Positions 1 to 64,000 of a stretch of DNA of 64,000 nucleotides are shown one piece after another. Position numbers and translations under genes: made by a program. The stretch is from positions 128,001-192,000 of the forward strand of contig CBDFLQ010000006.1 of assembly GCA_965249275.1 (NCBI GenBank). The letters are read 5' to 3'. Below the pieces are notes generated by a model that worked only from the letters and a program-made list of their open reading frames with translations, did no database searches and was not told where the DNA came from. This stretch comes from Dehalococcoidia bacterium (GTDB lineage: Bacteria > Chloroflexota > Dehalococcoidia > Plut-88900). Positions within the stretch are counted from its first letter, which is position 1. Every line of letters starts with the position of its first letter.

Positions 1-187
1 GCTTGCCGGTGCGCCTGCCCTCGAAGCACAGGACGATGACGTGCCGGCTCATCAGTCCGTGCAGTGGTGAGCGGAGTAGGGCGCGCGCGAGGGGGTTGAT
101 CTTGGGGAAAACGGCAGGCACGAGCCGCCGCGCCACCCACCTCGCGATGGCCGTCCTGAGCGAGTACGTCTTGATACGCGTTCTCAC
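1..187 (-). CDS. Partial gene (runs off window start): nitroreductase/deazaflavin (F420)-dependent oxidoreductase-like protein
   Basis: Manual translation from GTG at 187: MRTRIKTYSLRTAIARWVARRLVPAVFPKINPLARALLRSPLHGLMSRHVIVLCFEGRRTGK. NP..LLRSPLHGL..L.F.GRR.G is typical of DDN-like family N-termini. Not in the ORF track. Confidence 0.6.
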   Translation of the reverse strand, partial: MRTRIKTYSLRTAIARWVARRLVPAVFPKINPLARALLRSPLHGLMSRHVIVLCFEGRRTGK

Positions 188-620
188 TCGCCGGACCGCC
201 CGTTTACCGCTCTCAAGCCAAGCATGCCGATGAGAGTAGCGGAGACGGCGGGGGCGTGTCTATCATCGGCGGGGCACTTGGCGAGGCCCGCTTCCCCTCC
301 AGCGCGTAGCGCTCGAGCAGTTGATAGGCGGTCGGGGCGAAACCCCGTTGCGCGAACGAATCCCGCCTCTCTACCCTACCCCTTCCCTCCGTCATCCCGG
401 CCCCCGAGAGCCGGAATCCATCCCCAGGTGCGGCGGGGCCGCTCACCCTGAGCCCCGTCGAAGGGTCGAGCGTGGGGTGGCACACGTACTGCCAATCCGT
501 CAAGCCTGCCTTCATCCCAACCCACCCCCTTTACACTGTCATCCCGAGGCCCCGCGAGGGATCTAGGACTTGCCCTCTCACACCCTTCCTCGCCTTTCCT
601 CCCCCTCCCCACTTGGTAAC

Positions 621-661
621 GATATATCAGCCATGTTGCTCTGCAACATGGCTGATATATC
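621..661. repeat. Perfect 19-bp inverted repeat (GATATATCAGCCATGTTGC-TCT-GCAACATGGCTGATATATC)
   Basis: Read directly from the sequence. Confidence 0.9.
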
Positions 662-798
662 AATAAAACAGGGCGGGTGGGCGGGACTCAACTTATCCCG
701 GCGGGGTCGGGAGGGGCGTGTCCTACCCCCTCTCCCTCTGATGGGAGAGGGTTGGGGTGAGGGTGATCCTCTTCCCGGGTAGGTGTGGCATAATCCCC

Positions 799-828
799 TT
801 GACCTTATATGAACACTTGTGCTATATT
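799..828 (+). promoter_or_regulatory. Sigma70-like promoter with LexA-like box (element E1)
   Basis: TTGACC (799-804), GAAC-ACTT-GTGC (811-822), TATATT (823-828). Confidence 0.7.
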
Positions 829-1318
829 AGCCTCCAGGTCCCGACACCCCACGTCGGCCCTAATCAGGAAAAGGACCAAGGAGTTCCATGAGTCGCATGG
901 CCCACACATCGGCCCGTCGTTACCGAGCGGTATGGGACCGCCCGGCCACCGACACGCGCCTCCTCCCCAATCCCTATTCGCCCTGTCCCCATCTCAACAC
1001 CCACTACAAGCGCTGCCCAAAGGCCCAACGCCTGTGCCTTCGCAGCGATCAATCATCGTCCCGCCCCCTGCATGGAAGGTCCCCGGACAAATCAAGGCAC
1101 GCCCTGCTGCAGGGCAGCCGCCTCCGCATCAGCGCCCCCGTCGAGGGGCATACTTACGTCGCCGACGTAGTCCTTGCCGGCGAATCCCAACAGTCGGATG
1201 AGCGCCGACTCAAAACCAACGCACCATTTAAGGATTCCACCGTCGTCACAACCGGAGAACTTCCGACTACGAACGCCGGTCACTGGTCCACGCTCCTATC
1301 CCTTGGGATGGTCGAGCA

Positions 1319-1595
1319 CTTCTGGTGGACGGGACTGCCCCACAGCGAGAATTTCTCGCGTCTCGTCCACATCCCCTCAGAAGTTAGGGGCTATCGCACA
1401 GCCGTCGCCGATGTCAAACCTCCGTTGAGGCGGACACCGCGCATCGGTGCAATGGCTGGGCGCTTCTGGTGGTCGAGACTGCCCCACACCGAGATTCCCT
1501 CGCGTCTCCTCCACGTCCTCTCAGAAGCTCGGGGCTGTCGCAGAGTCGTCGCCGATGTGGAACATCCGCTGTGGCGGACAATAGGCATCGGTGCA
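1319..1595 (+). repeat. Diverged tandem duplication, period 144 bp
   Basis: CTTCTGGTGG at 1319 and 1463; GCATCGGTGCA at 1441 and 1585. Confidence 0.85.
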
Positions 1596-1728
1596 GGCGT
1601 CGCCGTCTTCTTGCGCAACCGTCCGGGACCTTCCATCCCCTCCCCCTCTGCCCCTCTAACAACCAAAACAGGTGTATACTCCCTCCATCCGGCATCCGGC
1701 CTTAGTCACCGACACGGGAGCAAGCGCC

Positions 1729-3057
1729 ATGACGAAGCTGAAGGTCGCTCACTACCTGAACCAGTTCTTCGCCGGCATCGGCGGCGAGGACAAGGCCAAC
1801 ACTCCACCGGGCACCGAACCCCGGCCCCTCGGCCCCGGCAACTCCCTCCACCAGACCCTGACCTCCTCTGGCGATGGAGCCGTCGTCGCAACCGTATTCT
1901 GCGGCGACACCTATTTCACCGAAAATGAAGAGGAAGCCCTCGACCGCATCGTCGAACTCGTCCGGGACTCCGGTGCCGACGTTCTCGTCGCCGGGCCCGC
2001 TTTCGGGTCGGGACGCTACGGCCTCGCCTGCGCCCAAGTCTGCCAAAAAGTTGCTTCTTCCCTCGGAATTCCCGTTGTAGCCGGAATGCACCCCGCCAGC
2101 CCCGGCGCCGAGCAGTACAAGGGCCAAGTCTACATCGCCTCCACCGCCGAGACCGCGGTCGGCATGCCAGCCGCCATCTCGGTCATGGCAAAACTCGCCT
2201 TGAAGCTCGGGCGCGGTGAGGAGCTCGGCCCCGCCGACGAGGACGGCTACATCCCAACCGGCCGGGTGAAGACCCAGGTCCACGAAAAGACCATGGCCCA
2301 GAGACTTGTCGACATGGCCCTCAAGAAGGTCAGAGGCGAGCCTTTCGAGACCGAGTGGCCCCTCCCCACCATGGAAAAGATAGCCCCGGCGCCCGCCATT
2401 GACTCCCTGGCCGGAGCCCGTATCGCCCTTGTAACCGAGGGCGGTGTCGTCCCCAGGGGCAACCCCGACAAGATTCCCAGCGGTTGGGCCCGCCACTGGG
2501 CCCGCTACGACATCGGCGACACTTCAGACCTCACCGCCGAGGAATGGCAGTCGGTCCACGGCGGCTTCGACACCACCACGCTGAACCGTGATCCGGACAG
2601 AGTAGTGCCCCTTGACGTGATGCGTGACCTTGAGGAGGAGAAGGCCATAGGCAAGGTCCATGAGTATATGTACTCGACCGTCGGGAACCTTGGCTACGTT
2701 GCCAACATGAAGCAGTTCGGCCAGGACATCGCCGCCGAGCTTCAGGCCGCCGGCGTCCAGGGGGTGATCCTCACCGGCACCTGAGGCACGGGTACGCGTA
2801 GCGGCGCTACGCTCGCCAAAGAGTTGGAACGGGCCGGACTGCCCACCGCCTTCATCACTGCAATGGTCCCCTTGGCTCAGAGCATCGGTGCAAACCGCAT
2901 CGTCCAGGGCAAGTCGGTAACAACGACTACAGGAGACCCCAGTCTCCCCCCCGACGAAGAAAAGGCTTTCCGCCGAAGACTCGTCGAGAGGGCTCTTAAG
3001 TCCCTCCAGTCTACTCCACAGGACCAGGAAGTCGTCTGGGGCGAGGACCGGGGCTAG
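1729..3057 (+). CDS. grdB: Glycine/betaine/sarcosine reductase family selenoprotein B-like (Sec at TGA 2782-2784)
   Basis: N-terminus KVAHYLNQFFAGIGGEDKA, AGPAFGSGRYGLAC and HGGFD motifs. The frame continues through TGA as ILTGT-U-GTGTRSGATLAKELERAG, joining ORFs 1672..2784 and 2824..3057. ATG at 1729 follows GGGAG. Confidence 0.85.
2785..2817 (+). promoter_or_regulatory. Putative bacterial SECIS element
   Basis: Hairpin GCGTAGC-GGC-GCTACGC (2796-2812) begins 11 nt after the in-frame TGA and has a G-containing apical loop. Confidence 0.65.
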
Positions 3058-4592
3058 ACCGCCACCCGCTCCAGGTCTTTCAGTATCGCCTTTGCTGCGT
3101 TGTGTCCCGGGGCCCCAGTGATCTCTCCGCCCGGGTGCGTCCCCGACCCACACATGTAGAACCGGGAGATGTTCGACCGGTACGGCATCCGCCCCGAGAA
3201 AATCTGTTTAGTCGTTATGTCTATGTGCCGGATGTTGCCGTCCGTGAGAAATTGCCTGATCTCGATGTCCTCCGGCGTCTGCAATGTACAGTCAACTATC
3301 GACTCCCGGAAGTTGGGCGCGTAGGTCGTCAGTATGTCTATAAGCTGCTCCCCGACCTTCGGCCCCTCCACGTCCCAGGAACCATCCTTAAGCTCCGCTG
3401 GCGCGTACAGCGTCCACGAAGAGAGCACGTGGTGGCCTGCCGGAGTCAACGACTTGTCGTAGATCGAGGGCATTTGCACATTCATTACCGGACAGCTTGA
3501 TGGATAGCCGTTCTTGGCATCGTCCCAGCTCTGCTGGAAGTAGTCCACTGAGGGACAGATGCGGAAGTAGGCGGTCAGCCGAGGGTCGTACCCTTCTCCC
3601 AGGTAACTGCTGAAGTCAGGAAGTTCCCTAAGCGCCACCAGCAGCTTGACACAGTTCGCCCGAGTACTAAGCCCGTCCACCTTTGTCTTCGTTGCCGCAT
3701 CTACGTCCGCCGGGTCCACCAGGTCCCGATAAGTGCGCTTCGGGTCGGCGTTGGACACGACCATGAAGCTCCTGATCTCTTCACCGTTCTCCAGCCTCAC
3801 CCCAACCGCCGTCCCGTCTTCGACAATTACTTTGTCGACTACAGTGTTCAACCTGATCTCGACCCCGAGGGACTCGGCGTACCGCGCCATTGCGAATGGC
3901 AGTTGGCTCATGCCTCCGCGCGGGATCCCGTAATTCTCCGGCTTGGTGAATGCATTCACCCTCAGGTAGGCAAGGCTTAGTATGCTGCCCGGTGCGCTCG
4001 GGTCACCGGCGTCCTGGGCATCGATGAAGTGCGCCTTCACCTGCGGATGCTCGAAGTGCCTGTCTACAAGGTCTCTCATGCTGACGGTGAGCATGGTCTC
4101 CCATACTTCCTCGTCGCTGGTGCCTCTTACGTCCTGGTACACCTCCGCAATCGTCGGAGGCTCCCGGAACCAGTACCTGTGCAGGATCGCTGAGGCCCGC
4201 TCCCAGAAGCTCGTCCATTCCGGGAACGCCCGGGCATCCCGCTCCGAGAATCGGGCCAGCTCCGCCGCGTTCCGGTGATTCTCCCGGTACGTCATGATGT
4301 AGTTGCCGTCCGGGAACGGATCGAACCGGAACGTCGTGAACGGTATTATGTCTAGCCCGTTGTCCCTCAGCTTCAGGTCGTCTATCACCCGGCCCTGCAT
4401 GATGTGCAGAATGTAGGCGCAGTAGGGGATGGTGAAGCCCGGGGCAAGCTCGTCACTGACCACGGCGCCGCCCACCATTTCAAGCCGTTCCAGCACCAGG
4501 ACTTTCAGTCCTTCCTGGGCCAGGTATCCCGCCGTGACGAGACCATTATGCCCCGCCCCGATGATGATGGCGTCGTATTCGTGTTGCTGCAT
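3054..4592 (-). CDS. Phytoene dehydrogenase-like FAD-dependent oxidoreductase
   Basis: IIIGAGHNGLVTAGYLA dinucleotide-binding motif, PRGGM, and C-terminal GSGTHPGGEITGAPGHNAA. Confidence 0.85.
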   Translation of the reverse strand: MQQHEYDAIIIGAGHNGLVTAGYLAQEGLKVLVLERLEMVGGAVVSDELAPGFTIPYCAYILHIMQGRVIDDLKLRDNGLDIIPFTTFRFDPFPDGNYIMTYRENHRNAAELARFSERDARAFPEWTSFWERASAILHRYWFREPPTIAEVYQDVRGTSDEEVWETMLTVSMRDLVDRHFEHPQVKAHFIDAQDAGDPSAPGSILSLAYLRVNAFTKPENYGIPRGGMSQLPFAMARYAESLGVEIRLNTVVDKVIVEDGTAVGVRLENGEEIRSFMVVSNADPKRTYRDLVDPADVDAATKTKVDGLSTRANCVKLLVALRELPDFSSYLGEGYDPRLTAYFRICPSVDYFQQSWDDAKNGYPSSCPVMNVQMPSIYDKSLTPAGHHVLSSWTLYAPAELKDGSWDVEGPKVGEQLIDILTTYAPNFRESIVDCTLQTPEDIEIRQFLTDGNIRHIDITTKQIFSGRMPYRSNISRFYMCGSGTHPGGEITGAPGHNAAKAILKDLERVAV

Positions 4593-4615
4593 TTAATGTG
4601 CTCCCGGACCCCGGA

Positions 4616-5707
4616 TTAGTCGTACATGATCACGCTTCGAGCTATGTGCGCGTCCCTCATGTCGTCGAAAGCCTCGTTGATGTCTTCCAGCTTGATCCTC
4701 TTGGAAATTATCTCGTCCAGCTTCAGCCGACCCTGTCGGTACAGCTCCATGTACTGTGGCATATCCACCCGGAAGTGATTGGAGCCCATGTTGCTTCCCT
4801 GGATTCGGCGCCCGTCCAGCATGGATGGACCATCTATCGTGATCTTCGTCCCCTGCGGGATCATGCCGATAACAGTCGCCGTGCCCCCCTTGTCTAGCAT
4901 GTCGTAGCACTGCTCCGCCGTCACGGCCTTCCCGATCGCCTCGAAGGCATAGTCGACTCCCAGGCCTCCCGTGAGCGACTTTACCTTTTCAACTACCCCG
5001 CCCTTAGACGCATCTATTACGTTAGTTGCCCCAACCCTCTGCGCAAATCCCAGCTTGTCTTCCACGGCGTCTATCGCTATAACTTTCGCCGCCCCGGCAA
5101 TGATCGCTCCATTGATCGCGCTCAGCCCCACCCCGCCACACCCAACAACCGCCACCGTGCTCCCCGGCCTCACCCTGGCTGTCCTCATCGCCGCCCCGAC
5201 TCCCGTGGTCACACCACAGCCAATCAACGCCTGTACTTCGATTGGCACGTCCTCTTCCACAACCACCGCCGCATTCTCATGGACTAGCATATATTCCGCA
5301 AAGGAGGACAGGTTCATCGCTTGGTGGATAACCTCGTCGCCCTTGTGCAGGCGTGGCGACTCGTTACGCCCCCTCTTGAGGCCTACTCCCCTGCAGTTCA
5401 CCATTTCACCCTGGATGCACTTGTCGCAGGTGCCACAGAACACGGAAAGGCAGGTTATGACCCTGTCTCCTGGCTGATGGTACGTCACCTGAGACCCGAC
5501 CGCTGCCACCGTCCCCGCAGCCTCGTGTCCCAGGATAGTCGGCAGAGGGCACTTGTACAGCCCGTCTATATAGTGCAGGTCGCTGTGGCAGACGCCGGAG
5601 GCGCCGGTCTTTATCAGGATCTCTCGGGGTCCGGGCTCTCCAACGTCAACCTCTTCGATCGTTACGGGCTCGAAGGGCGCTCTCATGACAGCTGCTTTCA
5701 TCTTCAT
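4616..5707 (-). CDS. Zn-dependent alcohol dehydrogenase (class III-like)
   Basis: GVCHSD, GHE, CxxCxxC...C structural Zn site, GCGGVG. Confidence 0.9.
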   Translation of the reverse strand: MKMKAAVMRAPFEPVTIEEVDVGEPGPREILIKTGASGVCHSDLHYIDGLYKCPLPTILGHEAAGTVAAVGSQVTYHQPGDRVITCLSVFCGTCDKCIQGEMVNCRGVGLKRGRNESPRLHKGDEVIHQAMNLSSFAEYMLVHENAAVVVEEDVPIEVQALIGCGVTTGVGAAMRTARVRPGSTVAVVGCGGVGLSAINGAIIAGAAKVIAIDAVEDKLGFAQRVGATNVIDASKGGVVEKVKSLTGGLGVDYAFEAIGKAVTAEQCYDMLDKGGTATVIGMIPQGTKITIDGPSMLDGRRIQGSNMGSNHFRVDMPQYMELYRQGRLKLDEIISKRIKLEDINEAFDDMRDAHIARSVIMYD

Positions 5708-5771
5708 TTCAGGGGTCCTCCTATGGATTGGGTCAATCGGCCTTGGTTATTCGTGTCGTCGTATGGTCAGG

Positions 5772-6854
5772 CTAATTAAAAGTGAGCACGCTGCGGGCCA
5801 CGTGACCTTCCTTCATATCGTCGAAGGCTTTGTTAACTTCGTCCAGACTGAGCTCTTGGGAGATCATCTCCTTCAGCTTCAATCGCCCTTGTAGGTACAG
5901 CTCTATGTAGCGGGGCATGTCGATCCGGAATCTGTTGGAGCCCATGCTGCTCCCGCCAATCCTTTTCTCGCTCAATAGCGAGGGGCCGTCCAGGTGGATC
6001 ATGGTCCCTTCCGGGATCATCCCGATAACCGTGGCCAAGCCCCCGGAATCGAGCATGTTGTACGCCTGCTCCGCCGTCTCTTTCAGCCCGATAGCCTCGA
6101 ATGAGTAATCTACGCCCCTCGGCGAGAGTGAAAACACCTTATCCACAGTCCCCCCACCCGAGGCGTCAATCACGTCGGTCGCCCCAAGCTCTCTCGCCAG
6201 CGCCAGCTTCGTCTCTATGGTATCGATGGCTATAATCCGCTCCGCACCCGCAAGCACCGCTCCCTGCAATGCGCTCAGACCGATGCCCCCCAACCCCAGC
6301 ACCGCAACCGTGCTTCCAGGTGCAACCTTTGCAGTGTTCAGGGCAGCGCCCACACCCGTCGTAACCGCACACCCGATCAACGCCACCTCTTCCAGGGGAA
6401 CGTCCTTCCGTATCTTGCAGGTGGCGTTTTCGTGGACCAGCATGTACTCGGCGAACGTGGACAGGGACGAAAACTGGTGCATGATGTCCCCGTTCTGTCG
6501 CAGGCGGGGCGGCTCGGTGGGGAGACGTTCCATTCCCTTACTACGGCATAGGTTAGGATGCCCGCTAAGGCACTTGTCGCATACGCCGCAGAATACCGAC
6601 AGGCAGGTGATCACATGGTCTCCCGGCTTGACGTAGGTCACCATCGAGCCTACGGCCTCTATCACCCCCGCTGCCTCGTCACCCAACACAGTGGGCAAGG
6701 GAAACGTGTACTTGCCTTCCATATAGTGGAGGTTGCTGTGGCACACCCCCGAGGCTACCGTCCGCACCACCACCTCGTTCGGCCCCGGATCGTCGATCTG
6801 TACGTCCTCAATGGTTAGCGGGGTATCGACCTCGCGTAGTACGGCTGCTTTCAT
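5772..6854 (-). CDS. Zn-dependent alcohol dehydrogenase paralogue with altered catalytic site
   Basis: Same fold motifs as the neighbour, but GVCHSN and GDE replace CHSD and GHE. Confidence 0.85.
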   Translation of the reverse strand: MKAAVLREVDTPLTIEDVQIDDPGPNEVVVRTVASGVCHSNLHYMEGKYTFPLPTVLGDEAAGVIEAVGSMVTYVKPGDHVITCLSVFCGVCDKCLSGHPNLCRSKGMERLPTEPPRLRQNGDIMHQFSSLSTFAEYMLVHENATCKIRKDVPLEEVALIGCAVTTGVGAALNTAKVAPGSTVAVLGLGGIGLSALQGAVLAGAERIIAIDTIETKLALARELGATDVIDASGGGTVDKVFSLSPRGVDYSFEAIGLKETAEQAYNMLDSGGLATVIGMIPEGTMIHLDGPSLLSEKRIGGSSMGSNRFRIDMPRYIELYLQGRLKLKEMISQELSLDEVNKAFDDMKEGHVARSVLTFN

Positions 6855-7116
6855 GGGTCACCTCCCTATCGTGGGTCTCAATGCGGTGTAAGTTTAGTTA
6901 GCGGCACACAATGCGGGTCACGGGTGAGTTTATTATCCCCCGTCGCATGGCGTCAACACGTCTATCCTGCGTCAGAAAATACGTCCACGCCCGTGGTCCA
7001 CCCGCTGTCTTCCTCAATTCACCGAGGCTTATTGATGTAAGATGTACGAACGGAGCTGGTTACACAAGTAAGCACATTACTATTCCATATGCCAGTTTCC
7101 CACTAGGAGCTTGCCC

Positions 7117-7659
7117 ATGACGTCGCCATCGGGTTCCAAGATCATCATGGAAGGCCAATTTGACACGCGCTACATTGGATACTACCGCATTTGGGTGTCC
7201 ATGTTCCTTGTCATCACCGTAGTCGGCATTCTCTTCATACCGTTCTGGCTGATTTTCAGCCTGTGGTACGGCCCCGAGTCCATACGCCGCCTCTCCGTTC
7301 GGCTCACCCCAACCACCCTCGAAATCGGGAAAGGCGTCTACTTCCGTAAAGAAATCACCATTCCCCTGAGCCGCATCACCGACGTCCGGCTCCACGATGG
7401 CCCCCTGATGCGATTCTTCCGCATCCGCGGCCTTAAGGTCGAGACCGCAGGCCAGTCCGGGCAGACCTCCGGCACCGAGGGCGATCTGTTAGGCGTCATA
7501 GACGCAGTAGAGTTCCGGGACGCCATCCTGCGTGAACGGGAAAGGTCGGTGGAAGGTGTTCAGCCCGCTGTTGCCCCCTCCCCTGCCACTACCGGTGACG
7601 CCGACTCCGTCCTAACCGAAATCCGTGACATCCTCGCCCGCATAGAGTCAAAGGGCTGA
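7117..7659 (+). CDS. Bacterial PH-domain (bPH_2) membrane protein
   Basis: N-terminal TM segments, then IPLSRITDV...GPLMRFF...LKVETAG. Confidence 0.75.
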   Translation: MTSPSGSKIIMEGQFDTRYIGYYRIWVSMFLVITVVGILFIPFWLIFSLWYGPESIRRLSVRLTPTTLEIGKGVYFRKEITIPLSRITDVRLHDGPLMRFFRIRGLKVETAGQSGQTSGTEGDLLGVIDAVEFRDAILRERERSVEGVQPAVAPSPATTGDADSVLTEIRDILARIESKG

Positions 7660-7716
7660 ATGGCTTAAGACTAACCGGAGCGCGGCGCACTCCACTCACT
7701 TCCTCCCTTCAAACAC

Positions 7717-7761
7717 AAAAGGAATCGGCGAAAGCGCTGGCCGCTTTCGCCGATTCCTTTT
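7717..7761. terminator. Bidirectional intrinsic terminator
   Basis: 20-bp inverted repeat AAAAGGAATCGGCGAAAGCG/CGCTTTCGCCGATTCCTTTT between convergent genes. Confidence 0.8.
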
Positions 7762-7781
7762 TCTGCAAAATAGTTGGGCAG

Positions 7782-8240
7782 CTACTCCGTAGTTACCTTC
7801 TCCCCCTCACCAAGTAGAGCGGCCTTCAGGGTATGCCAGGCCAGGCTTGCGCACTTGACTCGCATCGGGAATTGGCTGACCCCAGTTAGCGCCGCTAACT
7901 TGCCCAGCCTATCGATGGCCTCCATCATACCCATGTCGGTCTCCCCGGTCACCGACTGGTGGAACAGTTCAAACAGCTCCCCGGCTTCCTCTTTATTCAG
8001 ACCCTTCACCAACTCCGTCATCATCGATGCCGACGCCTTGGAAATAGCGCACCCATCCCCCTGAAACCCGACCGCCCTGATAGTTTCCCCGTCCAGCACG
8101 ACTTCCACGTTTATTATGTCCCCGCACAGCGGGTTGTACCCTTGCGCCGAGCCGTTGGCGTTTTCAAGAGGCCCGAAGTTTCGGGGCCGGTTGTTATGGT
8201 CCAGCACGGCTTGCTGATACAGGTCTGAAAGATCGCTCAT
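7782..8240 (-). CDS. sufU: SUF system NifU-like scaffold/sulfur-transfer protein
   Basis: LYQQAVLDH..PRN, NPLCGD, GCAISKASAS, RVKCASLAWH. Confidence 0.93.
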   Translation of the reverse strand: MSDLSDLYQQAVLDHNNRPRNFGPLENANGSAQGYNPLCGDIINVEVVLDGETIRAVGFQGDGCAISKASASMMTELVKGLNKEEAGELFELFHQSVTGETDMGMMEAIDRLGKLAALTGVSQFPMRVKCASLAWHTLKAALLGEGEKVTTE

Positions 8241-9499
8241 GTACCAAAGACCTCTATTACTTTGTCTAGTCCCTTGACCAGGGCGTCAATGTCAGACTTG
8301 GTGTTATAGAAAGCTAGCGACGCCCTGGCCGTCGCCGCAATCCCGAAGTGCTGCATCACCGGCTGGGCGCAGTGGTGCCCCGTCCGGATCGCCACCCCTT
8401 CCGTGTCCAGTATCGTTCCCACGTCATGGGCGTGAATGCCGTCCAGCAGGAAAGATACTACCCCCGCCTTCTTACGCGCCGTCCCCAGAATCCGCACCCG
8501 TTCTATCGATGATAGCGCCTCGTGGGCGTAGCTCAACAACGAGCTTTCATACTCTGAGATGCGTCCCATCCCCACTTCCTGCACATAGTCAATTGCCGCG
8601 CCCAACCCTATAGCTCCGGCTATGTTCGGCGTCCCAGCCTCGAATTTGTAGGGCAAGTCGTTGTACACGGTCTTTTCAAAAGTCACCGACTTGATCATGT
8701 CCCCACCGCCCTGGTAGGGAGGCATCGATTCAAGCAGGTCGGCTTTGCCGTAAAGCACTCCCATCCCCGTCGGCCCGAACACCTTGTGGGAGGAAAATGC
8801 CAGGAAGTCACAGTCGATGTCCTGCACGTCCACCGGGCCATGAGGCACGGCCTGCGCCGCGTCGATAAGCACTGGAATGCCCCGACTGTGGGCCATCTCA
8901 ACTATCGTCTTCACAGGGTTAACGGTTCCCAGCGCATTCGACGTGTGCGCCATGGACACCAGCTTCGTCCGAGGCCCCAGGATCCGCTCATACTCGTCTA
9001 TGAGCAGTTCCCCGTCCTCGTTGAAGGGAACAACCTTCAACACGGCCCCCGTCTGCTCGCACACCACCTGCCACGGCACAATGTTCGAGTGGTGCTCCAT
9101 CTCCGAGATCACGATCTCGTCCCCCGCCCCGACCCGGTCCCGGCCGTAGCTCGCAGCCACTAGGTTTATCCCGTCAGTCGTGCCCTTTACGAAGATGATT
9201 TCACGGTCCTCGGCTGCGTTTATGAACTTCCGCACCTTGGTTCGTGACCCTTCGTACTCTGCGGTCGCCATCTCGCTTAGAGCATGGAGCCCGCGGTGAA
9301 CATTGGAATTGTAGCGAGAGTAGTAATCGCTGATCGTGTCTATGACGGCTTGGGGTTTCTGGCTCGTGGCCGCATTGTCGAGATATACCAGCGGCTTGCC
9401 CCTGACCTCCTGGTTAAGGGCCGGGAACTCGCTTCTGAGCTTTGCGACCTCCCGCTCGTCCAGGGGCCTGGCGAGGTCTCTAGACACGGATGTGCTCAC
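8237..9499 (-). CDS. sufS: Cysteine desulfurase
   Basis: YLDNAATSQKP, SSHK (PLP Lys), RTGHHCAQP. Confidence 0.95.
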   Translation of the reverse strand: MSTSVSRDLARPLDEREVAKLRSEFPALNQEVRGKPLVYLDNAATSQKPQAVIDTISDYYSRYNSNVHRGLHALSEMATAEYEGSRTKVRKFINAAEDREIIFVKGTTDGINLVAASYGRDRVGAGDEIVISEMEHHSNIVPWQVVCEQTGAVLKVVPFNEDGELLIDEYERILGPRTKLVSMAHTSNALGTVNPVKTIVEMAHSRGIPVLIDAAQAVPHGPVDVQDIDCDFLAFSSHKVFGPTGMGVLYGKADLLESMPPYQGGGDMIKSVTFEKTVYNDLPYKFEAGTPNIAGAIGLGAAIDYVQEVGMGRISEYESSLLSYAHEALSSIERVRILGTARKKAGVVSFLLDGIHAHDVGTILDTEGVAIRTGHHCAQPVMQHFGIAATARASLAFYNTKSDIDALVKGLDKVIEVFGT

Positions 9500-10824
9500 C
9501 GGGCCTCCTCGAATGCGCCGGACTCGGCGAACTTGGCGAACTCTCCGTCCACCAGGGTCATCAGGTGGTCTCTGATGCGGGAGTCGGCCACTTTCGCTAC
9601 AATCGATGTCGCAAAACCGTACGTCAATATTCGTTTTGCCTGCCCCGGCCCGATGCCACGGCTGGCCAAATAGAATATCTGCTCAGCGTCCAACTGGCCC
9701 ACCGTCGCTCCGTGGGAACACTTCAGGTCGTCTGCGAATATTTCCAGCTGGGGCTTGGTGTCGACCATCGCCTTGTCTGAAATCAAAAGGTTGTTATTGG
9801 CCTGCTGCGCGTCGACCTGATGAGTCCCGCGCCGCGCTATCACCTTGCCGTTGAACACTCCCCTGGCGCTGCCTGCCAAAACTCCCTTATACAGCTGCCG
9901 ACTTGGCGTGAACGAACTCCTGTGGTCCACCGACGTATGGTTGTCCACGTGACAGTTTTCCGAGGCTATGTACAGCCCGTTCATTTCGCACGTCGCTCCC
10001 TCTCCATCCAGCCTCACCGATAGATCATTCCGCCCTATCTTGGCCCCTATGTCCAGTGAAAAAGAAGAGAGCTCGCTGTTTCTCGCAAGCGTCGCGTTGG
10101 TCGTCCCGACGTGATAGGCCTTAGTCCCCTCTGCCTGTACCTTGAAATAATCTAGTCGAGCCCCGGGCCCTATCACAATTTCTGTAACCGCATTGGTCAG
10201 GTAAACGCCGTCACCGCCGCCGTACTGCTCTATCATCGTGGCCCGGGCGCCCTCCCCCAAGACGATCAGATTGTACGGATTGGCCATGCACGGAGTCGGC
10301 CCCGAGTCCGCAGCGAATGAGAGCACAATAGGCGAAGGCGCCGCTGCACCGGCGGGCACGTGTACGAATCCACCGTCCCTGAGGAAAGCATTGTTAAGTG
10401 CGACAAACCCGTTGGGTCGCTCGGCGGACTGCCTGTTCAGGTGCGGTTCTATCAGCTCCGGCGAATCTCGCAGCGCCGAGGCCAGACTCATCACCCGAAT
10501 CGAATCTGGCAACCCTTCCCCCGATAGTGCCCGGCCAACGCACAGCCCTCCGCAGAAGATTAGTCCAGGAAAGTCTGGTACCAGCGACGAAGCCGCATCC
10601 GCTCCTGTCCTGCCCGCCAGCGCAAAGCTCTGCCTGGCTATCGGCGCGACGTTCGTGTATTTCCAGTCCTCGTTCCGAGTTGTGGGGAAGCCCAGCGTCT
10701 CGAATTCACGGAAGGCTTCTCGGCGGAGCGATTTCAGCCAAGCCGGGGCCCGATCGTCTTCTGACGATTGAAGGGACTCCAACTGACCGGCATATGAGTA
10801 GTCGCTGCTACGGACCTGCACCAA
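9496..10824 (-). CDS. sufD: Fe-S cluster assembly protein SufD
   Basis: EDWKYT, KPQLEIFADDLKCSHGATVGQLD; operon position. Confidence 0.93.
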   Translation of the reverse strand: MVQVRSSDYSYAGQLESLQSSEDDRAPAWLKSLRREAFREFETLGFPTTRNEDWKYTNVAPIARQSFALAGRTGADAASSLVPDFPGLIFCGGLCVGRALSGEGLPDSIRVMSLASALRDSPELIEPHLNRQSAERPNGFVALNNAFLRDGGFVHVPAGAAAPSPIVLSFAADSGPTPCMANPYNLIVLGEGARATMIEQYGGGDGVYLTNAVTEIVIGPGARLDYFKVQAEGTKAYHVGTTNATLARNSELSSFSLDIGAKIGRNDLSVRLDGEGATCEMNGLYIASENCHVDNHTSVDHRSSFTPSRQLYKGVLAGSARGVFNGKVIARRGTHQVDAQQANNNLLISDKAMVDTKPQLEIFADDLKCSHGATVGQLDAEQIFYLASRGIGPGQAKRILTYGFATSIVAKVADSRIRDHLMTLVDGEFAKFAESGAFEEAR

Positions 10825-10856
10825 TGTGGGTTTCTCCCTGGGGATTGGAGGGCCGG

Positions 10857-11612
10857 TTAAGCCTTGGCTGCCTGATCACGCACCCAGTCGTAGCCCTGCT
10901 CTTCCAGGTGGTGGGCCAGGCTCCCGTCGCCCGACTCTACAATGCGTCCGTCCATCAGCACGTGAACGTAGTCCGGGTCAACGTAATCTAGCATCCTCTG
11001 ATAGTGGGTAATGAGGACTACGGCCTTCGAGGGGCTCCGAAGCTGGTTGATCCCCTCGGCTACGATTCTGAGGGCGTCGATGTCCAGGCCGGAGTCCGTC
11101 TCGTCCAGCACTGCCAGATCGGGCTCAAGAACGGCCATCTGGAGAATTTCATTCCTCTTCTTTTCACCGCCGGAAAAGCCGTCGTTCAGGGGTCGCGACA
11201 GATATGCCGAGTCCATCTCGACCACCTTCAGCTTGTCCTGAAGGAAGCGGTAGAACTCCACGGCGTCCATCTCAGGCAGGCCCCTGTACTGCTGCAGTGA
11301 GTTGTACGCGGTCTTCAAAAACTCCTGGTTTGATACCCCCGGAATCTCGTATGGGTACTGGAAAGCCATGAATACGCCTTCCCTGGCCCGGTCTTCCGGT
11401 GGCACGTCCAGCAGAGACTTGCCTTTGTATAGAATCTCACCCTTGGTGCAGGTGTACGAATGGTGCCCGGCTAATACACGAGCCAAGGTGCTCTTACCGG
11501 AGCCGTTCGGCCCCATGATGGCATGAAATTCCCCGGCCTTGACCGTGAGGTTTATACCCTTGAGGATAGGTACGTCCCCGACTCCCGCGTGAAGGTCTTT
11601 GATCTCGAGCAA
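10857..11612 (-). CDS. sufC: Fe-S cluster assembly ATPase SufC
   Basis: GPNGSGKST, FSGGEKKR, LDETDSGLDID. Confidence 0.95.
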   Translation of the reverse strand: MLEIKDLHAGVGDVPILKGINLTVKAGEFHAIMGPNGSGKSTLARVLAGHHSYTCTKGEILYKGKSLLDVPPEDRAREGVFMAFQYPYEIPGVSNQEFLKTAYNSLQQYRGLPEMDAVEFYRFLQDKLKVVEMDSAYLSRPLNDGFSGGEKKRNEILQMAVLEPDLAVLDETDSGLDIDALRIVAEGINQLRSPSKAVVLITHYQRMLDYVDPDYVHVLMDGRIVESGDGSLAHHLEEQGYDWVRDQAAKA

Positions 11613-11629
11613 GTCGGTTCCGCCTCCGC

Positions 11630-13066
11630 CTACCCCGTCGACCCTTCGAGACTCACCCCGAGAAGCCGACTCGCCTCCACCGCAAACTCAAAAGGTAGTT
11701 TCTTCACCACGTCCCGGCAGAACCCGCTGACTATCAGCCCTACGGCATTCTCCAGCGAGATGCCCCTCTGCTGGCAGTAAAACAGCTGCTCCTCGTTTAT
11801 CTTGGAGGTGGTTGCCTCGTGCTCCATGTTGGAGGAGCTGTTCTTAACTTCCACGTATGGGAAGGTGTGGGCACCGCACTGGTCCCCGATAAGCAGGGAG
11901 TCGCACTGGGTGTAGTTCTTGGAACCCCCCGCCCTTGGCCCGATTCGCACCAAGCCCCGGTACGTGTTGTTCCCGTGCCCCGCCGATATGGCCTTGGACA
12001 CTATTGTGCTTTTCGTGTCCCGGCCCAGGTGGATCATCTTCGTGCCCGTGTCCGCCTGCTGGTAGTTGTTGGTCAGCGCTATCGAGTAGAACTCACCAAC
12101 GGACCGGTCTCCCTGCAAAATAACACCCGGGTACTTCCAGGTTATCGCCGATCCCGTCTCAACCTGCGTCCACGATATCCGAGAGTCATCTCCCGCACAC
12201 TTGCCCCGCTTCGTGACGAAATTATAGATGCCGCCCTTGCCATTCTTGTCACCAGGGTACCAGTTCTGTACGGTCGCGTACTTGATCTCGGCGTTCCCGA
12301 GAGCCACCAGTTCGACAACTGCGGCATGAAGCTGGTTCTCATCCCGCATCGGCGCCGTGCAGCCTTCCAGGTAGCTCACGTAGCTGCCCTCGTCGGCCAC
12401 GATCAGCGTTCTCTCGAACTGCCCTGTGTCCCGAGCGTTGATCCTGAAATAGGTGGAAAGCTCGACAGGACACCTGACTCCCTTCGGGATATAACAGAAT
12501 GACCCATCGCTGAATACTGCCGAGTTGAGCGTCGCGAAGAAGTTGTCGGTATAAGGCACCACAGACCCCAGATACTTCTTAATCAGATCCGGGTATTTGT
12601 GCACAGCCTCAGAGAAGGAGCAGAAAATGATACCTATCTTGGCCAGCCGCTCCTGGTGAGTCGTGGCCACCGACACGCTGTCGAACACCGCGTCCACCGC
12701 GACTCCAGCCAACCACTTCTGCTCATCCAGGGAAATGCCCAGCTTTTCGTAGGTCTCCAGAAGCTCGGGGTCCACTTCGTCCAGGCTGTTGGGAGCCTTC
12801 TTGGGTGCGGCAAAGTAAACAATATCTTGATAGTCGATTGGCGGATAGGTGACATTCTGCCAGGAGGGTTCCTTCATCGTGAGCCAATGCCGGTAGGCTC
12901 GCAGCCGCCATTCCAGCATGAATTCGGGCTCGCCCTTTTTCGCCGAGATCCACCGGACTACGTCTTCACTAAGGCCGGGCGCCAACCTATCCTGTTCAAT
13001 ATCAGTGACGAAACCGTACTTGTATTCTTGGTCGGCTATTGCCTGGATTGTGGCCTTGCTTGCCAT
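11630..13066 (-). CDS. sufB: Fe-S cluster assembly protein SufB
   Basis: [30 protein letters not shown]. Confidence 0.96.
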
Positions 13067-13670
13067 CTGTATTATCCGTCTCGACTTAGTATTTGGGTAT
13101 GCGAGGCTGGTCTATTACATCAAAAACCGGGGCCTGCCGGTAAAGCGGGGGCCCCGGTGAGCCACCGAGTTGAATGTCTAGGGGAATTATAATCTGTTTT
13201 GTTATAAAAATCCATTGAACCCCCTCAGTCAGTCTCACCGCCGAGGCGTGAATCCACCCCCAGTGGCACACCCGCTCACCTGAATGCCTCCGTCATTCCG
13301 GCCGGCGAGAGCCGGAATCCATCCCCGGTGGCGGGGCCGTGTCCGGTCCCCTCTCCCGTCGGAGGGAGAGGGGTAGGGTGAGGGTGATTCTCCCACCCCT
13401 CCCCCCGAGCCCCGGAATCCATCTCCAGTGGCAGGGCCGCTCACCCTGAGCGCCGTCGAAGGGTCGAGCGGGGGGGGGAGGCCCCGCACTGCCAAACCGT
13501 CGCACCCGTCCAACACCCCCCTCCCCCCTTGGCAACGATATATCAGTAAAACAGGGTGGGTGGGCGGGTACCAATTAAACGGGGTGGCCGGGAGGCGTCC
13601 TACCCCCTCTCCCTCCGATGGGAGAGGGGTGGGGTGAGGGTGACCTTTCCCCAAAAGTGACACGAACCCC

Positions 13671-13700
13671 TTGACCCAATCGAAACACATGTACTATATT
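13671..13700 (+). promoter_or_regulatory. Sigma70-like promoter with degenerate LexA-like box (element E2)
   Basis: TTGACC (13671-13676), AAAC-ACAT-GTAC (13683-13694), TATATT (13695-13700). Confidence 0.65.
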
Positions 13701-14618
13701 CGCCCCAGGCTCCGACCTTGTACGTCGGCCCTAATAAGGAAAGGACTAAAGGAGTCCCATGAGTCGCACCAGCCTAATCAGGCCCCGTCACACCCGAGCG
13801 GTATGGAACCGCCCGGCGCCCGACACGCGCCTCCTCCCGAGTCCCTCTTTCAACACCGTGTCCCTCGGATTCCCTCTACCAAGCGATGGAAGGTCCTTCG
13901 ACTGTCGGCGGCATTCTCCCTCTAAGGGCCTTTGCCGATATATCGCCCCCTCATCCGGGCGTTTGCTCCTCGCCGACTTTACCCTCGCCGAGGATATATC
14001 CGCGTCTTTTGACGCGTTTGCCAGGGCCTTAGTGCCCTTATCCGGCTCCACCACCCGCTGTAACTGGAGATTCTCCTTCGGTCCACCGCGGCATCGAGTC
14101 GTTATGCCGTCCCACGCAGCGGTCGAGCGCTGCCGCCGGACGGATAATCCCCACCCAGAGACGCCCTCGACTTCGGTATGTCTCCTCCGACATGCGTGGG
14201 GATATCGCAGGACAGCCGTCGACGCCACCGGCGTCGGCGCAGGTGTCGTCGTCTTCCTGCTTACCAGTCCCGGACCTTCCATCGCCTCCCCTTCCTTTGC
14301 CCCATTCCCAGGCTCCGTGAGGAATCTCGGACTTGCCCACTCACCTATCTCTGCCCTCCCAGCCACTCAGCCGAAATCCAGGTGGGGAGGCCCCTCACCC
14401 CGCCACCCACGAAAGGAACCCGCCTATCTGCTCACATCCCCCACTCTCCCAACCGAGCAGCCAAAGAAAACGTCCCTTTTCCAAAACAATCAAAATTCGT
14501 GTCTCTAACCGAAATTCAATCAACCCCCCCATCGGGACAACCCCCACAAAAGGAGACCGCCTGCTAGCCCATACCCCCCACTCACCCCCCACAATCGAAG
14601 ATCCGCCTCAGGAGGACT
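13671..14618 (+). other. Dispersed structured intergenic element E2
   Basis: 5' part homologous to E1. Perfect 14-bp long-range stem 13883-13896 / 14272-14285. 32-nt tail identical to that of E4. Confidence 0.55.
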
Positions 14619-14793
14619 AAATATCGCACCTTCCGGGGCCTGGCATCTGGCCCTCACTGAACGGGTCAAAGGGACAGCGTACTGGCGAGAAGGCACCCTT
14701 TACCCTCATCAACCTTCCCCTCCCGGTTGACGCCCACGCACCCGCTTATTACAGTTGTCTCCCGAGACGACCATCCCGAAGGGAGTACCCGAC

Positions 14794-16191
14794 TTGACCT
14801 CTGAACAACCCACCCGAATAGAAAAAGACTCCATGGGCCCAATGGAGGTCCCCGCCGACGCCTACTACGGCGCTTCGACCATGCGGGCTGTCCTCAATTT
14901 TCCCATCAGTGACCTGAGGTTCCCCCGTTCCTTCATCCGAGCCCTCGGCCTTATAAAGCTCACCGCCGCCGAGGTTAACTCCAGCCTCGGATTGCTGGAA
15001 CCCGACAAGAAAGACGCCATCGTCCAGGCCGCCCAGGAAGTCGTCGACGGCAAACTTGACGACCATTTCGTCCTCGATGTCTTCCAGACTGGCTCCGGCA
15101 CCTCCACGAACATGAACGCCAACGAGGTCATCGCCAACCGAGCCTCCGAGATCATGGGCGGCGATATCGGCTCCCGTATCGTCCATCCCAACGACCACGT
15201 AAACAAGGGCCAGTCTTCCAACGACGTCATCCCCACAACAATGCACCTCGCTGCCCTTACCGAAATCGAGACCAATCTCATCCCCGCCCTCCAGCGCACA
15301 CAGGCCGCCCTTGAATCCAAGTCCCGAGAGTTCTGGGACATCATCAAGACTGGTCGCACTCACCTGCAGGACGCGACCCCCGTGCGGCTCGGGCAGGAGT
15401 TTCTTGGTTACGCAGGCCAGATCCAGCTCGGCATCCGACGCCTCTCCCACGCCCGAGAAGAGCTTTCACAGGTCGCCCTCGGCGGCACCGCTGTCGGCAC
15501 GGGGGTCAACACCCACCCCGAGTTCTCAGCAAGAGTCACCGCCCGCGTCTCCGAGCTCGGCGGTGTGGAAATTCGAGAAACCGAGAACCACTTCCAGGCC
15601 CAGAACACCCTCGACGCCGTCGTCGAGTCCAGCGCCGTCCTACGCACCATCGCCATCAGCCTTACCAAGATAGCCAACGACATCCGGTGGATGGGCTCAG
15701 GCCCGAGGGCTGGCATCGGAGAGCTTGCCCTGCCGGAAGTTCAGCCCGGAAGCTCCATCATGCCCGGCAAGGTCAACCCGGTCATTCCGGAATCCGTCAT
15801 CCAGGTCTGCGCCCAGGTCAAAGGCAACGATACGGCCATCGCCGCTGCGGCCCAGGACAGCTACTTCGAGATCAACCTGATGATGCCCGTCGCCGCCTAC
15901 AATCTCCTGCAGTCAATCTCCATACTCGCCGCCGCCGCGGACAACTTCACCGGCCAGTGCATCGAGGGCCTCCAGGCCACCGACCGGGGCCCCCAAACCG
16001 TGGAGCGAGGCCTTATGATCGGCACCTCCCTGGCCCCCGTCATCGGCTACGACCTCGCCGCCCAAATCGCCAAGGAAGCCGCGAAGAGTGACCGCACCAT
16101 CCGTGAGGTCGCCCGAGAGCTCACCAACCTCTCCGAGGAAGACCTCTCCCGCATCCTAGACCCCAAAACCATGGTCGAACCCCGCGCCTAG
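14794..16191 (+). CDS. fumC: Class II fumarate hydratase
   Basis: RIEKDSMG, QTGSGTSTNMN, GSSIMPGKVNP. Start placed at TTG after GGGAG (ORF track start is 14755). Confidence 0.93.
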   Translation: MTSEQPTRIEKDSMGPMEVPADAYYGASTMRAVLNFPISDLRFPRSFIRALGLIKLTAAEVNSSLGLLEPDKKDAIVQAAQEVVDGKLDDHFVLDVFQTGSGTSTNMNANEVIANRASEIMGGDIGSRIVHPNDHVNKGQSSNDVIPTTMHLAALTEIETNLIPALQRTQAALESKSREFWDIIKTGRTHLQDATPVRLGQEFLGYAGQIQLGIRRLSHAREELSQVALGGTAVGTGVNTHPEFSARVTARVSELGGVEIRETENHFQAQNTLDAVVESSAVLRTIAISLTKIANDIRWMGSGPRAGIGELALPEVQPGSSIMPGKVNPVIPESVIQVCAQVKGNDTAIAAAAQDSYFEINLMMPVAAYNLLQSISILAAAADNFTGQCIEGLQATDRGPQTVERGLMIGTSLAPVIGYDLAAQIAKEAAKSDRTIREVARELTNLSEEDLSRILDPKTMVEPRA

Positions 16192-16207
16192 AGTTTCTCC
16201 AGAAAAG

Positions 16208-16240
16208 AAAGCGTCGGCGCAATGCGCCGACGCTTTTCCT
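16208..16240 (+). terminator. Intrinsic terminator
   Basis: AAAGCGTCGGCGC-AAT-GCGCCGACGCTTT followed by TCCT after fumC. Confidence 0.75.
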
Positions 16241-16326
16241 ATCCTATTACGCCCCTATTCCATCCGTCATTCCCGAGAAATCGGGCTCACGAAGTACGGC
16301 CTATCCAGAGTTAAATGTTCAGGTAG

Positions 16327-17421
16327 CTACCCCGGAAACTGGATCACAGACCGCAACACCTCACCCCTCTCCATCTCCTCAAAAGCCTCCTCCACGTCCT
16401 CCAGCTTGATCAGCTTCGTCACCGCCCTGTCCAGGTCCAGCTTGCCCTGCAGGTACCAGTTGGCCAGCATCGGGAAGTCCCGAGACGGCAGGTTGTCCCC
16501 GTACCAGCTAACCTTCAAAGACCCCCCGAGCCCAAAGAACTGCAGCATAGGTAGTTCCATCACCATCGTCGGGTCCGGCACCCCGATCAGCGTGCACGTC
16601 CCCGCCAAGTCCCGAGACCACAGCGCCTGCAGCAACGTCGCCGGTGTCCCGACAGCCTCGAAGGAGTGGTCGACACCGTGGCCTCCCGTTATCTCCTTGA
16701 TCGCTTCAACCGGGTCGCCCTTGGTCGCATCGACTACGTGAGTAGCCCCGAAATCCTTGGCCCATGCCAGCTTGTTATCGGCTATGTCCACCCCGATGAT
16801 CGTCTTTGCATTAGCCAACTTGGCGCCCATGATCACGCTGCAACCCACCCCCCCGCATCCATAGACCGCCACCGTGCTCCCCCGACGCACGCCCCCCGTA
16901 TAAAGCGCCGCCCCGACTCCCGTGGTCACTCCGCAGCCGAGAAGACAGGCCTGCTCCGGCGGACATTCCCGGGGCACGGGTATAGCCTGCTTAGCCGACA
17001 CAACCGTATGCGAGCAAAACCCTCCGATTCCCAGCGCGGGCGAAAGCTGCTTCCCGTCGCTCTTGGCGAACATCCGAGGTTTCGCATTCAGGCTCGCCGA
17101 GCACAAATGCGGCTGCCCTATAGCGCAAAACCGGCAGTTGCCGCACGGCGCCCGCCAGGCGATCACCACGTATGCGCCTACAGCCGGAGATTCCACCCCC
17201 TCCCCCACCGACTCCACGATACCCGCAACCTCGTGCCCGAGCAGGAAGGGAAACTCATCGTTAATTTTGCCCAGCTTATAGTGGAGGTCGGTATGGCACA
17301 CCCCACTGGCCTGAATTCTTACCAGCACCTCACCGGGCCCCGGGTCCTCAACCACCATCTCCTCCACCCGTGTAGGCACACCCGCCTCCCTCGAAATCAC
17401 CGCCTGCGCTATCGTAGACAT
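16327..17421 (-). CDS. Zn-dependent dehydrogenase, S-(hydroxymethyl)mycothiol dehydrogenase-like
   Basis: GVCHTDLHY..G.INDEFPFLLGHE, WRAPCG.C, LSPALGIG, SWYGD.LPSRDFP resemble actinobacterial MscR/AdhE2. Confidence 0.75.
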   Translation of the reverse strand: MSTIAQAVISREAGVPTRVEEMVVEDPGPGEVLVRIQASGVCHTDLHYKLGKINDEFPFLLGHEVAGIVESVGEGVESPAVGAYVVIAWRAPCGNCRFCAIGQPHLCSASLNAKPRMFAKSDGKQLSPALGIGGFCSHTVVSAKQAIPVPRECPPEQACLLGCGVTTGVGAALYTGGVRRGSTVAVYGCGGVGCSVIMGAKLANAKTIIGVDIADNKLAWAKDFGATHVVDATKGDPVEAIKEITGGHGVDHSFEAVGTPATLLQALWSRDLAGTCTLIGVPDPTMVMELPMLQFFGLGGSLKVSWYGDNLPSRDFPMLANWYLQGKLDLDRAVTKLIKLEDVEEAFEEMERGEVLRSVIQFPG

Positions 17422-17495
17422 GTACAACCTCCGCGAAAGCTGAAATGTCCGAGTATCCTAACACAGTCCTCAGGAAAGCATCAGCAAAATCATAG

Positions 17496-19808
17496 TCAAG
17501 GCCTAGCTTGATTGAATTTTGAGAGCCATGCAAGATCACTCTCTAATGCGGGGCGACGCCAATATATGCGTCTCACTTCCGATACAAATATCGGATCCGT
17601 ACTTGATACCGCGTGCCAGATTCTTAATGTTTCTGTGAGTGCTTGAATGTCCTCCAATTCATCATATGCGAGAGCAAGTCCCCGGTAGATTCGCGAACGT
17701 GGAACTGAATATTCTTCTGGAGGAGCCTTTAGTGCCCGCCGGAATAAATCTACCGCAGCGTATCGAGCGCTCTTCGCCTGTGAGAATTGGTTGAGATTGT
17801 CCAAGGTCTTGGCTTCTCGCGACCTTAGGTAGCCCGCGCGGTGGCAACGTCCATCTGATTCCTCACACCTTTCGAGTGCCAGTTGCGAAACTTTGATCGC
17901 GTTCCTCCACAGCCCTAGAAGATTCTCCTCAGTATCCCTCCAAACCGCTTCCTCCGCAGAACGGATTTCCAATTCCGTCCAGTGGAAATACATCTCTGGT
18001 TTTCTGGGCCCGAACTTATGGGCGTTCTTGAAAGCCTCCTGAGCCTCTGACCGGAATTGTTGAGGGTTCCTAGCATATATCCATCCTAGCATTCCATACA
18101 GGTCAGGATCGTCTCTTAGCTCTCCAGTCATTGCTAACACTAATTTGTTGGTGGCAGCCTCTATTCCAGAGTGATCGTGTTCCTCTTTAGCATCCCTAAT
18201 CGCCTTCCCTATCGCCAGACGCTTTGCTTCCGTTGTTCGCTCTCCTGTTAGGCCCTTATATGCTGACACCGCCGATAGTAACTTCGGGTGCTTCGCGAAT
18301 GTGCTTCGAACTAAACGCCGCGTATTGGAATTGATGCTGTAAGCAGGCTCGGAAGTCTCTTTATTATCCACGCGGTGTATCAGTCCACTACTTAATAAGG
18401 TAGTGACACCGCTTTCCACATCATCGTCTGCCAGCCCCCCCACCTGGCTAATCTCAACAACGCGCAGAGGCCGATTGCCCACTGCAATTGAGATAAGCGT
18501 ATCTTCAGTCACACCTCCAAGGCGTTCCAACTGCCGTCGCAACGCATAAACGCGGGCCCCATCTCCTTTGCGGTGCTCCCATTCTTCAATTGCCTTCTTA
18601 ACCCCTACCAGTGCCGCATAACGGATGAGGTCATCGACGAACAGGGGATAGCCTTGTGTGACAGCTCGGATTCTAACAATGTTCTTTAGACATACATTTT
18701 CGTCGACGCCATATTCACCTGCGCGCCCAGCAATGAAGTTTTGGAGAGTCTCGTCGTCAAACGGAGGTACCTCCATGTAACGTATTCCTGGAATCTGTTG
18801 CCGCGAGGTAAACAAAACCTTGCTTGCGGTAGGGCGCAACTCGAACAGCAACATTTCCGCAGTATCCTGATCGTCAATCACTGTATCTAGATCGTCAACG
18901 ATCAGCAGACAGCGTGTATTCCTCAGTTCGGAGAGCATTTCATCTTTCGACACGTCGTAGCGATCACTTCCGTATAGTGCATTCACAATGCGATTACAGA
19001 ATGTAGGCACATCCTCAAAATCAGGTATCCGCTCTTTAGTAGAACGATCTACGTATTCAATCTTCTTTGCAGTGAGCCACACGATCGCGTCAATGTAATC
19101 AGACGCGATGTCTCGTATTTCCTGAGCGAACTTATGGGCCAGAGCGCTCTTCCCAACGCCACCATATCCCCACACCATGCGCTGTTTAGAGTCACTGGTA
19201 AACCAGTCCAACAACTCCCTCAATTGCTCTGATCTTCCTAGGAATTCGTCATAGATTTCGTCATGCGGGGGCAATTGAACCTCAATGGGTCTACCGCCCC
19301 AAGGATCAACTCCCGAAAGTAACGAGTCCAGAATGTCGTGAAACTCTTTCCCTATCGGGGAATTGATTGCATCCAGTAGTATTTGTGCGTTTTGGATAAA
19401 CCGGATTAAATCCACGCGGCGAATGATGTGTTCTTTGCGGCGATGCGCAAGGTTATGTCTGAGTTCTGTAATCTCTCCCAGATATACTTTCACTCGCTCT
19501 TGCTGACCCAATAAGCAGGAGAAAATCTTCCAATTACCAATGACAATGTTAGAGAGATGCTCAATGCCGAACAGTTCTTCATCAGATTTTCCCATGTCTA
19601 CGACCCGCATAGGGTTGTTCAACATCTTCTCTACGCGTAGGAACTCTTCCTCCTTAAAGTGTCTTCGCACTCCCTCCTTTAGCCAGTCATCTCCAATGGC
19701 CATCTGTAAGTTCTTTACTATCGGCTCATGGAATCCATCTAAGAAATCCAGTAGTTTCTCGTTGGCAAAGTCATTTATGTTCAAGATTGTTAGCCCCCTA
19801 TACCACAA
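17496..19808 (-). CDS. Swt1-like HEPN + STAND (NB-ARC-like) NTPase + wHTH + TPR-like protein; candidate defence protein
   Basis: N-terminal ELRHNLAH (RxxxxH), FLGRSEQL, Walker A GYGGVGKS, Walker B LLIVDD, LFTSR, GYPLF, helical C-terminus. Visibly lower GC than flanks. True start may be TTG at 19784. Confidence 0.75.
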   Translation of the reverse strand: MWYRGLTILNINDFANEKLLDFLDGFHEPIVKNLQMAIGDDWLKEGVRRHFKEEEFLRVEKMLNNPMRVVDMGKSDEELFGIEHLSNIVIGNWKIFSCLLGQQERVKVYLGEITELRHNLAHRRKEHIIRRVDLIRFIQNAQILLDAINSPIGKEFHDILDSLLSGVDPWGGRPIEVQLPPHDEIYDEFLGRSEQLRELLDWFTSDSKQRMVWGYGGVGKSALAHKFAQEIRDIASDYIDAIVWLTAKKIEYVDRSTKERIPDFEDVPTFCNRIVNALYGSDRYDVSKDEMLSELRNTRCLLIVDDLDTVIDDQDTAEMLLFELRPTASKVLFTSRQQIPGIRYMEVPPFDDETLQNFIAGRAGEYGVDENVCLKNIVRIRAVTQGYPLFVDDLIRYAALVGVKKAIEEWEHRKGDGARVYALRRQLERLGGVTEDTLISIAVGNRPLRVVEISQVGGLADDDVESGVTTLLSSGLIHRVDNKETSEPAYSINSNTRRLVRSTFAKHPKLLSAVSAYKGLTGERTTEAKRLAIGKAIRDAKEEHDHSGIEAATNKLVLAMTGELRDDPDLYGMLGWIYARNPQQFRSEAQEAFKNAHKFGPRKPEMYFHWTELEIRSAEEAVWRDTEENLLGLWRNAIKVSQLALERCEESDGRCHRAGYLRSREAKTLDNLNQFSQAKSARYAAVDLFRRALKAPPEEYSVPRSRIYRGLALAYDELEDIQALTETLRIWHAVSSTDPIFVSEVRRIYWRRPALESDLAWLSKFNQARP

Positions 19809-19957
19809 ATTAACTTACCCTGTGATTCTAAGAACAAGATATCATCTGTATGCACAGCATGAGTAGCCTCCACCCCCAATTGACCCCCACCCCCTCCGTC
19901 ATTCCAGCCGCCGAGAGCCGAAATCCATCCCATCTCCCTTCTACCCAGTACTGAACT

Positions 19958-19997
19958 AGAGGCAGAGGTTGGCGCAGAAGCGCCAACCTCTGCCTCT
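19958..19997. repeat. Perfect 18-bp hairpin
   Basis: AGAGGCAGAGGTTGGCGC-AGAA-GCGCCAACCTCTGCCTCT. Confidence 0.85.
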
Positions 19998-20110
19998 GTT
20001 CTTATCTCTCCCTCTCCCTTAATGGCCCTAAGGGAGAGGGGGATAAAGGGGGTGAGGGTTCCCCGGTGGGGTTGGGGCGTTGTCCCCCGCCTAGGTGTGC
20101 AATCAACCCC

Positions 20111-20140
20111 TTGACCTTACCTGAACATCCGTGCTACTAT
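20111..20140 (+). promoter_or_regulatory. Sigma70-like promoter with LexA-like box (element E3)
   Basis: TTGACC (20111-20116), GAAC-ATCC-GTGC (20123-20134), TACTAT (20135-20140). Confidence 0.7.
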
Positions 20141-20810
20141 CCCCACCGTTCGAACACCACCCTAACTATCTCAAGGAGGAACCAAAAACCCAGGGAAGCC
20201 CACCCGACCCACCCGAGGACTCAACGTCCAAGCCCATCCCAATGGCCCTCACACGGGGCCCGCGGCTCAAGCGAAAGCGGAACGTCCGCCTATGGAGAAA
20301 CGCCATCTCCTCACTCCATCGGGTCCCGTGCCCCTTCCCTACCCCCAGGCGATGGAAAGACGCCCTGGTTCGCTATCGTTCCATGTGAGGCTCCTAACGG
20401 AGATGCCGCTCCTTCAAGCGGAATAGCGGTCGGATAGGCCCGGCGCCGAGGTCCTCTCGGTACACCGTCCGCTTAATGAAGCCGGGAGCCGGTGGTCTAC
20501 GCGCTCCGGGTCGCACCGGCAAACTTGAACACACTACGCCTGCAGAGGCCCGGCATCGGACGCTGGACGGGCCTCCTGGCCGCCCTATAGCGGTGCAGCC
20601 AACCCCCGGAGTCGGGCTCGGACCTGCTGGCCCTGAAGGTCCCTGCCCATGTCCAGTGTATACAGGGCCAAAGGCCGCAGCAGCGGCAAAAGCGGGCCGG
20701 CGCCCTTGCCCCAGGGCGTCGGAGCGCCCGAAGCACATGAACAGGGGCAGCGTCCAGCAAGCGTCTTCCATCGCCAACCTCCCAGACAGAACAATCAAAA
20801 CCCTACCCCC
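20111..20810 (+). other. Dispersed structured intergenic element E3
   Basis: About 200 nt of the 5' part is highly similar to E4. Long-range stem 20348-20363 / 20761-20775. Confidence 0.55.
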
Positions 20811-20938
20811 CACAACTGAATAGAAACCCGGCGTGTCACTAATCTACTGGACGAGTTCCCCCAATTGACCCCCCACCCCCGACATGCTACCATCCCACCT
20901 AGTGACCCCTATCCCGTGGTAGGGGTCGCATTCGGATA

Positions 20939-21874
20939 TTGAGCCACCCTGTGCTGGAAGAGCTAACCGCCCCCCCACCTGAGAGACACACCGCCGTCGC
21001 CATCGGGGTGTTCGACGGTGTGCACCTTGGACACCAGGCCCTCTTCCGAAGCACCATCGCCCAAGCCCAGGCCCGTGGCCTCGACTCAGCAGTCGTAACC
21101 TTTCGAAACCACCCCCTTACCGTCCTCTCGCCCACCTTCCAACCCCGCTACCTCATGGACCTGCAAACTCGCCTTGAAGCAATCTCATCCTTCGGCATCG
21201 ACCATACCGTCGCCATCAACTTCACCCGGGAAGTGTCACAGCTAAGGGCGAGAGAGTTCGTGCAGCGACTTTCCGAAGGCCTCAACATGAATGTCCTCGT
21301 CTGCGGGCAGGACTTCGCCCTTGGCAAGAACCGCGAGGGAGACCTTGAGACCCTGACAAAGCTGGGAGAGGACTACGGTTACCAGGTCGTCTGCCAGGAC
21401 GTAATCCAGGACGGAAGCCTTACCGTCAGCAGCACCGCCATCCGGCAAGCCCTCGCCGAGGGAAACATCGAATTGGCCATGCGCCTCATGAGCAGACCCT
21501 TCCGACTCTCGGGGCCCGTGGTGATCGGCGACAAGCGGGGCCGGCTCCTCGGCTTCCCCACCGCCAACGTCGATGTCCCTCCCGACCGCGCCCTTCTAGC
21601 CGACGGCATATACGCCACCCGCGCCCTTGTCAAAGACCGAACCTTGGACTCCATAACTTACATCGGCAACAAGCCCACCTTCGACGGCGAGAAGCGTGCC
21701 ACTGAGGTCTACATCTTCGATTTCGACGAAGACATATACGGCCAGTCCATCGATGTAGATTTCCTGGCCAAGATCAGGGGCGACATGCGCTTCTCCGGCG
21801 CCCAGGAGTTGATCGACCGGATGAACATTGACGTAGAAATGGCCCGAAATGCCCTCTCATCAAGCCTCAGCTAA
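20939..21874 (+). CDS. ribF: Bifunctional riboflavin kinase / FAD synthetase
   Basis: IGVFDGVHLGHQ, VSSTAIR, GRLLGFPTAN. Confidence 0.95.
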   Translation: MSHPVLEELTAPPPERHTAVAIGVFDGVHLGHQALFRSTIAQAQARGLDSAVVTFRNHPLTVLSPTFQPRYLMDLQTRLEAISSFGIDHTVAINFTREVSQLRAREFVQRLSEGLNMNVLVCGQDFALGKNREGDLETLTKLGEDYGYQVVCQDVIQDGSLTVSSTAIRQALAEGNIELAMRLMSRPFRLSGPVVIGDKRGRLLGFPTANVDVPPDRALLADGIYATRALVKDRTLDSITYIGNKPTFDGEKRATEVYIFDFDEDIYGQSIDVDFLAKIRGDMRFSGAQELIDRMNIDVEMARNALSSSLS

Positions 21875-23082
21875 TGACTACCGGCAAATACGACTACATA
21901 TTCAACCGCGGAGTCACCGAGGTAATCCGTCGCGAGGAGTTGGAACAACTCCTCGATGCTGGTAAACCTCTCCGACTCAAAATGGGGTTCGACCCCAGCC
22001 GCGCCGACATCCACCTCGGCCACACCGTCGGGCTCCGCAAGCTGCGCCAGTTCCAGGAGCTCGGCCACCGGGTCATCCTCATCGTTGGCGACTGGACAGC
22101 CCAGATCGGCGACCCCAGCGGCCAGTCCGCCACACGGCAGATGCTCTCCGCGGAGACCGTCCGAGAAAACGCCCAGACCTACATGGACCAGTTCTTCAAG
22201 GTAGTCGACCGGAACCGCACCGACGTCCGATGGCAGAGCGAGTGGTTCGGCAACTTCACCCTCACCGAGGTCATATCCCTCACCAGCCGCTTCACCGTCG
22301 CCCAGATCCTCGCCCGTGAGGACTTCTCCAACCGCTTCAAGGCCAAACGGCCCATCGCCATCACCGAGCTCCTCTACCCACTCCTCCAGGCCTACGACTC
22401 CACAGTCATTGAGGCCGACGTCGAGTTCGGCGGCACCGACCAGAAGTTCAATCTGCTCCTCGGCCGCGAGCTCCAGTCCATGGTAGGCCAACGGCCTCAG
22501 CAGTGTCTGCTCGTGCCCATCCTTGTAGGCACCGACGGCGTACAGCGCATGAGCAAGAGCCTCGACAACTACATCGGCGTCGCTGAGTCCCCCAAGGACA
22601 CCTATTTCAAGGTCATGCGCCTGAACGACGACCTCATCCCCAATTACCTGGAACTCGTCACAGACATCCCGGACACCGATATCTCCGAAGTCAAAGAGGC
22701 GATGGCATCCCGCTCCGTCAACCCCATCGAGATCAAGAAGCGCCTCGCCCGTGATATAGTCTCCCAGTTTCACTCCACCGAGGCCGCTGCCTCCGCCGAG
22801 ACCGAGTTCGAACGCATCGTCCAACGCAAAGAGGCCGACGACCTCGTAACCGAAGTACCCTTGGCCTCCCTCAATGCCGGAGATACCGCTTTCATCCCCC
22901 GACTTCTCGTCAAATATAAGGCCGCTTCCTCCACCGGCGAGGCCCGACGTCTAATCGACGGCGGCGGAGTCGAGATCGGCGGAGACAGGCTCTCCGAATA
23001 CACTGTTGACCGCTCGAAGCTGGTGCCCGGCACCCGTATGAAGGTCGGTAAGCGCCGTACCCTTATCTTCATCGATGGCTAG
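21874..23082 (+). CDS. tyrS: Tyrosine--tRNA ligase
   Basis: GFDPS..IHLGH, GGTDQKFN, RMSKS, C-terminal S4 domain. Confidence 0.95.
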   Translation: MTTGKYDYIFNRGVTEVIRREELEQLLDAGKPLRLKMGFDPSRADIHLGHTVGLRKLRQFQELGHRVILIVGDWTAQIGDPSGQSATRQMLSAETVRENAQTYMDQFFKVVDRNRTDVRWQSEWFGNFTLTEVISLTSRFTVAQILAREDFSNRFKAKRPIAITELLYPLLQAYDSTVIEADVEFGGTDQKFNLLLGRELQSMVGQRPQQCLLVPILVGTDGVQRMSKSLDNYIGVAESPKDTYFKVMRLNDDLIPNYLELVTDIPDTDISEVKEAMASRSVNPIEIKKRLARDIVSQFHSTEAAASAETEFERIVQRKEADDLVTEVPLASLNAGDTAFIPRLLVKYKAASSTGEARRLIDGGGVEIGGDRLSEYTVDRSKLVPGTRMKVGKRRTLIFIDG

Positions 23083-23132
23083 CGGCCTTCTCCTCGGTGC
23101 TTAATCCGCTAAAATCTATTCAAGAAAGTGCT

Positions 23133-26304
<3,172 letters not shown>

Positions 26305-26919
26305 ATGTGGCCCTTTAAGAGGAGTAAGTGGTTGGGCGAGCGCTACGACCTCGCTGTCGTCGGTCTGGGCAACCCCGGCCCCGAGTACGACGGCACCCGA
26401 CACAACGTCGGCTTCGACTGCGTCGACAAGTTCGCCTCCGAGCACGGTCTGAAGTGGACGGGTCGTCGCGGCCCCCTCAAGTGGGCCGAGGGCCGGGTAA
26501 CTATTGAAGGGTCAGCCAAGCGTATCCTCCTCGCCAAGCCCCGCACCTTCATGAACCTCAGCGGCGAGGCCGTACGCTACATCACCACCCGCTGGTCCGT
26601 CCCCGAGGACAAGCTGCTGATCATCTACGACGACATGGACTTGACCTTGGGCACAATCCGCATCCGCATGCAAGGGAGTGCCGGGGGCCATAATGGGATC
26701 AAGTCCATCATCCGCGCTCTCGGCACCGAAAACGTGCCCCGCATAAGGGTCGGCATCGGGCGGGATGCCACCGGCCGGACTGGTGCCATCGCCCGGGTCC
26801 TCAGCCGCTTTTCTGCCGACGAAAGACAGGCTATGGACAACTCAGTCTCCACCGTCTCCGAGGCCGTAGCCTGCATCCTGTCCAAGGACCTGGATGCGGC
26901 CATGTCCCAATACAACTAG
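26305..26919 (+). CDS. pth: Peptidyl-tRNA hydrolase
   Basis: GLGNPG..Y..TRHNVGF, FMNLSG, GGHNG. Confidence 0.95.
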   Translation: MWPFKRSKWLGERYDLAVVGLGNPGPEYDGTRHNVGFDCVDKFASEHGLKWTGRRGPLKWAEGRVTIEGSAKRILLAKPRTFMNLSGEAVRYITTRWSVPEDKLLIIYDDMDLTLGTIRIRMQGSAGGHNGIKSIIRALGTENVPRIRVGIGRDATGRTGAIARVLSRFSADERQAMDNSVSTVSEAVACILSKDLDAAMSQYN

Positions 26920-26956
26920 CAGAAGCTTCCTCATTGGCGGCATTCGCCGCACCCTG

Positions 26957-27214
26957 CTATGGGACAACAACCTCCATAGCTTCCACCTCACCTTCCTCGC
27001 CATAATCTGAGCGGGACTCTGCAACCCCGTAATGCCGTGGGTCCGGCAGGGGAAGGCCATCTTTCCTCATCTCTTCGACATACAGTCCCACAGCCTCCTC
27101 AATGAGCTTGCACACCTCCTCCTTGGACTCCGCGGCAGCTATGCACCCCGGCAAATCCGGCGCATACGCACTGTAACTGGTAGTCCCTTTCTCTATTATG
27201 ACTATGTATTGCAT
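26957..27214 (-). CDS. HicB-family antitoxin-like protein (solo)
   Basis: YIVIIEKG..SYSAYAPDLPGCIAAAES.EE matches the HicB N-terminal fold. No hicA adjacent. Confidence 0.8.
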   Translation of the reverse strand: MQYIVIIEKGTTSYSAYAPDLPGCIAAAESKEEVCKLIEEAVGLYVEEMRKDGLPLPDPRHYGVAESRSDYGEEGEVEAMEVVVP

Positions 27215-27256
27215 AGCAGCTCTAACTTTTGGCATGTACCCCGATCCAATGACCCC

Positions 27257-28033
27257 CTACCATATGCTCCAACCCCCATCCACCATGATCGTTTGCCCAG
27301 TTATGTAGCTGGAGTTCTCCGAGGCCAGAAGCAGCAAAAGCCCAACCAACTCCTCCGGCTGCCCGACCCTGTTCATCGGCGAAAGGGCCTCGAGTTCCGC
27401 CTTCACGTCGGGTAGCTTAAGGAAACGGTCGGTCAGCTCAGTGTGGAAAAATCCTGGCCCGATTTGATTAACGGTTACACCCCTCTTGGCCCACTGCTTC
27501 GCTGTCTCCCGGGTCAGTCCCGCCATCGCGTGCTTGGCCGTGCAGTATCCAATGCTGGGATCGTTCTCCGGCGCGGCCTGCACCCCCTCCACCGAGGAGA
27601 TGTTGATAATCCTGCCCCATCCCCGGTCGAGCATCACCCGACCCGCCTTCTGCGTCAGCATGAACACTCCGAAAAGGTTGGTGTCCAGAATGATGCGGTA
27701 CTCTTCAAGGGTCGTGGTTTCGGTCCACATCGCCATGCCGCCCCGAGCCGCGTTGTTCACCACGATGTCTATCCTGCCAAACTCCTCCATCGTCTTCGCC
27801 ACCAGTTCGTCTATCTGGTCCTCCTGCGAAACGTCGGTCTGCATCACGAGGCACCGCCGTCCCCGCTCCCTCACCCCCTCGGCAGTCTGTTCCAGCCGCT
27901 CTTTCCGCCTCGCTGCCACCACAACGTCCGCCCCCGCCTCTGCGAGCGCGTGGGCGAACACCACCCCGAACCCCGAGGATGCACCCGTCACTATAGCTAC
28001 CCTATCCGTCAGATCGAACAATTTCTCAATCAT
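27257..28033 (-). CDS. Short-chain dehydrogenase/reductase
   Basis: TGASSGFG, NNA, YCTAK, GQTIMVDGG. Confidence 0.9.
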   Translation of the reverse strand: MIEKLFDLTDRVAIVTGASSGFGVVFAHALAEAGADVVVAARRKERLEQTAEGVRERGRRCLVMQTDVSQEDQIDELVAKTMEEFGRIDIVVNNAARGGMAMWTETTTLEEYRIILDTNLFGVFMLTQKAGRVMLDRGWGRIINISSVEGVQAAPENDPSIGYCTAKHAMAGLTRETAKQWAKRGVTVNQIGPGFFHTELTDRFLKLPDVKAELEALSPMNRVGQPEELVGLLLLLASENSSYITGQTIMVDGGWSIW

Positions 28034-28101
28034 GGCTTCTCCCTTCTTAACGCGAAACGGCAACCTGCGCGCTGCGCAGGTTGCCGTTTCCTAGTCCGTC
28101 T

Positions 28102-29520
28102 CTAAGCGTGGTAGTACAGAGCAAACTCGAACGGGTGCGGCCTCATTCTAACCGGGTCGACTTCGTTGATCCGCTTGTATTCGATCCACGTCTCTATCAA
28201 GTCCGGCGTGAAGACGCCGCCCTTCAACAGGAATTCGTGGTCGGCCTCCAGAGCGTTCAATGATTCTTCCAGGCTGCCAGGTACTTGGGGAATTCCCTTG
28301 GCCTCTTCCGCGGAGAGTTCGTACAGATCCACGTCCATCGGTTCTCCGGGGTCCATCTTCTTCTCTATCCCGTCCAGACCCGCCATCAGCAGAGCCGAGA
28401 AGGCCAGGTACGGGTTTGCGGTAGGGTCAGGAGGTCGGAACTCGATGCGTACCGCGTTGGGCAAAGTCGAGTAAGCCGGAATCCTGATACAGGCGCTCCG
28501 GTTCCTGCGAGAGTAAATCAGGTTTACCGGTGCCTCGTACCCGGGGACTAGACGCTTGTAGGAGTTGGTGCCGGGAGCGCAGAAGGCCATCAAGGCCGGA
28601 GCGTGGGCCAGCAGACCGGCTATGTAGTGTCGGCACATGTCGCTGGTGAAGGCGTAGCCGTCCCCGTAGAAGAGGTTGATGTCGTCTTTCCTCAGGCTCT
28701 GGTGGACGTGCATTCCCGTACCGTTGTCCCCGAAGATCGGCTTGGGCATGAAGGTCACCGTCTTTCCGTGCCGCTTGGCCACGTTCTTGGCGATGTATTT
28801 GTACAGCAGTGCCTTGTCGCCCATCTTGGTGAGCGTGTCGAACCGGATGCTGATCTCGCTCTGGCCCCCGGTTGCCACCTCATGATGGTGCATCTCCACC
28901 CGGATCCCGACCTTCATCAGTTCCGTTGCTATATCGTTCCGGATGTCCGTGAGCGAATCCATGGGTGGAGCTGGTGAGTAACCCATTTTGGCCGGAGGTC
29001 TGTGTCCCAGGTTCGGCGAAGGGGCTCCCCTATTCCAAACGGCCTCCTGTGAGTCTATGTAGTAGTACGCCGCATTTGGCTGGTTGTCGTACCGGATGTC
29101 GTCCAGGATAAAGAACTCCAGTTCCGGCCCCCATGCGCTGGAATCGGCGATACCCGTGCTCTTCAGGTAGGCTTCCGCCTTCTTCGCTACATACCTCGGG
29201 TCCCGGGGATACCCATTACCCAGAACCGGGTCCCGTATGTCGCAAAGCAGGCTCAGAGTCGGGCGCTCGAATACCGTGTCAATGAACGCGGACGCCGGGT
29301 CGGGCACTATAAGCATGTCGCTTTCATTGATTGCTTGAAAGCCTCTGATGCTCGAACCGTCGAATCCCATACCCTCTTCGAACAATGCTTCATCCACTTC
29401 TACGGACGGCACCGAGAAATGTTGAAGCCGCCCGAACAGGTCGGTGAACTTCAGGTCCACGTACTCTATCCCCTCGTCCTTACACCTCTTTATTATGTCT
29501 TTACCGCTGGTCTCCGCCAT
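28102..29520 (-). CDS. glnA: Glutamine synthetase type I
   Basis: FDGSSIRGF, HHEVA, TFMPKP, NSYKRLVPGYEAP, RNRSACIRIP, DLYEL. Confidence 0.96.
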   Translation of the reverse strand: MAETSGKDIIKRCKDEGIEYVDLKFTDLFGRLQHFSVPSVEVDEALFEEGMGFDGSSIRGFQAINESDMLIVPDPASAFIDTVFERPTLSLLCDIRDPVLGNGYPRDPRYVAKKAEAYLKSTGIADSSAWGPELEFFILDDIRYDNQPNAAYYYIDSQEAVWNRGAPSPNLGHRPPAKMGYSPAPPMDSLTDIRNDIATELMKVGIRVEMHHHEVATGGQSEISIRFDTLTKMGDKALLYKYIAKNVAKRHGKTVTFMPKPIFGDNGTGMHVHQSLRKDDINLFYGDGYAFTSDMCRHYIAGLLAHAPALMAFCAPGTNSYKRLVPGYEAPVNLIYSRRNRSACIRIPAYSTLPNAVRIEFRPPDPTANPYLAFSALLMAGLDGIEKKMDPGEPMDVDLYELSAEEAKGIPQVPGSLEESLNALEADHEFLLKGGVFTPDLIETWIEYKRINEVDPVRMRPHPFEFALYYHA

Positions 29521-29785
29521 GGGTCCTCCTTTAATCGTGTGGTAACTCTCTTGCTCTTCTCTTGCTTGGTTACGTTATGTCTCCTGTTGTACGGTTCACA
29601 CCGCGCAATCTCCAGGAATATGTATTGTCGGTTTGGCGCGAGGCCGCAGGGGAATATACCAACTTGCGAACTCACACACAACGGACAAACGCCCCACGGG
29701 CCCTGAAGTTAGAGAGGGCGCCCCCCGGATTGGAGGGCGCCCTATACAAGACGTGTCCATTTCTCTTTGCGTACAGGTCGAGCGG

Positions 29786-30604
29786 TTAGGCGTGGGCCAG
29801 CACGCCGCAAAAGGCCTCGTAGTCGATTAGTTCCGTGACCGTGGGGTTGTCTCCGCACACCGGGCAGTCCGGGTCACGACGCACCTTCACCTGCCTGAAC
29901 TCCATGTCTAGCGCATCGAAGATCATCAGCCGGCCCGTCAGCGGTTCACCAAGCCCGAGCAGCAACTTTATCGTCTCGATTGCCTGGATAGTTCCTATGA
30001 TGCCAGGAAGAACGCCCAGCACTCCGGCCTCGGCGCAACTGGGCACCATGCCGGGGGGAGGGGGGTCCGGGTAGAGGCAGCGGTAGCAGCCCTTGTCATG
30101 GGTGAACACCGAGGCCTGTCCCTCGAACAGGAATATGCTGCCGTGCACGTTCGGCTTCTTGGTCATCACACAGGCGTCATTGACCAGGTACCGCGTGGGG
30201 AAGTTGTCCGTGCCATCCACGATAACGTCGTAGTCGGCCATTATCTCGAAGATATTCTCGGAAGTGAGGCGTACGGGGTGGGATATGACGTTGACGTCCG
30301 GGTTGATGCCCTTGAGCGTGTCCGTCGCCGAGTCCACCTTTGGCCTCCCCACGTCACTGTTTCGATGCAGTATCTGCCTCTGCAGGTTGGTGAGGTCTAC
30401 TACGTCGAAATCTACGATCCCCAAAGTCCCGACCCCCGCAGCTGCCAAGTACAGCGCTGTCGGCGATCCAAGACCCCCTGCCCCGATCAGAAGCACCTTT
30501 GAGTCAAGCAGTTTTCTCTGCCCTTTGCTCCCGACCTGCGGCATTATAAGATGTCTGCTGTATCTCTGGACTTGTTCTTTAGTGAAAGCGAGCGATGTTG
30601 CCAT
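29786..30604 (-). CDS. moeB: MoeB/ThiF-family adenylyltransferase
   Basis: RYSRHL, GAGGLGSP, NLQRQ, CYRC, CPVC. No rhodanese domain. Confidence 0.85.
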   Translation of the reverse strand: MATSLAFTKEQVQRYSRHLIMPQVGSKGQRKLLDSKVLLIGAGGLGSPTALYLAAAGVGTLGIVDFDVVDLTNLQRQILHRNSDVGRPKVDSATDTLKGINPDVNVISHPVRLTSENIFEIMADYDVIVDGTDNFPTRYLVNDACVMTKKPNVHGSIFLFEGQASVFTHDKGCYRCLYPDPPPPGMVPSCAEAGVLGVLPGIIGTIQAIETIKLLLGLGEPLTGRLMIFDALDMEFRQVKVRRDPDCPVCGDNPTVTELIDYEAFCGVLAHA

Positions 30605-30759
30605 TAAGACAATTCCTCCGAGGGATTCATGCCTGTTTTTTCGGCCTGTCCATCCCCTTTTCCGCTATCCAAGGACGATATATGATAACATAGCGTTCGC
30701 TCCCCTTCAATTTGGGGGCTAGCTAAGAAACGATAACACTGACCGGAGATACCGATCCC

Positions 30760-31401
30760 ATGGACACCATACAGTTAGCCGTAGATGTTCGCGAAGCGAT
30801 GGGCAAGAAGGCCCGATTCCTGAGGCGTGACGGCCTCACCCCCGCCAATATCTACGGCCGAAACCTCGATTCCGTCGCCCTCCAACTCCCCTCCGCCGAC
30901 CTTATCCAGGCACTGTCCCAGGGAGGCCAAAACGCTGTCCTGGACGTCAAGGTTAAGGGTGAGAAAACTGCCAGAACTGCCGTTATTCGCAACATCCAAC
31001 GCAATCCCGTCACCGACGTGGTAATCCACGTTGACTTCCTCCAGGTGGACGTAACGAGGGCCATAACCTCCGACGTGCCTCTGGTGTTCGTCGGAGAGTC
31101 TCCCTTGCCCAAGACGCAGACAGTGATATCTCAGATACTCGCATCCATACAGGTCTCCGGGCTGCCCATGCAAATCCCGAACTCAATTGAGGTAGACGTT
31201 TCGGTGCTGGAGGAAATAGATCAGTCGATATTCGTGCGTGACCTCAACCTCCCCGACGACATTGAGGTCCTCACAGACGGTGATCAGATGATAGTCAGGG
31301 CCACTCCGGGCCGCGTCGCCGAGGTGCTCCCCGGAGAGGAAACGGAGGACGCCGAAGCCGGGATTCCCACCGAGGACGCCCCCGAATCCGAAGAATCCTA
31401 A
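30760..31401 (+). CDS. rplY: 50S ribosomal protein L25/Ctc
   Basis: LRR.G..PANIYG, HVDF, Ctc C-domain and acidic tail. Confidence 0.92.
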   Translation: MDTIQLAVDVREAMGKKARFLRRDGLTPANIYGRNLDSVALQLPSADLIQALSQGGQNAVLDVKVKGEKTARTAVIRNIQRNPVTDVVIHVDFLQVDVTRAITSDVPLVFVGESPLPKTQTVISQILASIQVSGLPMQIPNSIEVDVSVLEEIDQSIFVRDLNLPDDIEVLTDGDQMIVRATPGRVAEVLPGEETEDAEAGIPTEDAPESEES

Positions 31402-31533
31402 CCCCCTGCCCTTGTCCTCCTGTCAATCTGAGGCTCCTTCTCTGTAATTCCGAGGCTCCGCGAGGAATCTGGGACTTGCCTAGCTTCGTCTCTCCTCTGT
31501 ATGTCGCGCCCCATCCACCCTTTCTCGCCCCCA

Positions 31534-31581
31534 TTGACACCCTCTGTCTACTTTGTTATTATTTCCTTAGAACGCCCGTTC
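31534..31581 (+). promoter_or_regulatory. lexA promoter and SOS box
   Basis: TTGACA (31534-31539), 17 nt, TATTAT (31557-31562), then perfect GAAC-GCCC-GTTC (31570-31581) upstream of the lexA ATG. Confidence 0.85.
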
Positions 31582-31596
31582 CCAACAGAGGTGCGC

Positions 31597-32229
31597 ATGA
31601 AAGCTTTGTCAAAAAAACGTAAGCAAGTCCTTGACGCTATCACCGGCTTTATGGACCGGCACAAGTATCCTCCCAGCGTCCGGGACGTCGTCCAGATTTG
31701 CAGTATGAGTTCTACCTCAGTGGCCGACTACCACCTTAAGGCCCTCGAGAGGGAGGGCTACATCCGTAGGGAGTCGGGCGTGTCCCGGGGAATAGAAGTC
31801 ATCGGCTACGACGGTCGGGACGCCGACATCTTCAGGGCCCCACTCCTGGGTTATATCGCCGCCGGCGAGCCTCTTCCAGTTCCCACCTCAGAACCCTGGG
31901 CTTCCCTTGAAACCCTCGAAATTCCCGAGGACATGGTTGGCGGCAGGGAGAATGTCTACGCCCTCAAAGTCAAGGGCACTTCAATGATCGACGCCCTCAT
32001 CGACGACGGCGACATCGTCCTCCTCCAGCACGTCAACACCGCCGACGACGGTGACATGGTCGCCGCATGGCTTGAGGCCGAGGAGGAAGTCACCCTTAAG
32101 CGCCTCTACCGAGAGCCGGATAGGATCAGGCTTCAGCCCGCCAACTCCCAGATGGCCCCCATTTACGTCGATCCCTCTAACCTCTCCGTCAAGGGCAAGG
32201 TTATAGGCGTCATACGCAAACTGGCCTAA
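31597..32229 (+). CDS. lexA: SOS repressor LexA
   Basis: YPPSVRDV wHTH, IAAGEP cleavage site, GTSM (Ser), TLKR (Lys). Confidence 0.95.
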   Translation: MKALSKKRKQVLDAITGFMDRHKYPPSVRDVVQICSMSSTSVADYHLKALEREGYIRRESGVSRGIEVIGYDGRDADIFRAPLLGYIAAGEPLPVPTSEPWASLETLEIPEDMVGGRENVYALKVKGTSMIDALIDDGDIVLLQHVNTADDGDMVAAWLEAEEEVTLKRLYREPDRIRLQPANSQMAPIYVDPSNLSVKGKVIGVIRKLA

Positions 32230-32706
32230 AGCCCCAATCCTCCGGCCAAACGCAGGGAGGACCAATTGGGTGGGTGGCCACCACAGGCCCCGAATCAGGT
32301 GCAAATCCGCCTACGGAACACCGAATGGTCTCTAGAGCGGAATCTGGTGCTTGCCCCTCACCTCGGGCCCGCCAAAGGGCCGAATAAACACACACCATTA
32401 ACCCCTGTCATCCCGAGGCTCCGCGCTGCAAGTCCGCCTTTGGCGGGAGGGATCTAGTACTTACCCCCTCACATCCTTCTCTGCCATCCCCTTTCCCTCA
32501 ATGAGCCCTTTGCGCAACTCACCAAGGATTACCGGGGATTGTCTTGTGAGATCATGACAGGAATCCCCTCACACTGTTCCCAATTAAGCGCGAGTGCATT
32601 CGGGGTGGTGTAAAAAAGAAAAGTGAGCCTAGCTCAACTCCTCTCCCTCATCGGAGGGAGAGGGTGACCCAAAAATAAAGAGACGTTTAGTCCGTGGAGT
32701 CTGGTT

Positions 32707-32850
32707 CTAGTCCGCCGAGGGAAGAGGCTTCGGCTGCTGGAGCGTCATCTCCACGCTGCAGCAGTTCACCCCACCCTCCCCCGCCTTGGTGCACAGCACC
32801 TGGCTCCCGCAGTTCTCACAGACGAACCTTTTGCCCAGCAAGTTTGGCAT
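32707..32850 (-). CDS. 47-aa desulforedoxin/rubredoxin-like protein
   Basis: Manual translation MPNLLGKRFVCENCGSQVLCTKAGEGGVNCCSVEMTLQQPKPLPSAD. RBS GAGGA upstream. Below the ORF track cutoff. Confidence 0.75.
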   Translation of the reverse strand: MPNLLGKRFVCENCGSQVLCTKAGEGGVNCCSVEMTLQQPKPLPSAD

Positions 32851-32910
32851 TCTGCTAAATCCTCTTCGACGTTTTGAGTTGACCAGTCCCTGAAGGGGCC
32901 GTGATGGTCG

Positions 32911-33027
32911 CTACTTGAGGACCATCTCTTTGTCGCAGCACATTATGGTGCCATTCCCGCCCCGGGTCACAATGAACTCCGACCCGCAGCTCTCGCACTT
33001 GTACCGCTTGCCAGTCTGATTTGCCAC
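32911..33027 (-). CDS. 38-aa desulforedoxin-like protein
   Basis: GTG start after AAGAGG: MANQTGKRYKCESCGSEFIVTRGGNGTIMCCDKEMVLK (CxxC...CC). Confidence 0.75.
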   Translation of the reverse strand: MANQTGKRYKCESCGSEFIVTRGGNGTIMCCDKEMVLK

Positions 33028-33229
33028 GTAGTGCCTCTTGGAAAATCGGGCCCGAGTCCAAAACCCGCGCCCGACAAGATTTTGCGCAATTATAGCCACC
33101 CCCATTTAAGAGGGTCAAGGGATACCAGGAGTGAGACCATGATAAGCTTCGGCTCTCACCCGTCGACAACCAATGAAGTGCCTAATGCCGTGCAGGGGTG
33201 TATGGGCGGAGCCTTAATTTCATACTGAG

Positions 33230-33445
33230 TCACAAGCTGCCACCTTTCTTCTTCAACCACTCATCATCGCGATTTAGCGTCCAATGAATCCTATTGTGCA
33301 TCCTCGCCAAATTCTTCTCGGTTATCCACCACACTACCATCTCAGAGGTATCAGCGGACAGTTGCAGTCCCCAGATATCGGATGACTCTCCTGCAACTAT
33401 CTCAAAGCGCTCAAGATTATGTTGACTTTGTAAATTCTCGCTCAT
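33230..33445 (-). CDS. Hypothetical protein (71 aa)
   Basis: ORF with AAGGA upstream. No recognised motif. Confidence 0.4.
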   Translation of the reverse strand: MSENLQSQHNLERFEIVAGESSDIWGLQLSADTSEMVVWWITEKNLARMHNRIHWTLNRDDEWLKKKGGSL

Positions 33446-33475
33446 GGGAGGATTCCTTACATTATGAATATGAAG

Positions 33476-35533
33476 TTACTGTGCCCATACGTTGAAATTC
33501 GAAAACTCGGGATAGCTATAATGGCTCAGGAAGAAGTCTCCCATCGCGCTAACACCGCCAATATCTTGGTTATGCCCCAAGTCTAGGCTTGTTACAAGTT
33601 GGTCGTTAATGAAGAACCATCCGGATACCTCCACGGCGATCAACAAAAGCCGGTTTCGACTCGAGCCTAGTCCCGCTCCAGAACTCCGTAGGGATCCCGA
33701 CGCTACTTCAATATATTCAGAGTCACTTAACCCACGGGTATAGTGATACCATCGCCCTTGCCCGATCACACCGATAACTTCCAACCGCCCAGATACAGGG
33801 TTTCTAACCATAAACCCATAGCTCCATTCCTTCCCTTGCGGGTTGATGAACTCCGCTTCCACCACCAGATCGCGAGTCCATACACCGCTCGTGTGGACCC
33901 CAATGAGTCCCGGCTCCTTTTCCAAAACCCCAGCCGCAGGCCCGTATTGCTTCTTCAGCTCGTATCCCTTAAATCCCTCGTAGCGGGTCACACCTCCGGA
34001 TATCTCATCCCCTGTATATGCTCCTGTAATGACCGCGATATCACCAGCATGAGCCGCCATTTTCAGGTCAACAATCGCCACGAAATCACCGTTCACGAAA
34101 AACCATCCCCGTTCTCCAATGGTCACAACCATCAGGTGATTCCGGCTCCCGGCACCCGTATTAAGGTTACTGACCGTTCCCGCACCAATACGCTCATATG
34201 GTGCATCTGCCCCAACATTCACCGCCCAGCCCCCGTTGCTCGAAACCACAAATTGTAGGAACGGGGCAGCATCATCCCGCTTATCACTTCGCACTATGAA
34301 ACCATAGTCCCACGAGTTAGACGAAGCCGAGTAAGGATTCACGAACGTAGTTTCAACAACCGTATCGGAAATCGTAACGCCTGCATATTCAATCTTTATG
34401 AAGTTGTCGAACGGGTCATGTCGCAGTTCCCCGTTCAAGGGGCCAAAATCGTATCCCGCACCCGGCGCTGGAGTTGGAGTAGGGCGAGGCGCGGGCGTTG
34501 CAGTCGGCACCGCCGTCCCGGCCCTTAGCGTTGGTATTCGATACTGAACCGTCACCGCTGAGATCGCGAAATTCAGTCCTTCAACTGGTCTCCCACTTTG
34601 TGATTCATCATAGCCAAAGGTGTTGATGCCCAAAATCTGGCCTGACATCGAGAGCATTGGGCCACCGCTGTTGCCGGGATTGATGGCAGCATCGGTTTGA
34701 ATGACATCACTTAGGAAACGAGAGTCGTAGCGGACAGCCGAAACAATGCCACGAGTTACGGTGGCCTCACCCGAGAGTCCCAAAGCGTAGCCGATAGCCA
34801 CTATCTCGTCCCCCGCCTCCAACCCTGCCGCATCCCCGAACTCCAGAGCTGTGAAATCGCCGCAACAGATGCTTACAACCGCCAGGTCCCGAGTTGCATC
34901 TACCCCCAACACCGTCCCGCTATAAGTCGTCGAATCGTCTACGGTCACACTCACCCGCGATTGCCCTCCCACTACGTGCTCATTTGTCACCACAAATCCT
35001 GTCCGGCCTTGCGTGTCGAATATGACCCCCGTACCGCTGGCCGTGCTGCTGGTTATTCTCTCAACGGCTGGCCGCGCCCGTCTAACCATCGCACTAATCG
35101 GCTCCGAGCTGGGAGTGGCAGTGGGAACCGGCGTAGGCGTGACTGTAGGCACGGGCGTAGGTGTGGCTGTAGGCACAGGCGTAGGTGTGGCTGCAGGCAC
35201 GGGTGTGGGTGTGGCCGTAGGCAGGGGCGTGGGCGTGGTTGTAGGCACAGGTGTGAGCGTGGGCGTAGGCACTGGGATGAATGTAGCCGTTGGCAAAGGC
35301 GTGGGCGCAGGCATAGGCGTAGGGGGAACGGCAGCCATAGTCTCCGCCATCCGGGCATTGACGGTAGCGTCGATGTCCGGGAGAGGGGTCGGCGTAGCTG
35401 TCGGCAGGGCTTCCGCAACCGCCGTTCTCACCTCTGCACTTACGTCGGTAGTGGGCGTAGGGGCTTCACCCGACCCGCTGCACGCGCCTATCACTAGCGC
35501 CAGGGTGATTGCCACCACACCAAGGACTCTCAT
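33476..35533 (-). CDS. Lipoprotein with Pro/Thr-rich linker, trypsin-like (S1C) serine protease and repeated beta-sandwich domains
   Basis: IGAC lipobox, PTATPTPV repeats, TNEHVV, DLAVV, TDAAINPGNSGGP; two similar C-terminal blocks (F.NP...W.YGF.VR). Confidence 0.85.
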   Translation of the reverse strand: MRVLGVVAITLALVIGACSGSGEAPTPTTDVSAEVRTAVAEALPTATPTPLPDIDATVNARMAETMAAVPPTPMPAPTPLPTATFIPVPTPTLTPVPTTTPTPLPTATPTPVPAATPTPVPTATPTPVPTVTPTPVPTATPSSEPISAMVRRARPAVERITSSTASGTGVIFDTQGRTGFVVTNEHVVGGQSRVSVTVDDSTTYSGTVLGVDATRDLAVVSICCGDFTALEFGDAAGLEAGDEIVAIGYALGLSGEATVTRGIVSAVRYDSRFLSDVIQTDAAINPGNSGGPMLSMSGQILGINTFGYDESQSGRPVEGLNFAISAVTVQYRIPTLRAGTAVPTATPAPRPTPTPAPGAGYDFGPLNGELRHDPFDNFIKIEYAGVTISDTVVETTFVNPYSASSNSWDYGFIVRSDKRDDAAPFLQFVVSSNGGWAVNVGADAPYERIGAGTVSNLNTGAGSRNHLMVVTIGERGWFFVNGDFVAIVDLKMAAHAGDIAVITGAYTGDEISGGVTRYEGFKGYELKKQYGPAAGVLEKEPGLIGVHTSGVWTRDLVVEAEFINPQGKEWSYGFMVRNPVSGRLEVIGVIGQGRWYHYTRGLSDSEYIEVASGSLRSSGAGLGSSRNRLLLIAVEVSGWFFINDQLVTSLDLGHNQDIGGVSAMGDFFLSHYSYPEFSNFNVWAQ
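35110..35330 (-). repeat. Coding tandem repeat, about 24-bp unit (PTATPTPV)
   Basis: GTAGGCAC(A/G)GGCGTAGGTGTGGCT-like units on the + strand. Confidence 0.85.
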
Positions 35534-35629
35534 TTGTTTCCCCAACGGCTCCTATGTATAAGCCTGCTCCAGGGTCCGCGTAATATCCCGTATTCTCTCA
35601 ATCATCCCGTCTCCCCCACCCCCGACTCC

Positions 35630-36022
35630 CTACACGCTCTCCGCCTCCTCTATGTACGCGGGCCCCGCATTGTCCGGCCTGAGCTTTCTTGCGTCTTTCA
35701 TATAAACGTGCTTTATGTCTTTCGCCGTCTTCTCCGTATTGATCAGCACCATTGCCCGGATCACCTTTTTGAGTCCCTTAGGCACGTTCATCTCGTGGCC
35801 GCACAACAGGGCCGTGTCCACCCAACCCAGCCGCCGCGCCGCGACCGCCGGATACTCCGCATTCAGGTCCACCGTAGTAGTAAACGTCGCCGAGGCTATC
35901 TGACCAGCCTCAATGTCGTTCGCCTTGATCATCTGCTGGAGAAGCTCAGTCGTAGCCTCCAGGATCGCCTCCTCGCTGTTCTCTGTTGCCGTAATGGCCC
36001 CGCGTATTCCTCTGCACCACAA
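35630..36022 (-). CDS. aroH: Chorismate mutase AroH
   Basis: CRGIRGA, DLNAEYPAVAAR, HVY...A..LRPD. TTG start after AGGAGAG. Confidence 0.92.
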   Translation of the reverse strand: MWCRGIRGAITATENSEEAILEATTELLQQMIKANDIEAGQIASATFTTTVDLNAEYPAVAARRLGWVDTALLCGHEMNVPKGLKKVIRAMVLINTEKTAKDIKHVYMKDARKLRPDNAGPAYIEEAESV

Positions 36023-36038
36023 AATAAAAACTCTCCTG

Positions 36039-36839
36039 TTACAAAGCCTCAGCGCAGCCCCGAAGCCCGCGCACAAAATTCCTTACATTCTCTTCTCGGG
36101 CCCCGGGCGCCGACTGCTCGATCAGGTTTATTAGAGCGCTTCCCACAGCCACTCCATCTGACATCGAAGCGGCCCTTTCCACGTGCTCTCTTGTCGAAAT
36201 CCCAAACCCGACCAATAACGGTAAGTCCGTCTCCGCCCGCACCCTGCCCAGAAACTCCGGAAGATCGGCGCCCATTTCCCGTCTCGCCCCCGTGACACCC
36301 GTCAAGCCGACGCAGTACACGAACCCCGATGACACTGCCGCCACTCTTTTGATCCGCTCCTCCGTGCTGGTAGGGGCCAGAAGAAATATGAAGTCCATGC
36401 CGCGGGCCTTAACTGCGCTCTGTAGTGGCCCCGCCTCCTCGAGAGGCAAATCGACAACAATCAGCCCATCGAGACCCGCCTCCGACGCATCATCGGCAAA
36501 CCGGTTCAGTCCATAGCTCAGCAGCGGATTGTAGTATCCCATCAATATCAACGGAACGTCCGGGAATCGGCTTCGTGCGTTCCGGCAGCAATCGAGGCAG
36601 TCCTCAAGAGTGATGTTCTGATCAAGAGCAACCTGGCTGGACCTCTGTACGGTCGGGCCTTCCGCAAGGGGATCACTGAACGGAGCCCCAAGCTCGATAA
36701 TGTCGGCCCCACCTTCCACCATCGCCCCTACCATAGCCTGCGTCGACTCCCTATCAGGAAACCCGACTGTTAGAAATGTCGCAATGACGGGTCTATCAGC
36801 CGCTCGGGCCCGTTCAAATGTATCGGATAAACGGCTCAA
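36039..36839 (-). CDS. trpA: Tryptophan synthase alpha chain
   Basis: ELGAPFSDPLAEGPTVQ, MGYYNP, GVTGAR, GFGIS. Confidence 0.95.
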   Translation of the reverse strand: MSRLSDTFERARAADRPVIATFLTVGFPDRESTQAMVGAMVEGGADIIELGAPFSDPLAEGPTVQRSSQVALDQNITLEDCLDCCRNARSRFPDVPLILMGYYNPLLSYGLNRFADDASEAGLDGLIVVDLPLEEAGPLQSAVKARGMDFIFLLAPTSTEERIKRVAAVSSGFVYCVGLTGVTGARREMGADLPEFLGRVRAETDLPLLVGFGISTREHVERAASMSDGVAVGSALINLIEQSAPGAREENVRNFVRGLRGCAEAL

Positions 36840-37257
36840 TTGCTTATCGACATCCGCTCTTCTGTCAAACTCAATCCCGTCGGCCTTGCTCCTCGCACCA
36901 ATAAGGGGGGAATACTAGCACCCCCCTCCCCCCCTTTCAAGAAACGTAGACAGACCCTCATATTCTCGATATTTCAAGCCGTTAGTCAGGGGAGCCAGTG
37001 AAAATTGCCATGCCGTCTAAGCTCAGTTTCTTCATACTCACTCACCCCTCTCCATTCCTACACTCCCCGCCGTATCTACTGCTTATTATCCGACTTGCGA
37101 AATACGGCCCAACTGCCTCCCCTCCTCCCCCTCCCACACCCTTGACACAACTTTAGCCTATCGGTATCTTGGAACCGCTTCACTAGGAAGTAATACCCGT
37201 GGCCCTAAGCCTAGGACTCAACCTGTCCCTCGTTTGAGGGGGAAAAGAGGCCCGCCT

Positions 37258-38130
37258 TTGAAATGGATCGATTACCTTAGCCCTACGTCCCTTAGCGAGG
37301 CTGTCGAGATCCTCGCCCGTGACGGCGATCGCACCCGTGCCCTCGCCGGCGGCACTGACATCCTCGTTCAGCTTCGTGCCAGGCGTCGCCAGCCCGATTT
37401 ACTGCTCGACGTCAAGTCCATCCCAGAACTCAACGTGCTCTCCTACGACCCCGCCTCAGGCTTGACCATTGGCGCAGCGGTCGAATGCTACAAGATCTAC
37501 GAAGACGCCGCTGTGATCGCGAACTACCCTGCCCTCGTGGATTGCACCACAATCATCGGCGGCATCCAGATCCAGGGTCGGGCCTCTGTTGGCGGCAACC
37601 TTTGCAACGCCGCCCCCAGCGCCGACTCCATTCCCGCTTTGATAGCCTACGGCGCTACCGCTAATATCGCCGGACCCAACGGCACCCGTAGCGTCCCCGT
37701 CGAGGACGTCTGCACCGGCCCCGGTCTGAGCATACTCGCCGCCAACGAGATTCTTGTCTCGATTAGCGTCCCGACCCCCGCTGCCAACTCCGGTGCCCGC
37801 TACATCCGCTTCATACCCCGTAACGAAATGGACATCGCCGTAGTCGGGGCAGGCGTATCGGTGGAGCTGGACGGAGACAACATCAAGTCCGCCCGTGTGT
37901 CCCTCGCCTCCGTCGCACCGACTCCCCTCTTCGTCAGGGAAGCCGGCGACGCCCTCGCCGGGCAGCCTATAAGCGACGAGTCCATCCGCAAGGCTTCCGC
38001 CCTGGCACAGGCCGCTGCCAGACCTATCACCGACATGCGCGGCACCATCGAATTCAGGACACACCTCTGTGAAGTTTTGACCCGACGAGCTTTAAATACC
38101 GCCATCGAGCGGGCCAAGGAGGCGTCTTAG
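37258..38130 (+). CDS. Xanthine dehydrogenase family FAD-binding (medium) subunit
   Basis: LAGGTD, ASVGGNLCNAAPSAD, DMRGT..FR. Confidence 0.92.
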   Translation: MKWIDYLSPTSLSEAVEILARDGDRTRALAGGTDILVQLRARRRQPDLLLDVKSIPELNVLSYDPASGLTIGAAVECYKIYEDAAVIANYPALVDCTTIIGGIQIQGRASVGGNLCNAAPSADSIPALIAYGATANIAGPNGTRSVPVEDVCTGPGLSILAANEILVSISVPTPAANSGARYIRFIPRNEMDIAVVGAGVSVELDGDNIKSARVSLASVAPTPLFVREAGDALAGQPISDESIRKASALAQAAARPITDMRGTIEFRTHLCEVLTRRALNTAIERAKEAS

Positions 38131-38616
38131 ATGCCCAGGAAAACCTACGTACAGACGACCATTAACGGCGAAAACGTCGAGTTCCTCTGCGAACCCCGAC
38201 AAAGCCTCCTCGAGTGCCTGCGCGACGTAATCGGGCTCACCGGCTCCAAAGAAGGCTGCAATGACGGCAACTGCGGCGCCTGCACCGTGAGCTTGGATGG
38301 CCGCATCGTCACCTCCTGCCTGGTCCTCGGCGTCGAGGCCGAAGGCAGGAACATCGAGACCATCGAGGGCGTCGCCGACGGCAACAACCTCCACCCCATA
38401 CAGCAGGCCTTCCTCGAAAATGCCGCGCTTCAGTGCGGTATCTGCACACCCGGTTTCATCGTGGCGGCCAAGGCGCTCCTCGAACGCGAACCCGACCCCT
38501 CAGAGGACCGCATCCGCTTCTGGCTCGCGAACAACCTCTGTCGTTGCACGGGCTACGACAAGATCGTCAGGGCCGTACTCGACTCCGCGAAGAAGATGCA
38601 GGAGGCTAAGAGTTGA
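38131..38616 (+). CDS. Xanthine dehydrogenase family 2x[2Fe-2S] (small) subunit
   Basis: GSKEGCNDGNCGACTV, QCGICTPG, NLCRCTGY. Confidence 0.94.
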   Translation: MPRKTYVQTTINGENVEFLCEPRQSLLECLRDVIGLTGSKEGCNDGNCGACTVSLDGRIVTSCLVLGVEAEGRNIETIEGVADGNNLHPIQQAFLENAALQCGICTPGFIVAAKALLEREPDPSEDRIRFWLANNLCRCTGYDKIVRAVLDSAKKMQEAKS

Positions 38617-40892
38617 CAACAAGGCAGGGCACCGACTCCAACGTAGTCCTAGTTAATCAGGAGTTCGATGTAGTTGGCACCCGGCCCATCCGTCACGACG
38701 GCGCCGATAAGGTAACGGGCCGCGCCCGTTACGGCGCCGACTTCCAGGCCGCCGACCTGCTTCGCGCCAGGGTACTGCGCAGCCCCCACGCCCACGCCCG
38801 CATTAAGTCCATAGACACCTCCAAGGCAGAGGCCCTGGAAGGCGTCCGCGCCGTTGTCACCTCTAAAGACTTCCCCACCAACGGCGCCGACAAGCCTGCC
38901 AGGCGCTACCAGCGGGAGAACGTCCTCGCCGGTGAGAAGGCTCTTTACGTCGGCCATGCCATAGTAGGCGTAGCAGCTGTGAACGACCATATCGCCGAAG
39001 AGGCCCTCTCTCTCATTGATGTCGAATACGAAGTCCTCCCACCCGTCACCAGCGCCCCCCAGGGCATGGACTCCGACTCTCAAATTCTCCACGAGGAAAT
39101 GCGCACCGACGAGTCCGGTGAAAAAGGCACTGAGCCCAGCAATGTCGCCACCCACTTCCAACAGGTCATCGGCGATATCGAAGAGGGTTTTGCAAAGGCC
39201 GATTTCATCATCGAAAGAGATTTCGACACCGCAACCGTCCATCAGGGCTACATCGAACCTCAGAACGGTACCGCCCTTTGGAACAATGATGGCCGACTCC
39301 ACGTCTGGACCAGCACTCAGGGCGCCTTTCCCGTAAGGACCTCCATGTCTCAAATCTTGGATATACCCGTTTCCAAGATACGCGTGACGCCTATGGAGAT
39401 AGGTGGAGGGTTCGGCGGCAAGATACCCGTCTACTTGGAACCCGTGGCCGCGCTCCTCTCCAGGAAGACCGGCCGTCCCGTCAAGATGCAGATGTCCCGC
39501 AGAGAGGTCTTCGAGGGCACAGGCCCCACCCCCGGCTCCCACGTAAAGGTAAAGATGGGCGCCACCAGGGACGGCAAACTTACCGCCGCCCAGGCCCACC
39601 TCGCCTACGAGGCCGGAGCCTTCCCCGGCTCCCCCGTCGGCGCCGGCGCTACCTGCGTGTTTGCCTGCTACAACATCCCCAATATCGTCATTGACGGTTA
39701 CGATGTCGTGGTTAACAAGCCCAAAACTGCCGCTTATAGGGCCCCCGGCGCAACCAACGCCGCCTTCGCCTCCGAGACTGTGGTAGACATGCTTGCCGAG
39801 AAGGTTGGCATGGACCCCTTGGACTTCCGTATGCTCAACACGTCCAGGGAAGGCACCCGTCGCGCCGACGGCACGCCCTACGGCGTGGTCGGCTGCGCCG
39901 AGGTTATCGAGGCCATGAAGTCGCATCCCCACTACGCCTCCAAGCTGGAAGGGCCCAACCGGGGACGAGGTGTCGCGGTCGGGTTCTGGATGAACATCGG
40001 CTGGAGGTCGGCCTGCTCCATCAGCGTCAACTACGATGGCACCATCAACCTGCTCATCGGCTCGACCGACATCGGCGGCACCCGGGCCTCCATCGCCATG
40101 CAGGCCGCAGAGGTCCTGGGCATCACTCCCGAGGACGTTAACCCCGCCGTCGTCGACACCGACTCCATTGGCTACACCGACGTCACCGGCGGGAGCCGCA
40201 CAACCTTCGCCACCGGCTGGGCCGCCCATGAAGCCGCCGTCGACGTACGCAACGAAATGGTCAAACGGGCCGCCATCCTCTGGGAAATCGAGCCTGAGAA
40301 CATTGAGTTCAACAAGAGCGTATTCAGGTCCAAGTCGGACCCCGAACTCTCCATCTCATTCAAGGACTTGGCTCGCAAGATGAACGATACCGGTGGTGGC
40401 GTCGTTGGCAAGTCCACCGTCGACCCCAAGGGCGTAGGCGTTTCCTTCGCCGGTGCCATCACCGACGTAGAGATAGACCCCGAGACCGGTAAGGTCACCG
40501 TCCTCCGCTTCACCTGCGTCCAGGACGTGGGCAAAGCCGTCCACCCGTCCTACGTGGAAGGCCAAATGCAGGGCGGCAGCGTCCAGGGCATCGGCTGGGG
40601 CCTCAATGAGGAATACTACATGAACCAAGAGGGTGGCATGGACAATTTCACCCTCCTCGACTACCGGATGCCCACTTCCCTCGACATCCCCATGATCGAC
40701 ACTGTCATCGTCGAAGTCGCCAACCCCGGCCATCCCTACGGAGTCCGTGGCGTGGGAGAGGCCAGCATAATTGCACCTCCTGCGGCCATCGCCGACGCCA
40801 TACACAACGCCATGGGCATTAGGCTGGAAAACTTGCCAATGAATCCCCCGGCAGTCCTGGCCGCTCTGAGTAACGGCAACTCCGAGAGTTGA
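38613..40892 (+). CDS. Xanthine dehydrogenase family molybdopterin-binding (large) subunit
   Basis: KVTGRARY, GGGFGGK, AYRAPG, GGSRT, GQMQGG, RGVGE. Confidence 0.92.
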   Translation: MTTRQGTDSNVVLVNQEFDVVGTRPIRHDGADKVTGRARYGADFQAADLLRARVLRSPHAHARIKSIDTSKAEALEGVRAVVTSKDFPTNGADKPARRYQRENVLAGEKALYVGHAIVGVAAVNDHIAEEALSLIDVEYEVLPPVTSAPQGMDSDSQILHEEMRTDESGEKGTEPSNVATHFQQVIGDIEEGFAKADFIIERDFDTATVHQGYIEPQNGTALWNNDGRLHVWTSTQGAFPVRTSMSQILDIPVSKIRVTPMEIGGGFGGKIPVYLEPVAALLSRKTGRPVKMQMSRREVFEGTGPTPGSHVKVKMGATRDGKLTAAQAHLAYEAGAFPGSPVGAGATCVFACYNIPNIVIDGYDVVVNKPKTAAYRAPGATNAAFASETVVDMLAEKVGMDPLDFRMLNTSREGTRRADGTPYGVVGCAEVIEAMKSHPHYASKLEGPNRGRGVAVGFWMNIGWRSACSISVNYDGTINLLIGSTDIGGTRASIAMQAAEVLGITPEDVNPAVVDTDSIGYTDVTGGSRTTFATGWAAHEAAVDVRNEMVKRAAILWEIEPENIEFNKSVFRSKSDPELSISFKDLARKMNDTGGGVVGKSTVDPKGVGVSFAGAITDVEIDPETGKVTVLRFTCVQDVGKAVHPSYVEGQMQGGSVQGIGWGLNEEYYMNQEGGMDNFTLLDYRMPTSLDIPMIDTVIVEVANPGHPYGVRGVGEASIIAPPAAIADAIHNAMGIRLENLPMNPPAVLAALSNGNSES

Positions 40893-40896
40893 GCTC

Positions 40897-41160
40897 ATGG
40901 CCACCGTATTTATCCCGTCCCTGATGCGGACCCTATCCGGCGGTAAGGACCGCGCCGAGATTGAGGGTTCAACCGTGCGCCAGATCATCAAGAACCTTGA
41001 CGAGGTCTTTCCCGGAATGCAGAACCGGCTCACCGAGAACGGACGCCTCAAGGCCGCTTTTGCCGTCGCCGTAGACGGCGAAGTCTCCCAGCTTGGCATC
41101 CTCGAAAAAGTCCGCGAGGACAGCGAGGTCCACTTCCTCAACGCCATAGCCGGCGGCTAG
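40897..41160 (+). CDS. MoaD/ThiS-family sulfur carrier
   Basis: Ubiquitin-like size, C-terminal AIAGG. Confidence 0.88.
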   Translation: MATVFIPSLMRTLSGGKDRAEIEGSTVRQIIKNLDEVFPGMQNRLTENGRLKAAFAVAVDGEVSQLGILEKVREDSEVHFLNAIAGG

Positions 41161-41178
41161 ACGGGGCCCCGCACCAAC

Positions 41179-41658
41179 ATGGAGCAGCCCAACCCCATAA
41201 CCGAACTCACCTACGAAGACGCCCAGATCGGCTTCGCGTTCGCCCCCTACACCTTCCACGTCACCCGAGACCTCGTTGACCGCTTGGCTGACCTCCTCGA
41301 AGAAGACCTCTCCCTCTTCCGAGATTCCGACGCCGCCAAAAACGCCGGCTATTCACAAATCGTAGCTATGCCCGTGCTCATGAACTGCTACGCCCACTTC
41401 ATCGCCATCATGGATGGCGCAGGTTACCGACGCCCCGGCGAGTCATTCCACTCCCGTTCCGGCTTCACCTTCATCGCGCCCGTCTACCCCGGCGACACCA
41501 TCACCAGCAAGATGAAGATCGTCGACAAGTGGGTTAAGCGAGACCACCAGTACCTCGCATTCCGCATCGAGAGCCGTAACCAGAGCGGCGTCCTGGTGGC
41601 CGAGAAATACCACGCCAGCGTCTGGCCCAGCGAGAACACCGTCCGCCCGAGCCCCTAG
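41179..41658 (+). CDS. MaoC-like hotdog-fold protein
   Basis: D.DAAK.AGY..IVA, F.APVYPGDTI. Confidence 0.8.
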   Translation: MEQPNPITELTYEDAQIGFAFAPYTFHVTRDLVDRLADLLEEDLSLFRDSDAAKNAGYSQIVAMPVLMNCYAHFIAIMDGAGYRRPGESFHSRSGFTFIAPVYPGDTITSKMKIVDKWVKRDHQYLAFRIESRNQSGVLVAEKYHASVWPSENTVRPSP

Positions 41659-41674
41659 CCCCGAGGAGAGCGTC

Positions 41675-42109
41675 ATGGCCCAAGCCGGAGCGACTACCAT
41701 CCGAAAAGACGATACCGTCCCGACTCTCACCCGCACCATCACCGAGGAGATGGTCATCGCCTATGAAGATCTCTTCGAGAGAATAGCCGCCCGCAGCGAT
41801 TGGAGGGCCAGCTTCCACGCCGACCGTGAAGCCGCCTCCCAGACCATGTACCAGGAACCCATCGCCCAGGGCGTCCTCACCGAGGCCCTCTTCTCCGTCC
41901 TCCTCACCCGCTGGCTCCCCAATCCCAAGGGTTGGATCGAAGGCGGCACCCTCACCACTAAGTTCATCGCCCCCGTCTGGTACGGCGACACCCTAACCTA
42001 CCATGCAGAAGTCTCCGACATCGACGCCGCCACCGTCCACCTAAACATCTGGGCCAAAGACCAGAACGGCAAAAAAGTCATCGTCGGCGAAGCCTCCGCC
42101 CTCCTCTAA
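41675..42109 (+). CDS. MaoC-family dehydratase
   Basis: FHAD.EAA...PIAQG, KFIAPVWYGDTL. Confidence 0.82.
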   Translation: MAQAGATTIRKDDTVPTLTRTITEEMVIAYEDLFERIAARSDWRASFHADREAASQTMYQEPIAQGVLTEALFSVLLTRWLPNPKGWIEGGTLTTKFIAPVWYGDTLTYHAEVSDIDAATVHLNIWAKDQNGKKVIVGEASALL

Positions 42110-42385
42110 CCCACCTCCCTCCCTCCCCCGTAGGGGTAGATCTCGTGCCTACCCTCCCGGACCTTCTTCCACCCACCTCGCTCTCGGCAGACTCAACGCC
42201 AACTACCCTGTCATTCCGAGGCCACGCGAGGAATCTAACGCCCTTCATTAACAATCTGTTTCAGGAAACCCCCTCACCGAATGGCCCCCGAATCCTCTCT
42301 TCCTCAACCAGTGTCCAGAGAGATCAGTAACACTCGTTCGGGGACATAGGTAACACATTCCATAGGGTCACGTTGCAATGCTCCT

Positions 42386-43579
42386 TCACGGAATAACCCC
42401 CTCCCCCTTCATCCCCTCAATCTCCTCCCAGGAATACCCATACTCCAGGAGCACCTCTTCCGTATGCTGCCCAGTCTCGGGCGCCGGCCCCCGAGCCCCA
42501 TTCTCCGTCGCACTGAACTTCACCGGAAAGTTAATCGTCCTGTACTCACCGAACTCCGGGTGCTCCAGCGTCTCAAAAGCCTCTATCGCCTCTGCCTGCG
42601 GGTCTTCCGCAACCTCCACCAGATTTTGAATCGGGGCCCAGATCACCTCGTTCTCGGTCAAAAGCGGCGCCCACTCATCCCGGGTCTTCGTCGCGAAAAT
42701 CTTGTCGAACAACGCGTTTAGCTCAACGCAATGTTCTAGAAGCCCTTCCACCGTGGAGTACTCCGGCACATTCTCCAGGTCGGCAAGCCCCAGGGCCCGA
42801 CACGTCCGTTGCCAGTAGGGGCAGGGATTTGGGTTCTCCAAGATCAACCACTTCCCGTCTTTTGCCTGGTACCAGTTCGTAATGGGGCTTTCATTCTCGT
42901 GGCGGTAGGGTCTGCGCTCAGCGTCTCGGCCATTCACCAACGTCCTCTGCAGGTCCGCCCCGATAACCCACAGACCAGTGCCGAAAAGCGACCCCGACAC
43001 CTCCTGCCCCTCCCCCGTCCTCTCCCGATAATACAGCGCACCCAGCACTCCCGCCAGCAAACCCAGAGAAGTGGAATGGTCCCCCATTCCGCCCCGCTGC
43101 AGGATGGGAGGTTCACCCGGCCATCCCATCAGGTTCATAATTCCCGACCGCGACCAAAACGCCCCGAAATCCATACCCAGCCTGTCATATTGTGGCCCCT
43201 TCTCCCCGTACCCCGTGAAGGAAACGTAGATAAGCCGGGAGTTGATGGCCTTCAAGTCTTCGTAGGTAACCCCAAACCTTCGCCTGCGCCTGGGCAGCAG
43301 GTTGGTCACGAACACGTCCACGCTCTTGGCAATCTTGTGCACTATCTCCTGCGACCGTGGATGACTCAGGTCCAGCGCTATGTCTCTCTTGCCCCGATTG
43401 TCCTGCTCGAAAGCATAGTTAACCGGGTCTCCTGCACGATACCCCCGCCACGGATCTCCCCTGTGAGGCTCGACCTTTATAACGTCGGCCCCCAGGTCAG
43501 ACAGCAGAGCCGCCGCCGCGGGCGCCGCAAGCCAGTTGGCTATTTCCAGGACCTTTATTCCATCAAGTATTCTGGTCAT
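42386..43579 (-). CDS. Class III CoA-transferase (CaiB/BaiF)
   Basis: LDGIKVLE, LGADVIKVEP..GDP, NRGKR, APETGQHTEEVL. Confidence 0.92.
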   Translation of the reverse strand: MTRILDGIKVLEIANWLAAPAAAALLSDLGADVIKVEPHRGDPWRGYRAGDPVNYAFEQDNRGKRDIALDLSHPRSQEIVHKIAKSVDVFVTNLLPRRRRRFGVTYEDLKAINSRLIYVSFTGYGEKGPQYDRLGMDFGAFWSRSGIMNLMGWPGEPPILQRGGMGDHSTSLGLLAGVLGALYYRERTGEGQEVSGSLFGTGLWVIGADLQRTLVNGRDAERRPYRHENESPITNWYQAKDGKWLILENPNPCPYWQRTCRALGLADLENVPEYSTVEGLLEHCVELNALFDKIFATKTRDEWAPLLTENEVIWAPIQNLVEVAEDPQAEAIEAFETLEHPEFGEYRTINFPVKFSATENGARGPAPETGQHTEEVLLEYGYSWEEIEGMKGEGVIP

Positions 43580-43679
43580 AGGTTAGAGATGTCCGAGCCG
43601 CAAATGCCGGTCAAGTATAATGGCCTCGGCAAACGAGCGACAACGCGGACTCCGAGACCTCAGAAAGGGGCAGCCAGAC

Positions 43680-44777
43680 ATGCTAATAGACGGCCACGCT
43701 TACATATTCGAGCCCATGGACTCTGCCGCCGGATACCCGGCCATCGAGCAAAAGATGCGGGCCGTGCAGCAGGAGCTGTCGATCCACCACCAACCTGTCT
43801 GGCGAGTCCGGGACCGGGCCCGTGCCGACAACTCCGTCCTCGCCGACCCAGACTCCGGTGCCCTTCACGAGGTTTCCTGGGGCCGGGACAAGGACCGCCT
43901 GACCTGGACATATGAAGGTGAGACCTACACCAAGCAATACCTTCCCCCCATGCTCAACAACCTCGAAATGCCCGCTGAGCGCCTAATCGCCGAGATGGAC
44001 TACGCCGACGTCGATATAGCCATCCTTCACAACGCCTCCCACCTTGGCCGCAACAACAAGCTCCACTCCGAGGCCACCGCCCAATACCCAGACCGCCTCA
44101 AGAGCCTCATGCACGTGCCCGAGACCGACATCCCCTCCGACCCATCCGCCGCCCTACGGGAAGTCGAGCGTTGGCTTAACGCCGGGGGCGTCTGCGGCTT
44201 CCAGTTCTTCACCCGTTCCTACTGGGGCGGCGGCCGTGAAGAGAGCTGGAACATGGGCCCCATGCGAGAATTCTGGCGGGGCATCTCGAGACTGGGACTC
44301 CCCGTTTACTTCACCGTACAACCCAGGGCCGGGCTCGCCTTCGTAAAATCCGGCGCCGACAGTTACCTTCATGAACTCGACACCCTCCACGACTGGATGC
44401 AAGAGTATCCCGATCTCTCCGTCGTCCTCACCCACGGCCTCAGCTGGGGCAACTTCCGCCAGGACGACCGCATCATCCTCCCCAAAGCCGTTTGGCGTGT
44501 ATTCGAATCCGACAAATGTCACCTCCAACTCCTCTTCCCCATCCAACTCGGCGGCATCTGGCAGTACCCTTTCAAGAACGTCGAGCCAACCGTTGAAGAG
44601 ATAGTTCAACGCATCGGGTCCGACCACGTCATCTTGGGCACCGACTTACCCATGGTCGCCCGATTCTGGACCTACCGACAGACCATCGACCAGTACCGGG
44701 TCCACTGCCCCTTCCTTTCCGACGAAGACCGCGCCAATATCCTCGGCGCCACCGTCGCCCGAATTCACAACCTTTAA
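43680..44777 (+). CDS. Amidohydrolase_2 family protein
   Basis: IDGHAY, THG, LGTDLP, ILGATVAR. Confidence 0.8.
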   Translation: MLIDGHAYIFEPMDSAAGYPAIEQKMRAVQQELSIHHQPVWRVRDRARADNSVLADPDSGALHEVSWGRDKDRLTWTYEGETYTKQYLPPMLNNLEMPAERLIAEMDYADVDIAILHNASHLGRNNKLHSEATAQYPDRLKSLMHVPETDIPSDPSAALREVERWLNAGGVCGFQFFTRSYWGGGREESWNMGPMREFWRGISRLGLPVYFTVQPRAGLAFVKSGADSYLHELDTLHDWMQEYPDLSVVLTHGLSWGNFRQDDRIILPKAVWRVFESDKCHLQLLFPIQLGGIWQYPFKNVEPTVEEIVQRIGSDHVILGTDLPMVARFWTYRQTIDQYRVHCPFLSDEDRANILGATVARIHNL

Positions 44778-44802
44778 ATACAACATCCTCCGGAGGACAC
44801 CT

Positions 44803-45972
44803 ATGAACAATGGCTTCAAAGTCATGGACAGCGACATCCACGTCTCCGAGCCCCCCGACCTGTGGATCGACTACATCGACCCCGCCTTCCGAGGCGTTGC
44901 CCCGCGCAAGATGTCCATGAACGGCCGCTCCGAGACCTGGCACTGCCTTGGCAAGCCTCTCCCCGCCTTTATCGACAGGCCCGAACGCCAGCGTGGCCTC
45001 GATATCCGCAACGAGATCGCCCGTCAGAAAGCTGAAAGCGAAGGGATATACCAGGTCGACAAGCACGAGTCGGGCAGCCCGGGCGTTGAGGAGGAAGAAG
45101 GCTCCCGCCCTGAGCACATGCTCGAAGCTGTCAAGGTGGAAGGCTTGGATGCGGCCGTCTGTTTCCGTACCATGGCTGCCCACGTCATCGGCATCGACGA
45201 CATGGACCCCAATATCGCCGCCGCCATATGCCGGGCCTTCAACCGCTGGCTTCGGGACTACTGCGATGCGGATCCATCCGTCCTCAAGCTCGGCGCCCTC
45301 GTTCCCATGCACGACGTCAACCTCGCTATCCAGGAAGCCGAGTTCGCGGTCAACGAGCTCGGTGCCGTGACTCTCGTCCTACCCAGTAACCCAGTCCGCG
45401 AACTCCCCTGGTACGACCCCTCCTACGAACCATTCTGGGCCGCCGCCCAATCTCTCGGAGTCCCTGTCTCATTCCATGGCATCCAGATGGCCTACCAGGA
45501 CCACCTTGCCAGGCGTTACATGGACAACCACGCACTGGGCCACTCCGTCGCCCACCCCGTCGAAATGATGTGCACCCTCGGTGCAATGATCACCGGCGGT
45601 GTCCTCGAAAGAATGCCCACGCTTAAGGCCGCCTTCCTGGAGGGCCACAGCAGCTGGGTGCCATGGTGGCTCTACTGCCTCGACGAGCACGAGGAAATGA
45701 TGGGCGACAAAGACCGCTTCGGCCTCACCCGTGCCCCGAGCGAGTACTTCCTCGAACGCTGCTTCGTCTCCGTTGACCCCGACGAGGCACTCGTCAAATA
45801 CACCATCCAGGCCATCGGGTCCAAAAATCTCGTCATCTCCACCGACTGGCCCCACAACGACTCCGCCTATCCCCATGCCATCGAGACCTTCCTCTCCCTC
45901 GAAGACGTCCCCGAGTCCAGCCAGCGAGAAATCCTCTGGGACAACTGCGCCCGCCTGTACAACATCTCGTGA
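44803..45972 (+). CDS. Amidohydrolase_2 family protein
   Basis: MDSDIHVSEP, FNRWL, GGVLER.P.LK, STDWPHND, ILWDNCARLY. Confidence 0.88.
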   Translation: MNNGFKVMDSDIHVSEPPDLWIDYIDPAFRGVAPRKMSMNGRSETWHCLGKPLPAFIDRPERQRGLDIRNEIARQKAESEGIYQVDKHESGSPGVEEEEGSRPEHMLEAVKVEGLDAAVCFRTMAAHVIGIDDMDPNIAAAICRAFNRWLRDYCDADPSVLKLGALVPMHDVNLAIQEAEFAVNELGAVTLVLPSNPVRELPWYDPSYEPFWAAAQSLGVPVSFHGIQMAYQDHLARRYMDNHALGHSVAHPVEMMCTLGAMITGGVLERMPTLKAAFLEGHSSWVPWWLYCLDEHEEMMGDKDRFGLTRAPSEYFLERCFVSVDPDEALVKYTIQAIGSKNLVISTDWPHNDSAYPHAIETFLSLEDVPESSQREILWDNCARLYNIS

Positions 45973-45983
45973 GTTAAACCTTC

Positions 45984-46967
45984 TTGCTGAATAAAGCCGG
46001 GATTACCGTCACGTCCGTAGTACTCGCCGTCCTGCTGATGTGTATCGCCTGTGGCCCGACACCCCCCACCCTCCCCCTCCTCGACGCCATAGACCAGGAG
46101 GATACGGATGTCGTCCGGGCCCACATGGAGATCGGCACAGACCCCGACAAGACATTCATCCCTCCGGGCATCCCATTCACCGGGGCCTCGGCCCTCCACG
46201 TTGCAGTCCTTAAGGACAACCGAGAAATAGTCCAACTCCTCCTCGATAACGGCGCAGACATCGATATAAGGGCGCTGGACGATTCCGAGGGCTCACCTCT
46301 CGAATGGGCGGCCTACTTCGGGCTCAATGACATGGCCGTCTTCCTCGTAGAGTCTGGGGCAGACATCAACGCCAGAAACGCTTACGGCACCACGCCCCTT
46401 GACGCCGCTTATGCCAACAACCCCTTCATCCCCGAAGAGGATCGCAACCGGTTCAACGCAAACCGCGACCTCATAAGTGCATATCTGATTGAGGAGGGCG
46501 CCGAGTCCACCACCCCGGTCCTCACCCTCCTGGACGCCATCGATCAGGGCAACGCAGACGCCATACTGGCTCACATGGAGTCCGGCACGAACCCCGACAA
46601 TATCTTCATCCCGCCGGGACTTCCCTTCGCCGGCGCCTCAGCCCTCCACGTCGCAGTCCTTAAGGATAACTAGGAGATGGTCCAACTCCTCCTCGACAAC
46701 GGTGCCGACATCGAAATAAGGGCATTGGACGAGTTCAAAGGCTCCCCTCTGGAATGGGCTGCCTTCTTCGGCCTCAAGAACATGGCCGTATTCCTGGTAG
46801 AGTCCGGCGCCGGCATCAACTCCAAGAACGCCTACGGCACAACCCCCCTCGACGCCACCTCCTCCGACAACCCCTTTATCCCCGAAGAGGACCGCAAGCA
46901 GTTCGACGAAAATCGCTTCTTCCTAAGGCAATACCTCTCCGAAAAAGGCGCCCAGTCCGGCCGGTAA
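45984..46967 (+). pseudogene. Ankyrin-repeat lipoprotein with two 150-aa modules, interrupted by in-frame TAG (46671-46673)
   Basis: IACG lipobox; SALHVAV..IVQLLLDNGADI, SPLEWAA, TTPLD. 450-bp internal duplication. TAG aligns with CGA in the first module. Confidence 0.7.
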
Positions 46968-46977
46968 ACCCCACCCC

Positions 46978-47889
46978 CTACCGCCCACCAAACAGCGGAA
47001 TAACCTCCCGCGCAATCCTCTCCGGCATCTCAGCCGTCACTTCCTCCGGCCCTGACGGACTGAATATGAAGTGCTCCACCCCCGCATCCCGGTACTCTCC
47101 CATCCGAGCCACAATCTCCTCCGGCGTCCCCAAAAGCGCGTACCTTCGCACGATGCTGTCGAATGACTGGCCGTAGTCACCACCCAACGCCTGGCTCGAC
47201 ATCCGGGCTGCTTCGTCATAGCTGTCGTCTATACATATGGGGACCCACACCGTCGGCTCTATCTCCTTCGGGTCCCGGCCTGCGCCCTCTGCGATCTCTA
47301 TAATCTGCTCCCACCCCTCTTTGAACAGCTCTGGCGAATACATATACGGAATCCACCCATCGCCGTACAGTGCCGTCCTCCGCACCGACTTCCTCCGCCC
47401 CCCGACATAAATCGGCGGATGGGGTTTCTGCACCGGTTGCGGTTTCAGCCCCACGTCTTCCAGTTGATAAAACCGCCCGGAAAACGTCACTGACTCCTCA
47501 GTCCACAGCCGTTTCATTAGCCGCATGATCTCGTTGGCCCGCGGCCCTCGCTCATTCACCGGCACACCCATCGCCTCGAACTCTTTCGTGTATTCCCCCC
47601 CAATCCCGATCCCGAACTTCACCCTCCCCCCCGATAGGTGGTCCAGCGTGGTCACCGCCTTGCACATCAGTATCGGGTGCTTCAGAGGGATCAGCACTAT
47701 TGCCGTGCCCAACTCGATGCGTTCCGTCACCGCCGCCGCGGCCGCCATCTGCATCAGGCTGTCCTGGATCGGGTGCCGCCACACGACGTGCTCCCCCGCC
47801 CACACCGAGTCGAAGCCAAGGTCCTCGGCCTTGCGCGCCTGCCCCGCCGGGTCTCCCCCACTCTCCTTAAGCGTAATCCCGAATTTCAT
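46978..47889 (-). CDS. LLM-class flavin-dependent oxidoreductase
   Basis: AEDLGFDSVWAGEH, TLDHLSGGR, PVQKPHPPIYVGG, YGDGW. Confidence 0.9.
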   Translation of the reverse strand: MKFGITLKESGGDPAGQARKAEDLGFDSVWAGEHVVWRHPIQDSLMQMAAAAAVTERIELGTAIVLIPLKHPILMCKAVTTLDHLSGGRVKFGIGIGGEYTKEFEAMGVPVNERGPRANEIMRLMKRLWTEESVTFSGRFYQLEDVGLKPQPVQKPHPPIYVGGRRKSVRRTALYGDGWIPYMYSPELFKEGWEQIIEIAEGAGRDPKEIEPTVWVPICIDDSYDEAARMSSQALGGDYGQSFDSIVRRYALLGTPEEIVARMGEYRDAGVEHFIFSPSGPEEVTAEMPERIAREVIPLFGGR

Positions 47890-47905
47890 CGTCGCCGCCC
47901 GCCCC

Positions 47906-49270
47906 CTACCCCAGCTCCGAGCTCACGTCGCTCAGAATCTCGTTCAGGTTGCTGACTATGTAGTCCACCTCATCCCTTGTGACACACAGTGGAGGACTCA
48001 GGAAAATCAGGTTGCCCCGCTGCCGAGTCAGGATGCTGTGCTTCAGGAAGCCCTTGGTCAACTTCTCACCTAGCCCCGAGTCTTCGGCAAACTTCTCCTT
48101 CGTGTTCCGGTCCTTCACTATCTCCACCGCCGCCAGAAGCCCGAGACCCCCCCGCACGTCCCCGACTATCGGGTGCTCGTACAAAGTCTGAAGCTGCTCG
48201 TACATGTAAGTCCCCATATCCGCGGCGTTCTGCACCAGCCCCTCGCCTTCCAGGATGTCCAGGTTCGCTAACGACGCCGCACATGACACCGGGTGACCGC
48301 CGAACGTCAGAAGGTGCTTGAACGTCTTGTCCTCACCCCCGATGAACGTGTCGGCTACCGACTTCCGCGCCACCGCCGCCCCTATGGGCAAGTAGCCGCT
48401 CGAAAGGCCCTTGGCCATCGTCATTATGTCCGGCTGCAGGTCCCAGTGCTCCGACGCGAACATTTTCCCCGTCCGTCCAAACCCCGTGATCACCTCGTCG
48501 ACGATGAGAAGCACGCCGTATTTGTCGCATATCTCCCTGATCGTTGGCCAGTATTCGGGGTGCGGCACCATCATCGTAGCCGCCGAAATCGGCTCCGCGA
48601 TAATCGCCGCTACCGTTTCCGGCCCCTCGTGCAGTATCGCTCTCTCGAAGTCCCTGGCACACTCCACGTTACACTCACCGGCCATACTGCAGAACTGGCA
48701 CCGGTAGTTGTTCGGCTGGGAAACGTGAATGTTCCCCGGGATCAGAGGCCCGAATCCGCTTGTGCCGGGGTATCCTCCCAGGCTCATCAGCGCGAACGTA
48801 GCCCCATGGTAGGAGTTCTGGCGGCTGATGATCTTGTACCGACCCTTGTCGCCCCTGACCTGGTGGTACGCCTTCGCCATCTTCAGTGCTGACTCCACCG
48901 CCTCCGATCCACCGCTCACCATAAACACACGAGACTCCTTGTCCCGTGACAAGCTAGCCAGCCTTGTGGCCAGCTTAAGCGCCGGAACGTTGGTAGTGTT
49001 CTCCGGCGAGTATGTGATGTGTTGCATCTGCTCATACACCGCGTCGGCTATCTCCGTCCGGCCGTATCCAATATTCTTCAGCCACATCCCCGACAGCACG
49101 TCGATGTATTTCCTGCCCTCGGTGTCCTCCACCCAGCACCCCTTCCCGTCTGCCATCACGTGGAGTCCGTCCTCCTTGTCGAAGTCGGCTACCTGCTGAG
49201 AGTGAGGCCAGAAGTGATCGCGGGCCATTTTTTTCAGCTCGTCTGCGCTGGGGGATTGGATAGACGCCAT
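47906..49270 (-). CDS. Class III aminotransferase (omega-amino acid type)
   Basis: SGGSEAVE, SYHG, DEVITGFGRTG, MAKGLSSGYLP. Confidence 0.92.
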   Translation of the reverse strand: MASIQSPSADELKKMARDHFWPHSQQVADFDKEDGLHVMADGKGCWVEDTEGRKYIDVLSGMWLKNIGYGRTEIADAVYEQMQHITYSPENTTNVPALKLATRLASLSRDKESRVFMVSGGSEAVESALKMAKAYHQVRGDKGRYKIISRQNSYHGATFALMSLGGYPGTSGFGPLIPGNIHVSQPNNYRCQFCSMAGECNVECARDFERAILHEGPETVAAIIAEPISAATMMVPHPEYWPTIREICDKYGVLLIVDEVITGFGRTGKMFASEHWDLQPDIMTMAKGLSSGYLPIGAAVARKSVADTFIGGEDKTFKHLLTFGGHPVSCAASLANLDILEGEGLVQNAADMGTYMYEQLQTLYEHPIVGDVRGGLGLLAAVEIVKDRNTKEKFAEDSGLGEKLTKGFLKHSILTRQRGNLIFLSPPLCVTRDEVDYIVSNLNEILSDVSSELG

Positions 49271-49425
49271 AACACGACTCCTTTGGAGAGCATTCCTGAG
49301 ACTTGTGGGTAACGGGCACAGCCCCAACTAATCGGGGCCTCTGGCCTCGATTCTATACCCGCCCGCGAGGCTCGGTCAAACCTGTGTACTCGTTCGGTAG
49401 ACTAGCGACGCGCCGGGTTTTATTC

Positions 49426-50118
49426 AGTCCTCCTGAGGCGGATCTTCGATTGTGGGGTTTTGGGTGTTGGTTGTTTTGTTGGGGGGGGGGGTGGCGATGG
49501 AAGACGCCCATTTGGCAGAGCTGCTTGTTCGTGGACTTGCAGCCATCATGCCCTGATGCTAGATGGTATACACGGACAATTCTCGGGCCAGACGTCCGGC
49601 AGAGGCTCCTTATGGGGGCTGTATGCACGTGGGGGCATGTCGGGGCCAGGTATCCAGCTGTGCGAGGCCCCACAGCCTAACTAATAGTGTCCAAGTTCGC
49701 CGGAAAAGGACAGGAGCGAATATCCTCCGGGCACCCCCGCGCGGTAGCGCCAATCTCCAGCAATGCGGCCCGACGTTCGAGACGGTTCTCCATGGGGGTT
49801 ATGCGGTCCGCGGAGTGTATGCTCGGGTCACCCTTGATGCAATCTCCCGTACAGGGAGCAGAGTGGGAGCGTGAAGGCCAGGGCGTCTTTCCATCGCCTG
49901 ATGATCAGGGAAGGGGGCACGGGACCCGGTGGGGATGAGGAGATGGCGCCGGTCGCTTGTGCCGCGGGCCCCGTGTATGGGCCGTTGGGATGGGCTGGGG
50001 CGTTGAGTCCTCGGGTGGGTCGGGTGGGCTTCCCTAGTTTTTGGTTCCTCCTTAAGGTGGTTGGGTTAGGTGGTCCAGACCTGACTACAATATAGAACAT
50101 AAGTACTTAACATGTCAA
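49426..50118 (-). other. Dispersed structured intergenic element E4
   Basis: Reverse complement is homologous to E3. Long-range stem 49881-49898 / 49493-49509. Confidence 0.55.
50089..50118 (-). promoter_or_regulatory. Sigma70-like promoter with LexA-like box (element E4)
   Basis: On the - strand: TTGACA, 6 nt, GTAC-TTAT-GTTC, TATATT (box reads GAAC-ATAA-GTAC on +, 50095-50106). Confidence 0.75.
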
Positions 50119-50411
50119 GAGGGTGATGCACTCCTCTATGTGAACGGGTTCAACCTGCTCCTCTCCTACCCCCTCTCCCTCATCCCCGTGCCCCGACATG
50201 TGAATCCATTCCACGGGCGGGGCCGCTCACTTGGTCATCCTTAGTCTGCTAAACGTTACAATTCCATTACATTGTTGGTGTTTCAGATAAACCTGCTGGG
50301 GTGTATTGAGGAACGGCGCTTCTCCCCGTCATTGTCCCTCTATCCTTCCCTGTGATATACTCGCAGACGCTAATTTTAAGGCTATACGGGAAGGGAAAGA
50401 GCAACCTAAAC

Positions 50412-51302
50412 ATGGTACAAGAGACCGTAACGGAAGCACCAGCGGAAGCACAGGTAGAAGCGCCTCACCCCCAGGAGCAACGCCCTCCCGAGCCCGTGCC
50501 CGTAACCATGAAGCTGCTTCTCGAATCAGGCGTGCATTTCGGCCATCAGACCCGCCGTTGGCATCCCAAGATGAAGCGCTACATCTTCACCCAGCGCAAC
50601 GGCATCCACATCATCGACCTTCAGCAGACCATTACAATGCTCGACGACGCCTGCGATTTCATCCGCTCCATCGTCCTTGAAGGTGGCGAAATCCTCTTCG
50701 TCGGTACCAAGAAACAGGCCCAGGACGTAATACAGGAAGCGGCAGGCCGCTGCGGAATGCACTACGTCAACATACGTTGGCTCGGTGGCACCCTGACCAA
50801 CTTCAACACCATCCAGTCCCGCATCGACCACCTGGTTCGACTCGAAGACCAGAAGGAGAAGGGCGTATTCGAGTCCCTCCCCAAGAAGGAGGCGCAGAAG
50901 CTCGAGGACAAGATCGTCCGTATGAACCGGCTCCTCGGCGGCATCAAGGAGATGACCAAGCTCCCCGACGCCGTATTCATCGTCGACCCCGGCAAGGAGG
51001 ACATCGCCGTCAAGGAGTCCCGACGCGTTGATGTCCCCCTCGTAGCCATCGTGGACACGGACTGCGATCCTAATCTCATCAACCGCCCGATCCCCGGCAA
51101 CGACGATGCCATACGTTCCATCAAGCTCATCAGCGGCAAAATCGCCGACTCCGTCCTCGAAGGCATCCAACTTCGCCAGAGGCTCGCCGAAGAGCAGCAG
51201 AAGGCCTACGAAGAGGCCATGGTCGAGCCGGAAGACGTTTCCCAGACCTTCGTATCCGAATCCGAACTCCAGGACCCTGCCCCGTCCACCCCTCAGGAAT
51301 AG
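50412..51302 (+). CDS. rpsB: 30S ribosomal protein S2
   Basis: [39 protein letters not shown]. Confidence 0.97.
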
Positions 51303-51305
51303 ACA

Positions 51306-51809
51306 ATGCCAATTTCAACCGATTCCATTAGAGATCTCCGGGAGCGTTCCGGGGCCGGTATCATGGACTGTAAGCGTGCCCTCGAAGCGACCGATGGCGC
51401 GATAGAAGCAGCCGAAAAGCTCCTCGCCCAGAAGGGCCTCGCCGTCGCCTCTAAGAAAGCGGGCCGCACCGCCGGTCAGGGTCTCGTAGACTTCTACGTC
51501 CACTCCGGTGGCAAGCTCGGCGCCATGGTCGAAGTAAACTGCGAGACAGATTTCGTCGCCAGGACTGACCAGTTCAAGTCCCTGGCCCACGATCTCGCGA
51601 TGCAAGTCGCTGCCATGAATCCCCAATTCGTCCGTGCCGACGAAATCCCCGAGGATTCCGCCTACTCTCCCGACGAAGCCGCCCTCCTTTCCCAGACCTT
51701 CATCAGAGACCCCTCCAAGACTGTCCAGGACCTCGTCAACGAGACCATAGGCCAAGTCCGCGAGAATATCCAGGTACGCCGCTTCACCAGGTTCGAGATC
51801 GGTAAGTGA
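51306..51809 (+). CDS. tsf: Elongation factor Ts (short form)
   Basis: [35 protein letters not shown]. Confidence 0.95.
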
Positions 51810-52531
51810 CGGCGCCCGCCAACCCTAAATACCGCCGCCTCCTCGTCAAGATCAGTGGCGAGGCCCTCGCCGGCAGTAAGGGTTTTGGCATCGATAACGC
51901 CACCGTCTCCCTCGTTGCGCGCCAGATAAAGGAAGCCAAGACCCCCGACTGCGAGATAGCTATGGTCGTCGGCGGCGGCAACATCTGGCGTGGCGCCGAC
52001 GCAGCAGCCAACGGCATGGATCGGGCTACTGCTGACTATGCAGGGATGCTCGCCACCGTCATAAACTCCCTCGTCATGCAGGACGCCCTCGAGAAAGAGG
52101 GGATTGTCACTCGGGTCCAGACCGCCCTGCCCATCCAGTCCGTCGCCGAACCCTACATTCGCCGACGCGCACTGCGGCACCTCGAAAAAGGCCGCGTTGT
52201 CATCTTCGCCGCAGGCACCGGCAACCCCTATCTCACGACCGACACCACCGCCGCCCTGCGCGCCGTCGAAATTTCCGCCGACGTCGTCCTGATGGCCAAG
52301 AACGGCGTCGATGGCGTTTACGAAGCAGACCCCAAGTCCCACCCCAATGCCAAAAAGCTCCCGACTCTCAAATACCTCGAAGCCCTCAACCTGCGCCTCG
52401 GCGTCATGGACAGCACCGCCCTCTCCCTCTGCCTCGACAACGACATTCCCATCATCGTCTTCAACTTCCAGGCCCCCGACTCCCTCAAACGCATCATCCG
52501 CGGCGAACACGTAGGCACCCTGATCTCCTAA
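51806..52531 (+). CDS. pyrH: UMP kinase
   Basis: [25 protein letters not shown]. Confidence 0.96.
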
Positions 52532-52712
52532 ACCGACCTCTTTTGTGTGTCATTCCGCGGCCCCGCGAGGAATCTAAGGCGCCTCTCTCACAACCCACGC
52601 CTGCCAGTGCGAGAAACGCTTATTGTGGGCGTCACTTTCCCACCCCTTGCCCCTTCCACCCCCACGCTATTAAACTTGCCCCCATCACCTCTCCGCCTGG
52701 AAGGCTATTGCT

Positions 52713-53276
52713 ATGCCAGAAACCGACAAATTGCTAGAAGACGCCGAACTTAAGATGGAGGACTCCGTCGATGCCATTGCAAGGAGCCTCGCCTCCATCA
52801 GAACAGGCAGGGCTAGCCCTGCCCTCATCGAGGGACTCCAGATCGACTATTACGGCACCTCCGTTACTCTCAACCAGCTCGCCTCCATCTCCGTCCCGGA
52901 GGCCAGACTCCTCATGGTACAACCTTGGGACAAGCGCTCCATCCCCGCAGTCGAGAAGTCCATCCTCAAGGCCGACCTCGGCCTCAACCCCTCCTCCGAC
53001 GGCGAGCTTATCCGAATCCCCATCCCGCCCCTCACCGACGAACGGCGCAGGGACCTCGCCAAGCTCGTCAACCGACGGGTCGAGGAGGGACGTGTCAGCG
53101 TCCGGACCGCCCGACGCGAATCGGTGGACCAGGCTCGGTCCCTGAAGAAGGCCAAGGAGATATCAGAGGACGAAGAGCGTCGCGCCACGGAACAGCTTCA
53201 AAAACTCACCAACTCCTTCGTCAAGAGGATCACCGACCTCGGCCAGGCCAAAGAGCAAGAGCTCATGGAAAGCTGA
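52713..53276 (+). CDS. frr: Ribosome recycling factor
   Basis: IRTGRASP, LGLNPSSDG, PPLTDERR. Confidence 0.96.
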   Translation: MPETDKLLEDAELKMEDSVDAIARSLASIRTGRASPALIEGLQIDYYGTSVTLNQLASISVPEARLLMVQPWDKRSIPAVEKSILKADLGLNPSSDGELIRIPIPPLTDERRRDLAKLVNRRVEEGRVSVRTARRESVDQARSLKKAKEISEDEERRATEQLQKLTNSFVKRITDLGQAKEQELMES

Positions 53277-53303
53277 TCCCCGCGTTCATTCACTGATGCT
53301 GTT

Positions 53304-54059
53304 TTGGAACAACCGGCTGTCCAACCCAAGCCCGTAGAGCAACCCGAGAGCGCGTCCGTGCTCCTCGGGCCTGTTCCCCGTCATGTGGCCGTAATCATGG
53401 ATGGCAACGGGAGATGGGCCCAGCGTCGCAACCTGCCTCGCCTCCAGGGACACAGCGCCGGTATCTCCAACATCCGCCCCGTCATTGACAGCTTCGCCGA
53501 ACACGGCGTCGAGTACCTCACCCTATACGCCTTCTCTACCGAAAACTGGACTCGCCCCCAAGAGGAGGTTGCAGGCCTCCTGGAGTTCCTCGCTGCCGCC
53601 ATCAAGGACGAGACCCAGTATTTCCACGAAAAGGGCGTCCGACTCGTTCACCTCGGCCGCATCGACCGCCTGGCACCGGACATCCAGGCAGCCATTCGCG
53701 AAGCCGTCGATCTCACCAAGGACAACCGCTACATCACCGTCTGTATCGCCTTCGACTACGGGGGCCGCGCCGAGATCCTTGGCGCCATACGCCAGATCGT
53801 CGAGGACGGCGTCGACCCTTCAACCATCGACGAAGACCTAATATCTGATTATCTCTACACCAGGGACATCCCAGACCCCGACCTCATTATCCGCACCGCC
53901 GGCGAAATGCGCCTCAGCAACTTCCTCATCTGGCAGTCCGCCTACAGCGAGTACTATTTCACCCCCAAAGCGTGGCCCGAGTTCGACCGGGAGGAGATCC
54001 GCAAATCTCTGCTAGCCTTTTCCCAAAGGCAAAGACGGTTCGGAGGCGTCAACTCCTGA
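53304..54059 (+). CDS. uppS: cis-prenyltransferase (undecaprenyl diphosphate synthase)
   Basis: HVAVIMDGNGRWA, FSTENW.RP, RTAGEMRLSNFLIWQ. Confidence 0.95.
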   Translation: MEQPAVQPKPVEQPESASVLLGPVPRHVAVIMDGNGRWAQRRNLPRLQGHSAGISNIRPVIDSFAEHGVEYLTLYAFSTENWTRPQEEVAGLLEFLAAAIKDETQYFHEKGVRLVHLGRIDRLAPDIQAAIREAVDLTKDNRYITVCIAFDYGGRAEILGAIRQIVEDGVDPSTIDEDLISDYLYTRDIPDPDLIIRTAGEMRLSNFLIWQSAYSEYYFTPKAWPEFDREEIRKSLLAFSQRQRRFGGVNS

Positions 54060-54096
54060 CCTTTCCTTCCCCTCTCCTTTCCCTCAATGAGACCTA

Positions 54097-54157
54097 TGCA
54101 TAACCCATGTTGGAGGGGCCGGGGCCGCTCGTGCTGAGGCCCTCGAAGTATGAGCGG
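54097..54157. repeat. About 60-bp intergenic palindromic repeat; near-identical copy at 58814-58875
   Basis: TGCATAACC..TGTTGGAGGGGCC(C)GGGGCCGCTCGTGCTGAGGC(C/T)CTCGAAGTATGAGCGG at both sites. Confidence 0.85.
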
Positions 54158-54262
54158 CGGAAGAGGTAGGCGCGATCTTGGTGGCACAACACCTACTATA
54201 TGCAGTTAACCGAAGGTTCCTCTTTAGGTGAAGGCCAGGACGAGGGTAAGATAGGCCAAGGC

Positions 54263-55075
54263 ATGAGCACCACCCCTCCCCGCACCTCAAACCTCCTCAC
54301 CCGCGTCATTACCGCAGTCTTCGCCCTGCCCATAATCTTCGCCGTCATCTGGTTCGGCGGCCCACTATTATCGATAGCTGTCGCCGCAATTGCCGTGGTC
54401 GGCGTTCTGGAGTTCTACACTCTCCTAGCCATGCGCTGGCGGTCGCCCGCAACCCTCATAGGCGTCTCCCTGACTGCTCTATTCTTGGTAGGCGTTGCAT
54501 TCTTCGCCCAGGTGGTCCTTCCAGTGCTTGCCGCCGCCACCGTAGTCCTCTGCCTTGGCGTGCTCTACCTGAAGCAGCGCCAGCAGTTGAAGTTCGTCAG
54601 CCCCGTGATGTGGGGTGGCTTGGGCGCCTTCCTCATAGCATGGCCCTTATGCCACTTCATCCTCCTCCGAGACCTCCCCGAAGGCCGATACTGGGTCTTC
54701 TATTCCCTCGCTACGGTATTCGCCGCCGACACCGGTGCATACTTCGTAGGCAAGGCCGTAGGCCGACACAAGCTCGCCCCCCGGATCAGCCCCAACAAGA
54801 CAATGGAGGGTGCGGGAGGCGGCATCGCCGCTGCGGTTGTCCTCGGCACACTAGCCCACGCCCTTATGGGTCTCCCCGGCGCCCTCGCCCCGATAATCGT
54901 CCTCTCCTCCATCGTTGCCTTGGTATCCATGTTAGGAGACCTCGCCGAGTCCTACCTCAAGCGACGAGTCGGGGCCAAGGAGTCTGGCAAGCTGCTCCCA
55001 GGACATGGCGGCGTGCTCGACAGGCTCGATAGCGTTGTCTTCACCGTGCCCCTTGTGTACTATTACGCCGCATGA
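54263..55075 (+). CDS. cdsA: Phosphatidate cytidylyltransferase
   Basis: DTGAYFVG, ISPNKTMEG, GDLAES..KR, PGHGGVLDRLDS. Confidence 0.94.
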   Translation: MSTTPPRTSNLLTRVITAVFALPIIFAVIWFGGPLLSIAVAAIAVVGVLEFYTLLAMRWRSPATLIGVSLTALFLVGVAFFAQVVLPVLAAATVVLCLGVLYLKQRQQLKFVSPVMWGGLGAFLIAWPLCHFILLRDLPEGRYWVFYSLATVFAADTGAYFVGKAVGRHKLAPRISPNKTMEGAGGGIAAAVVLGTLAHALMGLPGALAPIIVLSSIVALVSMLGDLAESYLKRRVGAKESGKLLPGHGGVLDRLDSVVFTVPLVYYYAA

Positions 55076-56199
55076 ATGACGGGCGTAAAGGTCTCGCAGT
55101 CGTGGGGTCCACCGGCTCCATTGGCACCCAAACTCTCGATGTGGTTCGCGCTTTTCCGGACCGCTTCAAGGTCGTCGGCCTCACCGCGGGCCGAAACACC
55201 GACCTGTTCAACCAGCAGGTCAAGGAGTTCTCCCCGCCCCTCGTCTGCTGCCAGAACCCCTCCCCCGAGACCCGCGCCCTCATGGGCCAAACCTCCCAAT
55301 GGGCCTCCCCAGAGGAAATCTCCTCCCACCCCGATGTCGACATCGTAGTGATGGCCACCTTCGGCCGCGTGGGCCTGGAGCCGACCCTTGCGGCCCTCCG
55401 CGCTGGCAAACGCGTCGTCCTCTCCAACAAGGAGGTCATCGTTTCCTCAGGCGAGCTCGTGGTCAAGGAAGCCAAGGCCTCGGGCGCCGAGATAATCCCC
55501 GTCGACAGCGAACCCAGTGCCATTTGGCAATGTCTCCAAGGCGAGGGAGAGGTCTCTCGTCTCGTCCTCACGGCCTCCGGCGGTCCCTTCCGACAGCGTC
55601 CTATCGATGAACTCCAGGACGTAACCCCGGAGGAAGCCCTCCGACACCCTACCTGGCGCATGGGCAACAAGATCACCATCGACTCCTCGACCCTGATGAA
55701 CAAGGGCTTCGAGGTCATCGAGTCTCACTGGCTCTTCGACATGCCCTACGAGAAAATTGAGGTCGTCGTCCACCCACAGAGCACCGTCCACTCCTTCGTC
55801 GAATACGCAGACGGCTCGGTCAAGGCCCAGATCGGCCCCACCGACATGCGGCTCCCCATCCAGTACGCCCTCTCCCATCCCGAACGCTGGCACAACGCCC
55901 ACACTCCCCGCATGGGGAACTTGGCCACCATGGAACTCACCTTCCAGGAGCTGGACACCGAGCGATACCCCTGCTTCACCCTGGCCGTCGAGGCGGGCAA
56001 GAAAGGCGGCACCTACCCCGCCGTCCTCAGCGCCGCTGATGAAGTTGCAGTCCAACTCTTCTTAAACCGCCGCATCGGCTTCAACGACATCTTCCATGTC
56101 GTCGAGAGAGTCCTGGATCGCCACGAGCCTGTGTTCGAACCCTCTTACGAAGACATCCTCACCGCCGACCGCTGGGCCCGGGACCTGGCCTCGGGTTAA
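55072..56199 (+). CDS. dxr: 1-deoxy-D-xylulose-5-phosphate reductoisomerase
   Basis: GSTGSIGTQTL, PVDSEPSA, LTASGGPF, HPTWRMG.KITIDS. Confidence 0.95.
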   Translation: MNDGRKGLAVVGSTGSIGTQTLDVVRAFPDRFKVVGLTAGRNTDLFNQQVKEFSPPLVCCQNPSPETRALMGQTSQWASPEEISSHPDVDIVVMATFGRVGLEPTLAALRAGKRVVLSNKEVIVSSGELVVKEAKASGAEIIPVDSEPSAIWQCLQGEGEVSRLVLTASGGPFRQRPIDELQDVTPEEALRHPTWRMGNKITIDSSTLMNKGFEVIESHWLFDMPYEKIEVVVHPQSTVHSFVEYADGSVKAQIGPTDMRLPIQYALSHPERWHNAHTPRMGNLATMELTFQELDTERYPCFTLAVEAGKKGGTYPAVLSAADEVAVQLFLNRRIGFNDIFHVVERVLDRHEPVFEPSYEDILTADRWARDLASG

Positions 56200-56211
56200 G
56201 GCCGTGGCCCT

Positions 56212-57327
56212 ATGACCACGGTCATCCTCTTCTTCGTAGTCATCAGCGCCCTGATCGTCATCCACGAATTTGGCCACTTCATCGCTGCGCGGCTTTTTGG
56301 AGTCCGGGTTGAAGAGTTCGCCCTGGGCTTCCCACCCCGCATAGCCTCCATCGTCCGCGGCGAGACCCGATACAGCCTGAACGCCATCCCCATCGGCGGT
56401 TACGTCAAGCTCACCGGCGAGGAAAGCCCCGAAGACCCAAGAAGCCTTGCAGGACGCAGCATCCCCGTCCGGGCCACCATCCTCACCGCCGGTATCTTCA
56501 TGAACCTAGCTCTCACCCTCGTCCTCTTCGCAGTCTTCTTCACCTTCCCGCCGGAGATAGTCGGCACAAATGTTATTGTCTCCCACGTCGAGTCCAACTC
56601 CCCTGCCCAGAACGCCGGTATGCTTCCCGGAGACGTCTTCCTCCGCAAAGACATCTCCCTGGACAGTTCAACCCTGCTCTTGGAACAAACCGCCGGCTCA
56701 GATCCGTATGGCGGCCAAACCATCGACTCCCTCCGGGATGTCATCGACTACACCGAGGCCAACCTGGGCAATGAAGTCACCTTCCTCCTCGCTCGAGGCA
56801 ACACGCCCGTAATCGTTCGACTCACGCCCCGCGCCTCCCCACCCCCTGAACAGGGACCAATGGGCATTGGCGTGGGAGTTTCTGGTGGAGAGGTTGTCAC
56901 GCGTTTTAGTCCCAGCTTCAGCGTCATCCCCGAGTCCTTCCGTCAGCTCTACCGCTTCGTCGTCACCCTCGGCTCGTCCATCGGCAACATCTTCACTTCC
57001 GCCGAGGGCCGGGAGGGAATCGCCGGGCCTATAGGCATCGCTCAAGTCACCGGGGAGGTCGCCAAGACCGGCATCCTCCCCTTTGTTGGCTTCGTCGCCA
57101 TCCTGAGTCTCAACCTCGCCATATTCAACCTCCTCCCCATACCCGCCCTCGACGGCGGACGCTTGCTCTTCGTCATGATCGAATGGGTGCGCGGGGGACG
57201 CCGGGTCCCGCCCCAGAAGGAGGCCCTGATTCACCTCATGGGCTTCATCGCCCTAATCAGCCTCATCGTCCTGATCAGCTTCAGCGACATCAACCGTCTA
57301 ATCCGCGGCGAACAATTCCTACCTTAA
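56212..57327 (+). CDS. rseP: RIP metalloprotease RseP (M50)
   Basis: HEFGH, PDZ domain, NLLPIPALDGG. Confidence 0.93.
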   Translation: MTTVILFFVVISALIVIHEFGHFIAARLFGVRVEEFALGFPPRIASIVRGETRYSLNAIPIGGYVKLTGEESPEDPRSLAGRSIPVRATILTAGIFMNLALTLVLFAVFFTFPPEIVGTNVIVSHVESNSPAQNAGMLPGDVFLRKDISLDSSTLLLEQTAGSDPYGGQTIDSLRDVIDYTEANLGNEVTFLLARGNTPVIVRLTPRASPPPEQGPMGIGVGVSGGEVVTRFSPSFSVIPESFRQLYRFVVTLGSSIGNIFTSAEGREGIAGPIGIAQVTGEVAKTGILPFVGFVAILSLNLAIFNLLPIPALDGGRLLFVMIEWVRGGRRVPPQKEALIHLMGFIALISLIVLISFSDINRLIRGEQFLP

Positions 57328-57541
57328 TCCCACACCCTCTAACCTGTCATTCCGATCCCTCCACCCTGTTATTGTCATTCCGAGGCTCCGCGAGGAATCT
57401 AACGGGCAAATCCATCGCTCACGTCCTTCATACCCCCTCACCTCGAACTACAGACGCAGTCCCGCCTATGGCCCATCCCCTCCCCCTTCCTGTTGTATAA
57501 TCAGCCCGTCGGCGGCCCCATAAGCAAACGGAGGTACCCTC

Positions 57542-58771
57542 ATGGTGAGATTCGGTTCCCAGCGCGACCTGCTCGGCCAGGAAATCGTAGACTTCGACGA
57601 GAGAGTCGATGTGGTTCGTCTCAAGAGGGAGCGCCTCGCCCGGCTCCAGGGCCAAATGGCCAAGGCCGACCTCGGCAGCATTCTCATATTCGACCCCGTC
57701 AACATCCGTTATGCCACAGGCCATCGCCATCCTGGCGTCTTCGGCATGAGGACCTTCGGTCAGTATGCCATCGTGCCCCAGGAAGGCGAACCCTGGGTCT
57801 CCGAGTACGCCGAAGACGGCTCCTGGGCCCTTGAAAAAGGCACCCTATTCGACTTCTTCCCCACCGGACAGTATGCAGAGGACGCCGCCCGGCTCTGGGG
57901 CGACCGGATAACTTCAAAGCTCAAGGAAATGGGCGTCCTTGGACAGCGTCTCGGTTTCGACAGGCTCGACTTCAACAGTATGGAGTCCCTCCGTAACCAC
58001 GAAATTCCCCTCGCTGACGCCCGCATCCCCTTCGAACGAGCCCGCTCCATCAAGACCGAGGACGAGGTCTCCCTCATCCGCCAGGCCTGCGCCGTCGCCG
58101 ATATCTCCATCTGCGCCGTCCGGGACGCCATCAAGCCCGGCGTTACGGAGCAGGAGCTCTTCGCCGTTATGACCTACACCAACCTCAAGCACGGCGGCGA
58201 GCACATGGACGCACGGCTCCTCTCCGCCGGTGGCAACACCAACCCCTGGGGCCAGGGTTCCACCGACCGAATTGTCCGCCCCGGCGACCTCGTGGGCTAC
58301 GACACCGACATGGCCGGGCCTATGGGCTACTTCGCCGACTTCTCCCGCACTTACCTTTGCGGCGACGGTCCGCCCAATGCCGAGCAGATGGAAGCCTACA
58401 AGCTCGGCTACAATTTTATCTACGAATCCCTGGAGCACTTCCAGGTCGGGGCCAACTTCCAGGAGATCGCCGAGAAGTGCCCCGAGTACCCCGAAGAGTA
58501 CAGGTTCCAGCGCTACCCCATGATCGCCCACGGCGACGGCATGTCCGACGAATGGCCCTGCATCTACTGGCCCGACCAGTCCTGGAGCGGTTTCGGCAAC
58601 GACGACGAGGTCCTCCAGGAGAACATGGTCCTCTCCCTCGAAGGTCTTGCCAGCAAGCGCGGCGCACGGGAAAGCGTCAAGCTAGAAGAGGAGATCCTCA
58701 TTACCAAGAACGGCCCCGAGGTCCTCTCCCACGCTCCCTACGACTCCCGGTTCGTAAGCCATCCCCGCTAG
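57542..58771 (+). CDS. M24 family metallo-enzyme, DddP (DMSP lyase)-like
   Basis: FDPVNIRYAT, TNPW.Q, DTDM.G..GY.ADFSRT, HGDGMSDEWP, VKLEEEILIT. Confidence 0.75.
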   Translation: MVRFGSQRDLLGQEIVDFDERVDVVRLKRERLARLQGQMAKADLGSILIFDPVNIRYATGHRHPGVFGMRTFGQYAIVPQEGEPWVSEYAEDGSWALEKGTLFDFFPTGQYAEDAARLWGDRITSKLKEMGVLGQRLGFDRLDFNSMESLRNHEIPLADARIPFERARSIKTEDEVSLIRQACAVADISICAVRDAIKPGVTEQELFAVMTYTNLKHGGEHMDARLLSAGGNTNPWGQGSTDRIVRPGDLVGYDTDMAGPMGYFADFSRTYLCGDGPPNAEQMEAYKLGYNFIYESLEHFQVGANFQEIAEKCPEYPEEYRFQRYPMIAHGDGMSDEWPCIYWPDQSWSGFGNDDEVLQENMVLSLEGLASKRGARESVKLEEEILITKNGPEVLSHAPYDSRFVSHPR

Positions 58772-58935
58772 TAGATACTTCCGCACAACCCAACTCTCTC
58801 TTGATGTGACCTCTGCATAACCAGTGTTGGAGGGGCCCGGGGCCGCTCGTGCTGAGGCTCTCGAAGTATGAGCGGGGGGTGGAGTTTGAGTGATCTGGAT
58901 GGCACTAAGGACTCTCTGATTGCAAGACAACGCAC

Positions 58936-59685
58936 ATGAGGCTTGAAGGAAAAGTAGCCCTCATATCCGGCGGAGCCCGAGGCATCGGTGGCGCTGTCGC
59001 CCGGCGATTCGTCTCCGAAGGGGCATCCGTAGTCATCGGCGACGTCCTTATCAAAGAAGGCCGACTCCTCGCCAACGAAATCCAGAAGTCTGGCGGTGAG
59101 ATAACCTTCTCCCCCCTCGACGTCACCTCCGAATCCTCCTGGGCCGATGCCGTCTCCCTCGCCATCGACCGCTACGGCAAGCTGGACATCCTTGTCAACA
59201 ACGCTGGCATCACCAAGCGTGACCGCATAGAGGACGAGACCCCCGAGAATTGGGACCGTATCATGGAGATAAATTCTAAGGGCGTGTTCCTCGGCACCAA
59301 GGCCGTCCTTGACGAGATGAAGCGCCACGGCAACGGCTCAATCGTCAATCTATCCTCGTCCTACGGCCTGGTCGCTAGCCCCAATTCCGCCATTTACGGT
59401 GCATCCAAAGCAGCCGTAAAACTCCTGACGAAGTTCACGGCCATACAGAACGCGACCTTGGGAATTCGGGCCAACTCCGTCCACCCGGGCCCGATCAACG
59501 CCCCCCTGATTCAGGAGTTTTTCGGCTTTCCCGAAAAATTGAAGATGCTGGCGTCACTCGTGCCCATGGGTAGGATCGGTGAGGCCGAGGAGGTCGCCAA
59601 CGCAATCCTCTTCCTCGCATCCGACGAATCTTCCTTCGTCACCGGCTCCGAGCTTGTCATCGATGGCGGCATCACCGCCCAATAG
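58936..59685 (+). CDS. Short-chain dehydrogenase/reductase (copy 1)
   Basis: [23 protein letters not shown]. Confidence 0.92.
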   Translation: MRLEGKVALISGGARGIGGAVARRFVSEGASVVIGDVLIKEGRLLANEIQKSGGEITFSPLDVTSESSWADAVSLAIDRYGKLDILVNNAGITKRDRIEDETPENWDRIMEINSKGVFLGTKAVLDEMKRHGNGSIVNLSSSYGLVASPNSAIYGASKAAVKLLTKFTAIQNATLGIRANSVHPGPINAPLIQEFFGFPEKLKMLASLVPMGRIGEAEEVANAILFLASDESSFVTGSELVIDGGITAQ

Positions 59686-59796
59686 CCCCGACCTAAAAGA
59701 ACACGAAATGTCATACAAAAGCCCAACCAGCCTCGTATCCGGAGATGACGTCTAAACAGGCGTAGGCAAATAGTTCTCACCTGTGGAGTAACCAAC

Positions 59797-60546
59797 ATGA
59801 GACTCGAAGGAAAAGTAGCCCTAATATCCGGCGGGGCCCGAGGCATAGGCGCTACCGTCGCCCGACGCTTCGCCTCCGAAGGTGCCTCCGTAGTCATCGG
59901 CGATGTATTGCTGGAAGACGGCCAACTCCTTGCCGACGAAATCCAGCAGTCCGGAGGTGAGATAGCCTTCACCCCTCTCGACGTCACTTCCGAGTCCGCG
60001 TGGAGCGAAGCTGTGGCCCTCGCCATCGCCCGCTACGGCAAGCTCGACATCCTCGTCAACAACGCTGGCATCATCAAGCGTGACCGCATAGAGGACGAGA
60101 CCCCCGAGGTTTGGGACCGCACCATGGAAGTCAACGCCAAGAGCGTATTCCTCGGCACCAAGGCCGTCCTCAACGAGATGAAGCGCCACGGCAACGGCTC
60201 CATCGTCAACCTCTCCTCCACTGCTGGCCTTGTAGCTGGGCCTGCCACCGCGGCCTATGGGGCATCAAAAGCCGCCGTGAAGCTCTTTACCAAGTCCACA
60301 GCAATACAGAACGCAAAGCTGGGCGTCCGGGCCAACTCGGTTCATCCAGGCCCTATCAACGCCCCTATGATGCAGGAGATCATAGACATTCCCGATAAGC
60401 ATGTGGAGAATAAGGCCCGGGTGCCTATGGGCAGGTTCGGAGAACCCGAGGAAGTCGCCAACGCCATCCTCTTCCTCGCCTCCGACGAGTCCTCCTTCGT
60501 CACCGGCTCGGAGCTGGTTGTCGACGGCGGCATTACCGCCCAGTAG
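59797..60546 (+). CDS. Short-chain dehydrogenase/reductase (copy 2)
   Basis: Same length (249 aa) and motifs as 58936..59685. Confidence 0.92.
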
Positions 60547-60569
60547 CCCTGACTGGTTATACTATTAAC

Positions 60570-61793
60570 ATGTCCAATCGACGCCCGACCAAGCTAGTAT
60601 CCGTAGGTGGCGTTCCGATAGGTGGCGGTAACCCAATCGTCGTCCAGTCGATGACCGACACCGACACTGCCGATGTCGACGCCACTGTCTCCCAGGTTAA
60701 GCTCCTGTCCGACGCTGGCAGCGAGCTAGTACGCGTCACCGTCAACAATGATGCTGCTGCCGCCGCTGTGCCCCGAATCCGCGAGCGCCTGGACGATATC
60801 GGCTGCCACGTTCCCATAATCGGCGACTTCCACTTCATCGGCCACCGGCTCCTCCGCAACCAACCTGACTGCGCCCGCACCCTTGCCAAGTTCAGGATCA
60901 ACCCCGGCAACGTGGGGCGCGGCCTTCGCCACGACGATAACTTCAGGACCTTCATCGAAATCGCCCGAGACCTCGATAAGCCCGTCCGCATCGGTGTCAA
61001 CGCCGGCAGCCTGGATCCCGACCTCCTAGCCAAGAAGATGGACGACAACTCCCGCAGGCCCGACCCCGTCTCGGGTGATGCAGTCGAGCGCGAGGCTCTG
61101 GTCGAAAGCGCCATATCCAGCGCCGAGGCCGCCGTCGATCTTGGCCTCCCTGAAGACCACATCATAATCTCCTGCAAAGTCTCCCGCCTCAACCAGATGG
61201 TCGAGGCCTACCGGGAGATCTCCCGTAAGTGCGACTTCCCCCTTCACCTCGGCCTCACCGAGGCGGGAATGGGCACAAAGGGTATCGTTGCCACAACCTC
61301 CGCCCTCTCCATCCTCCTCTACGAGGGCATCGGTGATACCATCCGCTCCAGCCTCACCCCCGAGCCCGACGGCGACAGGTCTCGAGAAGTGCGCCTCTGC
61401 CAGGAGGTCCTCCAGGCCCTGAATCTCCGCTCATTCCGGCCTGCCGTTACCGCTTGTCCCGGCTGTGGCCGCACCACCTCCACCCTCTTCCGTGAGCTGG
61501 CCCGTGATATTCAGCAGCACCTGGACGACAAGATGCCCGCGTGGAAGTCCCGCTACGCCGGCGCCGAGACCCTCAAGGTCGCCGTCATGGGATGCGTGGT
61601 CAATGGCCCGGGAGAGTCCCGCGTCGCAGATATCGGCATATCTCTCCCAGGCACCGGTGAGACTCCCCGCGCCCCCGTATTCGTCGACGGAAAACGCCAG
61701 AAGTTCCTCGAAGGCCCCACCATCGCCGACGACTTCGTCCAAATGGTCGAAAACTACGTCGAAACCCGCTGGGGCCCCAACTCCCTCAACTAA
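60570..61793 (+). CDS. ispG: HMBPP synthase IspG
   Basis: [45 protein letters not shown]. Confidence 0.95.
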
Positions 61794-61816
61794 CCCCCTC
61801 CCCACACCCAGCCAAG

Positions 61817-62008
61817 ATGACTGACCACTACACATATCAAGTCATGTGGTCGCAGGAGGATGCTTCCCACATTGGGCTTTGCACCGAATTTCCCTCGCTA
61901 AGTTGGATAGCCCCCACGCCCGGCCAAGCCTTCTCCGGAATTCGAAGTCTTATCAATGACATCCTCGCGGACACGGAGAAACTCGGAGAATCCCCGCGCG
62001 CCCGTTAG
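61817..62008 (+). CDS. HicB-like protein, short or truncated
   Basis: HYTYQVMWSQED..HIGLCTEFPSLSW.A.TP resembles a HicB N-domain. No C-terminal DNA-binding part and no hicA. Confidence 0.6.
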   Translation: MTDHYTYQVMWSQEDASHIGLCTEFPSLSWIAPTPGQAFSGIRSLINDILADTEKLGESPRAR

Positions 62009-62099
62009 CCAGATCGATTCTATAGCAGCGCAGGTTATATCACCTGTCATACCGAGGCCCCGCGAAGAATCTAAAGCATCCTTCTCCCCAATCAACCCT

Positions 62100-62798
62100 C
62101 TAATGCAGGCCTCGGCCTCTCCCGCTCTCCCCTTCCTCCTCCAAGATCCCCTTCACCACATCGGGAAAGTCCGACACCACCCCATCCACCCCCAACCCCA
62201 ATAACGTACTTACTCCCTTCGAGTCCTCCACCCCCCACCCAAACACCATCCTCCCTGACGCCTGTACTCTATCCACCAATTCTCGCGTTATGTGAAGCAC
62301 ACGCACCCCGACAACCTCACACCCAAGTGTTGCTAACACCACCTCGGGGTTCTCAGGCGGAGAATCCACTATCAACCCCAGCCGGATCCCTGACTTGACA
62401 TCTCGCACCCTCATCAAAAGCTCCGCATCAAAGGAGCATATCCCAACTTTTCCCTCCCCATCAAAAGCTTGAATCACCTCTATAATGCATCCCAATGACC
62501 GCACTTCCTTGAACTCCAGCACAACACCCACCCTCCCCCGACACAAATCCAGCGCCTCCTCCAAAGTCGGCGCCCGACACCCGTCCCCCACATCCAGCCC
62601 CATTACTTCACCCAGTGCCATTTCCCGAATGACCCGTCCCCCAATAATCGGATCGTGAGCCAACACAAAACCCCCGTCCCGAGTCTCCTGAACGTCCACC
62701 TCAACCGCGTCCACCCCGAGATTTATCGCCGCCCCTATCGCCTCCAGCGTGTTCCCCGGCCAATCCCTCGTATACCCCCGATGCGCAATGTTCAACAT
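62100..62798 (-). CDS. Glycerophosphodiester phosphodiesterase family
   Basis: IAHRG, NTLEA, EVDVQETRDG..VLAHD, GVDGVVSDFP. Confidence 0.9.
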   Translation of the reverse strand: MLNIAHRGYTRDWPGNTLEAIGAAINLGVDAVEVDVQETRDGGFVLAHDPIIGGRVIREMALGEVMGLDVGDGCRAPTLEEALDLCRGRVGVVLEFKEVRSLGCIIEVIQAFDGEGKVGICSFDAELLMRVRDVKSGIRLGLIVDSPPENPEVVLATLGCEVVGVRVLHITRELVDRVQASGRMVFGWGVEDSKGVSTLLGLGVDGVVSDFPDVVKGILEEEGESGRGRGLH

Positions 62799-62998
62799 CC
62801 CTCTTCCATCTCTCTAAAGTTAGTCACCCTTGCCTATGCGGGCGGGGAGCGTCCGAATTCCGTTCGGCCTGAGCAGAGTCGAAGGGTCTCAAGAACGGAA
62901 TTCGGGCGCTGGTGCCGGGCATCCCTGCCACTCACTCCCACCCCTCCCAATGCTACAATCTACACCTATCCCGCAACGCGGCAAATCAGGAGCCATTC

Positions 62999-64000
62999 AT
63001 GCGACTCTCCCGAATGTTCGGTAAGACTCTTAGAAGCGAGCCCGCAGAGGCCGAGTCCATAAGCCACCGCCTCATGCTCAAGGCTGGCATGGTCCACCAG
63101 GTCTCCGCCGGCGTCTACAGCTACATGCCCCTCGCATGGAGAGTCCTCCGCAACATCGAAAACATAATCCGTGAAGAGATGAACGCCGCCGGTGGTCAGG
63201 AAGTCAGAATGCCCGTTATCCAGCCTCTGGAACTCTGGGAAACCACGGGCCGAGCCTCAGCCTTCGGTGACAACCTCTTTAAGTTCAAGGATCGCCGAGA
63301 CCGTCCCATGTGCCTGGCCCCCACCCATGAGGAAGTCATCACCCAGATGGCTATCCAGCACATCCACAGCTACAAAGACATGCCCCAGATGCCCTACCAG
63401 ATCCAGACCAAGCTGCGTGACGAGCCTCGACCCCGCGCCGGTCTCATGCGCGTCCGGGAGTTCGATATGAAGGACCTCTACAGCATGGATGTCGACCAGG
63501 ATGCCCTAGATGTCAGCTACGAAAAGATGGTCCAGGCCTACAAGAACATCTACCGGCGCTGCGGCCTCCCCGCCCTTGCCGTCGAGGCTGACAGCGGTGC
63601 CATCGGCGGCAAGGACTCCCACGAGTTTATCCTCATCGCAGATAGCGGCGAGGACCAGATTGTCCAATGCTCTGGCTGCGGCTTTGCCGCCAACCTTGAG
63701 CGGGCCTCGGGTGTTAAGTCACCCCAGCCCAATACAGGACCCATGCCCCTTGAAGAGGTTGCGACCCCCGGCATCAAAACCATTAAGGGTCTCGCCGATT
63801 TCATCGGAGTCCCTGAATCCAAGACCCTCAAAGCCGTCTTCTACTCCGCCGACGGCGAAATCGTTTTCGTAGTCATCCGCGGCGACCTCGAAGTCAACGA
63901 CGTCAAGCTCAAGAACCTCCTTCATGCCACCGACCTCCGTCTCGCCACCGACGAAGAAGTAAAGGCCGCAGGCCTTGTCGCCGGTTCCGCCTCTCCCGTT
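62999..64000 (+). CDS. proS: Proline--tRNA ligase (partial, runs off window end)
   Basis: Manual translation MRLSRMFGKTLRSEPAEAESISHRLMLKAG...LAPTHEE...QTKLRDEPRPRAGLMRVREF. RBS AGGAG. Confidence 0.95.
   Translation, partial: MRLSRMFGKTLRSEPAEAESISHRLMLKAGMVHQVSAGVYSYMPLAWRVLRNIENIIREEMNAAGGQEVRMPVIQPLELWETTGRASAFGDNLFKFKDRRDRPMCLAPTHEEVITQMAIQHIHSYKDMPQMPYQIQTKLRDEPRPRAGLMRVREFDMKDLYSMDVDQDALDVSYEKMVQAYKNIYRRCGLPALAVEADSGAIGGKDSHEFILIADSGEDQIVQCSGCGFAANLERASGVKSPQPNTGPMPLEEVATPGIKTIKGLADFIGVPESKTLKAVFYSADGEIVFVVIRGDLEVNDVKLKNLLHATDLRLATDEEVKAAGLVAGSASPV

Follow-up and report, generated by a model that had tools for sequence, protein, structure and literature searches.

The question raised by this locus is what kind of entity is represented by four intergenic regions (E1 to E4) that lie within a 64,000-nucleotide stretch of a Dehalococcoidia genome (the window) and resemble one another. 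The original prediction attributed a common architecture to them, which was confirmed by alignment and by nhmmer matches in the genome, and chance is excluded as the source of the similarity. The shared layout consists of a sigma-70 promoter with a box in its spacer, a leader, a long stem and a tail that is first C-rich and then CA-rich. The limits of the regions proved wider than proposed. E1 (type A) covers ~780..1665 on the forward strand, as delimited by alignment and, on the right, by the element-free orthologous site in genome G001, and is followed by a GrdB-family gene (1672-2784; Pfam). E2 (type A, class V core; ~13652..14715, +) has additional repeat modules in its tail and precedes a fumarase/aspartase-family gene (14755-16191). 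E3 (type B, alpha leader, class I core) is found at ~20093..20859 (+), and E4, a complete gamma-type element of 768 bp with a class IV core, at 49385..50152 on the reverse strand, reading from TGAACCCGTTCAC to CGAACGAGTACA.

When the four leaders were used as nhmmer queries against the 2.9 Mb genome (G000), 55, 54, 15 and 16 matches were obtained, which merged into 68 loci. One of these (A47) is the terL-like gene itself and was removed, so that 67 elements remain, 54 of type B (E3/E4-like) and 13 of type A (E1/E2-like); the many copies per genome that had been predicted from four in 64 kb are indeed there. Elements of ~0.75-1 kb also occur in all eight other species of this uncultured genus, with dozens of copies in each of the nine, and a BLASTN search with E3 recovered none in three other genera of the family or in 19 other families. 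At orthologous sites their presence varies between species, including sister species. The site upstream of ribF is occupied in eight of the nine species, with cores unlike one another, the aminotransferase site is filled only in G000 and G002, and G001 has no element upstream of grdB. E2 is present in G000 and G002 (97.7% identical), and in G005 and G001 the similarity returns only ~40 nt ahead of the fumarase/aspartase-family gene. We favor, with reasonable though not full confidence, the reading that the family consists of genus-wide, non-autonomous mobile cassettes, similar to MITEs and mobile insertion cassettes (MICs), that both bear a promoter and target promoters.

Terminal repeats, target duplications and a candidate mobilizer

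The gamma-type subfamily, which includes E4, has imperfect terminal inverted repeats of ~30 bp (TG...CA); when the right end is reverse-complemented and aligned to the left end with two 1-nt gaps, 21 of 30 positions agree. In E4 the right inverted repeat (49411-49385, -) and the left end are flanked by a duplicated CAGGT (right copy 49380..49384, left copy 50153..50157; both -). Among 22 distinct left-right pairs, the 5-bp target duplication was perfect in 10 and matched at four of five positions in 6, the other 6 having three or fewer matching bases; an offset control yielded no pair at four or more, and one further perfect case was found besides this set. The distance between the ends in G000 ranges from 739 to 1199 bp. 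Neither a transposase nor a reverse transcriptase is encoded inside gamma-type elements, and the ORFs tested in the window elements had no Pfam match. The description 'MITE-like, non-autonomous' is thus supported for the E4-containing subfamily. No autonomous copy with gamma-type ends was found; two long left-right pairs (G002 and G005) turned out to be nested or decayed IS insertions. The alpha, beta and type-A elements, which form the majority and include E1-E3, are without the outer left repeat or a clear duplication; E3 closes with a right-end module (20833..20859, +) that is similar to the right inverted repeat and differs from it at 4 positions.

A DDE (rve) transposase acting in trans would move the cassettes. 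G000 contains 22 rve matches, and the best candidate would be an element with a 329-aa protein in the same genomes, which we take to be a member of the IS481 family given its single rve ORF, TGT ends and short duplication. It shares with the cassettes the 5-bp duplication, a strong target choice and one related end: 18 of 30 positions are identical, ungapped, to the cassette right end (p ~5e-5). The left end shows no resemblance (7/32), the cassettes lack an rve protein, and the IS targets ATTCC within a GTCATTCCGAGGC repeat instead of promoters. The gamma left end is present in only five of the nine species and its counts do not follow those of the IS, as G005 has 14 left ends and no 329-aa rve ORF listed.

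Two known kinds of element are close in organization. MICs are passengers flanked by inverted repeats that depend on the transposase of an IS for movement in trans; like them, the cassettes are ~1 kb long, have repeats related to a resident IS, contain a passenger and lack an internal transposase. Their passenger, however, combines a promoter with a gene fragment that is non-coding or under hardly any constraint, instead of being an intact gene, their copy number is far higher, and trans-mobilization would be their presumptive mode. The Correia elements of Neisseria are bacterial MITEs that carry promoters, form RNA hairpins and duplicate a fixed dinucleotide. They resemble the cassettes in being non-autonomous, with terminal inverted repeats, target duplication and many intergenic copies, often just upstream of genes, and in combining promoter activity with long transcribed hairpins. 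The cassettes differ in being 5-8 times longer (~770-1000 bp), in duplicating 5 bp of variable sequence, in being transcribed over their entire length from a full promoter that reads inward, in their modular leaders and host-gene-derived cores, and in their constant spacing of 5 bp to a downstream -35 hexamer.

The terL-like source of many cores

Three features had escaped the original prediction: the origin of many cores from a terL-like gene, the open frame of type-A elements and the resident-promoter target. In blastx, residues ~194-370 of a terL-like protein, a DNA-packaging protein of the phage type, are matched by 12 of the 13 type-A elements and by 8 of the 54 of type B; on sequence similarity, the core of these 20 of the 67 elements is a fragment of the corresponding gene. 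The segment in E1 (996..1412, +) aligns to residues 198-344 with 61.9% identity (E 7e-51), and over 319 nt it is 87% identical in blastn to the terL-like gene on G000:C7. In E2, ~13843-14292 corresponds to residues 217-367 (34% over 151 aa, E 3e-16). The parent protein (462 aa) is encoded in a conserved stand-alone terS/terL-like operon, of which there are two, both preceded by a promoter of the cassette type. It matches three PHROG families of terminase large subunits, and three of six relatives tested exceed the Pfam cut-off for Terminase_6C.

The type-A elements, for which the original prediction saw no convincing shared protein, do maintain an open frame, and one might regard them as real genes for truncated TerL-like proteins, for instance subunits acting as decoys or interfering in the conserved terS/terL-like machinery or in phage terminases. 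The frame is open in 13 of 13 copies (216-400 codons), each starting with the same SD-ATG-AGT-CGC. In E1 it comprises 346 codons (888..1928, +; AAGGAG..ATG AGT CGC), includes a tandem duplication of 2 x 144 nt (48 codons each; 1308..1595, 81% identity in the self-match), spans the entire element and then enters the next gene in a different frame; in E2 it has 249 codons (13759..14508, +). Twelve of the 13 copies have no stop in 230 codons, against ~4.8 in shuffles and 1-7 in their other frames, and the GC content at the three codon positions (0.63/0.58/0.72) is gene-like (GC3 of genes, 0.74). Across the genus, matches lie mostly in open frames (~100-630 aa), with a stop within the match in 4 of ~150 listed. 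The 465 database ORFs found at E <= 1e-3 are biased towards open frames by gene calling.

Against a functional protein stand the median pN/pS of 0.85 over 78 pairs and the equal diversity of first, second and third codon positions (0.197, 0.186, 0.212). The coding score per codon is 0.03-0.115 in 12 copies and -0.013 in A27, all below 0.154, the 5th percentile for real genes. Both the ATPase domain and the final part of the nuclease domain are missing from the fragment, and for E1 the product matches no Pfam, NCBIfam or PHROG family and is modeled by AlphaFold with a mean pLDDT of 48.7 and a pTM of 0.19. Judged from the substitution patterns the frame evolves almost neutrally, and a gene for a truncated TerL is an unlikely description of the type-A elements. 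Mobile cassettes with a captured fragment have a counterpart in plants, where Pack-MULEs and other DNA transposons capture gene fragments: these too are non-autonomous inverted-repeat elements that amplify a transcribed piece of a host gene, which may stay open without the usual protein-level constraint. The cassettes differ in being bacterial and in having a single, terL-like source gene.

Insertion upstream of resident promoters

On the right, gamma-type elements end exactly 5 bp before the -35 hexamer of a sigma-70 promoter that is resident at the site and reads in the same direction. TTG follows after 5 bp at 15 of 24 right ends (random positions, 1.2%), TAnnnT is found at 16-18 nt spacing at 20, and both occur at 12, compared with 0.055% of 20,000 random positions. 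The right duplication of E4 is directly followed by the aminotransferase promoter (49379-49350, -; TTGACC-N18-TAGAAT), which is also found in species without the element at that site. After E3, the 5 bp CCCAA separate the right-end module from the resident ribF promoter (20865-20893, +). Target choice would read the promoter itself or RNA polymerase bound to it, and post-insertion selection could contribute to the adjacency. The yeast retroelement Ty3 likewise keeps a short, constant distance from a core promoter element when it integrates and leaves the promoter intact; the cassettes, by contrast, are bacterial DNA elements with inverted repeats, and G000 (87% complete) yielded no reverse transcriptase.

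The elements might also have been domesticated as cis-regulatory modules, so that the host gene gains an extra, regulated 5' unit made of the cassette promoter and leader; the closing stem would then serve for processing or insulation, and the CA-rich tail as a new 5' UTR. The abutting resident promoter and the occupation of the ribF site in eight of nine species fit this proposal, as does the co-orientation with the downstream gene of 53 of 68 loci by our own crude gene calls. By the same calls, however, 15 of 68 face the next gene from its 3' side, and the orientation bias is sufficiently explained by the asymmetry of the target. The resident promoter is left intact, and therefore the host gene can do without the cassette; moreover, the genes downstream of the four window elements (GrdB, fumarase, RibF, aminotransferase) are functionally unrelated. 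The lack of an intrinsic terminator on the element strand of E3 and E4 speaks for a module of this kind, but the tails (49492-49412, -, in E4), which average 44% C, 14% G and 30% A over 54 tails of 70 nt each, would favor Rho termination ahead of the gene. Rho is present in all five closed genomes of the genus, and transcription of the cassettes would either be terminated by Rho in the C-rich tail or continue into the host gene. Taken together, domestication as a regulatory module seems distinctly unlikely.

Cassette promoter, leader and closing stem

The promoters of E1 (799..828, +) and E2 (13671..13700, +) have the -35 TTGACC (799-804; 13671-13676), the box GAACACTTGTGC (811-822) and AAACACATGTAC (13683-13694), respectively, and the -10 TATATT (823-828; 13695-13700). 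E3 (20111..20140, +) combines TTGACC, GAACATCCGTGC (20123-20134) and TACTAT, with 9 of 12 consensus sigma-70 positions, and E4 (50089..50118, -) TTGACA-N18-TATATT with GTACTTATGTTC (50106-50095), with 11 of 12. Scored with a position matrix from 64 promoters, the palindromic 12-nt box (GAAC-N4-GTAC) adjoins the -10 in all 64. A box of the predicted kind is present, but in none of these promoters does it agree fully with AGAACGCCCGTTCC, the lexA operator type of this genome, from which it deviates at one position in 26 and at two in 38. A similar box, GAACACATATCC, occupies the spacer of the recA promoter. The cassette box would be an operator for LexA or for another repressor.

The RNA expected from this promoter would be C-rich and ~650-900 nt long, with a leader, a closing stem of 17-25 bp around a core of 300-560 nt, and the C-rich, G-poor tail. 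The leader (~200 nt) is similar in E1 and E2 and in E3 and E4, and contains blocks that are invariant in 60 copies from seven genomes, such as GAGGACTCAACG and AGCCCATCC. The cores, described earlier as poorly conserved, in fact sort into at least eight classes of 22, 13, 12, 6, 5, 4, 2 and 2 copies plus two singletons. They are shuffled against the leaders, which makes 'constant scaffold, variable cargo' a fair description, and are never inverted relative to them (1836 same-strand HSPs versus none on the opposite strand). E3/E4-type copies have no open frame and are non-coding, E3 also being without detectable terL similarity.

The long closing stem, built on ATGGAA/TTCCAT, is real and covaries between classes. 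It passes a strict motif test at 49 of 68 loci, its arms form a duplex of -36.6 kcal/mol on average, and cognate inner arms pair better than non-cognate ones (-16.2 versus -12.8 kcal/mol, p = 7e-10). Its arms are located at 1066..1087 (ATGGAA 1072-1077) and 1621..1640 (TTCCAT 1631-1636) in E1, at 20346..20368 and 20754..20776 in E3 (all +), and at 49878..49900 and 49493..49509 in E4 (-). Contigs from RNA libraries closely match parts of E1, E2 and E3, cores included (for example 89 nt without differences at 20358-20446), although such assemblies are blind to starts, ends and strand and may stem from DNA carry-over.

These features are also what one would expect of host-serving, trans-acting, damage-induced structured RNAs, in which the RNA is the product, a constant scaffold presents a variable core and mobility is incidental. 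Large Rfam RNAs such as OLE, GOLLD, ROOL and HEARO are likewise hundreds of nucleotides long, with their own promoter and a long-range closing stem, and HEARO is multi-copy. However, none of 4227 Rfam models matched E1 or E3 even at E <= 10, as the original prediction had anticipated in recognizing no RNA family, and thermodynamic or covariation support besides the closing stem is slight: folding energies barely exceed those of shuffles (z-scores of -2.16 for E3 and -0.51 for E4), and compensatory changes occur in only 3 of 17 predicted leader pairs. Of the large structured RNA, the closing stem and small hairpins stand, and a large, highly ordered fold is hardly supported by these values. With core classes that are unrelated and in several cases plainly decayed gene fragments, imperfect operator boxes, and a distribution over a single genus that varies between sister species, a host-serving RNA seems distinctly unlikely too. 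Of the original interpretation, the non-autonomous element is supported for the E4-containing subfamily, and SOS control of the cassettes is conjectural.

That the type-A elements keep their frame open and that leader blocks do not vary suggests some role besides selfish spread. If these are mobile cassettes, the net effect of the family would be that host genes receive from a selfish element an additional upstream promoter, itself regulated, together with a long structured leader.

Layout, spread and promoter of the cassettes

The original prediction that four intergenic regions of the window share one architecture was borne out by an alignment of the elements concerned, E1 (780-1665, forward strand), E2 (13652-14715, forward), E3 (20093-20859, forward) and E4 (49385-50152, reverse). 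They have in common the conserved block GTGACA-N-CCCCTTGAC, a promoter with a spacer of 17-18 nt that holds a 12-nt LexA-like box and is followed by a TATATT-like -10, a leader of around 200 nt (E1 resembling E2, and E3 resembling E4), a long-range closing stem built on ATGGAA/TTCCAT, and a tail that is first C-rich and then CA-rich. The promoter scored 11/12 in E4 and 9/12 in E3 in a consensus scan. The many copies per genome that had been anticipated were found as well. The main genome studied (G000) is a single incomplete MAG (87% complete; 2.9 Mb in 7 contigs, 59% G+C), in which nhmmer searches with the four leaders recovered 55, 54, 15 and 16 matches that merged into 68 loci. Since one of these (A47) is the terL-like parent gene described below, the number of elements is 67, comprising 54 with an E3/E4-like leader (type B) and 13 with an E1/E2-like leader (type A). 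The left limit is sharp, reading CCCAAAAGTGACAC in most copies and TGATCCCGTTCACATAGAGGGGTGACAT in the gamma subtype, to which E4 belongs.

The cores fall into classes of 22, 13, 12, 6, 5, 4, 2 and 2 copies plus 2 singletons, and core classes and leader types occur shuffled among the elements. The orientation of the core relative to the leader is fixed: comparison of the cores gave 1836 same-strand HSPs versus 0 on the opposite strand, which rules out an inverton, i.e. an invertible promoter, segment or core. The idea that the cores are free-standing small MITEs was rejected too, as the arm motifs located outside the elements proved to be element arms seen on the opposite strand or else brief chance similarities within genes. 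Small hairpin modules, (G)GAACATCCGCCTCTGGCGGA / GTCCGCCTCAGGAGGAC, are present in the tails of many cassettes (e.g. window 14500-14620), inserted one to three times per tail and in some cases within leaders as well; those in type-A copies preserve the reading frame.

By BLASTN with E3, each of the 8 remaining species in the genus carries the cassettes (dozens of matches per species), and no match was found in 3 further genera of the same taxonomic family or in 19 further families of the class. In agreement with the earlier failure to recognise a known RNA family, no Rfam model reached its gathering threshold anywhere in the window, and at E <= 10 E1 and E3 gave nothing beyond chance level. 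A scan of the window for tRNA and tmRNA likewise found none. In the portions of the literature available to us, neither the cassette family nor terminase-like genes of Dehalococcoidia nor IS insertion at a specific distance from promoters was the subject of a paper.

The box lies at +13 to +24 from the T of the -35 and has the consensus GAAC-N4-GTAC (64 promoters). Compared to the Gram-positive type of LexA box (GAAC-N4-GTTC), 26 of the 64 promoters showed one mismatch, 38 showed two and none was perfect. The single LexA gene of the genome (window 31501-32229) has a perfect operator, AGAACGCCCGTTCC, at about 31570-31583, just downstream of its -10 (TATTAT), and the spacer of the recA promoter holds GAACACATATCC. 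On the basis of this comparison LexA control of the cassettes is possible; the putative operator may be bound by LexA or equally by a different repressor. Behind the predicted start follows a subtype-specific palindrome or hairpin (GTTCGAAC, GGTCTAGACC, GACTGGCCAGTC or CCGAC-N7-GTCGG). The cassette promoter was matched 61 times inside the 68 loci and 5 times outside, namely at both copies of a terS/terL-like operon and at three other loci.

Mobility, target sites and candidate mobiliser

To judge the dynamics of the family, orthologous upstream regions were compared across nine species of the genus, and they show the elements to be mobile or at least dynamic. Upstream of ribF, eight species carry an element, with best-matching cores that differ, and one (G003) has none. 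The E4 site upstream of the aminotransferase gene is filled only in G000 and G002 (91% identity between the two); G005 has a 9-nt remnant of the right end, and more distant species possess the resident promoter without any element. At the fumarase gene, E2 is common to G000 and G002 (97.7% identity) and G003 has a different type-A element, with none detected in the remaining species of the nine. The region upstream of grdB (E1 site) measures 96 nt in G001 versus 1350 nt in G000.

The gamma-type right end reads ...GTGTCACTAAYCTACCGAACGAGTACA, and its reverse complement matches the gamma left end at 21 of 30 positions with two 1-nt gaps (TG..C.CGTTC...GTGACA.CACC). Such terminal inverted repeats were found in the gamma subfamily only; the alpha, beta and type-A copies (E1-E3 included) showed neither an outer left repeat nor a clear duplication. 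With up to 6 mismatches allowed, left ends number 17 in G000 and right ends 24. Left and right ends form 22 distinct pairs, 16 of them in G000 and 6 in other genomes; a direct repeat of constant length, 5 bp, was perfect in 10 of these pairs and matched at 4/5 positions in 6, and an offset control gave 0/22 pairs at 4/5 or better. E4 (49385-50152), for example, is flanked on both sides by CAGGT, and one more perfect duplication (CACCG) was observed beyond the 22 pairs. The cassettes thus resemble MITEs in their inverted repeats (gamma), 5-bp duplication, high copy number (67) and lack of an internal transposase, but they differ in size: MITEs are usually under about 600 bp, whereas the spans between left and right ends in G000 amount to 739-1199 bp.

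At the right end the order is element, five duplicated bases and then a sigma-70 promoter. A TTG directly after the right end plus 5 bp was observed at 15 of the 24 right ends versus 1.2% of random positions, and TAnnnT 16-18 nt further at 20; both features coincided at 12/24 right ends versus 0.055% of 20,000 random positions. Because the spacers of these promoters vary from copy to copy, and because species lacking the element possess the E4-site promoter as well, the promoters are resident and do not belong to the element. The asymmetry of this target also accounts for the observation that 53 of the 68 loci are co-oriented with the next gene (genes called by a crude procedure of our own). 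In the window, the genes that follow the elements (GrdB, fumarase/aspartase, RibF and a class III aminotransferase) have unrelated functions. The precision of the distance to the promoter may come from target recognition, or partly from selection.

Two neighbouring genes deserve mention in their own right. Among the GrdB-family gene (window 1672-2784) and its orthologues, those of G006 and G008 (2/9 species) have an in-frame TGA and that of G000 has none, which may represent a selenocysteine/cysteine difference between species. Next to E3, window 17496-19808 (reverse strand) encodes a 770-aa protein with weak matches to Swt1-like HEPN, AAA_16 and NB-ARC; by these domain matches it is a STAND-type NTPase and possibly a defence gene.

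The original claim that neither transposase nor reverse transcriptase is encoded inside the elements stood: the internal ORFs have no Pfam family and none of the elements contains an rve match, unlike the IS481 family, which encodes an rve-type DDE transposase. Retro-mobility was rejected, as no reverse transcriptase (RVT_1) match was found in G000 at its 87% completeness. Mu-like transposition drew 0 Mu-transpos_C matches, but the control genomes likewise gave 0. Elsewhere in G000, 22 rve-domain matches represent three IS types. One of these, with a 329-aa protein, has the ends TGTAAGTGTTAGGTAATTCGTTGACAGA (TGTAAG...CTACA) and a 5-bp duplication, ATTCC; its end matches the element right end at 18 of 30 positions ungapped (p about 5e-5). 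Among the left-right pairs of the nine genomes we found no autonomous partner with identical ends; a resident IS has ends that are related and not identical. Two long left-right pairs (G002 and G005) were rejected as such partners, since they turned out to be nested or decayed IS insertions with ORFs lacking a Pfam family.

Several other repeats accompany the cassettes. The 329-aa IS is found at C7:510553, C7:521651, C6:525070 and 8 more loci of G000, each time with the ATTCC duplication; it is inserted into another repeat, GTCATTCCGAGGCYCCGCGAGGAATC, and several copies adjoin cassettes. A separate short repeat family consists of a hairpin, CCCTCTCCC..GGGAGAGGG, followed by GGGTGAGGGTGA (window 724-770, 13596-13650 and 20005-20065). 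It has dozens of copies, including many at other G000 loci and often directly upstream of cassettes, and all 8 copies of a 401-aa rve IS of G000 are inserted into it. Finally, upstream of E3 (window 19957-19998) there is a perfect hairpin of 19 bp with a T-rich run behind it, even though the gene to its left is on the other strand; this module recurs at a dozen other loci.

The terL-like parent gene and the type-A reading frame

A six-frame search across the order with the E1 frame recovered, beyond the type-A copies, longer frames of around 490-575 aa, with one to a few per species of the genus, and, in three other genera, a single frame each, 428-467 aa long. G000 contains the corresponding stand-alone operon twice (C7:110680-112618 and C5:about 1-2109), consisting of a 137-aa terS-like ORF and a 462-aa ORF resembling the terminase large subunit. 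The operon is conserved across many Dehalococcoidia at about 55% identity. A surrounding prophage or GTA cluster was rejected, the neighbours being the housekeeping genes for PEPCK, UbiA, YidC and Jag. Close to the C7 locus (C7:117344-119064; L149 13344-15064) three paralogous genes are arranged in tandem, whose products combine a zinc ribbon with a CD225 (interferon-induced transmembrane protein-like) domain.

The G000 terL-like protein matched three PHROG families of terminase large subunits (E 2.6e-6, 3.8e-6 and 2.5e-4), and in sequence searches it had neither a Pfam nor a PDB match itself. Over 4000 relatives of around 460 aa exist in the database, mostly unnamed proteins of Dehalococcoidia or Chloroflexi; the RNase H-like nuclease domain Terminase_6C is carried by 3 among the 120 relatives listed, and its cut-off was exceeded by 3 of 6 relatives tested. 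Judged by these similarities, the parent gene on C7 qualifies as a putative terminase large subunit.

The similarity of the cassettes to this gene was confined to residues about 194-370, in a single frame, and was detected by blastx in 12 of 13 type-A and 8 of 54 type-B elements. E1 shares 62% protein identity with the terL-like protein and 87% DNA identity over 319 nt. A profile of the type-A frame matched all 12 copies of core class III, all 5 of class V (which includes E2), 2 of 4 of class VI and 1 of 2 singletons, whereas classes I, II, IV, VII and VIII, 45 copies in total, gave no match; E3 (class I) and E4 (class IV) therefore show no similarity to terL. The stem arms fall on the parent codons ...GKGRF... 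and ...GPSI.... At these positions the parent could pair over only about 9 bp, two G-U pairs included, and the long stem must therefore have been built up in the elements. An origin of the type-A N-terminus from terS was dismissed, as the alignment beyond the -10 was not convincing.

Whether the type-A frame is a gene was assessed in several ways. All 13 copies keep AAGGAG-N-ATG AGT CGC and have one frame open for 216-400 codons. Within a stretch of 230 codons 12 of the 13 had 0 stops, versus around 4.8 in shuffles and 1-7 in the other two frames of those 12; the exception, A30, has 2, 15 and 4 stops. GC3 (0.72) resembles that of genes. Nevertheless, diversity is equal across the three codon positions, median pN/pS is 0.85 (78 pairs), and the coding score per codon is 0.03-0.115 in 12 of 13 copies and -0.013 in E2, versus a mean of 0.331 and a 5th percentile of 0.154 for real genes. 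The type-A sequence is under almost no protein-level constraint. AlphaFold returned a low-confidence fold (mean pLDDT 48.7), and the ORFs had no Pfam, PHROG or NCBIfam match. A terminase large subunit combines an ATPase domain with a complete nuclease domain, whereas the type-A ORFs represent only residues about 194-370 of the parent and lack the ATPase domain and the last part of the nuclease domain. Of the 465 database ORFs that match type-A frames, a set biased towards open frames, the 120 listed bear neither a name nor a Pfam family. Type-B copies lack a consistently open frame. Our interpretation is that the type-A fragments are translated, or were coding until recently, and that something other than the protein sequence keeps them open; a real protein role is also conceivable.

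The cassette RNA and the meaning of the family

A closing stem could be recognised in 49 of the 68 loci, with a mean arm duplex energy of -36.6 kcal/mol, and its arm pairs are class-specific. Even when the invariant ATGGAA/TTCCAT was left out, the inner arms paired better with their own partner than with the arms of other copies (-16.2 vs -12.8; Mann-Whitney p = 7e-10). The type-B leader (60 copies, 7 genomes) combines invariant blocks with a hairpin that varies and covaries, and further hairpin modules are inserted in some copies; RNAalifold assigned the leader only 17 pairs, 3 with compensatory change. Thermodynamic folding did not single out the elements and was discarded as a detector (whole-element z -2.16 for E3 and -0.51 for E4). 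The transcribed strand is C-rich (leader 43% C and 21% G; tail 44% C and 14% G), and scans of E3 and E4 found no intrinsic terminator on the element strand. The RNA-binding domain of Rho is absent from G000, which is attributed to incompleteness because the closed genomes of the genus have Rho without exception (5/5).

Parts of E1, E2 and E3 are matched by contigs from four RNA libraries that carry the label sponge metagenome (e.g. 20358-20446, 89 nt with 0 differences; 1082-1281, 200 nt with 3 differences), although, being assembled, these contigs do not reveal ends or strand and may include DNA carry-over. In the four runs window 16.2-20.1 kb was almost uncovered, which is no proof, and the adjoining E3 was partly covered.

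The best-supported reading is that the family consists of non-autonomous transposable cassettes that bear a promoter and target promoters, carry as cargo, in part, an amplified fragment of a terminase-like gene, and yield a long C-rich RNA with a selected closing stem. A more far-reaching proposal, which we consider quite improbable, is that the cassettes and the stand-alone terS/terL-like operon form one system, in which some 70 cassettes located 5 bp upstream of host promoters would serve a terminase-like ATPase-nuclease. Given their common promoter and operator, cassettes and operon would then probably obey one regulator. The cassettes might act as dispersed entry or cutting sites for the enzyme or, alternatively, the enzyme might be modulated via cassette RNAs or truncated TerL-like products. 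If true, this would imply a bacterial transposable element that reads sigma-70 promoters and a domesticated packaging enzyme with many chromosomal sites.

For the best-supported reading, the fixed 5-bp distance upstream of -35 hexamers would by itself mean that promoters are the targets of a bacterial transposable element, and it would allow direct study of mobile DNA that rewires transcription without destroying genes. At around 50-60 kb per genome, the cassettes will mislead gene callers (465 database 'proteins' already stem from type-A frames) and confound the assembly and binning of these uncultured genomes. The family is also a case of gene-fragment capture and amplification in a bacterium, and its type-A members one of an open frame maintained without normal protein-level constraint, in cassettes tied to a terminase-like operon that is conserved across the Dehalococcoidia.

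Follow-up and report, generated by a model that had tools for sequence, protein, structure and literature searches.

Paired arms around an exchangeable cassette in a Dehalococcoidia genome: possible closing stem within a promoter-carrying, MITE-like repeat

In the spacer between SufB and a fumarase/aspartase-like gene of a Dehalococcoidia genome, two complementary arms stand almost 400 nt apart, which raises the question of what such a long-range helix closes and whether it would act as RNA or as DNA. A preliminary description of the window (the whole stretch of 64,000 nucleotides analysed here) had recognised four elements of this kind, E1 to E4 (the one in this spacer being E2), and had read their closing helices as strand-specific structures of RNA or single-stranded DNA and not as plain terminal inverted repeats. 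Our analysis partly confirms that observation and partly supports its interpretation. The account that we favour, to which we would give about an even chance, is that the helix forms the stem that closes a swappable cassette, rich in hairpins, lying within a promoter-carrying, non-autonomous, MITE-like mobile unit.

The source genome of the window (G000, 2.9 Mb, an 87%-complete MAG) contains 64 loci detected by blastn with a length of 280 nt or more, which form 15 clusters, and 32 strict arm pairs. A scan for the two-arm pattern in one genome per species gave matches only in one genus of Dehalococcoidia MAGs. No Rfam family reached its gathering score in the 64-kb window, and relaxed thresholds over 13650-14800 gave chance-level matches only (E at least 0.1); neither tRNA nor tmRNA was found in the window. 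The E4 and E2 units had no match in phage and plasmid collections, and literature searches found no account of the repeat family.

Arm pairs and their folding

The arms of the four elements and the interior of E2 are placed as follows:

1072..1088, plus strand: E1 left arm, with one C more than the right arm
1621..1636, plus strand: E1 right arm
13883..13904, plus strand: E2 left arm, comprising helix 1 (13883-13896), a TTC loop and helix 2 GACTG (13900-13904)
13905..14264, plus strand: interior of the E2 cassette, made up of consecutive local hairpins, one of them CGGCA/TGCCG
14265..14285, plus strand: E2 right arm, comprising helix 2 CAGTC (14265-14269), a CC loop and helix 1 (14272-14285)
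20348..20363, plus strand: E3 left arm, with an extra A
20761..20775, plus strand: E3 right arm
49881..49898, minus strand: E4 sense-strand left arm, with an extra A
49493..49509, minus strand: E4 sense-strand right arm

All of these arms lie where they had first been located. As read directly in the sequence, GCGATGGAAGGTCC of E2 pairs perfectly with GGACCTTCCATCGC, and the proposed continuation through GACTG and CAGTC is also present, past a 3x2 internal loop. The helix had also been continued inward through CGGCGGCATT/GGTGTCGTCG, a stretch with four G-U pairs; this part did not hold, being absent from both the MFE fold of E2 and the consensus fold of 21 related copies. In the latter it is replaced by a local hairpin between CGGCA (13909-13913) and TGCCG (13933-13937), whose five pairs are invariant and all intact in 20 of the 21 sequences. 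The general anatomy of the stem is thus a helix of 14-15 bp, a small asymmetric loop or bulge and a second helix of 5-6 bp. The same extra (bulged) A had been pointed out in E3 and E4 and is indeed found in both, and in these two as well as in E2-like copies the bulge is always on the sense-strand left arm. With up to one mismatch allowed, the arm motif GCGATGGAARRNC matches the window 7 times, each time at an arm of E1-E4. The expectation is 1.77, and none of 100 shuffled sequences gives as many as 7. Moreover, the arms do change together between subfamilies, with the classes GGTCC, AGACGC, AGAAGCC/AGAGGCC and GGT(T)CCCGGAC. Such co-variation is no proof of an RNA-only constraint; it may have arisen from differing subfamily founders, together with the need of any hairpin for matched arms.

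Folding of E2 is far better than that of shuffled sequences, as the preliminary description anticipated, but it is equally so on both strands (z of -7.44 on the plus and -7.86 on the minus strand), so that the anticipated strand specificity is missing. Separate shuffles gave sense/antisense z values of -3.8/-4.7 for E1, -7.7/-8.6 for E2, -2.8/-4.5 for E3 and -1.8/-2.4 for E4. Only 3 of the 64 copies have the lower MFE on the sense strand, and RNAalifold on the 21 copies yields -110.95 for the sense versus -123.4 for the antisense strand. The G-U pairs had been thought to work on the promoter-sense strand only, which is contradicted by the arm mismatches of 77 copies: 24 are G-U-compatible in the sense and 46 in the antisense direction. 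Among the pairs common to the consensus folds of both strands, 13 G-U stand against 8 A-C. Since both strands fold equally and the G-U counts are not biased to the sense strand, the case for a strand-specific RNA helix, as built on thermodynamics and G-U pairing, fails.

Double changes occur in 8 of the 92 consensus pairs versus 1.3 in shuffles (0 of 500 reach 8), a signal of some structural constraint that is modest, given that slid controls range from 1 to 6 and that the copies are related; the covariation term is small (-0.69 kcal/mol). Apparent compensatory changes are found in some of the local hairpins. Altogether, the sequence contains nothing that demands an RNA-level role. The stem may plausibly have such a role, which is unproven; what speaks for it is not the original reasoning but the sense promoters, the fixed orientation and the compensatory changes in some hairpins.

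The surrounding unit and its insertion sites

The arms are internal to a larger unit of about 770-900 bp (734-897 bp between end motifs). Read in the sense direction, it comprises a terminal repeat and a sigma-70-type promoter of its own, followed by a leader that is about 190-250 nt long and contains AAGGAG(G), then the cassette (about 400 nt) and finally a C-rich, G-poor tail. Its features in the window, together with the adjoining host promoters, are these:

799..828, plus strand: promoter of the E1 unit, TTGACC, an 18-nt spacer and TATATT
13671..13700, plus strand: sigma-70-type promoter of the E2 unit, TTGACC, an 18-nt spacer and TATATT (10 of 12 consensus matches)
13750..13761, plus strand: A-type leader of the E2 unit, AGGAG followed by ATG (13759-13761); 13 such leaders in the genome
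13759..14508, plus strand: open frame of 249 codons from the leader ATG, spanning the whole stem-closed cassette, with no family match
14727..14755, plus strand: native promoter of the fumarase/aspartase-like gene, GGTTGACGCC ... TACAGT, kept in repeat-free sister genomes
20111..20140, plus strand: promoter of the E3 unit, TTGACC ... TACTAT
20865..20893, plus strand: native ribF promoter, TTGACC ... TACCAT, directly 3' of the E3 unit end
50153..50157, minus strand: 5' copy of the E4 target-site duplication, CAGGT
50089..50118, minus strand: promoter of the E4 unit, TTGACA ... TATATT
49385..50152, minus strand: whole E4 mobile unit, 768 bp, TGAACCCGTTCAC ... CGAACGAGTACA
49380..49384, minus strand: 3' copy of the E4 target-site duplication, CAGGT
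49379-49374 and 49357-49350, minus strand: -35 (TTGACC) and -10 (TATAGAAT) of the host promoter after the E4 3' copy

The terminal repeat is short and imperfect, with TGATCCCGTTC at one end and GAACGAGTACA at the opposite one. The E4 ends TGAACCCGTT and TGTACTCGTT agree at 7 of 10 aligned positions, and the commonest type-1 end strings, compared by hand with no computed consensus, at 8 of 11; a subterminal pair, GTGACA(T)C/GTGTCAC, is also found. Of the 64 copies, 51 have a promoter of the stringent form TTGACN-N16-19-TAYWWT on the sense strand, at a distance of 181-286 nt upstream, and 1 has one on the antisense side. Within the leader, the hairpin GGGTCCCGTGCCCC..TTCCCT is followed by the left arm in 23 cases out of 23. 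Orientation of the cassette relative to its flanks is constant in every family, except that the call is ambiguous for one truncated copy among the 12 of family 1, and the C-rich, G-poor character of the sense-strand flanks switches strand with the orientation of the element. The stem hence sits in an orientation-fixed context that looks transcribed. Rho-dependent termination at the C-rich tail is an idea only: the Rho RNA-binding domain is encoded in 5 of 5 closed relatives and was not found in the 87%-complete source genome, an absence that says nothing either way about the element.

Conserved leader and tail modules surround differing cassettes, and E2-type cassettes are found behind both leader types. 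At the E3 locus, G000 and its close relative G002 have promoter, leader and tail in common, while the interiors between GGCGATGGA and TTCCATCGCC are unrelated; the left boundary of the swap falls exactly at GGCGATGGA and the right one about 30 nt past the right arm. At the level of sequence, this comparison shows that cassettes can replace one another between the arms with leader and tail retained. In contigs of four sequencing runs, the E2 sequence has low depth and the flanking modules very high depth, and no contig spans a precise excision; both observations were treated as uninformative. No run containing the locus was recorded as RNA.

Target-site duplications directly outside the arms were to have marked an ordinary MITE. 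None is found there: in 77 copies, 58 have no duplication, 16 have 2 nt, 2 have 3 nt and 1 has 4 nt, compared with 64.3 of 77 without duplication in a shuffled-partner control. That part of the preliminary reading stands. Duplications do flank the larger unit, however, which makes it mobile DNA one level up. Both canonical ends are present at 9 distinct sites; 6 of these have exact 5-nt direct repeats, one matches at 4 of 5 positions, one has a shifted 4-nt repeat and one has none. The clearest case is the spacer between an aminotransferase gene and rpsB, where E4 resides. In G000, 768 bp are placed between the CAGGT copies, G003 has a clean empty site (GAGGT-TTGACC), and in G005 all that remains is the repeat and the final 9 nt of the unit. 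Two sister genomes thus lack the whole unit at the orthologous position, apart from the 9-nt stub in G005. Likewise, the SufB-fumarase spacer measures about 80 nt in G004 and G007 versus about 1.7 kb in G000, a lineage-specific gain. Since the E2 unit lacks a canonical 3' end, its own boundaries are undefined.

Typically, a host -35-like box follows 5 nt downstream of the 3' end of the unit, whose promoter is thus aimed at the host gene. Canonical 3' ends show TTG at +6 to +8 in 12 of 20 cases and an exact TTGAC in 7 of 20, with -10-like boxes next; the search pattern also matched 15 unrelated sites, which were set aside by eye before these 20 were counted. Units with a single type of 5' end (15 5' ends, 10 of them paired) provided the evidence for the 5-bp duplication and for the -35 preference. 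The downstream gene is co-oriented with the unit in 47 of 63 cases, according to crude home-made gene calls.

As regards the features that define a MITE, the whole unit has a flanking duplication, many dispersed small copies and no transposase gene inside. No autonomous IS that shares its ends was found in the 87%-complete G000, where all 15 5'-end motifs are unpaired or part of short units. The search for an autonomous element with the arms as its limits considered arm pairs 600-6000 nt apart in this genome, which turned out to be adjacent separate copies with no gene enclosed. G000 contains two rve-type IS families in multiple copies (11 and 8), the first of them with TGTA...TACA ends and a 5-bp duplication. 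The TG...CA-type ends and 5-bp duplication of the unit, together with these multicopy families, suggest that a DDE (rve-type) transposase may mobilise it in trans. Between the ends of the unit and those of the 11-copy family the similarity is weak (about 50%), and it is kept as a lead.

Competing explanations

Under the favoured account, the stem would act in the transcript made from the promoter of the unit, where it would close the cassette off as a domain. By analogy with Correia elements, it may be a long double-stranded target of the kind cut by RNase III, an enzyme encoded in G000. At the DNA level, the conserved arms, leader and tail could provide the homology for cassette exchange among copies. 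In an alternative, the arms would be the TIRs of a separate MITE, recognised by a transposase and nested at one strongly preferred site in the unit leader, and the interiors would represent its subfamilies. Several unrelated-looking interiors with the same 14-15-bp arms, the sharp end of blastn homology between subfamilies at the arms, the left swap boundary of G000/G002 at an arm motif and the equal folding of both strands, as expected from DNA-level symmetry, would all agree with it. We consider it unlikely, given that most copies lack duplications outside the arms at a frequency like that of the control, that no inversion relative to promoter and flanks is seen bar the ambiguous truncated copy, that a cassette-free leader was not found, and that no widely spaced arm pair of G000 surrounds a gene. 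Moreover, the right swap boundary lies outside the right arm, and GGTCC-class interiors are not unrelated but have a common architecture with compensatory differences. The reading of the preliminary description, if taken to mean free-standing structured RNA genes that spread by gene duplication and not by transposition, with strand-specific selection on the helix and possibly a processed or circular RNA of about 400 nt, is in our opinion rather improbable too. The sense promoter, the fixed orientation, the compensatory changes in some hairpins, the sense-strand flanks that flip with orientation and the constant side of the bulge speak for it; against these, the units have been inserted, as duplications and empty sites show, folding and G-U counts have no strand preference, no Rfam family applies, the E4 fold barely beats shuffles (z -1.8), interiors are freely swapped, and an open frame reads through the A-type copies.

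Asymmetric conserved bulges, folding on both strands and exchange limits near the arms could also be those of a palindrome acting as a folded single-stranded or cruciform recombination site, similar to attC or REPINs, whose extrahelical bases would set orientation and allow exchange. This is very unlikely, as the Y1 (RAYT/IS200-type) transposase, PF01797, was found in none of four genomes (G000, G002, G004 and G007, three of them closed), the cassettes are single and dispersed with no arrays, and the right swap boundary is again outside the arm. Highly improbable, finally, is that A-type units encode a basic, proline/arginine/serine-rich protein and that the helix is incidental. All 13 A-type units (E1 and E2 included) have a Shine-Dalgarno sequence and an ATG that opens a frame of 216-409 codons, and over 700 nt this frame 0 is free of stops in 12 of the 13, with 1-7 stops in the other sense frames; the thirteenth has 2, 15 and 4 stops in its three frames. 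In addition, 68 unnamed ORFs of 205-436 aa from metagenome assemblies align to the A-type frame, and internal repeats (144 nt in E1, 60 nt in a G003 cassette) are divisible by three. Nevertheless, diversity by codon position (0.225/0.232/0.258) has no excess at the third position, Pfam has no match for the open frames inside units, a home-made codon-usage gene caller passes over them, conserved residues coincide with conserved helix nucleotides while substitutions are non-conservative, and, when preceded by a B-type leader, this cassette has stops in every frame in 15 of 21 copies. Because the open frame crosses the stem in A-type units, translating ribosomes would melt it, a point against the favoured account.

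Several of these elements can be joined in a more speculative reading, which we regard as quite improbable. The repeat would be a promoter-homing platform whose cassettes, more than 60 per genome, would be cut out at the stem in an RNase III-like manner to give stable RNAs of about 400 nt, acting in trans or guiding the element to sites 5 bp upstream of -35 boxes, with the A-type frames as a second, translation-dependent mode. Such guidance would be akin in spirit to that of bridge and omega RNAs, the partner here being a DDE transposase.

Related elements and consequences for the genus

Promoter-bearing bacterial MITEs include the Correia elements of Neisseria (CREE/NEMIS), MITEAba12, BrickBuilt, QMITE1 and SonMITE_1, and a review describes MITEs with sigma-70 promoters as well as Correia transcript hairpins that are cut by RNase III (PMC10969869). 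The unit described here resembles them in being multicopy, non-coding, intergenic and mostly just 5' of genes, and in its sigma-70-type promoters, its stem-loops that are stable in (here predicted) transcripts, its target duplications and its movement in trans, here inferred (PMC10969869). The Correia hairpin is made of the terminal repeats of the element, whereas here the long stem is internal, around an exchangeable cassette, and the repeats that terminate the unit itself are short and imperfect. The duplication of the unit is also unlike that of Correia-type MITEs, being 5 bp of any sequence and adjoining a -35-like box. Correia elements have a length of about 100-155 bp, well below that of the unit.

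Putative mobile promoters, for their part, are described as near-identical promoters before unrelated genes of one genome (PMC3575422). Here, in addition, both the vehicle (a duplication-flanked unit of leader, cassette and tail) and the insertion point with respect to the host -35 are defined. With IS of the IS3/IS481 type (rve, DDE) and their non-autonomous derivatives the unit shares the TG...CA-type ends and the 5-bp duplication; unlike them, it has no transposase within, its ends are only half alike to those of the 11-copy IS, and G000 has no full-length partner. Its stem recalls the attC and REPIN-RAYT hairpins through imperfect palindromes, conserved extrahelical bases, fixed orientation and cassette-like exchange, and differs from them in that it occurs as single copies within promoter units, with arms about 400 nt apart, no array and no Y1 enzyme (0/4 genomes). 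We consider the repeat a new variant of promoter-bearing MITE-like repeats; an internal, stem-closed, swappable cassette was not found described for bacterial MITEs in our literature searches and in the consulted passages of one review (PMC10969869).

The elements account for spacers that are 80 nt long in some species and 1-1.7 kb in others, and they will mislead gene callers, the 68 unnamed database ORFs being translations of the element. If the model is true, the genus carries dozens of mobile copies adjoining host -35 boxes in a fixed orientation, and every copy would add a second promoter, predicted to be strong, and a long structured leader. In the window, the neighbouring genes are a fumarase/aspartase-like gene, ribF, an aminotransferase gene and a GrdB-like one. 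The repeat would thus provide a ready route for rewiring the expression of many housekeeping genes together.

The closing stem and its copies

All four arm pairs (E1 to E4) listed in the preliminary description were found as described when the window sequence was read, the arms being the two halves of a long stem that closes a hairpin-rich cassette of about 400 nt.

Arms of the four elements
13883-13896 with 14272-14285, plus strand: E2 helix 1, GCGATGGAAGGTCC and its perfect complement
13900-13904 with 14265-14269, plus strand: E2 helix 2, GACTG with CAGTC, beyond a TTC/CC internal loop
1072-1088 with 1621-1636, plus strand: E1 arms
20348-20363 with 20761-20775, plus strand: E3 arms
49493-49509 with 49881-49898, minus strand: E4 arms

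The extra A reported for E3 and E4 is indeed common to their sense-strand left arms, and the E1 arm carries an extra C. Seven matches to the arm motif are present in the window, where 1.77 would be expected; none of 100 shuffles gave as many as seven, and all seven are arms of E1 to E4. A search of the whole assembly (2.9 Mb in 7 contigs, the window being C6:128001-192000) gave 32 arm pairs under a strict pattern, spaced by 361-565 nt, and 74 cassette loci by blastn, 64 of them of at least 280 nt. These 64 loci form 15 clusters (13, 12, 10, 7, 6, 4 and 4 copies plus 8 singletons) with internal identities of 87-97% across ~400 nt; E3 belongs to the 10-copy and E4 to the 6-copy cluster, and E1 and E2 are both among the singletons. 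The E1 cassette also holds a 144-nt tandem duplication (window 1308-1595; 1308-1451 and 1452-1595, 81% identical), each copy being similar to the E2 cassette in its 3′ half.

The closing stem had been proposed to be a strand-specific RNA helix, a view mostly contradicted by the tests suggested along with it. E2 folds much better than its shuffles, and does so equally on both strands (plus, -187.5 kcal/mol, z -7.44; minus, -200.4 kcal/mol, z -7.86). Against dinucleotide shuffles, sense and antisense z-scores were -3.8 and -4.7 for E1, -7.7 and -8.6 for E2, -2.8 and -4.5 for E3, and -1.8 and -2.4 for E4, and the sense strand was the more stable one in only 3 of 64 copies. An alignment of E2 with 20 full-length relatives, ~70-74% identical and drawn from five sister genomes, gave RNAalifold energies of -110.95 (sense) and -123.4 (antisense), with 13 G-U cells versus 8 A-C cells among the pairs predicted on both strands. 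Nor are G-U pairs confined to the sense strand as had been claimed: in the 77 copies with recognisable cores (7 of 84 were dropped for want of them), arm mismatches are G-U-compatible on the sense strand in 24 cases and on the antisense strand in 46. The inward extension CGGCGGCATT/GGTGTCGTCG attributed to the E2 helix is not part of its minimum-energy fold, and its bases enter a local hairpin, CGGCA with TGCCG, in 20 of the 21 aligned sequences.

What stands of the covariation argument is that compensatory changes are seen in some helices, such as GAGAC/GTCTC to GGGAC/GTCCC, or GCGTC/GACGC to GAGTC/GACTC to AAGTC/GGCTT. Double changes affect 8 of 92 pairs versus 1.3 in column shuffles (0 of 500 reached 8) and 1-6 in slid controls, the covariation term in the consensus fold being only -0.69 kcal/mol. 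The hairpins appear to be maintained, be it on the sense or the antisense strand, in RNA or in DNA.

A larger mobile unit

A second possibility, that the arms are the ends of an ordinary MITE, predicts target duplications directly outside them. None was seen in 58 of 77 copies, and the rest had 2 nt (16 copies), 3 nt (2) or 4 nt (1), counts indistinguishable from a shuffled-partner control. The flanks are nevertheless non-random, with the same modules around every family. A sigma-70-type promoter by a stringent pattern (TTGACN, 16-19 nt, TAYWWT) lies on the sense strand 181-286 nt before the left arm in 51 of 64 copies and points the opposite way in only one. It is followed by a leader of the B type, marked by AAGGAGG, or of the A type, marked by AAGGAGTCCCATGAGTCGCA (13 copies, E1 and E2 among them), and one leader hairpin has a left arm downstream of it in 23 of 23 copies. 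The right arm is followed by a tail rich in C and poor in G, and this C-richness travels with the element, since the sole strongly positive GC-skew bin in the window is the one containing minus-strand E4. With respect to these flanks the cassette always has the same orientation, a single truncated copy giving an ambiguous call.

The E4 site, in the aminotransferase-rpsB spacer, is empty in one sister genome and filled in the genome under study, and in a third genome (G005) just the final 9 nt of the insert and the repeat remain.

The E4 insertion
Empty site in sister genome G003: ...GGAGAGGAG-GAGGT-TTGACCGAG...
Filled site in the genome under study (G000): ...GGAGAGGAG-CAGGT-[768 bp]-CAGGT-TTGACCGAG...
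50152 to 49385, minus strand: the insert, TGAACCCGTTCACATAGAGG, then promoter, leader, cassette and tail, ending in ...CTACCGAACGAGTACA

The mobile entity is therefore this larger unit, not the arm-bounded cassette. Genome-wide, 15 unit 5′ ends of the E4 kind were located, 10 of them paired with a canonical 3′ end at 734-897 nt; these represent 9 distinct sites, two ends being variant copies of one locus. Exact 5-nt direct repeats flank the unit at six of the nine (CAGGG, GCGGA, GCATT, CACCG, CAGGT and CTCCC), and the other three show a match at 4 of 5 positions, a shifted 4-nt repeat and no repeat. Beyond 20 canonical 3′ ends, counted by eye after removing 15 unrelated sequences from 35 regex matches, TTG occurs at +6 to +8 in 12 and exact TTGAC in 7, with -10-like boxes ~17 nt further on, so that units tend to lie 5 nt upstream of host -35 boxes, their own promoters facing the host genes. 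Genes called by a home-made program were co-oriented with the unit at 47 of 63 loci on the downstream side and at 22 of 63 on the upstream side.

At the E2 site, the spacer between SufB and fumarase measures ~80 nt in G004 and G007, ~360 nt in G005, ~660 nt in G001, ~1150 nt in G003 and ~1.7 kb in the genome under study. All four spacers whose sequence was read, those of G003, G004 and G005 and that of the window, retain the native fumarase promoter (GGTTGACGCC...TACAGT). A canonical 3′ end is not present in the unit of E2 itself. In G003 the same promoter and A-type leader precede another stem-closed domain, of ~330 nt with 60-nt tandem repeats, closed by CCAGCGCTCCCTCT / AGAGGGAGCGCTGG (800-1200 of L009, the orthologous stretch); a comparable one is found behind the A-type leader at C6:~222450 of G000.

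Exchange of the cassette has left its trace at the E3 locus, where upstream modules, promoter, leader and tail are common to G000 and its close relative G002. Between GGCGATGGA and TTCCATCGCC the two are wholly different, with an AGACGC-class interior of ~410 nt in G000 and a GGTCC-class one of ~310 nt in G002, and the difference runs ~30 nt beyond the right arm. Similarly, the 9-kb contig C4 and C7:585-586 kb, both of G000, share flanks and GCGGA repeat and differ in their cassettes, that of C4 being 99% identical to the one at C7:119766-120275; the C4 locus may come from a variant strain whose sequence entered the MAG. Moreover, E2-type cassettes sit behind A- and B-type leaders alike. The cassette is thus exchangeable within the unit, the simplest reading being gene conversion between paralogous units, with arms, leader and tail as homology.

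Open frames of the A-type units

In the 13 A-type units, the frame starting at the leader ATG is open for 216-409 codons (window 888-1928 and 13759-14508, plus 11 more loci in the genome). It begins at a conserved Shine-Dalgarno/ATG with the peptide MSRTSLHRPRR.RAVWDRPA.GTRLLP and continues through repeat DNA, and translations of such elements figure as 68 unnamed ORFs in metagenome assemblies. Frame 0 is stop-free over 700 nt in 12 of 13 copies, which have 1-7 stops in the other sense frames and 2-12 in the antisense frames; in the thirteenth, the three sense frames hold 2, 15 and 4 stops. Though open, the frame is not protein-like: diversity is flat across codon positions (0.225/0.232/0.258), the conserved "residues" fall on conserved helix nucleotides, and no Pfam match was obtained. 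Of 21 B-type copies of the same cassette, 15 are interrupted by stops in every frame. Stops might be selected against while the peptide itself is under no selection, for instance if ribosomes have to stay on the transcript.

Possible mover, proposed role of the stem and place of the family

Multi-copy transposase families of the genome under study
rve-type, 320 aa, 11 copies, ends TGTA...TACA, 5-bp duplication ATTCC
IS5-type, 317 aa, 11 copies, duplication CTAG
IS481-type, 394 aa, 8 copies

The TG...CA-type ends and 5-bp duplication of the unit would fit an enzyme of the rve type. The unit ends and those of the 11-copy rve element are only ~50% alike, and neither a full-length partner with the unit's ends in G000 nor a Y1 transposase in the four genomes searched was found. 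Two further dispersed repeats occur in the window.

Other dispersed repeats in the window
536-575, 31442-31471, 32405-32425, 42208-42237, 52547-52576, 57372-57401, 62044-62073: second repeat, hairpin GTCATTCCGAGGCYCCGCGAGGAATC, then TAGGACTTGCCC
726-766, 13347-13387, 13603-13643, 32639-32664: third repeat, hairpin CCCCTCTCCC..GGGAGAGGGG, then TGGGGTGAGGGTGA

Elsewhere in the genome the second repeat is the landing site of two families, the rve-type lying within it with duplication ATTCC and the IS5-type at its CTAG. The third is often found just upstream of unit promoters, and the three copies sampled (of 8) of the IS481-type element all lie inside or beside it.

As for the stem, a model is offered by the Correia elements, which carry promoters and, once transcribed, have their hairpins cleaved by RNase III, as described in the review PMC10969869. 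By analogy, the stem in the unit's own transcript would act as a closing and processing helix. An RNase III gene is present in G000. The Rho RNA-binding domain, found in all 5 closed relatives, went undetected in this genome (87% complete), probably through an assembly gap and not a loss.

The window holds other features.

Other features of the window
17496-19808, minus strand: 770-aa protein, Swt1-like HEPN domain at the N terminus plus AAA_16/NB-ARC NTPase, in a stretch of low GC content (47-50% vs ~60%)
35088-35321: 24-nt-period tandem repeat, eight in-register 72-nt windows at 24-nt steps (last 18 nt), GGYGTGGCTGTAGGCACRGGCGTA-like, within the long minus-strand ORF 33476-35545
58929-60553: adjacent paralogous segments, 58929-59228 vs 59790-60089 (84% identical) and 59560-59692 vs 60421-60553 (86%)
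46063-46812: adjacent paralogous segments, 46063-46362 vs 46513-46812 (79% identical)

The first resembles defence genes of the STAND type and was possibly acquired; the last two may be tandem gene duplicates, because they overlap ORFs of a mechanical ORF list.

No match in Rfam or to phages or plasmids was obtained, and a description of the family was not found in the literature searched. All 8 sister genomes from the genus contain E2-like sequence, and it was not found in any of the 3 genomes searched from the family's other genera or of the 19 searched from elsewhere in the class; with one genome per species, the two-arm pattern was found only in chromosomes titled "MAG: Dehalococcoidia bacterium". 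Altogether, the family is filed as promoter-bearing MITE-like repeats, set apart by their internal, stem-closed, swappable cassette and by insertion beside -35 boxes.
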